Made by a program: the position numbers and the translations under genes. Of a DNA stretch of 64,000 nt, positions 1-64,000 are shown one piece after another (the first letter of the stretch is position 1; each line of letters begins with the position of its first letter). This DNA is from Octopus vulgaris. Its lineage: Eukaryota. The notes under the pieces are model-generated. The model had not been told where the DNA came from, ran no database searches, and was given only the letters and a program-made list of their open reading frames with translations. The stretch lies in contig OX597830.1 of the NCBI GenBank assembly GCA_951406725.2, forward strand, positions 51,398,001 to 51,462,000, read 5' to 3'.

Positions 1-1
1 C

Positions 2-3000
2 CCAAGAACATCACCACAAACATCAACAACCACACCAGAATCTACAACTACAAAAACAATACAAACCACAACTCATCCATCCATAACCACGGCAGAACCA
101 ACAACCACAACAGGACCAACACCAACAACTACAATCTCAACAACAACAACAAACACAAGTTCACCAATAATAACCACAAAAGTACCAACACACACAGCAA
201 CAGAACCAACTATAACATCACCAAGAACAATTACCACAGCAGAACCGGTATCAAGCACAACAAATCCAACATTATCATCCATACAAGAACCAACAACAAC
301 TACAAGAGATCGAACCACAACCACAACACAAGCAACATCAACCAAGGCAACACCAATTCCAGCAACCACAACTGAACCAGCAATAACAACAACGTTTCCA
401 ACAACGACCACTACTACACCAACAACGATAACCACCAAATTACAAACAAGAACAGCAACAATGCAAACAATAGCAACATCACCACCAACCACAACAGCAT
501 CACAACAAGCAACAACAAATACAAAAGCACCAACATCAACATCAATAGAAACAACATCGTCCGAAACATCCCCAATTACATCCACAAAAGAACCTTTATC
601 AAGCACAATAGAACCAGTAATAGCAACTACAACTTTACCAACAACAATAAAACCAGCAACAACAGCCACACATTTATCTACAGAGACAATACCATCAACA
701 ACAATTAGTACTACTAAGCCAAGAATAAGGACAATGGAAGGGACAACAAGAGCTGAATCAACAACTGCAACACTACCAGCAACAACAACAGAACTAACAT
801 TTACCAAGCGAACAGGAACAAGAACAAGAACAACGGTGCCGACAGTAACAGCAGAAACAACAACAGCAACAACAGGAGCAATGAAAACCGCCGCAGATCT
901 AAATACGATAACCACAAAAGAGCAAGTAACTTCAACCAAGGCAACAGCTACAACCGAATCACCACTAGAAACAACTACAACACAAACAAAAACAACACCC
1001 ACAACCGGAATCGAACCAACAACAACCACAACAGCCCCACTACCAAGAACAGCAACGAAACCAACTCTAACGACTACAATAGAACCAAAAATAACAATAC
1101 CAACAACAACCAAAACATCACCAGCATCAATAGCCACAGCAATAAATGTAACTACAACAGAACCGTCAACAACCACAGAAACAGTAACATCAGCTACAAC
1201 AAGCGCAACAACAATCATTACAGAACCGACAACAACGACAAGAGCACCAAAAACAACCACACCAGTAACTACAACAACCGCAACAGAGCCACCAACTACA
1301 TCTCCATCAAGAACAACGAAAACAGTACCAACAACCACTACAAAGGAACCATTAACAACATCTCAGACAACAAACACAGTAGTACCAACAACAACAACAA
1401 CTACTGGACCAACAACAATCACAACAGAACCAACAGCTGTCAACACGGCATCAGCAATTACTACAGAATCAACAGCGACCACAGCAGAAACGAGAACGAT
1501 ACCATCAACAACCACAATACCACCGACAACGACAACCACTACAAAACCAAAAACAGCCACAACAGAACCAAAAACAACCACAACAGAAGCATCAACAACA
1601 ACCGCATCAGAACAAACAATTATCAGAACAGTACTAACATCATCAATCACAACAGAGCCAAAAGCATCCCCGACAGAATCAACAGCAACGACTATTACAG
1701 GGGCGACAAAAAGCAACACAACACCAACTACTCCCAGAAGCACAACTACAAGCGAACCAACAACCACCGCAACAGAAACCCCAACAACATCAGTTCCAAC
1801 CACAGCCAAACTAGAACCAACAACAGCATTGCCACGAACAACAAGCAAAATTCAACAGACAACAACTGCAATGGAACCCACAATAACAGCATTTCTACGA
1901 ACAACAACCACCTCACAACCAATATCGACCAGAAGGTCGGAAACACCAATACAAACCATTGAACTAACAACAACACCAAGTGCAGCAACAACATCAACCG
2001 TGTCTACAACACGGACAACAGAACCGTCAACTATGTCATCACAACCGACGACTAAAACTACAACAAAATCTACATCAGAACCAATTACAGCAACCTCTTC
2101 ACCTGCAGCAAATACAAAACAACCAATAACAAGCAGAACAGAACCAACAGCTGTTACACCTGAGCCAATAACAACACAGCCAACAGCACCTATAACATTA
2201 ACAGAGCGAGCAACGACAACCACAACAGCACCAACAACAATTACAATAGAACCAACAAAAAGGACATCACCAACAACAACCCCAACAGCTCCAATAATAA
2301 CAACTCTATTAAGAACAACAGCACCAACAACAACAACCACAGCCGATCCGACAGCAATCACAACAGTACCAGAATCAGCAACCACAACAGAACCAACGAC
2401 AGCCTCACTATACCTAACAACGATAACCACAACAGAACCAACAATGTCATCACCACCAAGAGCAACCATAACAGAACCATCATTTTCAAGCACACAGGAA
2501 ACAACAGCAACAACCAGCGAACCAACAACAACGCCTTATGTAACAACAACAATCTCAGACACAACACCGAGTGCAACTTCAATAACAAGCTCAACAGAAA
2601 CATCAGCGACAACATCACAACTAACGTCAACTACAACAACACTAAGAACAACCACAAGTGTACCAACAACTGCAACATCTCCACCTACAGCAGACACAAC
2701 AGCACCAACAACAGCTACAAGAGAACCAACAGCTTTATCATTACCAACATCTACAACAGAACCTACAATAACAACATCACCAACAACAGCATCACCAATA
2801 ACAATATCACTAACAACAAAAACAGCATCAGCAACAAAAACAACATCCCCACCAGCTACCACCACAACTGAACCAAAAAGAAATACATTAGATCCTAGAA
2901 CAGCAGCCACAACACAACGAACAAGCGCCGCAGCTGAACCAGCAACAACAACAACGAAAGAAACTACATCCAAAATCACATCGGAAACAACAACAATCAC

Positions 3001-6000
3001 AACAGCACCAACAACAAGTACTTCAACAGCACAATTAAAGACCATAACAAAACCAATATCATTACCAACAACAACAACAACAACAACCACAACCCGAACA
3101 CAACCAGTTACAACAGCACCAATGCCAGCAACAACCACACTACAACTTGCAACAGCGACCACAAGAGAACCAACATCTACAAATACATCGGAAACACCAA
3201 CAACCACTATACTAACAGCAACAACAACCCCAACCACAACGCCAAGTGCAACGTCAACAACAGGCACAAATGAATCATCAGCAACAACATTACCACCAAA
3301 ATCAACTGCAATAGATCAAAGAACGATAACAACAATACCAACAACTAGAACATCTCCACCTTCAGCAACTTCAACAGGACCAACAACAACCATTAGAGAG
3401 CCAACAACTCCAGTAACAACCACAACAGATCAAACAACAATCACGAAAGCTCCAACAACAATAATCCCAACAGGACTAACAACGGCCACAACTGAACCAC
3501 CAACAACGTCACCGCAAATAACAACCATGCCAAAAACCACCACAGAACCAACAACAACCACAATAGAACCAATAACCGCAACTATAATAGAAGCAACAAC
3601 CACAAACACAATGAAACCAAGAGACGCATCCACGACTGAAGAAACAGCAACTACCGTCACAACACAACCAATAGCAACGTCCACAGAACTAACATCAACC
3701 ACAACACAAACAACCACAACACAAACCACCACGGAACCAACAACCACAACACAAACAAGAACCACCACGGAACCAACAACCACAACAACAGAAACGAAAA
3801 CCGCAATCACATCAAAACCAGCAACCACAACAGGACCAACAACTACAACAGAACCAAAATCTACAACAGAACCAACAATAACCACAACAGGACCAACAAC
3901 CACAGTCACAACGAAACAAACAAGTACAGCAGAACCAAAAATCACAACAGAACTAAAAGCCACAACAGAACCAAAGACCACAATCACAACAAAACCATCA
4001 ACAACTAAAACAGGATCAAAATCCTCAATCACAACAGACCAAATAACAACCACCACAGAACCAACAATAGCCACAACGGAAACAACAACCACAACAGATG
4101 CACCAACAACTGAAACAAAACCAACAACACACCCAACAGTACAAACAGCCACAACACCAACAACACCCAGAACACAAACAGCAACACCCACAGCACCAAC
4201 GACCACTACAATAGAACCAACAGCCACAATCACAACAGAAGCAACAACAGCTGCAACACAAACAACAACCACCAAAATAGGACCAACAGCCACAATCACA
4301 TCGCAACCAGCCACAACAAAAACAGCAACGGCCACAGAACTAACAACCACCCCAACAAGACCAACAACTACAATCACAACCGGGCCAGCAATCACAAGAC
4401 CAACAACCACAATCACAACACAAGAAACAACCATAACTGAACCATCAACAACCACAACACGACCAACAACAACAACAATGACAAGAGAACCAACAACAAC
4501 CACAACGCAGACATCAGCCACAACAGAACAAACAGCAGTCACAACAGAACCAATAATCACCACCACAACAGAGCCAACAACTATAATCACTACAGAACCA
4601 ATGACATCAACCACATCAGAACAAACAACAACGAAAACAATACCAACAACAACAATCACGACAGAGCCAGCAGCAACCACTGCCAAAGCACCGATAACCA
4701 CAACACAAACAACAATCTCAAGAGAACCAACAACAACAACAACTACTGAATCATCAAAAACTACAAGAAAACTAAAACTAACCACAATAGAACCAGAAAC
4801 AATCACAACAAAATCAACATCTATAATAGAGCCAAAACCAAGAACAAGAGAACCAATATTAACAACCATTACAAAAGCAACATCACCAACTGCCAGATCA
4901 GAATCTACAATAACGTCACCACAACCAACAACAACCGCAACACTACTGTCCATAAACACTACAGCACCACCAGCAAGTACATCATCATCAACAACAACCA
5001 CAAGACCAACAATAACAGCCACAACAGAACTATTAACAACCACTACAGAACCGACAGCAACCGCCACAGATCTATCAACCACAATCACAACAGAACGAGC
5101 AACAAACACTGCAGAACTGACAACAAACACAACAGAACCGCCAACTACAATCACAACAGAACGAACAACAACCACTACAGAACTGACAACAAACACAACA
5201 GAACCGCCAACTACAATCACAACAGAACGAGCAACAACCGCTACAGAACTGACAACAAACACAACAGAACCGCCAACTACAATCACAACAGAACGAACAA
5301 CAACCACCATAGAATCGATTACAAACAGACTAGTTCCAACAACCACATTAGAACCAACATTAACAACCGCAACAGAACCTACAATGTCATCACAAGCAAC
5401 AACCACAACAAAACCAACAACAATCAGAACACCAACCATAGCAACCACAATTAAACCAACATCTACAACTACATCAGGTACAACAACAACAGCTACAAAA
5501 GCAGCACCAACTCCAACCTCAACATTAAGCACTAAAGAACGAGTGTCAACAGCAGCAAGGGAACCAACAACAATCACTACACAACAAACAACTGCAACCA
5601 TCTCTGGACCAACATCTGCCACAACTGCAAGCACAACACCTACCACAACAGAAGCAACAACAACCACAGCAACATCAACACCTACAATATTGCATACCAC
5701 AAATAGAATGTCACTAACTAAGCCACGTACAACTGAAGCAAGCACACCCTTAGCGCATTCACCCTCTACAATCAGATACGAAACATCCAGCAACCTTGAA
5801 ACAGGTACTGTCACAACAGGAGGAGAAACTTCTCTACCATCGACAAGTACAGGCTCATTAGAATATAAACAGACACCCTCTATTACAACACAAGGTGCAC
5901 AAGATCTAACATCTTCAACCGTTACACTTTCATCTGTAGATGAGACTTCAGAATTTTCCACGCATGAAGAATCATCAAACTTAGCATTCCCTAATTCTCT

Positions 6001-9000
6001 TCCACCGACTCCGTCTACAGAAATGTATACGTCTTCTCAACACATTACAGAAGATTTCTCGAAGCATTCCACAAAATTTAACATTCCAGCCAACATGACA
6101 CAGGAACCATCTAAAACCACTACACACATCTCTACATCACAAACAACAGCAACAATGAAAAATATGAATACGCCAACTACTACTACTACTACATCACATA
6201 CTAGAGCAACAACAGACATCAATATTACACCAACAACTACACCAGACGCTACAGCAAAGACAAACATCACTACAACACAAACAGTAACAGAAATTACAAC
6301 GAATATACCGACAACTGCATCAGAAAAGTTGCGAATACCGCATCAAAATGATACAGCAACGAAAGACACCATGGTTACTCCGACTACTCCGTCACCAACG
6401 ACAGCAGTGACACACAAATCTTCAATTAGAGACACAACATCACAAAATATAGCAACAGACAAAACTATAACACAAACAACTACATCACAAACTACAGGCA
6501 CCACTGTTACACCAACCACTACATCACGAACCACAGCATCAACAGACACCACAGCTACACCAGAGACATCACGGACAACACCAACAACTACATCACAAAC
6601 AACATCAAGAACAGGCACCATTACAACACCAGCAAATACTTCGCAAAGTACAGCAACAACAGATAAAACTTCAACACCAGCAACTACATCACAAACTACA
6701 GCAACGGAAGTCACTACTACCACACAAACAACTACACAAGAAGCTACAATAACAACCGGCGCTACTACTACACCAGAAACTACAGCACAAACTACAGCAA
6801 CAACTGGTGTTTCTACGTCAGAAACTACACCTACTACACCACAAACTACAGCAACAGCAAGAACCACTACTAAATCAGGAACTACATCACAAACCACAAC
6901 AACAGAGGACACTACTATCACACAAACAACTACACCAGAAACTACAGCAACACCAGGAGCTACTACTACACAAACAACTACACCACAAACTACAGCAACA
7001 GCAGGAACCATTACTATACCTACAACTACATCACAAACTACAGCAGCAGAAGGCTCTACTGCCACACAAACAGCTACACCAGAAACTACTGCAACAACAG
7101 GCGCAACTACAATGCCAACAACTACAACACAAACTACAACAACAACAATCACCAAAACTACATCAGAGACTACAGCAACAGCAGGAACCACTACTAAACC
7201 AGCTACTACATCACAAACTGCAGCAACAGAAGGCACTACTACCACACAAACAACTACACAAGAAGCTACAATAACAACCGGCGCTACTACTACACCAGAA
7301 ACTACAGCACAAACTACAGCAACAACTGGTGTTTCTACGTCAGAAACTACACCTACTACACCACAAACTACAGCAACAGCAAGAACCACTACTAAATCAG
7401 GAACTACATCACAAACCACAGCAACAGAGGACACTACTATCACACAAACAACTACACCAGAAACTACAGCAACACCAGGAGCTACTACTACACAAACAAC
7501 TACACCACAAACTACAGCAACAGAAGGCTTTACTGCCACACACACACCTACACCAGAAACTACAGCAACAACAGGCGCTACTACTACTACACCAACAACT
7601 ACAACACAAACTACAGCAACAAGAGTCACCAAAACTACACCACAAACTACAGCAACAGCAGGAACCACTACTAAACCAGCTACTGCATCACAAACTGCAG
7701 CAACAGAAGGCACTACTACCACACAAGCAACTATACCAGAGAATGCAGCAACACCTGGAGCTACTACTACACCAACAACTACAGCACAAACCAAAATTGC
7801 ACCCACTACTACATCACAAACTACAGCAACAACGGTCAAAACTACATCACGAACTACAGTGACAAAAGACTCCATAGCTACAGCAAACACTACGTCACAG
7901 ACAACAGCAACAACAAACCTTCCTACTACACTAACAACTACATCACAAACTACAACAGGCACCCGTACAACACCATCGACTACATTACAAACAAGAGCAA
8001 CAGCAGATGGTAGTACTACTACACTAGCAACTACATCAGAAAGTACACCAACAGAAGGCAGTAATATCACACCAGCAACTACACCACAGACTACAACACC
8101 AGGAACCACTAGTACACCTACAACTACAACACAAACTACGCCAACAAAAGGCACCACTATAACATCAACAACTACACCACAAACTACAGTAACAGTGAGT
8201 ACCACTACCATGCCACTCACTACAACGCAAACTACAGCAACACTAGGCACAACTGTTAAACCACACACTATGACACATACTACAGCAACAGTGGGCACCA
8301 CTACTACACAACCCACTACAATACAAACTGCTGCAAGGACAAGTATCATTACTACCCCAGCAACTACATCTTACACTACATCATCAACAGGCACCACTAG
8401 TACATCAGCAACTACATCAGAAACTACACCAACGACCGACATTAGTACCATACAAGTAACTACACCACAAAGCAAAGTAACAGCGGGTACTCTTTCTACG
8501 TCATCAACTACATCACAAACTACAGCACTGAATGATACAGATATTACACCAACAACTACACCACAAGCATCAACAACAGCAGACACTACAACCGCACCAA
8601 CAACTACTTCACACACCACAGCAATGCCAGGCACCCCTACAACACTAGCAACTACGACACAAACTACGGCAGTAACAGGTACAACTACCACAGACACAAC
8701 TATAGCACAAACTACGGTAACAGCAAATACTACTACCACACCTCCAACTACATCACAAACAACAGCAACAATAGACATCACTACTGCACCAGCAACTACA
8801 TCACAAACTACAGCAACATCAGGCACTACTGATACGCCAGCAACTATGCGTAGTATTACTACAGCGGAAACTACATCCCAAACTACACCAACAGCAGGCA
8901 CCACTAGTACATCAGCAACTACATCAGCATCAACAACAACAGACAATACTACATCACCAACAACTACAACACAAACTAACGTAACTGCTAGTACTACTAA

Positions 9001-12000
9001 GACAACACAAACTACAGCAATAACAGATACTCCTACTACACCATCAACTACAACACAAACTACAGAAGCAACAGATACCACTACTCCACCAACAACTACA
9101 TCACAAACGACATCAACGGCAGCAGGTGCCACTACTACACCACTCACTACAACACAAACTACGGCAATAACAGATACCATCACTACACCACACACTACAA
9201 CACAAACTACAGCAATAACAGATACCACTACTACACCACACACTACAACACAAACTACAGCAATAACAGATACCACTACTGCACCACTCACTACAACACA
9301 AACTACGGCAATAACAGATACCACTACTGCACCACTCACTACAACACAAACTACGGCAATAACAGATACCACTACTACACCACTCACTACAACACAAACT
9401 ACGGCAATAACAGATAACACTACTGCACCACTCACTACAACACAAACTACGGCAATAACAGATACCACTACTACACCACCCACTACAACACAAACTACAG
9501 CAACAACAGATACCACTACTCCGCCTACAACTACATCACAAACTACAGCAATAACAGATACCACTACTACATCACCCACTACAACACAAACTACAGCAAC
9601 AACAGATACCACTACTCCGCCTACAACTACAACACAAACTACAGCAATAACAGATACCACTATTACACCACCAACTACAACACAAACTACAGCAATAACA
9701 GATACCGCTACTACACCACCAACTACAACACAAACTACAGCAGCAGCAGATACCGCTACTCCGCCAACAACTACAACACAGACTACAGCAATATCATATA
9801 CCACTACTAATGCAACAACTACATCACAAACTACAACAACAACAGATACCACTACTCCGCCTACAACTACATCACAAACTACAGCAACAACAGATATCAC
9901 TACTACACCATCAACTACAACACAATCTACAGCAATAACAGATACCACTAATACACCACTAACTACATCACAAAATACATCAAGTGCAGCAGGTGCCACT
10001 ACTACACCACAAACTACAGCAATAACACATACCACTACTACACCACTTACTACAACACAAACTACAGCAATAAGAGATACCGCTACTACACCATCAACTA
10101 CAACACAAACTACAGCAACAATAGATACCACTACTCCGCCTACAACTACATCACAAACTACAACAACAACAGATACCAGTACTCCGCCAACAACTACAAC
10201 ACAAACTACAGCAATAACAGATACCACTACTACACTACCCACTACAACACAAACTATAGCCACAACAGATACCGCTACTCCGCCAACAAGTACAACACAA
10301 ACTACAGCAATAACGGATACCACTACTATACCACCCACTACAACACAAACTACAGCAACGAAAGATTCCACTACTCCTGCAACAACTACAGCACAAACTA
10401 TACCAATAACAGATACCACTACTACACCACTTACTACAACACAAACTACAGCAACAAGAGACACCACTACTCCGCCAACAACTACAACACAAACTACAAC
10501 AATAAGAGATACCACTTCTACACCACAAACTACAGCAATAACAGACACCACTACACCGCCAAGAACTACAACACAAACTAGCGAAATAACAGATACCACT
10601 ACTACACCAACAACTGCAACACAAACTACAACAACAAGAGACACCACTACACCGCCAACGACTACAACACAAACTACAGCAATAACAGATACCACTACTA
10701 CACCACCAACTACAACACAAACTACAGCAAAAAGAGACATCACTATTCCGCTAACAACTACAACACAAACTACCGCAAAGACGGATACCACTACTACAGC
10801 ACCAACTACAACACAAACTACAGAAACAAAAGATTCCACTACTCCTGCAACAACTACCGCACAAACTGCAGCAATAACAGATAGCTCTATTACACCACAA
10901 ACTACAACAATAACTACAGCAATAACAAACACCACTACACCACCAAGAACTACAACACAAACTACAGCAATAACAGATACCACTACTACACCACCAGCTA
11001 CAACACAAACTACAGCAAAAACAGATACCACTACTACACCACCAACTACAACACAAACTACAGCAACAACAGACACCACTACTCCGCCAAGAACTACAAT
11101 ACTCCTTACAGCAATAAAAGATACCACAACTACCACATCAACTACAGCACAAACCACATCAACGGCAGCAGGTGCCCCTACTACACCACACATTATAACA
11201 AAAACTACAGCAATAACAAATACCACTACTACACAACCGACTATAACACAAACTAAAACAACAACAGATACCACTACTACTACAACACAAACTACAGCAA
11301 CAACTGATACCATTACTACGCTAACAGCTACTTCACAAACTACTGCAACGGCAGCAGGTGCCAGTACTACACCACCCACTATAACACGAACTACAGCAAT
11401 AAGAGATACCACTGCTACACCACCAACTACAACACAAGCTGCAGCAACAACAGACACCACTACTCCGGCAACAACTACAGCAATAACAGATACCACTAGT
11501 ACACCACCAACTATAACACAAACTACAGCAATAACAGATACTACAGCTACACCACCAACTACATCACAAACGACATCAACGGCAGCAGGTGCCACTACTA
11601 CACCACCCACTACAACACAAACTACAGCAACAATTGATACCATTACTACACCACCAACTACAACACAAACTACAGCAACAACAGTTACCACTACTACACC
11701 ACCAACTACAACACAAACTACAGCAATAACAGATACCACTACTAAATCACCCACTACAATTCAAACTACAGCAACAACAGATACCATTACTATACCACTC
11801 ACTACAATACAAACTACAGCAACAACAGATACCACTACTACACCACACACTACAACTCAAACTACAGCAACAACAGATACCATTACTACACCACCAACTA
11901 CAACACGCACTACAGCAATAACAGATACCACTACTACACCACCAACTACATCACAAATGACATCAACCGCAGCAGGTGCCACTACTACACCACAAACTAC

Positions 12001-15000
12001 AACACAAACTACAGCAATAACACATACCACTACTACATCACCGACTATAACACAAACTAAAACAACAACAGATACCACTACTACTACAACACAAACTACA
12101 GCAACAGCAGACACCACTACTCCACCAACAACTACAACGCAAACTACAGCAAAATCAGATACCACTAGTACACCACCAACTGCATCACAAACGACATCAA
12201 CGGCAGCAGATGCCACTACTACACCAACAACTACAACACAAACTACAGCAATAATAGATACCACTACTACGCCAACAACTACAACACAAACTACAGCAAC
12301 AACAGATAGCACTACTACGCCAACAACTACAACAGAAACTACTGCAACAACAGATACCACTACTACACAATCAACTACAACACAAACTACAGCAACAACA
12401 GATACCACTACTACGCCAACAACTGCAACACAAACTACAGCAACAACAGATACCACTACTACGCCAACAACTACAGTACAAACTACAGCAACAATAGATA
12501 CCACTACTCCGCCAACAACTACAACACAAACAACAGACATAACAGATACCAGTACTACACCACCAACTACATCACAAATGACACCAACCGCAGCAGGTGC
12601 CACTACTACACCATCCACTACAACACAAACTACAGCAATAACAGATAGCACTACTACACCACCGACTATAACACAAACTAAAACAACAACAGATACCGCT
12701 ACTACGCCAACAACTGCAACACAAACTACAGCAACAACAGATACCACTACTACGCCAACAACTACAACACAAACTACTGCAACAACAGATACCACTACTA
12801 CGCCAACAACTGCAACACAAACTACAGCAACAACAGATACCACTACTCCGGCAACAACTACAATACTAACTACAGACATAACAGATACCAGTACTACACC
12901 ACCAACTACATCACAAATGACACCAACCGCAGCAGGTGCCACTACTACACCATCCACTACAACACAAACTACAGCAATAACAGATACCACTACTAAACCA
13001 CCGACTATAACACAAACTAAAACAACAACAGATACCGCTACTACGCCAACAACTGCAACACAAACTACAGCAACAACAGATACCACTACTACGCCAACAA
13101 CTACAACACAAACTACTGCAACAACAGATACCACTACTACGCCAACAACTGCAACACAAACTACAGCAACAACAGATACCACTACTACGCCAACAACTGC
13201 AACACAAACTACAGCAACAACAGATACCACTACTACGCCAACAACTACAACACAAACTACAGCAACAACAGATACCACTACTACACCACACACTACAACA
13301 CAAACTACAGCAACAACAGATACCACTACTACGGCAACAACTACAACACAAACTACTGCAACAACAGATACCACTACTACGCCAACAACTACAACAGAAA
13401 CTACAGCAACAACAGATTCCACTACTACACCATCAACTACAACACAAATGACACCAACCGCAGTAGGTGCCACTACTACACCACCCACTACAACACAAAC
13501 TACAGCAATAACAGATACCACTACTACACCACCGACTATAACACAAACTAAAACAATAACAGGTTCCACTACTACTACAACACAAACTACAGCAACAGCA
13601 GACACCACTACTCCACCAACAACTACAACGCAAACTACAGCAAAATCAGATACCACTGGTACACCACCAACTGCATCACAAACGACATCAACGGCAGCAG
13701 GTGCCACTACTACGCCAACCACTATAACACAAACTACAGCAATAACAGATACTACTACTACGCCAACAACTACAACACAAACTACAGCAACAACAGATAC
13801 CACTACTACGCCAACAACTACAACACAAACTACAGCAACAACAGATACCACTACTACGCTAACAACTGCAACACAAACTACAGCAACAACAGATACCACT
13901 ACTACGGCAACAACAGATACCACTACTACGCCAACAACTACAACAGAAACTACAGCAACAACAGATACCACTACTACGCCAACAACTGCAACACAAACTA
14001 CAGCAACAACAGATACCACTACTACGCCAACAACTGCAACACAAACTACAGCAACAACAGATACCACTACTACGCCAACAACTACAACACAAACTACAGC
14101 AACAACAGATACCACTACTACACCACACACTACAACACAAACTACAGCAACAACAGATACCACTACTACGGCAACAACTACAACACAAACTACTGCAACA
14201 ACAGATACCACTACTACGCCAACAACTACAACAGAAACTACAGCAACAACAGATTCCACTACTACACCATCAACTACAACACAAACTACAGCAACAACAG
14301 ATACCACTACTACACCAACAACTGCAACACAAACTATATCAAACACAATTATGACTACTACACCAGGAACTACATCACATACTACAAGAACAATTGGTAC
14401 TACTACAGCTACACCAACAACTACAGCACATACAACAGCAACAGCAGGTACTACTGCAACACCAACAACTACATCACAAACTACAGCAACAAGAGTCACC
14501 ACTACTACACCAACATTTATGTCACAATCAACTGCAACAGCAGGCATCGCTACTACACCAGGAACTGCAACACAAACTACAGCAGCAATAGACAGAACTA
14601 CTGCACCAATAGCTACATCACAAACTACAGCAACAGAAGGCACTACTACCACACCAACTACTAGTCCGCAAACTACAGTAACAGAAGTTAAAACTACTAT
14701 ACCAGCAACTACGTCACAAACCACAACAGCAGCAGGCACCACTATTACACTAGCAACTCCATCACAAAGTACAGCAATAACAGATACCACTACTACATCA
14801 CCAACTACAACACAAACTACAGCAACAACAGACACCACTACTCCGCCAAGAACTACAACACTCCTTACAGCAATAAAAGGTACCACTACTCCGCCAACAA
14901 CTACATCACAAACTACAACAACAACAGATACCACTACTCCGCCTACAACTGCATCACAAACTACTGAACCAACAATAATAGCTACAACGGCAACACAGCT

Positions 15001-18000
15001 AATAACAAATGTAACAGGATCATTAACAACGAAGACAAAACAATCTTCCCAACAGCCAACAACACAAACCACAACAGAAGCTATAAGAACTACCACACCA
15101 ACCAATATATTTACAACATATCTTACGAAACAGGCCACGGCACAATTAGCATCAACAGAAGATTCGATAACAGCAGCACTAAATAAAACATCAAAAACAA
15201 CAACCACATTACAGCCAACAATGACAACCACAACCGAACAAAAAACAACTACAAAAAAACCGACAACAACCACAACAGAATCGACAACAACCATAACGGA
15301 ATCGAAAACAAAGAATATAGAATTAACAAGAGCCATAACAGAACAGACAACATCCAATACAAAATCTTCAGTAACCATAACAAACGCCGAAACAGTTACA
15401 ACAGAACCGACAACAAACACAACAGAACCACCAACAACCAAAACAGAACAGACAACTACTACAAGAGAACCAAAAAGAACAACAGCAGAACCAACAACAA
15501 CCGTAACAGAACCAATAACAACAGCAGAAGCAATAACTACTACAACAACAAAACCAATAACAACTGAACGACCAACTACAAGCCTAACACAAACAATAAC
15601 AACGGGACGAACTACAATAAATCCAAGAGCAACCACAACAAAACCAACAACTATAATAGAACCAAGAACAGAAGCACCAATAACAACCACAAGACCAACA
15701 ATAACCACAAAACAAACAAAAACCACAAACCCAACAACCACAAGACCAACAATAACCACAAAACAAACAAAAACCACAAACCCAACAACCACAAGACCAA
15801 CAATAACCACAAAACAAACAAAAACCACAAACCCAACAACCACAAAACCAACAGCAACCACGAAACCATCAACGGCTACAAAACCGACAACAGAACCTAC
15901 AAGGATTACAACAGAGCACACAACACTCACAGTAAAACCAAGCATAGCTATTACAGAAGCAACATCAAGCACAGCAGAACAAACAACAACCGCAACAGAG
16001 GCAACAACGACAGCAACCACAGCAGGAACAAAAACGACCACTGCGGAAGCAACAACAGCTTCAGCAGAAATATCAACGGCCATAACAGAAATATCAACGA
16101 ACAAGTCAACCACAACAGAAACAACTATATCAGAAACAAAATCAGCAACAGAACCAGCAACAGTCACAACAGAATCAAAAATTGCGATAGAACCAACAAC
16201 GGCGACAACAACACCAACAATAACAACAAAAAAAGCGACAACACCCACAACGGAACCCACAACAACAGCAACAACAGAACCGACAAATATCACACCAACA
16301 GCTCCATCACAACATACAATTAGAGGTACACCTACTAGTCTAGTAACTACATCACAAACTACAGCAACAACAAGCACCTCTACTACACCAGCAACTACAT
16401 CGCAAACTACAGCAACAGCAGACACTACTACTACTACTACTACTATATCACCAACCACATCGCAAACTACAGTAACAACAGACAAATCTACTACACAAGC
16501 AACTACATCACAAAATATAGCTACAACAGGCATGTCTACTGCACCAGAAACTATATCACAAACAACAGCAAGCGTAGACAAGTCTACTACACTACAAACT
16601 ACAGCAACAGCAAACATGTCTACTACACCAGCAACTACATCACAAACTACAGAAACAGCTGACATGTCTACTACACCATCAACTACTTCACAAACTGCAG
16701 AAACAACAAGCACGTCAACTACACCGTCAACTACATCACAAACTACAGCCAAAACAGACACATCTACTACACAAACAACTACATCACTAAGTACAGAATC
16801 AGTAGGCAGTACTACAGCGCCAACAACTACATCACAAACGACAGCAACGGCAGGCACCACTACTGCAACACCAACTACAGCACAAACTACAGCCGCAACA
16901 GATACGGCTATTACTCCAACTGCTACATCACAAAATACCACAAGTATTATTACTACTACTATATCACCAACTATATCACCCACTACAGCAACAACGGGTA
17001 CGTTTACTACACGTGGAACTACATCACAAACTACAGCAACAACAGACACGTCTCCTACAACAGCAACCATATCACAAACAACAGCATCAGCAGACACCAC
17101 AACTACACCATCTACATCACAAACTACTGTAACAGCAGGCACGTCTACTACCCCAGCAACTACGTCACAAACAACAGCAACGGGAGGCACCACTCCTACA
17201 CCATCAACTACATCGCAAACTAAAACAACAAGCACTTCTACTACGCCAGGAACTATATCACAAGCTACAGCAATCACAGGCGAGTTTACTACAACATCAA
17301 CTTTATCGCAAACAACAGCGGCAGCAGGTACCTCTACTATACATGAAACTACATCACAAACAACAGCAACTGCAGACACCTCTACTACAATATCAACTAT
17401 ATCACAAACTACTGCAACAACAGGCACCACAACTACACCACCTACATCACAAACTACTCTAACAACAGGCACGGTTATGACACCAGCAACTACATCACAA
17501 ACAACAGCAACAGTAGACACCTCTACTACACAAGCAACTACATCACAAAGTACAGCGACAACTGCTACGTCTACTATACCAGTAACTACATTACAAAGTT
17601 CAGAGACAGTAGGCAGTACTACTGCGCCAACAACTACATCACAAAACACAACAACGGCAGGCACCACTACTGCAACACCAACTACATCACAAACTACAGC
17701 CGGAACAGATACAGCTATTACTCCAACTACTACATCACAAAATACCACAAAAAGTATTATTATTACTACTGTATCACCAACTATATCACCCACTACAGCA
17801 ACAACGGGTACGTTTACTACACGTGGAACTACATCACAAACTACAGCAACAACTGGCCCTGCTATTACATCTACAATTGCATCAAAAAAGACAACAGGAA
17901 GCACATATGCTACCCCTGAAACTACATCACAAACAACAGTAACAGTAGGCTCAACTACAACACCAACAATCACATCACAAACTACAGCCACAACAGGCAC

Positions 18001-21000
18001 GTCTACTACACAAGCAACTACATCACAAACTACAGCAACAACAGACACGTCTACTACACCAGCAACTATATCACAAACAACAGCATCAGCAGGTATCACT
18101 ACTACACCAACTACATCACAAACTACAACGATGGGAAGCACATATGCTACACCTGAAACTACATCACAAACAACTGCAAAAGTAGGCTCAACTACAACAC
18201 GAACAACCACATCACAAACTACAGCTGCAACAGGCACGTCTACTACACAAGCAACTACATCACAAACTACAGCAACAACACCCACGTCTACAACACCAGC
18301 AACTATATCACAAACTACAGCACCAGCTGGCAACACTACTACACGAACTACATCACAAACTACAACAATGGGAAGCACATATGCTACACCTGAAACTACA
18401 TCTCAAACAACAGCAACAGTAGGCTCAACTACAACACCAACAACCACATCACAAACTACAGCTGCAACAGGCACGTCTACTACACAGGCAACTACATCAC
18501 AAACTACAGCAACAACAGGCACGTCTACTACACCAGCAACTACATCACAAACTACAGCACCAGCAGGTACCACTACTACACCAACTACATCCCAAACTAC
18601 TGTAACAACAGACACGTCAACAACAATTGCAACAGTAGGCACCACTACAGCACAAACAACAGGAACAGAAGGCTCCACTATAACATCAACAACCACACCC
18701 ATAACAGACACGTCTATTACACCCGCTACTACATCACAAACTACAGCAACAACTGGCACGTCTACTACCCCAGCAACTATATCAGGAACAACAGTAACAG
18801 CAGCCACCACGACTACATCAACTACATCCCAAACAACAGCAACAGCAGACATCTCTACTACACAAGCAACTGCATCTGAAACTACAGCAACAACAGGCAC
18901 AACAACTACAACACCTACATCACAAACTACTCTAACAACAGGCACGTTTACTACACCTGAAACTACATCACAAACTACAGCAACGACTGTCCCTGCTATT
19001 ACATCTACAATTACACCGCAAACTACAACAATGGGAAGCACATATGCTACACCCGAAACTACATCACAAACAACAGCAAAAGTAGGCTCAACTACAACAC
19101 CAACAACCATATCACAAACTACAGCAACAACAGGTACGTCTACTATACAAGCAACTACATCACAAACTACAGCAACAACAGATACGTCTACTACACCAGC
19201 AACTATATCACAAACAACAGCACCAGCAGGCACCACTACTATACGAACTACATCACAATCTACAACAATGGGAAGCACATATGCTACACCTGAAACTACA
19301 TCACAAACAACAGCAACAGTAGGCTCAACTACAACACCAACAACCACATCACAAACTACAGCAACAACAGGCACGTCTACTACGCAAGCAACTACATCAC
19401 AAACTACAGCAACAACAGACACGTCTACTACACCAGCAACTATATCACAAACAACAGCACCAGCAGGCACCACTACTACACGAACTACATCACAAACTAC
19501 AACAATGGGAAGCACATATGCTACACCTGAAACTACATCACAAACAACAGCAACAGTAGGCTCAACTACAACACCAACAACCACATCACAAACTACAGCA
19601 ACAACAGGCACGTCTACTACGCAAGCAACTACATCACAAACTACAGCAACAACAGACACGTCTACTACACCAGCATATATATCACAAACAACAGCACCAG
19701 CAGGCACCACTACTACACCAACTACATCACAAACTACTGTAACAACAGACACGTCTACTACAACTACAACTACGTCAAAAACAACTGCAACAGTAGGCAC
19801 CACTACGACACCATCAACTACATTGCAAACTACAACAACAGCAGACACCTCTACTACACCATCGACTACATCACAAAGTACAGAAACAGTTGTCAGTACG
19901 ACAGCGCCAACAACTACATCACAAATGACAGGAACGGCAGACACCACTACTGCAACACCAATTATATCACACACTACAGCCGCAACAGATACGGCTATTA
20001 CTCCAACTGCTACATCACAAAATCCCACAATTATTGTTACTACTAGTATATCACCAGCTACATCACACACTACAGCAACAACAAGCACGTCTACTACACC
20101 AGCAACTACATCACAAACTACAGCAACAACTGGCCCTACTACTACACTTACAACTACATTACAAACTACAACAACAGGAGGCACCTCTACTACACCTGAA
20201 ACTGCATCACAAGCAAGAGCTTCAATAGGCAACACTACACCACAAACACCACAAACTACAGCCACAACAGACACATCTACTACGCAAGTAACTACATCAC
20301 AAACTGCAGCAACAACAGGCCCGTCTTCTACACCAGCACCTGTGTCACAAATAACAGCATCAGCAGGTACCACAACTACACCAACTACATCACAAACTAC
20401 TGCAGAAGGAACTACAACACAAAGTACAGGAGCAACAGATAGGGCTATTACTTCAACTACTACCTTACAAAATACCACAAGAAGTAGTATTACTACTACT
20501 TCATCGACAATTACATCACAGTCTATTGCGAAAACAGGCACCACTAATACACCAGCAACAACGTCACAAATTACAGCAACAACTGGCTCCACTACTATAC
20601 CTAGAACTTTATCACAAACTACAATAACAGCAGGCACCGCTACAACACAAGTAACTACACCACAGACAACAGCAGCGACAGGTACAACTATTACACCAAC
20701 TACTACGTCACAAGGTACCACAAGAGACACCACCACTACTACTTCAGCATCTACGTCACAAGCTGCAACAACAGCATTCCCCACTACCAGTCCCACTACA
20801 ATAACTGCAATGGCCACAACACAACGACCAACAATTACAAGAGAACCATCAACATCAATAACGGAAACAATAACGACAACAGAACCAACATCAACCATTG
20901 TGGAACAACCAACATCTTTAAACAAATCAACTGAAATGAGTACAACAGTAGCTACACCATCAAGAACAACAACATCAACAACATCCACAGCAGAATCAAC

Positions 21001-24000
21001 AGTAACACCTACAACAGAACGAACAACCAATGCTACAAAACCAACATTAGTGACTACAAAAACCCCAAGAACAACAACAGAACCAACAACACTCACAACA
21101 CCAACTAAAGCAGAACTATCAACAACAATCTCTACAACATCCACCATAGAAGAACCAGCAACAAGAACCACAACAGAACCACCAACAACAATCACAACTA
21201 ATACAACAACTACAATTGGGCGAAAGACAACCATAAATGTGCCAGCCACAATAACAACAGAACCAACAACAACCAATTCAGAACCAACAGCAACCACAAC
21301 GGAAGCAAAACTACCAACAATAAACCCTACAGAACAAACATCAGCTACTACAGCATCGCTATTTAAAATCACAAAGCAAACGGAAATAACCACTACATCA
21401 CAACCAACGCTAGCAACCAGAACAGAGGTAACAAGAACAGAATCTACAAATGCAACCAAAAACGAACCAACAACATCACCTATAACAATGAAAACAGCAA
21501 AAAGTACGTTAAGAGTACCAACAGTAAACACAACGGAATCGACAATAACAGCCACAAAAGAAACTATAACCTCAAATATAGAAGAGCTAACAACGACAGC
21601 AGCACCAATAACAACACAGTCAGCAATATTAAGAGCAGTGACCACAAAATCACTAAGCAAACCAACAACAGAATCAACAACAAACACCGCAGAACGGGCA
21701 ACAATATCAACAACAGAACCGACAATAATAACCACAACAGAATCAGCAACAACCACAGAAGAACCAATAGCATCACCAATTACCACAACGGAACCACCAA
21801 CAGCCACAACAGAACCAGCAACAACCACAACAGAACCAAAAACAGAACCAACAATAACAACCACAACGGAACCAACAACAACCACAACAGAACCAACAAC
21901 GTCCAGAGAAGAACAACCAAAAACCACAACAGAACAAACAACAAACAAACGACAACCGATAACAACAGAAACAGCAACAGTCACAACCACAACGGAACAA
22001 ACAACAACCACAACAGAACCAACAACAAACACAGCAGAACTAACAACAACCACAGCAGAACCAACAACAACCACAACAGAACAAATAACAACCACAACAG
22101 AACCAACAACAACCACAAGAAAACCAACAACAACCACAACAGAACAAATAACAACCACAGCAGAACAAACAACAACCTCTATAGAACCAGCAACAACCAC
22201 AACAGAACCAACAACAACCACAACAGAACCAACAACAACCACAGCAGAACCAACAACAACCACAACAGAAAAAATAACAACCACAGCAGAACCAACAACA
22301 ACCACAGCAGAACCAACAACAACCACAACAGAACCAACAACAACCACAGCAGAACCAACAACAACCACAGCAGAACCAACAACAACCACAACAGAAAAAA
22401 TAACAACCGCAGCAGAACCAACAACAACCACAACAGCAAAAATAACAACCACAACAGAACCGACAACAACCACTACAGAACCAACAACAACCACAACAGA
22501 ACCAACAACAATCACAGCAGAACCAACAACAACCACAGCAGAACCAACAACAACCACAACAGAACAAATAACAACCACAACAGAACCAACAACAACCACT
22601 ACAGAACCAACAACAATCACAGCAGAATCAACAACAACCACAACAGAAAAAATAACAACCACAGCAGAACCAACAACAACCACAGCAGAACCAACAACAA
22701 CCACAACAGAAAAAATAACAACCACAGCAGAACCAACAACAACCACAACAGAAAAAATAACAACCACAGCAGAACCAACAACAACCACAGCAGAACCAAC
22801 AACAACCACAACAGAAAAAATAACAACCACAGCAGAACCAACAACAACCACAACAGAAAAAATAACAACCGCAGCAGAACCAACAACAACCACAACAGAA
22901 CCAACAACAATCACAGCAGAACAAACAACAACCACGACAGAAAAAATAACAACCACAGCAGAACCAACAACAACCACAGCAGAACCAAGAACAACCACAT
23001 CAGAACCAACAACAACCACAACAGAAACAACAACCACAGCAGAACCAACAACAACCACAACAGAACCAACAACAACCACAACAGAACAAATAACAACCAC
23101 AGAAGAACCAACAACAACCACAACAGAACCAACAACTGCTGCAACACAACCAACAATAGCCACAACAGAACCAACAACAACCACAACAGAACCAACAACA
23201 ACCACAGCAGAACCAACAACAACCACAACAGAACCAAAAACAACCACAGCAGAACCAACAACAACCACAAGAGAACCAACAACAATCACAACAGAACCAA
23301 CAACAACCACAGCAGAACCAACAACAACCACAACAGAACCAACAACAATCACAGCAGAACCAACAACAACCACAACAGAACCAACAACAACCACAACAGA
23401 ACCAACAACAACCACAACAGAAAAAATAACAACCACAGCAGAACCAACAACAACCACAACAGAACAAATAACAACCACAGCAGAACCAACAACAACCACA
23501 ACAGAAAAAATAACAACCGCAACAGAACCAACAACAACCACAACAGAAAAAATAACAACCACAGCAGAACCAACAACAACCACAACAGAACCAATAACAA
23601 CCACAGCAGAACCAACAACAACCACAACAGAACCAACAACAACCACAGCAGAACCAACAACAACCACAACAGAACCAACAACAACCACAACAGAACCAAC
23701 AACAACCACAAGAGAACCAACAACAACCACAGCAGAACCAACAACAACCACAACAGAACCAACAACAACCACAACAGAACCAACAACAACCACAACAGAA
23801 CCAACAACAACCACAACAGAACCAACAACAACCACAACAGAACCAACAATAACCACAGCAGAACCAAGAACAGCCACAAGAGAACCAACAACAACCACAG
23901 CAGAAGCAACAACAACCACAACAGAACCAACAACAGCCACAACAGAACCAACAACAACCACAACAGAACCAACAACAACCACAACAGAACCAACAGCAAC

Positions 24001-27000
24001 CACAACAGAACCAACAATAACCACAGCAGAACCAACAACAACCACAACAGAACCAACAACAACCACAGCAGAACCAACAACAACCACAACAGAACCAACA
24101 ACAACCACAACAGAACCAACAACAACCACAACAGAACCAACAACAACCACAGCAGAACCAACAACAACCACAACAGAACCAACAACAACCACAACAGAAT
24201 CAACAACAACCACAACAGAACCAACAACAACCACAACAGAACCAACAACAACCACAACAGAACAAATAACAACCACAACAGAACCAACAACAACCACAGC
24301 AGAACCAACAACAACCACAACAGAACAAATAACAACCACAACAGAACCAACAACAGCCACAACAGAACCAACAACAACCACAACAGAACCAACAACAACC
24401 ACAACAGAACCAACAGCAACCACAACAGAACCAACAACAACCACAGCAGAACCAACAACAACCACAACAGAACAAATAACAACCACAACAGAACCAACAA
24501 CAACCACAACAGAACCAACAACAACCACAACAGAACCAACAACAACCACAACAGAACCAACAGCAACCACAACAGAACCAAGAACAACCACAAGAGAACC
24601 AACAACAACCACAGCAGAACCAACAACAACCACAACAGAACCAACAACAGCCACAACAGAACCAACAACAACCACAACAGAACCAACAGCAACCACAACA
24701 GAACCAACAGCAACCACAACAGAACCAACAACAACCACAGCAGAACCAACAACAACCACAACAGAACCAACAACAACCACAGCAGAACCAACAACAACCA
24801 CAACAGAACCAACAACAACCACAACAGAACCAACAGCAACCACAACAGAACCAACAATAACCACAGCAGAACCAACAACAACCACAACAGAACCAACAAC
24901 AACCACAGCAGAACCAACAACAACCACAACAGAACCAACAGCAACCACAACAGAACCAACAATAACCACAGCAGAACCAACAATAACCACAGCAGAACCA
25001 ACAACAACCACAGCAGAACCAACAACAACCACAACAGAACCAACAACAACCACAACAGAGCAACCAACATCCCCAAAAGAACCAAGTACAAACATCACAA
25101 CCATAGGTATGTCATCTACAACAGCATCAGCAGCAGCAACACCATCGTCAGCAGAACCAAGAGCAACAAACATAATAGAAGAAACAACAACTGTTACAAA
25201 ATCAACACCAACGAATGCAAAAGAATCAACAGTGACAGAATCAATTCTAAGCACAAGGGAACCACCAGGAACAACCACAGCTGAAGCAGTAACAACAACC
25301 GCCATAGGACGAACAAAATCCATGAAAGAACAATCGAAATCAACGGAATCAGCGACAACCACAACGCCAAGTAAAGCAGACCTATTAACCACAAACACTA
25401 CATATCAAACATCAACCATAACAGGACCGCTATTCAAAACTACAAATCAAACAAAAATGCCCACTGAATCACTACCTCTATCAACAAGCACAACGGAATC
25501 GAAAACAACATCAGAACCCTCAACAACAATTGCAACAGTACCAGCAAGAACAACTGCTTTACCAGCGAATGAAACCAAATTTGAGCCCAGCACCATCATA
25601 GTGGAACCAACAACAACCACGGTAGGAAGAATAACTACAACAGAACCAAAAACAACCACAACAGGACAAACAACTACAACAGGACCGACAACAACCACAC
25701 TTGGGGTAAAAGCATCAATATCATCAACTACAGCAACCACAAAAGAACCAACAACAACAAAAGCCATATCAACAACAACGACAGGACCAACGAGCACTAC
25801 AACAGAACCTACAAGAACCGCAGCCATACTAACAACAGTAGCAGAAACGATGACAACCACGACGGAACCAACAACAAATACGACAAAACCAACAACGACA
25901 ACCACAATAAAGTCAATAACTACCGCAAGAGAACCAACAATTAAAGCAGAACCAAAGACAAACACAACAGTAGTTACAACATCAACCACAATAACTTCCT
26001 CAGCAGAACCTATAACTCTACCTTCAATAGAACAACGAATAACAACAAACGCAACACTATTAAGAACAGTCACAACAGAATCAGCACCATCAAGAGAATC
26101 AACAGCATCGACAGGACCAATTACAACAGAACCTAGAACAACGGCAATGGAACAAACAACAGCTTCAAAACAACCAACAATAACCCCAACATTACCTACA
26201 ACAACAACCAAAGCATCAACGACAACTACAACAGAACCAACAACAACACTCATAACAGAACCAGCAACAGCATCCATAGCAGAGCAAATATCAACCATAA
26301 CTGGACCGGTATCTTTGACAAAACAAGCAAATACAACACCTACGTTACAACGAACAAGTGCAACAAGAATAGAAGAGACGACCACAAGAGAAGAAACAAC
26401 AATATCAGCAGAGCCTACGACAACAGCAGAGGAACCAACGACAGCTATCAAAGAATCAACGAAATCAATCACAACAGAACGAACAACAACAGAAACGATA
26501 CCGACAACAACCACAACAGAAACACCCAGCACAGCAGAGGCAACGACAAGCAAAACAGAACCAACAACAATAACTCGAACACTAACACCAACAACTGCAG
26601 CGGAACTAACAACAGCCACAGCAGAAGCAACAAGAACAGCAAACGCAACAGAACCAACAAAAACAATACAACCTGTGATGGCTACAACAAAGCCAACAAC
26701 GGCATCCACAAAGGAACTAACGAACACAAGCATAACAACAAGAGAAACAACAAGACCTGTATCAAAAACAAGAATCACGTTAGGACCACCAAATTCAACT
26801 CAATTAATAACAACCACAACAGAGCCAAAAACATCTATAAACACAACAGAACCAACTACATCAACACTACCAACAATAACAACAGAAACGACAGCAAACA
26901 CAACAAACAGAACAAAAACAAATGCAACAACTGACACTGAACCCACAAAATTTACAATAAGAGAACCAACAACAAAAACAGTACTATCAACAACAGCTAC

Positions 27001-30000
27001 ACTAGAACTAACAACATCTACAGTAGAAACCACACCAACAGAACCAACTCCAACACAGCCAACAACAACGAAAGCGCAACCAACCACAAATATAACAGAA
27101 ATACCAACTACAACAGAAACAACAACAATAACTTCAACCCAGACTATAACAGCCACAGCTGAACCAACGACCACTGCAGCAGAACATACAGCAACAGACA
27201 CATTAGAACCAGCATCCACAACAGGATCAACGGCTAAAATTACAACGGAACCTGCAACAACAACCACAAGGGAACCAACAACAGCAATCATAGATGAACC
27301 ACCAACAGTAGCAAAGACAGAGCCAACAATAACAACAACAACAGACAAACCAACCATAGCAGAAGCAACAAACACCACAGAATCAACAGCAGCAACAAAG
27401 GCTGTAACAACCACAATGGAACCAACAACAGCTTCAGAGGAAACAACAACAATAATTCCAAAATTAGCTACGCAAAAAACCATGAAGACATCCACAACAG
27501 GACCAACAACAACAAACATTACACAGCAAACATCAATCACATTAGAATCGATACCCACAACAAGAAAACAGACAAAAGCAACTACTACATTACAAACCGT
27601 AACAACAGCTGAATCCGCAACATCAGGTGCAACAGTACTAAGAACAACAACAATAGTACCAACAACCGAAAAAGAACCCACAGCAACCAGAATAGGAACA
27701 ACAAAAACAATAAACACAGCAAAACAAACAAAGCCAACATCGATGACGACCACGGCTGAAGCAACAACAAAGACCATAACAGAACCAACGGAAACAAACA
27801 TCACAGTACCAACAACAACAACTATGAAAGAACTAACAACGCCTACAACAATAACACCACCAGCAACAACAACAACAACAACAACAGCCATATCAGAACA
27901 AACAGCAACTACGGAACCAACAGCAACCACAACAGAATCAACATCAGAGACGATAGAGCCAACAACACCAATCACAACAGAACCAACAACAATAACAAAA
28001 ACTGAACCAGCGGTAACCGAAGCAGCAGAAACACCGATCACAACAACAACCACACTCGCACCAAAAACAACAGAAACAGAATCAACAACAGCAAAAAAGA
28101 CACCAGCATCAACAACGGCCACCACCACAACGGAACAAATAGCCAGAAAAGAACCATCAACTATAACAGATCACACAACAACCACCACTACAGAACCAAC
28201 AACAACAGCCACAGTAGAAACCACAAGAATCACAAAAGAAACAACGGTCGCAGCAGAACCAACAACAACCACAAATGTACCAGCAACAGTAACAAGCACA
28301 ACAGAACGAACACCAACAACCTTAGAACCAACTGCAACCACAACAGAATCTTCAACACAAACACTACTAGCAACAAACATACCAGAAACAAGATCAAAGC
28401 CTACAAGTGCAAAGCCAACCACAAGTCAGGAAGTAACAACAGTTACAACGGAACCAACAAGAGGACCAACACGAAGAACAGAACCCACGACAAAAACAGA
28501 GGCAACAAGAACAAAAGAACCAAGAACTATCGAATTAACAAGTTCACATAAAGCACTGACAACAATGGCAGTGCCATCGACAATAACCCCAGAACCACCA
28601 TCAACGATTGAAGCTTTCACAACTGCGGGCACAGTATACACTACGGAACAAACAAGTGGTTTTGGTCCGACAGCAAACACTACAGTAATATCAACAAGTG
28701 CCAAACAACCAACATCAGTCATAACTGATCAAAATGGTACTGCGACAGAACAAACTACAATCAATACACAAACTAAAGACATTACAATATCAACTTTGAG
28801 CACAGAAGGGTCAGCAACAACTAACGAAGCAATAACAACTAGAAAACGAACAACAGCAGCAACAGAAACACCAATGTCATCAACAATAAATGCCATTCAA
28901 TCAGAACCAACAACTTCACAACAGCCATCTGCTACAATACCAGTGACAAGCACAGCACAATCAAAGGCAAACACAACACTTGTATCAATAGATACAACAA
29001 TGACTGCAAGGGAAATAACAACCACTAAAGAATCCACAACAGTTTCCTCAGAGACATCAGTTGATGTACCAACGTCCGCAACATTTCCAACAATCAACAT
29101 GGATAAAACAACTGAAAACCAGGCATCCATAAACAATACACAGCAGATATCTAGTGGTACTATGTCAACAACAGTTACACTAGAACCAATAACAGATACT
29201 GCACTGGAAACAAGCAGATCAAAAGAGTTAGGTAAAGTATCAGGTATGACACCACCAACAACGACAACTACAATAGCAGAACCAATAACATCCGCAACAA
29301 AAACAACAGACACAGCAAAAATGATCACAACAGAAGCCACAGCACAAACAGAACCAAAACCAATCACGGTAGAATTAACAAGTGCAAGTGAAACTAACAC
29401 TGCAATTCCAACAGTACCCACAAAATCCACAAGGGAACTACCAACACTATTCACAACAGAACCAGCAACAACAACAACCTCAACAGAACCAACAACCATA
29501 TCAACCACAACAGAAGCATTAATGACAACTACTACAATAGAACAAACAACAACACCAACCACAACAAAACCAACAACAACCACAATAGAACCATCAACAA
29601 CAACAACCACAACAGAACCAGCAACACCACCAATCACAACAAAACCAACAACAATAACCGCAATAGAAGCAACTATACCAACAACAACAAAACCAACAAC
29701 AACCATAACAGAACCAACAACAACCACAACAGAACCATCAACAACAACATACCAACAATACCAACAACAACAACCACCACAGAACCACAACCACAACACA
29801 ACAGGAAGAGCAACAACAACCACAGCAGAACCAACAACAGCAATCACAACAGAACCGACAAGAACGATCGTAACAGAACCAGCAACAACAGCAACAAGAT
29901 CAACCACAACAGAACCAACAACAACCCCAACTAGAATAATCACAACAGGACCACCACCAACAACCTCAACAGAAACGACCACAAAAATCACAACACATCC

Positions 30001-33000
30001 AACAACAACAAGAGGACAATCAACAACAAAAACAATAGCAGAATCAACAGAAACAGCAACAAAACCAATAATGTTGACAACAGAACTAAGCAAAGCTTCA
30101 TCAGAACCAGTAACAAACATAATAGAACCAATAACATCCACCAGAGAACTAACAACCACAGCAAGAACAGCTACAACCACAAATAAACTAACAACAGCCA
30201 CAGCAAAACCAACAATGCCAATCACAGCAGAAACAGCAACACCTACCAAACCAACAACAGCATTAAAGGAAGCATCAACCTACGCAGAAGTAATAATACC
30301 GACCATAACGGAACCAACAGCTACAGAAGAACCAAGAACTGCCCAATCAACATCAAGTGCCCATATGACAATATCAACTATGACACTACCATCGACTATA
30401 ACTCCAGAACCACCATCAACGATAGAAACGTTCACAACTACAGATTCAGGATACACTACAGAACAAACAAGCAGTAGTGGCCAGACAGCAAACACAGCAT
30501 TTATTTCAAGAATCAGTGGACAGCCAGCATCAACAACCATCACTGGTCGAAATGTTACTACAACAGAACAAAGTACTATCAATATGTTACCTACACAAAC
30601 TATTCTGCAAACTAAAAGCATTACATTATCAACTTTGAGCACAGACGAGTCAGCAACAAATAATGAAGCAAGAACAGAAACTAAGGAACGAACAACAACG
30701 GCAACAGAAACACCAACACCAACAACAATATATACAACACAATCAAAACCAATTACTTCGCACCAACCGTCTGCTGCACTACCAGTGACAAGCACTGTGC
30801 AATCAAATGCAAACACAACACTAGCATCTCTAGATACAACATTAATCGCAAGGAAAACAACCACTAAACAATCCACAACATATTCTTCAGAAACATCAGC
30901 AGAAGTACCAGCGTCCACAACCCTTCCAACAACAATTATAAGACGACCAACAACCACCACGGATAAAACAACGGTCAACCAGCCGTCCACAAAGAGTACA
31001 CACCAAATTCTGAATGGTACACTGTCAACAACAATTACACAACAACCGATAACAAATACTACACTGCAAGCTACAATGACAATAGAATTAGGTAAAACAA
31101 ATCGTGTAAGAACACCAGAAGCAACAACAGAACCCACAACAGAACCCACAAAAATTACAGTGCCAACAAATACAACCGAACCAACAACAACCGCGCGAGT
31201 ACTGACAACATCCACACCAGAAACAACTACAACTGTAGCATCAGCAACATATGCAGAAGGAACGAAGCGTACCACCGAAGTAAATGTAAACACAACAGAT
31301 GCGAAGGCCCCCACCACCGTACCGAAACCAACGAATAGCACACCTGTAGTGACATCGGTCCTACTCACAGCTCTCATGACGAAGATGAAAGGAATCACAA
31401 CAGAACCAGCAATAAGTATATCAGAAGAAATAACATCCACAACAGAATCAACAACTACAACCACAAGAGAACCAATGACAACCACCTCACCAACAACAGC
31501 TGCAACAGTGCCAACAACAGCAATTACAGCAGAACCCATAGCAATAACCACAGGAAGAACAAAAACAGCCACAACACAAACAACAACAGAACCAAAACCA
31601 ACAAAAGCATTCACTTCAATGCCGACAACAAACAAAACAGAAGCGTCAATGACAAAAGAATCAACTACAACAAACTTGATACCAACAACAAAACCAAGAG
31701 TAACAACAGGACCAAAAACAACCACCGCAGAACCAACAATAACAACAAAACCAACAAAAATAACAACAAAACCACCACCAACAACAACAGAGCCAGAAAC
31801 ATCCACAACAGAAACAAGGACAGATACAATAGAACCAACAATAACAACAAGGCTAACAACAACAACAGAATCAAGAACAATCACAGTAGAACCAACAATG
31901 AGCACTTCAAGTTCAACAATAACCACAACAGAATCAACATCAACAAGTACAACACAACCAGAAGCAACCACAACAGAACAAACAACAATATCAACAGAAC
32001 CAACAACAACCACAACAAAACCAACAACAGTCACAACAAAACTAACAACGACCACAACAGAACCAACGACAACAACAATAACAGAACCAACAACAATAAC
32101 AACAAAACCAACAACAATAACAACAGAACCAGAAGCAACAAGAGAACCAACAACAATAACAACAAAACCAACAACAATAACAACAGAACCAGAAGCAACA
32201 ACAATAGAACTAACAACAATAACAACGGAACCAGAAGCAACAACAACACCAACAACAATAACAACAGGACCAGAAGCAGCAACAATAGAACCAACAATAA
32301 TAACAACAAAACCAACAACAACAACAACACCAACAACAATGACAACAGAACCAGAAGCAACCACAACACAACCAACAACAATAAAACCAACAACAATAAC
32401 AACAGAACCAGAAGCAACCACAACAAAACCAACAACAACTACAGGTAAAACAACAACCACTCGACAACCAACTGCAGACACAGCAGAATCAACAACAACC
32501 ACAACAAAGCCAAAAACTACCACAACAGAACCAGAAACAACTACAACGCGATCAACAACAACCACAACAGAACCAACAACAGTAACAATAAAACGGACAA
32601 TTATCACACCAGAAGCAACAAGAACCAAAACAGAACCACTAACAAGAATCACAACAAAACCACCAGCAACGGAAGAGACAGCAACCAAAGAAGAAACGAC
32701 AACACCAGAATCAACTACAACCACAACAGAACCAACAACAACCACAACAGAACAATCAACAACAACAACAACACAACCATTAAGTACCATAACAAAACCA
32801 ATTACATCCACAATAAACATACAATTAACAACAAGAGAGCAAAGAATAAATGCTACAGAGCCAAAAACAACCACAATTGAACAAGCAATCACAGCAAAAC
32901 AAACAACTGTTACGACAGAACAATCAACAACACCAACAACTAATACAACAACAAAATCAACAACAACCACTACAGAAGCAACAGCAACCACAACAAAAGC

Positions 33001-34918
33001 AACAACAGCGACAACAGAACAAACAACAGCCACAAAAGAACCAACAACTGCCGTAACAGAACCAACAATAACCGCAACAGAACCACCAACAACAACAACA
33101 GAACCAACAACTGCCGCAACAGAACCAAGAACAACCATAACAGAACCAACAACAACCACAACGGAACAAACAACAACCACATCAGAACCAGCAACCACAA
33201 CAGAACCAACAACAACCACAACAGAACCAACAACAACCTCAACAGAACCAACAACAGCCACAACAGGACCAACAACAGCCACAACAGAACCAACAACAAC
33301 CACAACAGAACCAACAACAACCACAACAGAACCAACAACAGCCACAACAGAGCCAACAACAACCACAACAGAACCAACAACAACTACAACAGAACCAACA
33401 ACGACCACAACAGAACCAACAACAACCACAACAGAACCAACAACAACCATAACAGAACCAACAACAACAACCACAACAGAACCAACAACAACCACAACAG
33501 AACCAACAACGACCACAACAGAACCAACAACAACCACAACAGAACCAACAACAACCACAACAGAACCAACAACAACCACAACAGAACCAACAACAACCAC
33601 AACAGAACCAACAACAACCACAACAGAACCAACAACAACCACAACAGAACCAACAACAGCCACAACAGAACCAACAACAACCACATCAGAACCAACAACG
33701 ACCACAACAGAACCAACAACAACCACAACAGAACCAACAACAGCCACAACAGAACCAACAACAACCACAACAGAACCAACAACAACCACAACAGAACCAA
33801 CAACAACCACAACAGAACCAACAACAACCACAACAGAACCAACAACAACCACAACAGAACCAACAACAACCACAACAGAACAAACAACAACCACAACAGA
33901 ACCAACAACAACCACAACAGAACCAACAACAACCACAACAGAACCAACAACAACCACAACAGAACCAACAACAACCACAACAGAACCAACAACTGCCACA
34001 ACAGAACCAACAACAACCACAACAGAACCAACAACAACCACAACAGAACCAACAACAACCACAACAGAACCAGCAACCACAACAGAACCAACAACAACCA
34101 CAACAGAACCAACAACAACCACAACAGGACCAACAACAGCCACAACAGGACCAACAACAGCCACAACAGAACCAACAACAACCACAAGAGAACCAACAAC
34201 AACCACAACAGAACAAACAACAGCCACAACAGAACCAACAACAACCACAACAGAACCAACAACAACCACAACAGAACCAACAACAACCATAACAGAACCT
34301 ACAACAACCACAACAGAACCAACAACGACCACAACAGAACCAACAACAACCACAACAGAACCAACAACAGCCACAACAGAACCAACAATAACCACAACAG
34401 AACCAACAACAACCACAACAGAACCAACAAAAACCACAACAGAACCAACAACGACCACAACAGAAACTACAACTGCCGCAACAGAACCAACAACAACCAT
34501 AACAGAACCAACAACAACCACAACAGAACCAACAACAACCACAACAGAACCAACAACAACCATAACAGAACCAACAACAATAACAACAGAACCAGCAACA
34601 GCCACAACAGAACCTACAACGACAATAGAACACACAACAACCTCAACAGAACCAACAACGGCCACATCAGAACCAACAACAGCCACAACAGAACCAACGA
34701 ACACCACAACAGAACCAACAACTGCTGCAACAGAACCAACAACAACCACAACAGAACCAACAACAGCCACAACAGAACCAACAACAACCACAACAGAACC
34801 AACGACAACCACAACAGAACCAACAACAACCACAACAGAACCAACAACAACCACAACAGAACCAACAACAACCATAACAGAACCAACAACAACCATAACA
34901 GAACCAACAACAACCACA
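2..34918 (+). CDS. Segment 1 (frame +2), 11,639 stop-free codons of mucin-type PTS sequence, 5'-partial
   Basis: ORF track 461..34921. The frame is also open upstream from base 2 (PRTSPQTSTTTPEST...), so the ATG at 461 is internal. It ends at TAG 34919-34921, which a 1-bp deletion would create (acc aca [a]ta gaa cca). Confidence 0.9.
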
Positions 34919-37900
34919 TAGAACCAACAACAACCACAACAGAACCAACAACAACCACAACAGAACCAAACAACAGCCACAACAGAACCAACAACAACCA
35001 CAACAGGAACAACAACAACCACAATAGAACCAACAACCGCCGCAACAGAACCAACAACAGCCACAACAGAACCAACAACAACCACAACAGAACCAACAAC
35101 AACCACAACAGAACCAACGACAACCACAACAGAACAAACAACAGCCACAACAGAACCAACAACAACCACAACAGAACCAACAACAACCACAACAGAACCA
35201 ACAACAGCCACAACAGAACCAACAACAAACAACAGAACCAACAACAACCACAACAGAACCAACAACAACCACAACAGAACCAACAACAACCACAACAGAA
35301 CCAGAAGCAACAACCACAGAACCAACAACAATAACAACAGAACCAGCAACAGCCACAACAGAACCTACAACGACAACAGAACCAACAACAACCACAACAG
35401 AACCAACAACAACCACAACAGAACCAACAACGACCACAACAGAACCAACAACAACCACAACAGAACCAACAACAGCCACAACAGAACCAACAACAACCAC
35501 AACAGAACCAACAACAACCACAACAGAACCAACAACAACCACAACAGAACCAACAACAATAACAACAGAACCAGCAACAGCCACAACAGAACCTACAACG
35601 ACAATAGAACACACAACAACCTCAACAGAACCAACAACGGCCACATCAGAACCAACAACAGCCACAACAGAACCAACGAACACCATAACAGAACCAACAA
35701 CTGCTGCAACAGAACCAACAACAACCACAACAGAACCAACAACAGCCACAACAGAACCAACAACAACCACAACAGAACCAACAACAACCACAACAGAACC
35801 AACAACAACCACAACAGAACCAACAACAACCACAACAGAACCAACAACAACCACAACAGAACCAACAACAACCACAACAGAACCAACAACAACCATAACA
35901 GAACCAACAACAACCACAACAGAACCAACAACAACCACAACAGAACCAACAACAACCACAACAGAACCAACAACAACCACAACAGAACCAACAACAACCA
36001 TAACAGAACCAACAACAACCACAATAGAACCAACAACCGCCGCAACAGAACCAACAACAACCACAACAGAACCAACAACAACCACAACAGAACCAACAAC
36101 AACCACAACAGAACCAACAACAACCATAACAGAACCAACAACAACCACAACAGAACCAACAACAACCATAACAGAACCAACAACAACCATAACAGAACCA
36201 ACAACAACCATAACAGAACCAACAACAACCACAATAGAACCGACAACAGCCACAACAGAACAAACAACAGCCACAACAGAACCAACAACAGCCACAACAG
36301 AACCAACAACAACCACAACAGGAACAACAACAACCACAATAGAACCAACAACCGCCGCAACAGAACCAACAACAGCCACAACAGAACCAACAACAACCAC
36401 AACAGAACCAACAACAGCCACAACAGAACCAACAACAACCATAACAGAACCAACAACAGAACCAACGACAAACATAACAGTACCAACAACAACCACAACA
36501 GAACCAACAAAATTGACATCAAAACCAACAACAATAACAACAGAACCAGAAGCAACAACCACAGAACCAACAACAATAACAACAAAACCAACAACAATAA
36601 CAACAGAATCAGTAGCAACAACAACTGAACCAACAACAACCACAACAGAACCAACAACAACCACAACAGAACCAACTACAACCACAACAGAACCAACTAC
36701 AACCACAACAGAACCAACAACTGTTGCAACAGAACCAACAACAACCATTACAGGACCAACAACAACCACAACAGAACCAACAACAACCACAACAGAACCA
36801 ACAACCACAACAGAGCAACCAACAACAACCACAACAGAACCAACAACAACCATAACAGAACCAACAAACACAACAGAACAAACAACAACCACAACAGAAC
36901 CAACAACAGCCAGAACAGAACCAACAACAACCACAACAGAACCAACTACAACCACAACAGAACCAACTACAACCACAACAGAACCAACAACTGTTGCAAC
37001 AGAACCAACAACAACCATTACAGGACCAACAACAACCACAACAGAACCAACAACAACCACAACAGAACCAACAACCACAACAGAGCAAAAAACAACCACA
37101 ACAGAACCAACAATAACCACAACAGAACCAACAACAGCCACAACAAAACCAACAACAACCACAACAGGAACAACAATAACCACAACAGAACCAACAACAA
37201 CCACAACAGAACCAACAACAACCATAACAGAACCAACAACAACCACAACAGAACCAACAACAGCCACAACAGAACCAACAACAACCACAACAGAACCAAC
37301 AACAACCACAACAGAACCAACGACAACCACAACAGAACCAACAACAGCCACAACAGAACAAACAACAACCACAACAGGAACAACAACAGAACCAACAACA
37401 ACCACAACAGAACCAACAACAACCACAACAGAACCAACAACCACAACAGAACCAACAACAGAACCAACAACAACCACAACAGAACCAACAACAACCACAA
37501 CAGAACCAACAACAACCACAACAGAACCAACAACAACCACAACAGAACCAACAACTGCCGCAACAGAACCAACAACAACCATAACAGAACCAACAACAAC
37601 CACAACAGGAACAACAACAACCACAACAGAACCAACAACCACAACAGAACCAACAACAACCATAACAGAACCAACAACAACCACAACAGAATCAACAACA
37701 ACCACAACAGAACCAACAACCACAACAGAACCAACAACAACCACAACAGAACCAACAACAGCCACCAGAGAACCAACAACAACCACAACAGAACCAACGA
37801 CAAACACAACAGAACCAACAACAGCCACAACAGAACCAACAACAACTACAACAGAACCAACAACAGCCACGACAGAACCAACATCAACCATAACAGAACC

Positions 37901-40900
37901 AACAACAACTACAACAGAACCAACGACAACCACAACAGAACCAACAACAGCTACAACAGAACCAACAACAACCACAACAGAAACCAACAACAACCACAAC
38001 AGAACCAACAACAACTACAACAGAACCAACAACAACCACAACAGAACCAACAACAGCCACAACAGAACCAACAACAACCACAACAGGAACAACAACAACC
38101 ACAACAGAACCAACAACCACAACAGAACCAACAACAACCACAACAGAACCAACAACAGCCACAACAGAACCAACAACAACCACAACAGGAACAACAACAG
38201 AACCAACAACAACCACAACAGAACCAACAACAACCACAACAGAACCAACAACAGCCACAACAGAACCAACAACAACCATATCAGAACAAACAACAACCAC
38301 AACAGAACCAACGCCAACCACAACAGAACCAACAACAGCCACAACAGAACCAACAACAACCCTAACAGTACCAACAACAACCACAACAGAACCAACAACA
38401 ATAACAACAAAACCAACAACAATAACAACAGAACCAGAAGCAACAACCACAGAACCATCAACAATAACAACAAAACCAACAACAATAACAACAGGACCAG
38501 AAGCAACAACAATAGAACCAACAACAATAACAACAAAACCAACAACAATAACAACAGAACCAGAAGCAACAACAATAGAACCAACAACAATCACGACAGA
38601 ACCCAAAACACCCACAGCGAAACCAACAGCAACAATAGAATCAACGAACACCACAACAGAACCAAAGGTAACCACAACGGCGCCTACAATAACCTCAAGA
38701 GAACCAACATTAACTGTCACAACAGAATCAAGAACAACAACTGCTGGACCAACAATGACAAGAGAACCAACAGCACCAGACATAAGAACAATTATAACAG
38801 AAGCAAAAACAACCACAACAAAAACAACAACTGCATCAAACCTAACAACAGCCACAATAGAATCTACAACAACATCTGAACCAAAATCAATAACATCAGA
38901 ACCGATAGCAATGACTATAGTACCATCAACAACAACCACAAGAGAACCAACAACAACAACAACAGAAGCAACAGCAATCACAAGAAAGCCAACCACAACA
39001 ACGAAAACAACAATAACAACAACAAAACCAACAATCACAACAGTACCAACAGCAGCTGTAAAAGAACTAACAACAACCATAACAACAGCAGAACCAATAA
39101 CAACAAAAACAACAAGAGAACCAAGAACAGCCACATCTGAATCAACAAGAACCACTGTAGAACAAACAACAACACACCTAACAACAACAACAATAGAACC
39201 AAGAAGAAACACAACAAAACTAACAAGAACCACAGCAGAACCAGCAACAAACACCACGGATTTAGCAGCAACATCACCAGAACCAACAACACAAACAGCA
39301 ATAGAGCAAACAACCAAAACAGAACCAAGAAGCACAATCGAATCAACAACCACAACAGGACCAACGACATCCACAGAAGAATCACCAAGAAAAACTGAAA
39401 CGGAACCAAGAAAGACAACAGAGGCAACAACAACGACGACGATGACAACAAAAGAACCAATAACAACAACAAGATCACCACCACAAACAACAACAAAATC
39501 AACATCAGCAGCAGAATCAACAACGACAATGGCAACAGAACTAGCAAGGTCCACAACGACAGCAGAACCAACAACAACAGCATCACCAATAAAAACGACA
39601 ACAGAACCAACAACAACAGCAACAAAACCAAAGACAACAGAATCAACAACAACAACAACAACAACGGCAAAAGAACCAACAATAACAGCATCACCAACAA
39701 AAATGGCAACTGAACCAATAGCGACATCGAAATCAATAATAACCACAGAACACACAACAGCGACAGTAACAGAATCAACAGCACAATCAAGACTAACAAC
39801 AACAATCACAGCAAAACCAACTACAAAAACAGTAAGATCATCAACAACACCAAAACCACCAACAACAATAGAACCAGTTACCACAATGATAACAAAACTG
39901 ACAACATCGACAGCAGAACCAACGACAACCACAATAGAACCATCAACAACTGTCCCAAGAACAGCAGTACCAGTAGCAAGCGACACAGAACCATCAATGG
40001 CAACTACGCTGACACCAACAACAAAAATCACAACTGCAAGAACTAAATCAACCAAAACAGAACCACTAACAGTAGCGACGACTCTGCCAACAACTTCATC
40101 AACAGAAACAGAAGCATCACCGACAACAGAACTAACAAGGACCACAACTCTACCAGCATCAACAACCACTGCAGTTCCCACTATAACATCAACGGCAGAA
40201 TCAACAACAACCATAACAGAACCGTTAACAGTAACCACATCAATGCAATCTGTCGCCGCAACAGAAACAGTGCCAATAACAACCACGGCAGAGTCAACTG
40301 CAACCACATTACTACATACAATATTAACCGCAACGAAATCTCCAGCAGCAGCAGCCACAACAGAATCAATAGCAACAAGAACAAGAGAAAACACAACAAC
40401 CCCATTAGCACCAAAAACGTCAGGCACAACAGATAACACGACACTGATAACAGATAGAGATACAAAAACCACAACAGTTCCAACAGACACAACTATAGCA
40501 TCTACAACATCCACATTTGTACCAATAACAACAACCGAAAATGTGCCAGCTTCAAGAACCCCTGCGAGAACCAACACATTACCATCAACAGGTGCCGCAG
40601 AGCAAATATCGAGCACAGCAAGACCCGGAACAACAACTAGACAAACAGTACCTATAACAAACAAAACTACTACAACAGTACCTGTGGCATCAACTACAAT
40701 AGCACCGACAACCTCAACAACTGTACCCACAACAGCAACAATTGTAGCCACGACAACAACCACAACATTACCAAAAACAACATTATCACAAACAAGGACT
40801 GCAATTGAATCAACAACCACTAGCAAAGCAGAACCAACAATAACCGCTGCTGAATCAAAAACGTCGATCAGAACAGACGCAAATGCAACAATCACAAATG

Positions 40901-43900
40901 TACCAACCACATCAACGACAGCACTACCGACCACTGCAACAGCAACAAACACTAAGTTTCCTACAGCAAACAAAACAGTAACGGAAATAAAAACCACAAC
41001 AGAACTGGGAACAGGAACCATAACAGAACCAACAACCACAGCAATACCGACTACAAACACAACAGAATATACCACGTCTGCAACAGTAACAACGCCAACA
41101 ACAAAAACTGTGCCAATTACAATTAGCAAAACTCTTCCAACAACCACATCTACCGAAGTACCAACTATAACAAGTACAGCAGAGGCAACAATGTCGACAA
41201 CAGTGCCTACAACAACAATGGAATCGGAATCGACGTCAACAACATTGCCAATAAGCATTTTAACAGTAACCCCAGCAACAGAACGAACATCAACTTCTGA
41301 AACAGTACCAACGACAACAACCAAAACGAAACCATTAACAACTAGATCACAACCAACAACCTCCACAACAGAACCAATAACAACGGGACGAACAACAAAT
41401 GCAACCATACCAATTGCATCCACAGCAGAAACAACAACAACAGCTACAAAATTGTCAACAAAAACGCCAGCAGAAGCGTCAATGATTACAACAGAACAAA
41501 CAGCAACAACCACGACAGAACTTGCAACAACTACAACAGAACCAACAACAACAACACAAACAACAACAACAAAACATACAACAACCACAACAGAACCTGA
41601 AACAACGACAACAGAACCAACAACAACAACAACAACAACACAAACAACAAACCCAACAATCAATACAAAGTTCACAACCACAACAGAGCCAATAATCACA
41701 ACAGAACCAGCAACCACAACAGAAACCACAACAAAACCAAGTACCGCAGCGAAACTAACACCCACAACAGAAGCAACAACTACAACAAAGCACGCAACCT
41801 TAACAGAACAAATAACCACAACAGAACCAACAACTGCCAGAGAACCCACAACCACAACAGAACCAACAGCCTCAGAAAAATCACTATCCACAACAGAGCC
41901 AACAGCCATAACTAAACTAACAACTACAACAGAATCAACAGTCACAGCAGAACCAACAAGAGCAGCAAAAGCAACAACCTCCACCGAACACACAACCACA
42001 ACTAAACCAAAAACTACAAGAGAACAAACAACCACATCAGAAGTAACAGCAACAACAGAACCAATCGCCACAGCGAATGATACAGCCACAGCAAAACCAA
42101 CAACCACAGCACTACCAACAACCACAACAAAACCAACAACCATCTCAGAACCCACAAGGACAACGGAACCTAAGGCAAGAGAAGAAACAACCACAACAAG
42201 ACCAACAACAACTAGAAAAACAGCAAGAACTACAGCAAAACCAACAACTACAAAAGCACCAACAACTACAAGAGCACCAACAGTTACAGCAGCATCAATG
42301 AATATAACAAAGCCAACTATAACTACAGAAGCGACGAGCACAAAAGAGCCAAAAACCATTACGGAATCCAGAGCCGCAACAGAACCAACAATCACAACAA
42401 CCACAACAGAACCAGCAACCACAACACAACCAATACCCACTACAGAACAAACACCCACAACAGCACAAACAGGAACAACAGAACCAGCAACAACTACAAA
42501 ACAAAGAATCACAACAGAACCAATACCCACAACAGAACAAACTACAACAACGGGACCAGCAACCACAACAGAACCAATACCCACAACAAAACAAAAAATC
42601 AAAACAGAACCAATACCCACAACAAAACAAAGAATCACAACAGAACAAACAACCACAACGGAACCAGCAACCACAACAGAACCAGCAACCACTACAGAAC
42701 AGAGAATCACAACTGAACCAATACCCAAAACAGAACAAACAACCACAACAGAACCAGCAACCACTACAGAACCAATACCCACAACAGAACAAACAATCAC
42801 AACAGAACCAATATCCACAAAAGAACAAACATCCACAACGGAACCAGCAACCACAACAGAACCAATACCCACAACAGAACAAAGAATCACAACAGAACCA
42901 ATACCCACAATAGAACAAAGAATCACAACAGAACCAATACCCACAACAGAACAAACAGCCACAACGGAACCAGCAACCACAACAGAACAAATATCCACAA
43001 CAAAACAAACAAACACAATAGAACCAGCAAACACTACAGAACCAGTTCCCACAACAGAACAAAGACTCACAACAGAACCAATACACACAACAGAACAAAG
43101 AGCCACAACAGAACCCGCAACCACTAGAGAAACAATACCTACAACAGAACAAAGAATCACAACAGAACCAATACCCACAACAGAACAAACAACCACAGCA
43201 GAACAAGCAACCACAACAGAACCAATACCCACAACAGAACAAACAACCACAACGGGACCAGCAACCACAACAGAACCAATACCCACAACAAAACAAAGAA
43301 TCACAACAAAACCAATACCCACAACAAAACAAAGAATCACAACAGAACAAACAACCACAACGGAACCAGCAACCACAACAGAACCAGCAACCACTACAGA
43401 ACAGAGAATCACAACTGAACCAATACCCACAACAGAACAAACAACCACAACAGAACCAGCAACCACAACAGAACCAGCAACCGCTAGAGAACAGAGAATC
43501 ACAACTGAACCAATACCCACAACAGAACAAACAACCACAACAGAACCAGCAACCACTACAGAACCAATACCCACAACAGAACAAACAATCACAACAGAAC
43601 CAATATCCACAAAAGAACAAACATCCACAACGGAACCAGCAACCACAACAGAACCAATACCCACAACAGAACAAAGAATCACAACAGAACCAATACCCAC
43701 AATAGAACAAAGAATCACAACAGAACCAATACCCACAACAAAACAAAGAATCACAACAGAACCAATACCCACAACAAAACAAAGAATCACAACAGAACAA
43801 ACAACCACATCGGAACCAGCAACCACAACAGAACCAGCAACCACTACAGAACAGAGAATCACAACTGAACCAATACCCACAACAGAAAAAAGAATCACAA

Positions 43901-46900
43901 CAGAACCAGCAACCACTACAGAACCAATACCCACAACAGAACAAACAACCACAATAGAACAAGCAGCCACAACAGAACCAATACCTACAACAGAACAAAC
44001 AACCACAACGGAACCAGCAACCACAACAGAACCAATACCCACAACAGAACAAAGAATCACAACAGAACCAAAACGCACAATAGAACAAAGAATCACAACA
44101 GAACCAATACCCACAACAGAACAAACAGCTACAACGGAACCAGCAACCACAACAGAACAAATATCCACAACAAAACAAACAATCACAATAGAACCAACAA
44201 ACACTACAGAACCAATTCCCACAACAGAACAAAAACTCACAACAGAACCAATACACACAACAGAACAAAGAGCCACAACAGAATACGCAACCACTACAGA
44301 ACCAATACCTACAACAGAACAAAGAATCATAAAAGAACCAATACCCACAACAGAACAAACAACCACAACAGAACCAGCAACCACAACAGAACCAATACCC
44401 ACAACAGAACAAACAACCACAACAGAACCAGCAACCACAACAGCAGCAATGCCCTCAACAGAACAAACAACCACAACAGAACAAGCAGCCAAGACACAAC
44501 CAATACCCACAACAGAACAAAGAATCACAAAAGAACCAATACATACAACAGAAGAAAGACCCACAACAGAACCAACAGCCACTACGGAACCAATACCCAA
44601 AACAGAACAAAGAATCACAACACAATCAATATCCACAACAGAAAAAACAATCACAACAGAACCAATATCCACAAAAGAACAAAGAATCACAACAGAACCA
44701 ATACCCACAACAGAACCAGCAACCACTACGGAACTAATACCCACAACAGAACAACGAATCACAACAGAATCAATACCCACAACAGAACAAACAAGCACAA
44801 CGGAACCAGCAACCACTATAGAACCAATACCCACAACAGAACGAACAATCAGAACAGAACCAATACCCACAACTGAAAAGAGAATCACAACGGAACCAGC
44901 AACCACAACAGAAGCAATACCCACAACAGAACAAACAATCACAAAAGAACCAATACCCACAACAGAAAAAAGAATCACAACAGAACCAGGTAACACTACA
45001 GAACCAATAGCCACAACAAAACAAACAATCACAACAGCACCAATTCCCACAACCGAACAAACAACCACAAGAGAACCAGCAACCACTACAGGACCAACAC
45101 CCACAACAGAACAAACAACCACAACAGAACCAGAAACTACTAGGGAACCAATAACCACAACAGAACAAAGAATCACAACAGAACCAATACCCACAACAGA
45201 ACAAACAACCACAACAGAACCAGAAACCACTACAGAACCAATACCCACAACAGAACAAACAACCACAACAGAACCAGCAACCACTACAGAACCAATACCC
45301 ACAACAGAACAAAGAATCACAACAGAACCAATACCAACAACAGAACAAAAAACCACAACAGAACAAATACCCACAATAGAACAAAGAATCATAACAGAAA
45401 CAATACCCACAACAGAACAAACAACCGCAACAGAACCAGCAACCATTACAGAACCAATACCCACAACAGAACAAAAAACCACAACAGAACCAGCAACCAC
45501 TACAGAACCAACACCCACAACAGAACAAACAACCACAACAGAACCAGAAACCACTACAAAACCAATACTCACAACAGAACAAAGAATAACAACAGAACCA
45601 ATACCCACAACAGAACAAACAACCACAACGGAACCAGCAACCACTACAGTACCATTAACCACAACAGAAGAAAGAATCACAACAGAACAAAAAATCACAA
45701 CAGAACCAATACCGACAACAGAACAAACAACCAGAACAGAACCAACAATAACTACAGAACCAACAATAACTACAGAACCAATACCCAAAACAGAGCAAAC
45801 AACCCTAACGGAACCAGCAACCACTACAGAACCGATACCCACAACAGAACAAAGAATCACAACAGAACCAATACCCACCACTGAACATGCAACCACAACA
45901 GAACATGCAACCACAACAGAACCAATGCCCACAACAGAACCAGCAACCACAACAGAACAAACAATCACAACAGAACAAGCAACCACTACAGAACCGATAC
46001 TCACAACAGAACAAACAACAACAATGGAACCAGCAACCACAACAGAACCAATACCCACAGCAGAACAAAGAATCAAAACACAACCAGAACCAACAACCAC
46101 TACTGAACCAATACCCACAACAGAACAAACAACCTCAACAGAAGCAGCAACCACTACTACAGAACCAATACCCACAACAGAACAAAGTATCACCACAGAA
46201 CCAATACCCACAACAGAACAAACAACCACAACAGAACCAGCAAACACTACGGAACGAATACCCAAAACAGAACAAACAACCAAAACAGAACCAGCAACCA
46301 CTACAAAACCAATACCCACAACAAGACAAACAACCACAACAGAACCAGCAATCACTACAGAACCAATACTCACAACAGAACAGAGAATAACAACAGAACC
46401 AATACCCACAACAGAACACACAACAACGGAAACAGCAACCACTACAGATCCAATACCCACAGCAGAACAAAGAATCAAAACACAACCAATACCCACAACA
46501 GAACAATCAACCACAACAGAACCAGAAACCACTGCAGAAACAATACCCAAAACAGAACAAAGAATCGCAACAGAACCAATACCCACAACAGAACAAACAA
46601 CCACAACAGAACCAGAAACAAGTACAGAACCAATACCCACGACAGAAAAAACTACCACAACAGAACCAGCAACCACTACAGAACCAATACCCACAACAGA
46701 ACCAGCAACCACTACAGAACCAATACCCACAACAGAACAAACAACCACTACAGAACCAATACTCACAACAGAACAAAGATTCACAACAGAACCAATACCC
46801 ACAACAGAACAAAGAATCACAACAGAACCAATACCCACAACAGAACAAACTACCACAACGGAACCAGCAACCACTACAGAACAAACACCCACAACAGAAC

Positions 46901-49900
46901 AAACAACCGCAACAGAACCAGCAACCACGACAGAACCAATACCCACAACAGAACAAATAACCACAACACAACCAACACCCACAACAGAACAAACAACCAC
47001 AACAGAACCGGCAACCACAAGAGAACCAATACCCACAACAGAACAAAGAATCAGAACAGAACGAATACCCACAACAGAACACACAAACACAACAGAACAC
47101 ACAACCACAACAGAACCAGCAACCAAACCAGAACCAATCTCCACAACAGAACAAACAACCACCACAGAACCAATACGCACAACAGAACAAAGAATCACAA
47201 CAGAACCAATACCCACTACAGAACCCACAATAGAAGAAACAACCACAACGGTACCAGCAACCACTGCAGAACCAATACCTACAACAGAATCAATACGCAC
47301 AACAGAACAAACAACCACAACGGAACCAGCAACCACTACAGAACCAATAATCACAACAGAACCAGCCACCTCTTCAGAACCAATACGCACAACAGAACAA
47401 AGAATCACAACAGAACCAATACCCACTACAGAACCCACAACAGAAGAAACAACCACAACGGTACCAGCAACCACTACAGAACCAATACCTGCAACAGAAC
47501 CAATACGCACAACAGAACAAACAACCACAACGGTACCAGCAACCACTGCAGAACCAATACCTACAACAGAACCAATACGCACAACAGAACAAACTACCAC
47601 AACAGAACCAGCAACCACTACACAACCAATATCCACAAGAGAACAAACAACCACCACCCAACCAATACTCACAACTGAACAAACAACCACACCAGAACCA
47701 GCAACCACTACAGAACCAGCAACCACTACAGAACCAATAATCACAACAGAACCAGCCACCTCTTCAGAACCAATACCCACAACAGAACAAAGAATCGTAA
47801 CAGAAGCATTACCCACAACAGAACAAACAACTACAACGGAACCAGCAACAACTACAGGACCAATACCCACAACAAAACAAACAACCACAACAGAACCAGA
47901 GACCACTACAGAACCAATGCCCCCATCAGAACAAACAACCACAACAGAACCAATACCAACAACAGAACAAACAACCACTACAGAACCAGCAACCACTACA
48001 GAACCAATATCCACAACAGAACAAAGAATCACAACAGAACCAATACCCACAACAGAACAAATAATCACAACAGAATCAATACCCACAACAAAACAAACAA
48101 CCACAACAGAACCAATACCCACAACAGAACAAACAACCACAAGGGAACCCGCAACCACTACAGGACCAATACCCACAACAAAACAAACAACCACAACAGA
48201 ACCAGCAACCACTACAGAATCAATACCCACTACAGAACAAACAACCACAACGGAACCAGCAACCACTACAGAACCAATACCCAAAACAGAACAAAGAATC
48301 ACAACTGAACCAATACCCACAACAGAACAAACAACCACAACGGAACCAGCAACCACTACTGAACCAATACCCACAACAGAGCAAACAACCACAACAGAAC
48401 CATCAACCACTATAGAACCATTACCCACAAAAGAACAAAGAATCACAACGGAACCAATACCAACCACTGAACAAACAACCACAACAGAACCAATACCCAC
48501 TACAGAACAAACAACCACTACAGAAGCAGCAACCACTACAGAACCAATACCCACAACAAAACAAAGAATCACAACAGAACCAATACCCACAACAGAACAA
48601 ACAACCACAACGGAACCAGCAACCACTACAGTACCAATACCCACAACAGAACCAATACGCACAACAGAACCAACAACCACAACAGAACCAGCAACCACTA
48701 CAGAACCAATACCCACAACAGAACAAATAATCACAACAGAACCAATACCCACAACAGAACAAACAACCATCACATCAGAAACAACAACCAAAACAGAATC
48801 GATAACCACGTCAAAACCAACAGCCACAATAAAGCCAACAACCTCATCGGAACCAACAAGCGCAACAAAGCCAACAGTCACAACACAAACAACAACCACA
48901 ACATCACCAACAACCAGAACTGACTCAACAACCACAACAATACCAACATCCACAATAATACCAACAACAGAACCAACAACATCTACAACGCTATCAGCCA
49001 CAACTACAACAGAACCAACAACCACAAAAGAACCGTCAGCCACAACAGCCTCAACAGCCAGAATGGAACCGGCAACAACAATACCAATAACCACATCAGA
49101 AACAACAAATACAACAGAATCGACAACCACGACAAAACCAACAACCTCGTCAGAACCAATAAGCACAACAAAGCTAACAGTTACAACACAACCAACGACC
49201 ACAACATCACCAACAGCCACAACAATACCAACATCCACAATAATACCAACAGCTACAACAGAATCGACACAACAACAGAACCAACAACCACAACAGAACC
49301 AACAACCACAACAATACGAACAACCACAATAAGGCCAACAGCTACAATCGAATCAACAACTACCACAGAACCAACAACCACAACAGAAACAACATCCACA
49401 ACAACACCATCAACAACATTGAAACCAACAACCACATCAGGACCAACAATCACAACAAAGCCAACGACCACAGAATCCACAACTACAACACAATCAAAAA
49501 CAACTACAAACGCAACGACCACAACAAAACCAACAACAACAGAACCAGAAGCCACAACAATACCAACATCCACAACAGATCAGACAACCACAACTAAAAC
49601 AACATCCGCAACAGAACCAACAACCTCAACAAGCCTAACAACCACAACGGAGTCAGCAAACATAACAGCACCAACAACGACACCAGAGCCAACAACCACG
49701 GTAATACCAACAACGAAAACCATGCCAACAACCAAATTACAGCCGACAACCAAAAAAATAAAGCCAACAATTTTAACAGAAACAACAACCACAACAGAAC
49801 CAACAACCACACCAGAACCAACCAACACAACAGTACTAACAACCACAACAGAAATGACAACCACAAAAATGCCAACAACAAGAGCAAAACCAACAACCAC

Positions 49901-52900
49901 AACAGAACAAATTACCACATCAGAACCAACAAACAAAACGGAACTGACAATCACAACAGCTCCAACAACCTCAAGAATATCAGCAGCCACAACTATACCC
50001 ACAACTACAATAAAACTAACATCCACCTCAGAAGCCATAATTACAACAAAACCGACAACTACAGCAGAATCAACAGCCACAAAAGTACTCACAACCAAAA
50101 CAGAACCGAAAACCACTACAACACCAACAACCAAAACAAAGACAACTGCCACAACTGAACACACAACTACAACAATGCCAACAAGCAAAACAGCAAAAAC
50201 AACCACAACAGAACCAACACGCACAACAAAACCAACAACTACAACAGGATTAACAAACATAACACAACCAAGAATCACAGCAGAAACAACAACCACAACA
50301 GTAGAAACAACCTCACCAGAAACAAAAACCACTACAATGCCAACAACCACACAAAAACCGACCACAAGAGATCCAGCAATCACATCAGAGACCATAACCA
50401 CAAGAGAAGACACAACTACACCAGAACCAACAACCACAACAGAGCCGACAACAACAACAATAGCAACAACCACAACAGAACCATCAACCACAACAAAGGC
50501 AACAACCACAAGAGAACCCACAAATACAACAGAACTAAACACCACAAAAGAAACTACAACCATAATAGAACCAACCGCTACAACAGAACCGACAAGCACG
50601 ACAGGACCAAGAACCACAATGGAACCAAAAACCTCAACAACGTTAACAACCAGAAGAAAGCCAACAACTACAACAGAACCAACTACCAAACGAGCACCAA
50701 CAGATACAAAAGAACCGACAGCCAAAGCAGCACGAACAACCACAATAGAATCGACAAGAACAACAATACTAACGACCACATCAGAAACTACAATTATAAC
50801 GAAACCAACAACCTCAACTGTCTCAACAACCACAACAATGCCATCATCCACAACAAGACCAACAGCCACAACATTACCAACAACCACAACAATACCAACA
50901 ACCACGAATGAAGCAACAAACACAAAAGAACCAAAACCTACAACAGAACCCACAAACACCACAGAACCAACAACCACAACAGAACCCACAAACACAACAG
51001 AACACACGACCACAACAGAACCAACAACCACAGCAATACCAACAACCACAACAAAACCAGCAACCACAACAATAAGAACAACCACAAAAATACCAACAAC
51101 CACAACAGAACCCACAACCACAGCAATACCAACAACCACAACAGAACCAACCACCACAACAATACCAACAACCACAAAAGAACCAACAACCACAACAATA
51201 CCAACAACCACAACAATACCAACAACCACAACAGAACCAACAAGCACAACAGAACCAACCACCACAACAATACCAACAACCACAACAATACCAACAACCA
51301 CAACAGAACCCACAACCACAACAGAACCAACAACCACAACAACACCAACAACCAGAACAATACCAACAACCACAACAATACCAAAAACCACAACAATACC
51401 AACAACCACAACAGAACCCACAAACACAATACCAACGACAACAACAGAACCCACAACCACAACAGAACCCACAACCACAACAATACCAGCAACCACAACA
51501 ATACCAACAACCAGAACACACAACCACAACAGAAACCACAAGCACAACGATACAAACGACAACAACGATACCATTAACAACAACAGAACCCACAACCGCA
51601 ACAGAACCAACAACCACAATACCAAAAACCACAAAAGAAAAAACAACCACAACCACAACAGAACCCACAACCACAACAAAACCAACGACCACAACAATAC
51701 CAACGACCACAACAATACCAATAACAAGAACAGAACCAACAACCACAACAGAACCCACAAACACAACAGAACACACGACCACAACAGAACCAACAGCCAC
51801 AACAATACCAACAACCACAACAAAACCAACAACCACAACGATACCAACAACCACAACAATACCAACAACCACAACAGAACCCACAACCACAACAATACCA
51901 ACAACCACAACAATACCAACAATCACAACAGAACCCACAACCACAACAGAACCAACAACCACAACAATACCAACAACCAGAACAATACCAACAACTACAA
52001 CAATACCAAAAACCACAACAATACCAACAATCACAACAGAACCCACAACCACAATACCAACGACAACAACAGAACCCACCACCACAACAGAACACACAAA
52101 CACAACAGAACCCACAACCACAACAATACCAGCAACCACAACAATACCAACAACCAAAACAGAACACACAACCACAAGAGAAACCACAAGCACAACAATA
52201 CCAACGAACAACGATACGATTAACAACAACAGAACCCACAACCACAATACCAAAAATCACAAAAGAAACAACAACCACAAACACAACAGAACCCACAACC
52301 ACAACAAAACCAACGACCACAACAATACCAACGACCACAACAATACCAGTAACAACAACAGAACCAACAACCACAACAGAACCCACAAACACAACAGAAC
52401 ACACGACCACAACAGAACCAACAGCCACAACAATACCAACAACCACAACAAAACCAACAACCACAACAATACCAACAACCACAACAATACCAACAACCAC
52501 AACAGAACCCACAAGCACAACAGAACCCACAACCACAACATTACCAACAACCACAACAGAATCAAAAACCTCAACAATACCAACAACCACAAAAGAACAA
52601 ACAACCACAACAATACCAACAACCACAACAGAACCTACAAGCACCAGAGAACATACAACCACTACAGAACCCACAACCACAACAATACCAACAACCACAA
52701 CAATACCAACAACCACAACGATACAAACAACCACAACAGAACCCACAACCAAAATACCAACGACCACAACAGAACCCACAACCACAACAGAACCCACAAC
52801 CACAACAGAACCCACAATTACACCAATACCAGCAACCACAACAATACCAACAACCACAACAGAACACACAACCACAACAGAAACCACAACCATAACAATA

Positions 52901-55900
52901 CCAACGACCACAACGATACCATTAACAACAACAGTACCCACAACCACAACATTACCAACAACCACAACAGAACCAACCACCAATACAATAACCAGCAACC
53001 ACAAAAGAACGAACAACCACAACAATACCAACGACCACAACAATACCAGTAACAACAACAGAACCAACAACCACAACAGAACCCACAAACACAACAGAAC
53101 ACACGACCACAACAGAACCAACAGCCACAACAATACCAACAACCACAACAAAACCAACAACCACAACAATACCAACAACCACAACAATACCAACAACCAC
53201 AACAGAACCCACAACCACAACAGAACCCACAACCACAACATTACCAACAACCACAACAGAATCAAAAACCTCAACAATACCAACAACCACAAAAGAACCT
53301 ACAAGCACCACAGAACACACAACCACAACCACAACAATACCAACAACCACAACAATACCAACAACCACAACAGAACCCACAACCACAACAGAACCAACAG
53401 CCACAACAATACCAACAACCACAACAGAACCTACAAGCACCACAGAACACACAACCACAACAGAACCCACAACCACAACAATACCAACAACCACAACAAT
53501 ACCAACAACCACAACAGAACCCACAACCACAACAGAACCAACAGCCACAACAATACCAACAACCAGAACAATACCAACAACCACAACAATACCAAAAGCC
53601 ACAACAATACCAACAACCACAACAGAACCCACAAACACAATACCAACGACAACAACAGAACCCACAACCACAACAGAACCCACAACCACAACAATACCAG
53701 CAACCACAACAATACCAACAACCACAACAGAACACACAACCACGACAGAAACCACAATCACAACAATACCAGCAACCACAACAATACCAACAACCACAAC
53801 AGAACACACAACCACAACAGAAACCACAAGCACAACAATACCAACGACAACAACGATACCATTGACAACAACAGAACACACAACCACAATACCAACAACC
53901 ACAAAAGAAACGACAACAACAACCACAATGGAACCCACAACCACAACAATACCAACGACCACAACAATACCAACGACCACAACAATACCAATAACCACAA
54001 CAGAACCAACAACCACAACAGAACCAACAGCCACAACAATACCAACAAACACAAAAGAACCAACAACCACAACAATACCAACAACCACAACAATACCAAC
54101 AACCACAACAGAACCTACAAGCACAACAGAACCCACAACAACAACAGAACCCACAACCACAACAATACCAACAACCACAACAATACCAACAACCACAACA
54201 ATACCAACAACCACAACAATACCAACAACCACAACAGAACCCACAACCAAAATACCAACGACCACAACAGAAACCACAACCACAACAGAAACGACAACTA
54301 CAACAATACCAGCAACCACAACAATACCAACAACCACAACAGAATACACAACAACGGAAACAACAACGGAAACCACAACCACAACGATACCAACGACCAC
54401 AACGATACCAATAACAACAACCACAATACCAACAACCACAATAGAAACAACAACCACAACAGAAACGACAACAACAACAATACCAGCAACCACAACAATA
54501 CCAACAAACACAACAGAGCCCACAACCACAACAGAACCCACAACCACAACAATACCAACGACCACAACAATACCTAAGACCACAACAATACCAATAACCA
54601 CAAGAGAATCCACAACCACAACAGAACCTACAACCACAATACCAACAGCCACAAGAGAAGCAACAACCACAACAATACCAACAATACCAACAACCACAAC
54701 AGAACCCACAACCACAACAGAACCCACAACCACAACAGAACCCACAACCACAACAGAATCCACAACAACAACAGAACCCACAACCACAACAGAACCCACA
54801 ACCACAACAGAACCCAAAACCACAACAGAACCAACAACTACAATACCAACAACCACAAAAGAAGCAACAACCACAACAATACCAACAACCACAACAATAC
54901 CAACGACCACAACTGAAACCACAACCACAAGAGAACCAACAACCACAACAGAGCCCACAACCACAACAATATCAACGACCACAACAATACCAACAACCAC
55001 AAAAGAACAAACAACCACAACAGAACCTGAATCTAAAACAGAACTCACAGCCACAACAGAACCCACAACCACAACAAAACCAACATCCACAGCAGAACCC
55101 ACAACCACAACAATACCAACAACCACAACAGAGCCAACCACCACAACAATACCAACAACCACAACAATACCAACAACCACAAAAGAACCCACAACCACAA
55201 CAGAACCCACAACCACAACAATACCAACAACCACAGCAATACCAACAACCACAATAATACCAACAACAACAACAATACCAACAACCACAACAATACGAAC
55301 AACCACAACAATACCAACAACCACAACAGAACCCACAACCACAACAGAACCAACAATCACAGAAATACCAACAACCACAACAATACCCACAACCACAACA
55401 GAACCCACAACCACAACAGAACCCACAACCACAACAGAACCCACAACCACAACAATACCAACAACCACACCAATACCCACAACCACAACAGAATACACAA
55501 CCACAAAAATACCATTAACAACAACAGAACCCACAACCGCAACGGAACCAACAAACACAATACCAACAACCACAAAAGAAGCAACAACCACAACAATACG
55601 AACAACTACAACAATACCAACAACCACAACAATACCAACAACCACAACAGAACCCACAACCACAACAGAACTCACAACAACAACAGAACCAACAACCACT
55701 ATACCAACAGCCACAAAAGAAGCAACAACCACAACAGAAACTACACCCACAACAGAACCCACAACCACAACAGAACTCACAACCATAACAATACCAATGA
55801 CAACAACAATGCCAATAACCACAACAGATCCAAAAACCACGACAGAACCAACAACCACAATACCAACAAGCACAAACGAAGCAACAACCACAACAATACC

Positions 55901-58900
55901 AGCAACAATAATAATACCAACAACCACAACAATACCAACAACCATAACAGAACCCACAACCACAACAGAACCCACAACCACAACAGAACCAACAACCACA
56001 ACAAAACCAACAACCACAACAATACCAACAACCACAACAGAACCCACAACCACAACAGAACCCACAACCACAACAATACCAACAACCACAAAAGAACCAA
56101 CAACCACAAAAGTACCAACAACCACAACAATACCAACAACCACAACAATACCAACAACCACAACAGAACCCACAACGACAACAATACCAACCACCACAAC
56201 AATACCAACAACCACAACAATACGAACAACCACAACAATGCCAACAACCACAACAATACCAACAACCACAACAATACCAACAACCACAACAGAACCCACA
56301 ACCACAACAGAACCCACAACCACAACAATATCAACAACCACAACAATACCAACAACCACAAAAGAACCAACAACCACAAAAGAACCAACAACCACAACAA
56401 TACCAACAACCACAACAATACCAACAACCACAACAGAACCCACAACCACAACAGAACCCACAACCACAACAATACCAACCACCACAACAATACCAACCAC
56501 CACAACAATACCAACCACCACAACAATACCAACAACCACAACAATACCAACAACCACAACAATACCAACAACCACAACAGAACCCACAACCACAACAGAA
56601 CCCACAACCACAACAATACCAACAACCACAACAATACCAACAACCACAACAGAACACACAATCACAACAGAACACACAACCACAACAGAACACACAACCA
56701 CAACAGAAACCACAACCACCACAAATCCAACGACCACAACAATACCATCGACCACAACGGAACCCACAACCACAACAATACCAACGACCACAACAATACC
56801 AACGACAACAACAATGCCAATAACCACAAGAGAAAACACAACCACAACAGAACCAACAACCACAATACCAACAGCCACAAAAGAAGCAACGACCACAACA
56901 ATACCAACATCTACAACAGAACCCACAACCACAACAGAACCCACAACCACAACAATGCCAACGACCACAACAATACCAACGACCACAACAATACCAACAA
57001 CCACAACAGAACCCACAACCACAACAGAACCAACAACCACAATACCAACGACCACAACAGAACCCACAACCACAACAGAACCCACAACCACAACAGAACC
57101 CACAACCACAACAGAACCCACAACCACAACAGAACCCACAACCACAACAATACCAACGACCACAACAATACCAACGCCCACAACAATACCAACAACCACA
57201 ACAGAACCCACAACCACAACAGAACCAACAACCACAATACCAACGACCACAACAGAACCCACAGCCACAACCACAACAATACCAACAACCACAACAATAC
57301 CAACAACCACAACAGAACCCACAACCACAGCAGAACTAACAACCACAATACCATCGTCCACAACAGAACCCACAACCACAACAATTCCAACGACTCCAAC
57401 AATACCAACGACCACAACAGAACCCACAACCACAACAGAACCAACAACCAGAACAATACCAACAACTACAACAATACTAACAGCCACAACAGAAACCACA
57501 ACCACAACAGAACCCACAACCACAATATCAACGACCACAAAAATGCCAACGACCACAGCGATGCCAACAACCACAACAATACCAATAACCACAACAGAAC
57601 CCACAACAACAATACCAACAACCACAAAAGAAGCCACAACCACAGCAATACCAACAACCACAAAAATACTTACAACCACAACAATACCAACAACCACAAC
57701 AGAACCCACAACCACAACAGAACCCACAACAACAACAGAACCCACAACAACAACAATACCAACGACCACAACAATACCAACAACCACAACAGAACCCACA
57801 ACCACAACAGAACCTACGACCACAACACCAACGACTACAACAGAACCAACCACCGCAACAATACCAAAAACCACAACAATACCAACAACCTCAACAGAAC
57901 CCACAACCACAACAGAACCCGCAACCACAACAATACCAACAACCACAACAATACCAACAACCACAACAATACCAACAACCACACCAATACCCAACAACCA
58001 CAACAGAACCCACAACCACAACAGAAACCACAACCACAACAATACCATTAACAACAACAGAAGCCACAACCGCAACAGAACCAACAACCTCAAAAGAAGC
58101 AACAACAACAATACCAACAACCACAACAATACCAACAACCACAACAGAACCCACAACCACAACAGAACTCACAACAACAACAGAACCAACAACCACAATA
58201 TCAACAGCCACAAAAGAAGCAACAACCACAACAGAAACCACAACCACAACAGAACCCACAACCACAACAGAACCCACAACAATACCAATGACGACAACAA
58301 TGCCAATAACCACAACAGAACCAAAAACCACAACAGAACCAACAACCGCAATACCAACAACCACAAAAGAAGCAACAACCACAACAATACCAATAACCAT
58401 AACAATACCAACAACCACAACAATACCAACAACCATAACAGAACCCACAACCACAACAGAACCCACGACCACAACAGAACCAACAACCACAACAATACCA
58501 ACAACCACAACAATACCAACAACCACAACAATACCAACAACCACAACAGAACCCACAACCACAACAGAACCCACAACCACAACAATACCAACAACCACAA
58601 AAGAACCAACAACCACAAAAGAACCAACAACCACAACAATACCAACAACCACAACAATACCAACAACCACAACAGAACCCACAACGACAACAATACCAAC
58701 CACCACAACAATACCAACAACCACAACAATACGAACAACCACAACAATGCCAACAACCACAACAATACCAACAACCACAACAATACCAACAACCACAACA
58801 GAACCCACAACCACAACAGAACCCACAACCACAACAATATCAACGACCATAACAATACCAACAACCACAAAAGAACCAACAACCACAAAAGAACCAACAA

Positions 58901-61900
58901 CCACAACAATACCAACAACCACAACAATACCAACAACCACAACAGAACCCACAACCACAACAGAACCCACAACCACAACAATACCAACCACCACAACAAT
59001 ACCAACCACCACAACAATACCAACCACCACAACAATACCAACAACCACAACAATACCAACAACCACAACAATACCAACAACCACAACAGAACCCACAACC
59101 ACAACAGTACCCACAACCACAACAATACCAACAACCACAACAATACCAACAACCACAACAGAACACACAATCACAACAGAACACACAACCACAACAGAAC
59201 ACACAACCACAACAGAAACCACAACCACCACAAATCCAACGACCACAACAATACCATCGACCACAACGGAACCCACAACCACAACAATACCAACGACCAC
59301 AACAATACCAACGACAACAACAATGCCAATAACCACAAGAGAAAACACAACCACAACAGAACCAACAACCACAATACCAACAGCCACAAAAGAAGCAACG
59401 ACCACAACAATACCAACATCTACAACAGAACCCACAACCATAACAGAACCCACAACCACAACAATGCCAACGACCACAACAATACCAACGACCACAACAA
59501 TACCAATAACCACAACAGAACCCACAACCACAGCAGAACTAACAACCACGATACCAACGACCACAACAGAACCCACAACCACAACAGAACCCACAACCAC
59601 AACAGAACCCACAACCACAACAGAACCCACAACCACAACAGAACCCACAACCACAACAATACCAACGACCACAACAATACCAACGCCCACAACAATACCA
59701 ATAACCACAACAGAACCCACGAACACAGCAGAACTAACAACCACAATACCAACGACCACAACAGAACCCACAGCCACAACCACAACAATGCCAACGACCA
59801 CAACAATACAAATAACCACAACAGAACCCACAACCACAGCAGAACTAACAACCACAATACCATCGTCCACAACAGAACCCACAACCACAACAATTCCAAC
59901 GACTCCAACAATACCAACGACCACAACAGAACCCACAACCACAACAGAACCAACAACCAGAACAATACCAACAACTACAACAATACTAACAACCACAACA
60001 GAACCCACAACCACAACAGAACCCACAACCACAACAGAACCCACAACCACAACAATACCAACAACCACAAAAGAACCAACAACCACAACAGAACCAACAA
60101 CCACAACAATACCAACAACCACAACAATACCAACAACCACAACAGAACCACAACCACAACAATACCAACCACCACAACAATACCAACAACCACAACAATA
60201 CCAACAACCACAACAATACCAACGACCACAGCGATGCCAACAACCACAACAATACCAATAACCACAACAGAACCCACAACAACAATACCAACAACCACAA
60301 AAGAAGCCACAACCACAGCAATACCAACAACCACAAAAATACTTACAACCACAACAATAACAACAACCATAACAGAACCCACAACCACAACAGAACCCAC
60401 AACAACAACAGAACCCACAACAACAACAATACCAACGACCACAACAATACCAACAACCACAACAGAACCCACAACCACAACAGAACCTACGACCACAACA
60501 CCAACGACTACAACAGAACCAACCACCGCAACCACAACAATACCAACAACCACAACAATACCAACAACCTCAACAGAACCCACAACCACAACAGAACCCG
60601 CAACCACAACAATACCAACAACCACAACAATACCAACAACCACAACAATACCAACAACCACACCAATACCCACAACCACAACAGAATACACAACCACAAC
60701 AGAAACCACAACCACAACAATACCATTAACAACAACAGAAGCCACAACCGCAACAGAACCAACAAACACAATACCAACAACCTCAAAAGAAGCAACAACA
60801 ACAATACCAACAACCACAACAATACCAACAACCACAACAGAACCCACAACCACAACAGAACTCACAACAACAACAGAACCAACAACCACAATATCAACAG
60901 CCACAAAAAAGCACAACAACAACAGAACCCACAACCACAACAGAACCCACAACCACAACAGAACCCACAACAATACCAATGACGACAACAATGCCAATAA
61001 CCACAACAGAACCAAAAACCACAACAGAATCAACAACCGCAATACCAACAACCACAAAAGAAGCAACAACCACAACAATACCAACAACCACAACAATACC
61101 AACAACCACAACAATACCAACAACCATAACAGAACCCACAACCACAACAGAACCCACAACCACAACAGAACCAACAACCACAACAAAACCAACAACCACA
61201 ACAATACCAACAACCACAACAATACCAACAACCACAACAGAACCCACAACCACAACAGAACCCACAACCACAACAATATCAACAACCACAACAATACGAA
61301 CAACCACAAAAGAACCAACATCCACAACAGAACCAGAATCTACAACAGAACCCACAACCACAACAGAACCCACAACCACAACAGAACCCACAACCACAAC
61401 AAAACCCACAACCACAACAATACCAACAACCACAACAGAACCAACAACCACAACAGAACCCACAACCACAAAAATACCAACAACCACAACAATACCAACA
61501 TCCACAACAATACCAACAACCACAACAATACCAACAACCACAACAACGCCAACAACAACAACAGAACCCACAACCACAACAGAACCCACAACCACAACAT
61601 TACCAACAACCACAACAATACCAACAACCACAACAGAACACACAACCACAACAGAACCCACAACCACAACAATTCCAACGACCACAACAATGCCAACGAC
61701 CACAACGGAACCCACAACCTCAACAATACCAACGACCACAACAATACCAACGGCAACAACAATACCAACAACCACAACAGAACACACAACCACAACAGAA
61801 CCAACAACCACAATACCAACTGCCACAAAAGAGGCAACAACCACAACAATACCAACATCCACAACAGAACCCACAACCACAACAGAACCCACAACCACAA

Positions 61901-63999
61901 CAATGCCAACGACCACAACAATACCAACGACCACAACAATACCAACGACCACAACAATACCAATAACCACAACTGAACCCACAACCAAAGCAGAACTAAC
62001 AACCACAATACCAACGACCACAACAGAACCCACAACCACAACAGAACCCACAACCACAACACTACCAACGACCACAAGAATACCAACGTCCACAACAATA
62101 CCAATAACCACAACAGAACCCACAATCACAGCTGAACTAACAACCACAATGCCAACGACCACAACAGAACACACAACCACAACAATGCCATTAACCACAA
62201 CAGAACCCACAACCACAGCAGAACTAACAACCACAATGCCATCGACCACAACAGAACCCACAACCACAACAGAACCCACAACCACAACAGAACCCACAAC
62301 CAATACAATTCCAACGACCCCAACAATACCAACGACCACAACAGAACCCACAACCACAACAGAACCAACAACCAGAACAATACCAACAACTACAACAATA
62401 CTAACAACCACAACAGAACCCACATCCACAACTGAACCCACAACAACAACAGAACCCACAACCACAACAATATCAACGACCACAACAATACCAACGACCA
62501 CAACAATACCAATAACCACAACAATACCAACAACCACAAAAATACCAACAACCACAACAGAACCCACAACCACAACAGAACCCGCAACCACAACAATACC
62601 AACAACCACAACAATACCAACAACCACAACAATACCAACAAACACAACAATGCCAACAACCACAAGAGAACCCACAACCACAACAGAACCTACAACCACC
62701 ACACCAACGACCACAACAGAACCGACAACCACAACAATACCAACAACAACAACAATACCAACAACCACAACAGAACCCACAACCACAACAGAACCCACAA
62801 CCACAAAAATAACAACGACCACAACAATACCAACGACCACAACAATACCAATAACCACAACAGAACCCACAACCTCAATACCAACAACCACAAAAGAAGC
62901 TACAACCACAACAATACCAACAACCACAACAATACCAACAACCACAACAATACCAACAACCACAAAAATACCAACAACCACAACAGAACCCACAACCACA
63001 ACAGAACCCGCAACCACAACAATACCAACAAACACAACAATGCCAACAACCACAAGAGAACCCACAACCACAACAGAACCTACAACCACCACACCAACGA
63101 CCACAACAGAACCGACAACCACAACAATACCAACAACCACAACAATACCAACAACCACAACAATACCAACAACCACAACAATACCAAAAACCACAACAGA
63201 ACCCACAACCACAACAGAACTCACAACCACAACAGAACCAAAAACCACAACAATACTAACAACCACCACAATACCAACAACCACAACAGAACCCACAACC
63301 ACAACAGAACCCACAGCCACAACTATACCAACGAACACAACAATACCAACGACCACAACAATACCAATAACCACAACAGAACCCACAACCACAACGGAAC
63401 CAAAAACCACAACAATACCAACGACCACAACAATACCAACAACCACAACAATACCAACGACCACAACAGAACCCACAACCACAACAATACCAACAACCAC
63501 AACAGAACCCACAACCACAACAGAACTTACAACTACAACAGAACCCACAAACACAACAGAACCCACAACCACAACAGTACTAATAACCTCAACAGAACCA
63601 ACAACCACAACGATACCAACAACCACAACAATACCAACAACCACAACAGAACCCACAACCACAACAGTACCCACAACCACAACAGAACCCAAAACCACAA
63701 CAATACCAACGACCACAACAATACCAACGACCTCAACAGAACCCACAACACCAGAAGCAACAACCACAAAAGAAGCAACAGCCACAACAATACCAACAAC
63801 CACAACAGAACACACAACTACAACAGAACCCACAACCACAACAATGCCAATGACCACAACAATACCAATAACCACAACAGAATCCACAACCACAGCAGAA
63901 CCAACAACCATAATACCAACAACCACAAAAGAAGCAACAACCACAACAATACCAACAACCACAACAGAACCCACAACCACAACAAAACCCACAAACACA
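2..63999 (+). CDS. Giant Thr-rich mucin-like (PTS-domain) glycoprotein, internal fragment, about 21,300 codons after correcting small indels; open at both window edges
   Basis: Continuous ACN-dominated codon periodicity across the whole window. The translation is Thr-dominated with Pro, Glu, Ala, Ile, Gln and Ser, and I saw no Cys or Trp. One Thr-rich frame can be followed end to end through 11 frame switches. No GT..AG intron with a polypyrimidine tract is visible. Confidence 0.85.
5078..5312 (+). repeat. 66-bp (22-aa) tandem repeat, about 3.5 copies, TTITTER(A/T)TxxxELTTNTTEPP
   Basis: Near-identical gaactgacaacaaacacaacagaaccgccaactacaatcacaacagaacga recurs at 66-bp spacing. Confidence 0.9.
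5687..6120 (+). other. Non-repetitive Ser/Glu-rich in-frame spacer (about 145 aa)
   Basis: Translation ILHTTNRMSL...IRYETSSNLETG...DETSEFSTHEESSNLAFPNSLPPTPSTEMYTSSQHITEDFSKHSTKFNIPANMTQEP. T and G content is visibly higher than in the flanks. Confidence 0.85.
6130..14965 (+). repeat. QTT-family array I: 48-bp (16-aa) unit, consensus TTTPxTTTQTTA(I/T)TDT
   Basis: Recurrent actacaacacaaactacagcaa(c/t)aacagataccactactac at about 48-bp spacing, most regular at 9130-14340. Rich in ACT codons. Confidence 0.92.
15686..15845 (+). repeat. 51-bp (17-aa) tandem repeat x3, RPTITTKQTKTTNPTTT
   Basis: aga cca aca ata acc at 15692, 15743 and 15794. The copies look identical. Confidence 0.93.
16330..20790 (+). 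repeat. QTT-family array II: 15/16-aa TSTTPATTSQTTATTG units with a 237-bp higher-order repeat
   Basis: actacatcacaaactacagca recurs every 45-48 bp. The MGSTYATPE marker occurs at 18131, 18368, 19031, 19268 and 19505, with a variant near 17896. Confidence 0.9.
21990..25060 (+). repeat. 21-bp (7-aa) minisatellite array A: gaa cca aca aca acc aca aca (EPTTTTT; variants EPTTTTA, EKITTTA, EQITTTT)
   Basis: Roughly 145 near-perfect tandem units, estimated from length, and entirely in frame. Confidence 0.95.
34921..35227 (+). CDS. Segments 2-3: EPTTTTT repeat continues in frame +1 (34921-34968), then frame +2 (34970-35227)
   Basis: Extra A at about 34969 (gaa cca A aca aca gcc). A further shift occurs at about 35228 (aca aca A aca aca gaa), where 'cc' of acc is missing. 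Confidence 0.7.
35229..37982 (+). CDS. Segment 4 (frame +3) of the mucin-like tract
   Basis: Thr-rich part of ORF 36513..38879 plus its open upstream frame. It ends at an extra A at about 37983 (gaa A cca). Confidence 0.8.
37984..49266 (+). CDS. Segment 5 (frame +1), about 3,760 codons
   Basis: ORF 38755..49332 plus its open upstream frame. The Thr frame is lost at about 49268 (gaa tcg ac- aca aca aca gaa), a 1-bp deletion. Confidence 0.85.
42410..48770 (+). repeat. 18/36-bp array: EPIPTT alternating with EQRITT, EQTTTT or EPATTT hexapeptides
   Basis: gaa cca ata ccc aca aca / gaa caa aga atc aca aca / gaa cca gca acc act aca recur in strict 18-bp register. Confidence 0.93.
49269..51512 (+). 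CDS. Segment 6 (frame +3)
   Basis: Thr-rich part of ORF 49419..52223. The shift is at about 51513 (aca acc A gaa cac), where sister units read acc aca aca gaa cac. Confidence 0.8.
51514..52990 (+). CDS. Segments 7-8: frame +1 (51514-52206), then frame +2 (52208-52990)
   Basis: Shifts at about 52207 (cca acg A aca acg ata) and about 52991 (aca ata A cca gca acc). The antisense Val-rich ORFs switch frame at the same points. Confidence 0.72.
52992..57989 (+). CDS. Segment 9 (frame +3)
   Basis: First Thr-rich part of ORF 53862..61976 plus its upstream frame. One extra base occurs at about 57990 (cca ata C cca aca acc). Confidence 0.8.
57991..60147 (+). CDS. Segment 10 (frame +1)
   Basis: Thr-rich part of ORF 58288..60261. 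A 1-bp deletion occurs at about 60149 (gaa cc- aca acc). Confidence 0.8.
60150..60908 (+). CDS. Segment 11 (frame +3)
   Basis: Second Thr-rich part of ORF 53862..61976. It ends at two 1-bp deletions at about 60909 and 60914 (aaa -aa gca -ca aca, versus aaa gaa gca aca acc in the sister copy near 58210). Confidence 0.78.
60916..63999 (+). CDS. Segment 12 (frame +1), 3'-partial, runs off the window
   Basis: IPTTTT/EPTTTT codons in frame +1 to the last base. It is mirrored by the single-frame antisense ORF 60894..63998 and is absent from the track because it has no stop. Confidence 0.8.
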
Positions 64000-64000
64000 A

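Follow-up and report, generated by a model that had tools for sequence, protein, structure and literature searches.

The 64,000-nt window of Octopus vulgaris DNA analyzed here (contig OX597830.1) lies inside a threonine-rich tract of 85,606 nt. In an octopus gene for a MUC4-type membrane mucin, predicted to have about 30,100 residues, this tract likely forms a single exon (exon 2), and the frameshifts scattered along it are likely assembly errors. We put the probability of this reading at roughly 0.7. If the frameshifts are errors, the exon would exceed the largest one we found reported, that of human MUC12 (<69 kb). For the wider claim we see even odds: no larger protein-coding exon would then be on record for any organism (85.6 kb in one frame), and it would encode a MUC4-type mucin of ~30,100 residues and ~3 MDa (before glycans), a single cysteine-free filament that could reach ~7 µm and be switched off by skipping one exon. 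The mechanism is known, that of a MUC4-type mucin; only the size is extreme.

The initial annotation described at least 64 kb of intron-free coding sequence, open at both ends of the window. It turned out that the tract is longer and ends outside the window, at positions −15,555 and +70,050 (contig coordinates 51,382,445–51,468,050). It overhangs the window by 15.6 kb on the 5' side and by 6.05 kb on the 3' side. An acceptor and a donor, both in phase 1, bound it, giving a phase 1-1 exon of ~28,500 codons. The T content is 8.4% in the tract versus 31–32% in the flanks, and GTRAG sites number 5 in the ~85.6 kb of the tract versus 110 and 133 in the 84-kb flanks. These values bear out the earlier remark that intron-like sequence is lacking: composition and frame scans found no T-rich, stop-rich or intron-like segment anywhere in the tract. 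The 64-kb window contains no N and no assembly gap. We infer from the sequence that the interior is likely one exon. As in the MUC4 type, with its one large exon 2, the residues encoded by these 85,606 nt are 64.7% P+T+S. The proposal that a very large exon encodes a mucin PTS domain is supported; the exon is probably single and bigger than claimed.

The residues of the tract are 48.9% T, 11.0% P, 7.7% E and 4.8% S, with no cysteine in 28,486 codons. At least eight distinct repeat blocks with unique spacers make it up; those within the window are listed below. Reverse-strand open reading frames (up to 11.5 kb) were set aside as shadows of the repeat, and a CFAP91 Pfam match at the start of exon 2 (E 0.002, below the cut-off) was dismissed as chance.

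Table. Features of the window (positions in the 64,000-nt stretch; all on the forward strand)
Feature	Position	Strand	Details
Predicted exon 2, central 64 kb	1..64000	+	other 29 predicted exons all outside the window
Stop-free frame +2, named by the initial annotation	2..34918	+	34,917 nt, 11,639 codons
Thr/Gln/Asp/Ala block	6578..20404	+	48-nt (16-aa) unit and higher-order units; Tandem Repeats Finder, translation
Glu-Pro-Thr5 arrays	21782..39291	+	21-nt unit; degenerate spacer at ~25,100–32,900
Compensated indel pair within the stop-free frame	29750..29797	+	~16 codons out of the Thr frame
11 frame-changing indels	34919..60912	+	mostly 1–2 nt in A/C runs of repeats
Second-longest Thr-frame segment in the window	37984..49267	+	3,761 stop-free codons in frame +1; a degenerate spacer precedes a Glu-Pro-Ile-Pro-Thr block at ~42,300–48,800
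Ile-Pro-Thr4 / Glu-Pro-Thr4 block	50900..64000	+	18-nt unit; ~2.5-kb higher-order units

The uncorrected stop-free frame of 34.9 kb was reproduced, and with the upstream flank it grows to 38,790 nt (−3,871 to 34,918). The initial annotation also held that the threonine periodicity never breaks. A Thr-codon frame was indeed found in 64 of the 64 one-kb bins of the window, but the frame itself switches, which had only been implied. Using a frame-tracking script, we counted 18 indel events, 13 in the window and 5 outside it, so the assembled tract is not one open reading frame. The most 5' frameshift lies at −7,535. A second compensated pair (34,919/34,969) exposes a TAG, and nine uncompensated switches follow between 35,228 and 60,912 (35,228, 37,983, 49,267, 51,519, 52,207, 52,991, 57,990, 60,148 and 60,912).

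The flanks contain the rest of a predicted gene of 30 exons, all 29 introns of which are GT-AG. The candidate exon 1, found 1.7 kb upstream of the tract, has an ATG and a phase-1 GTAAGT donor; its product is hydrophobic and resembles a signal peptide. Downstream, 28 in-phase exons (1,551 aa, no stops) encode NIDO, AMOP-like, VWD with GDPH, C8-3_MUC4, EGF (13 exons) and a transmembrane segment. The NIDO match (PF06119) has E 4.8e-8 on one exon and 4.3e-23 in the Octopus bimaculoides ortholog; C8-3_MUC4 (PF23263) has E 1e-7 and EGF_CA E 1e-9. VWD (PF00094) is split over two exons with E 0.002 and 0.0065, both below the cut-off, and GDPH is in exon 8. AMOP (PF03782, E 0.015) is also below the cut-off, at the expected position, and is not reported by Pfam for the full ortholog. 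The transmembrane candidate is a hydrophobic in-phase exon at 178,505, joined to the gene by inference. A SEA domain, juxtamembrane in the SEA-type membrane mucins (MUC1/12/16/17), is a lead from an Atlas feature score of 0.79 to SEA clusters, with no Pfam match. Two RefSeq-model segments (126,024–126,224 and 128,284–128,349) and two candidate exons (166,763 and 174,283) are unplaced, outside the 30-exon model. Of the terminal domains that the initial annotation proposed to seek in the flanks, VWD, C8 and a candidate TM exon are present; together with NIDO, AMOP-like and EGF exons they form the MUC4 set, not the gel-forming or chitin-binding one also among its candidates. Gel-forming mucins (MUC2/MUC5/MUC6) have N-terminal VWD-C8-TIL, CysD in the PTS region and a C-terminal cystine knot. 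We rejected this type, given the predicted signal exon directly before the tract, the cysteine-free tract and the EGF/TM exons at the end. By domain layout, the gene is likely a MUC4-type membrane mucin.

The O. bimaculoides "mucin-like protein" XP_052830075.1 / A0A0L8G4Q7 (P0152, P0154) is the direct ortholog. Identity is ~85–99% exon by exon, with alignments kept within exons, and 98% on the VWD exon. The UniProt model A0A0L8G4Q7 (P0154) splices the last ~270 tract residues onto the exon that follows, using the junction predicted here, and UPI000695822F (P0001) aligns from the first full codon of exon 2 (90% over 735 aa). These 735 aa are all that P0001 holds of the tract, P0154 holds the last ~270 aa and P0152 none; both P0152 and P0154 are without the signal-peptide and TM exons. 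The suggestion that the tract may be unannotated thus stands for the O. bimaculoides models, which miss most of it, and for those records only. An interior unique spacer (ORF residues 1880–2140) gave no match among 8,000 scored candidates, proteins of 30–5,498 aa. At E 0.001 or better the family has 637 representatives, with at least four clear paralogs in the same genome. Among the long relatives checked (≥900 aa), PTS-rich 100-aa windows number 15 at most. In octopus skin mucus, related mucin-like and mucin-4-like proteins were detected, with peptides belonging to other loci, and four peptides of our gene had no match in the accessible part of the proteome supplement (PMC10138644).

We also compared the two tract ends with reads and contigs; no long read spans the tract, and no read or contig its interior. 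Runs were called "RNA?" by guess, none being recorded as RNA. A 762-nt contig of one such run (X8) matches L013:5484–6050 and exits at the exact donor, leaving 195 nt unaligned, while the DNA run X2 continues past the donor into the intron. The X8 contig is probably RNA leaving the genome exactly at the tract donor. Within the first 3.5 kb of exon 2, contigs of four RNA? runs align; RNA? depth on unique parts is only ~3–7. On 336 intron bases the four runs gave none except one 34-nt repeat piece. The RNA? contigs included no junction at the exon 2 acceptor or from exon 1. This acceptor is weak (score 5.2, the third weakest of 29).

The single reading frame depends on the 18 frameshifts being assembly errors, which is likely; one true frameshift would yield a truncated protein. 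It is unlikely that the exon is real and the allele carries true frameshifts, giving a truncated, anchor-less or degraded product. Ten of the 18 indels are ±1 in a homopolymer when judged against the sister repeat copy; the other eight fall outside this simple class (such as −5 nt at 51,519), and human MUC19 offers a precedent, with no long-read haplotype having a complete ORF (PMC13345508). Against this, nonsense substitutions are absent. The Thr-frame path runs through 28,486 codons without a stop, versus ~217 expected from position-specific composition, and after the first stop of the window none in 11,687 codons versus 48 expected, the path having been selected with a stop penalty. In the tight Glu-Pro-Thr arrays GAA-to-TAA changes number zero, a weak test, since other GAA transversions number only 0–6 each. 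Beyond the tract, the exons are intact and closely resemble those of the ortholog, and an 8.7-kb repeat exon of a paralog in the same assembly shows like frame switches. The read check covered one of the 18 indels, at 67,122, which is 3.1 kb past the window end and not of the 34,919–60,912 set. It was absent in all three covering runs, from three studies; the read sets may stem from other individuals, so the assembled animal may truly carry the allele seen in this patch.

It is improbable that the tract is split by repeat-like introns, or that internal donors give much shorter forms, with no 85-kb exon in the mRNA. The tract has 18 donor-like and 10 acceptor-like sites, our RNA comparison concerns its ends, and the spider gene AgSp1 has a central intron (PMC6553539). 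However, no T-rich, stop-rich segment interrupts the tract and the Thr frame is stop-free throughout. Past 30,891 every internal acceptor scores below the third-weakest true one, although 12 of the 18 indels are located there; the scores of two weaker sites are 4.1 and 4.5. Since the distal donor is probably used and the nearest good upstream acceptor is at 30,891, the exon would be at least 39 kb even if split. We likewise give little weight to a real gene and exon whose assembled length is off by more than ~10 kb through false expansion or collapse. The assembly and read sets mismatch locally in patches near 66,680 and 67,129, RNA? contigs diverge from the assembly near L023:3776, and the arrays at 33–38 kb and 51–64 kb are the least unique. 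Mucin alleles also vary widely, those of human MUC12 by 55 kb. On the other hand, only 2 of 85 one-kb windows of the tract have a duplicate at ≥97% and none at 99%. The only near-identical long duplication is 56,006–57,482 versus 58,515–59,991 (98.8%), 79% of 40-mers are unique and exact repeats reach 331 nt at most. This scarcity of near-identical copies argues against false expansion of arrays, and the absence of gaps and the distinct blocks with unique spacers point the same way. Contig depth correlated with assembled copy number in 28 repeat bins (rho 0.56–0.82), which we did not count as support, because depth is no direct measure of copy number and part of it comes from other loci.

The preferred reading, one MUC4-type exon, can be compared with known giants. 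In human MUC4 (PMC10754145), the VNTR/PTS lies in exon 2, followed by NIDO, AMOP, vWD with the GDPH site and EGF; the protein is membrane-bound, and isoforms MUC4/X and MUC4/Y skip exon 2. The longest human MUC4 VNTR allele is 27,843 bp (PMC13345508, a 2026 long-read preprint) versus 85,606 nt in octopus. MUC4 has three EGF domains and repeats one unit, whereas the octopus gene has 13 EGF exons, a possible SEA-like domain and a mosaic of Thr-dominated blocks. The NIDO-AMOP-VWD-EGF core is shared with invertebrate "mucin4-like" proteins, among them a coral skeletal matrix protein (PMC4890752). Human MUC12 holds the largest human exon (exon 2, 32,382 bp in CHM13), and its longest allele is 23,080 aa (PMC13345508), which corresponds to an exon of <69.2 kb, ~0.8 of the octopus tract. 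The claim of at least three times known exons thus shrinks to a margin of ~1.25-fold over the largest exon that we found in print. MUC12, too, is a tethered mucin, with its PTS domain in one huge exon 2. Its C-terminus is of SEA/EGF type and is not known to contain NIDO/AMOP/VWD. In the open literature, PKZILLA per-exon sizes left out, we found neither a larger exon than that of MUC12 nor a report on this gene. The largest titin exon is over 17 kb, PKZILLA-1 has 45,212 aa (~25% larger than titin) in 17 exons, and AgSp1 (42,270 bp) has two ~21-kb exons; titin and PKZILLA-1 are multi-exon, in contrast to the single-exon octopus candidate. The predicted protein is near titin scale, as had been anticipated; it would not be a length record, and only its exon might be one.

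By analogy with MUC4, the protein would enter the ER via a signal peptide from exons 1 and 2. Cleavage at GDPH may split it into two subunits, a huge outer one and a small EGF/TM one that stays anchored. Some 15,300 Thr/Ser could be densely O-glycosylated, making a Cys-free, non-gelling bottle-brush several micrometres long. At 0.25 nm per residue the filament would measure ~7 µm. It may be part of an epithelial glycocalyx or, once shed, act in mucus as lubricant and barrier. Slippage within tandem repeats and duplication of whole blocks are the likely source of the exon's growth. The scarcity of internal acceptors in its A/C-rich, T-poor sequence likely explains why it is left unspliced. Being phase 1-1, exon 2 could be skipped in frame, as in MUC4/Y.

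If confirmed, the exon would raise the ceiling for a spliceosome-defined internal exon from <69 kb (MUC12) to 85.6 kb, and extreme exons would not be peculiar to mammals. It would also serve as a natural case for testing how exons of such size escape cryptic splicing and cleavage. Large-exon enhancers are reported to be C-rich, with CA at the centre (PMC3467050). A+C make up 83% of the tract, at 21.5 CA per 100 nt, and its 38 AATAAA hexamers all lack a G/T-rich element downstream. The O. bimaculoides gene models examined drop over 90% of the protein. The gene is a candidate basis for an unusually thick cephalopod glycocalyx or mucus.

Positions below are numbered from the window and carried on into both flanks; adding 51,398,000 gives the position on contig C17. 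Frame +2 contains no stop from 2 to 34,918, in agreement with the 34.9-kb stop-free frame reported initially, and its translation is 48% Thr. The Thr-codon periodicity, said never to break, was detected in 64 of 64 one-kb bins, but with frame switches along the way. Using a frame-tracking script, we found 13 indel events and no stops on the path in the window. Five further indels lie outside it, which gives a total of 18 (14 uncompensated and two compensated pairs), and the longest unbroken frame of the tract is 38,790 nt. When 100 kb were examined on each side, the A/C-rich composition was seen to span the interval between roughly -15 and +70 kb, so the window edges are open, as had been proposed. 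Beyond the tract, the DNA changes sharply to AT-rich and microsatellite-rich. The tract is 85,606 nt long with no N; 15,307 of its 28,486 codons encode Thr or Ser and none encodes Cys. It consists of at least eight repeat blocks with degenerate spacers between them.

The initial annotation had called for extension into the flanks. This revealed splice-site-like ends, a hydrophobic exon 1, NIDO/VWD/EGF exons and a hydrophobic exon 30, which is likely the membrane anchor. The 28 exons that follow the tract carry GT-AG ends and form an in-phase chain of 1,551 codons without stops. In a Pfam search of 17 translated pieces, NIDO, C8-3_MUC4 and EGF families scored above the cut-off, AMOP and VWD scored below it on split exons, and four pieces had no match. 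No cytoplasmic tail of the predicted mucin was found. The predicted protein totals ~30,100 residues. Two candidate exons (L024:2763-2824 and L025:283-458 in the fetched DNA pieces) have the phase pattern of SEA-like exons 27 and 29; they are possibly a second SEA-like unit whose middle exon was not found. By eye only, introns and intergenic flanks (e.g., L004:4515-5966 and L022:7550-8470) hold reverse-transcriptase retroelement-like fragments and many dispersed repeats.

Predicted exons of the octopus mucin gene (window coordinates) and PTS exons of its paralogs on contig C6 (contig coordinates)
Feature	Position	Strand	Remarks
Exon 1	-17,313 to -17,256 (58 nt)	+	ATG, hydrophobic run, phase-1 donor
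Exon 2 (tract)	-15,555 to 70,050	+	preceded by phase-1 AG, followed by phase-1 GTAAGT
Exons 3-13	71,626-88,531	+	NIDO, AMOP-like, VWD with GDPH, C8-3_MUC4, linker
Exons 14-26	89,364-129,001	+	13 EGF exons, phase 1-1
Exons 27-29	138,629-150,356	+	possible SEA-like domain, a lead only
Exon 30	178,505-178,634	+	hydrophobic run, then basic residues; joined by phase and position only
PTS exon before second C6 copy	99,409,768-99,411,168 (~1.4 kb)		
PTS exon before third C6 copy	99,537,338-99,546,051 (~8.7 kb)		Ser/Thr/Asn repeats, 3-4 frame switches

The tract is real and belongs to a known mucin type, at an extreme size. We estimate the probability that it forms one exon of about 85 kb, in frame throughout, at roughly two in three. 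At its distal end, a contig of the putative-RNA run X8 aligns over 567 nt, its match ending exactly at 70,050, and then continues with 195 unaligned nt, whereas the DNA run X2 goes on into the intron. All four putative-RNA runs have contigs on the first 3.5 kb of exon 2, at a depth of roughly 3-7, and none of these contigs contains an acceptor junction at the exon 2 start. With weight matrices built from the gene's own splice sites, we counted 18 donor-like and 10 acceptor-like sites inside the tract; 82.6 kb of flanking DNA hold 146 and 154, respectively. Past 30,891, no acceptor-like site reaches the threshold, and the scores of two weaker sites are 4.1 and 4.5. Hidden introns are thus a poor explanation for the 12 indels past this point, and even a split tract would leave an exon of no less than about 39 kb at the distal donor. 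As for the assembled length, 79% of tract 40-mers are unique and exact repeats do not exceed 331 nt. Of 85 one-kb windows, only 2 are matched elsewhere in the tract at 97% identity or more, and none at 99%; false duplication could explain ~2.5 kb. The assembly may have collapsed a longer tract, and the tract probably differs in length between alleles. Some 12 kb upstream of the window (L023:3297-3776), contigs of runs X8 and X11 depart from the assembly at an identical base. The X11 contig then returns to an earlier copy of the repeat, which suggests an allele with another repeat number.

The frameshifts may be errors or true. Compared with sister repeats, 10 of the 18 are +/-1 changes in A or C runs, and the rest are losses of 2-5 nt or complex. 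The sole indel open to a read check, at 67,122, is missing from all three covering runs (X1, X2 and X8, from three studies), each with a net +1; X11 has no cover there. At this site the assembly repeats, without a mismatch, 29 nt that also occur 107 nt upstream, which fits a consensus/polishing error or a private conversion. The Thr frame contains no stops versus about 217 expected, on a path picked with a stop penalty, although most codons fall in segments that are hundreds to thousands of codons long. The GAA-to-TAA test in tight arrays was uninformative. The 8.7-kb exon of a paralog has 3-4 frame switches of a similar kind. In a human pangenome preprint, ORF maintenance is 94.8-100% for most mucins; that of MUC1 (84.8%) is blamed on sequencing error, and MUC19 has no intact ORF, so precedent exists for both readings (PMC13345508). 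We favour errors as the source of the tract frameshifts. At L013:2680-2698, 2.7 kb beyond the window end, X1 and X2 concur in +3 nt and several substitutions relative to the assembly, all in frame.

The exon sizes used for comparison initially agree with a 2012 survey (MUC16 >21 kb, titin >17 kb, MUC5B 10.9 kb; PMC3467050), but they are superseded by MUC12, termed the largest human exon (PMC13345508). Since its longest allele is 23,080 aa, the MUC12 exon is below 69.2 kb. The margin over the largest exon that we found in print is therefore about 1.25-fold, not the claimed threefold or more. Spider AgSp1 has two exons of ~21 kb (PMC6553539), and PKZILLA-1 encodes 45,212 aa in 17 exons (bioRxiv 2024.01.29.577497). 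The tract is three times the longest MUC4 allele, while the predicted octopus mucin is shorter than titin. In the open literature searched, we found neither a larger exon nor a description of this gene.

In its VWD exon, the gene shares 98% identity with the Octopus bimaculoides "mucin-like protein" XP_052830075.1, which points to an Octopus species as the host; that model begins with exon 3 and lacks the tract. UniProt model A0A0L8G4Q7 contains the final ~270 residues of the tract, fused to exon 3 at our predicted junction, and UPI000695822F aligns to the first 735 tract residues at 90% identity. Thus, both tract ends are conserved as coding in related records, which are gene models and not transcripts. 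Segments L019:2024-2224 and L019:4284-4349 belong to the O. bimaculoides RefSeq model (protein-level conservation 82-94%) and lie outside our exon chain. The family is large (637 representatives), and besides this gene the same genome (G000) gave six matches, including four clear paralogs. Three NIDO-AMOP-VWD-C8-EGF paralogs form a tandem cluster at C6:99,366,876-99,577,313 (L061-L082), two with PTS exons upstream of NIDO. A tandem paralog at C17:51,715,129-51,750,419 (L048-L051), ~240 kb downstream from the VWD exon of the gene described here, has at least nine near-identical EGF exons spaced ~1.13 kb and ~2.36 kb apart, through either tandem amplification of exon-intron units or an artefact of assembly. 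The 76 kb preceding this paralog showed no large PTS exon.

Coral mucin4-like proteins have a core in common with this gene (PMC4890752). In MUC4 itself, exon 2 encodes the VNTR, the domains are NIDO/AMOP/vWD/EGF, cleavage occurs at GDPH and some isoforms skip exon 2 (PMC10754145); the protein reaches 1.12-2.12 µm above the surface and can be shed at the GDPH site (PMC5355169). Octopus skin mucus holds mucin-like and mucin-4-like proteins (PMC11431876, PMC10138644). Four peptides of this gene were absent from the portion of the skin-mucus proteome supplement checked (PMC10138644). The mucin peptides found in skin mucus belong to other loci. At 0.25 nm per residue, and by analogy with MUC4, the octopus mucin would be a non-gelling, O-glycosylated filament of about 7 µm, tethered or shed.
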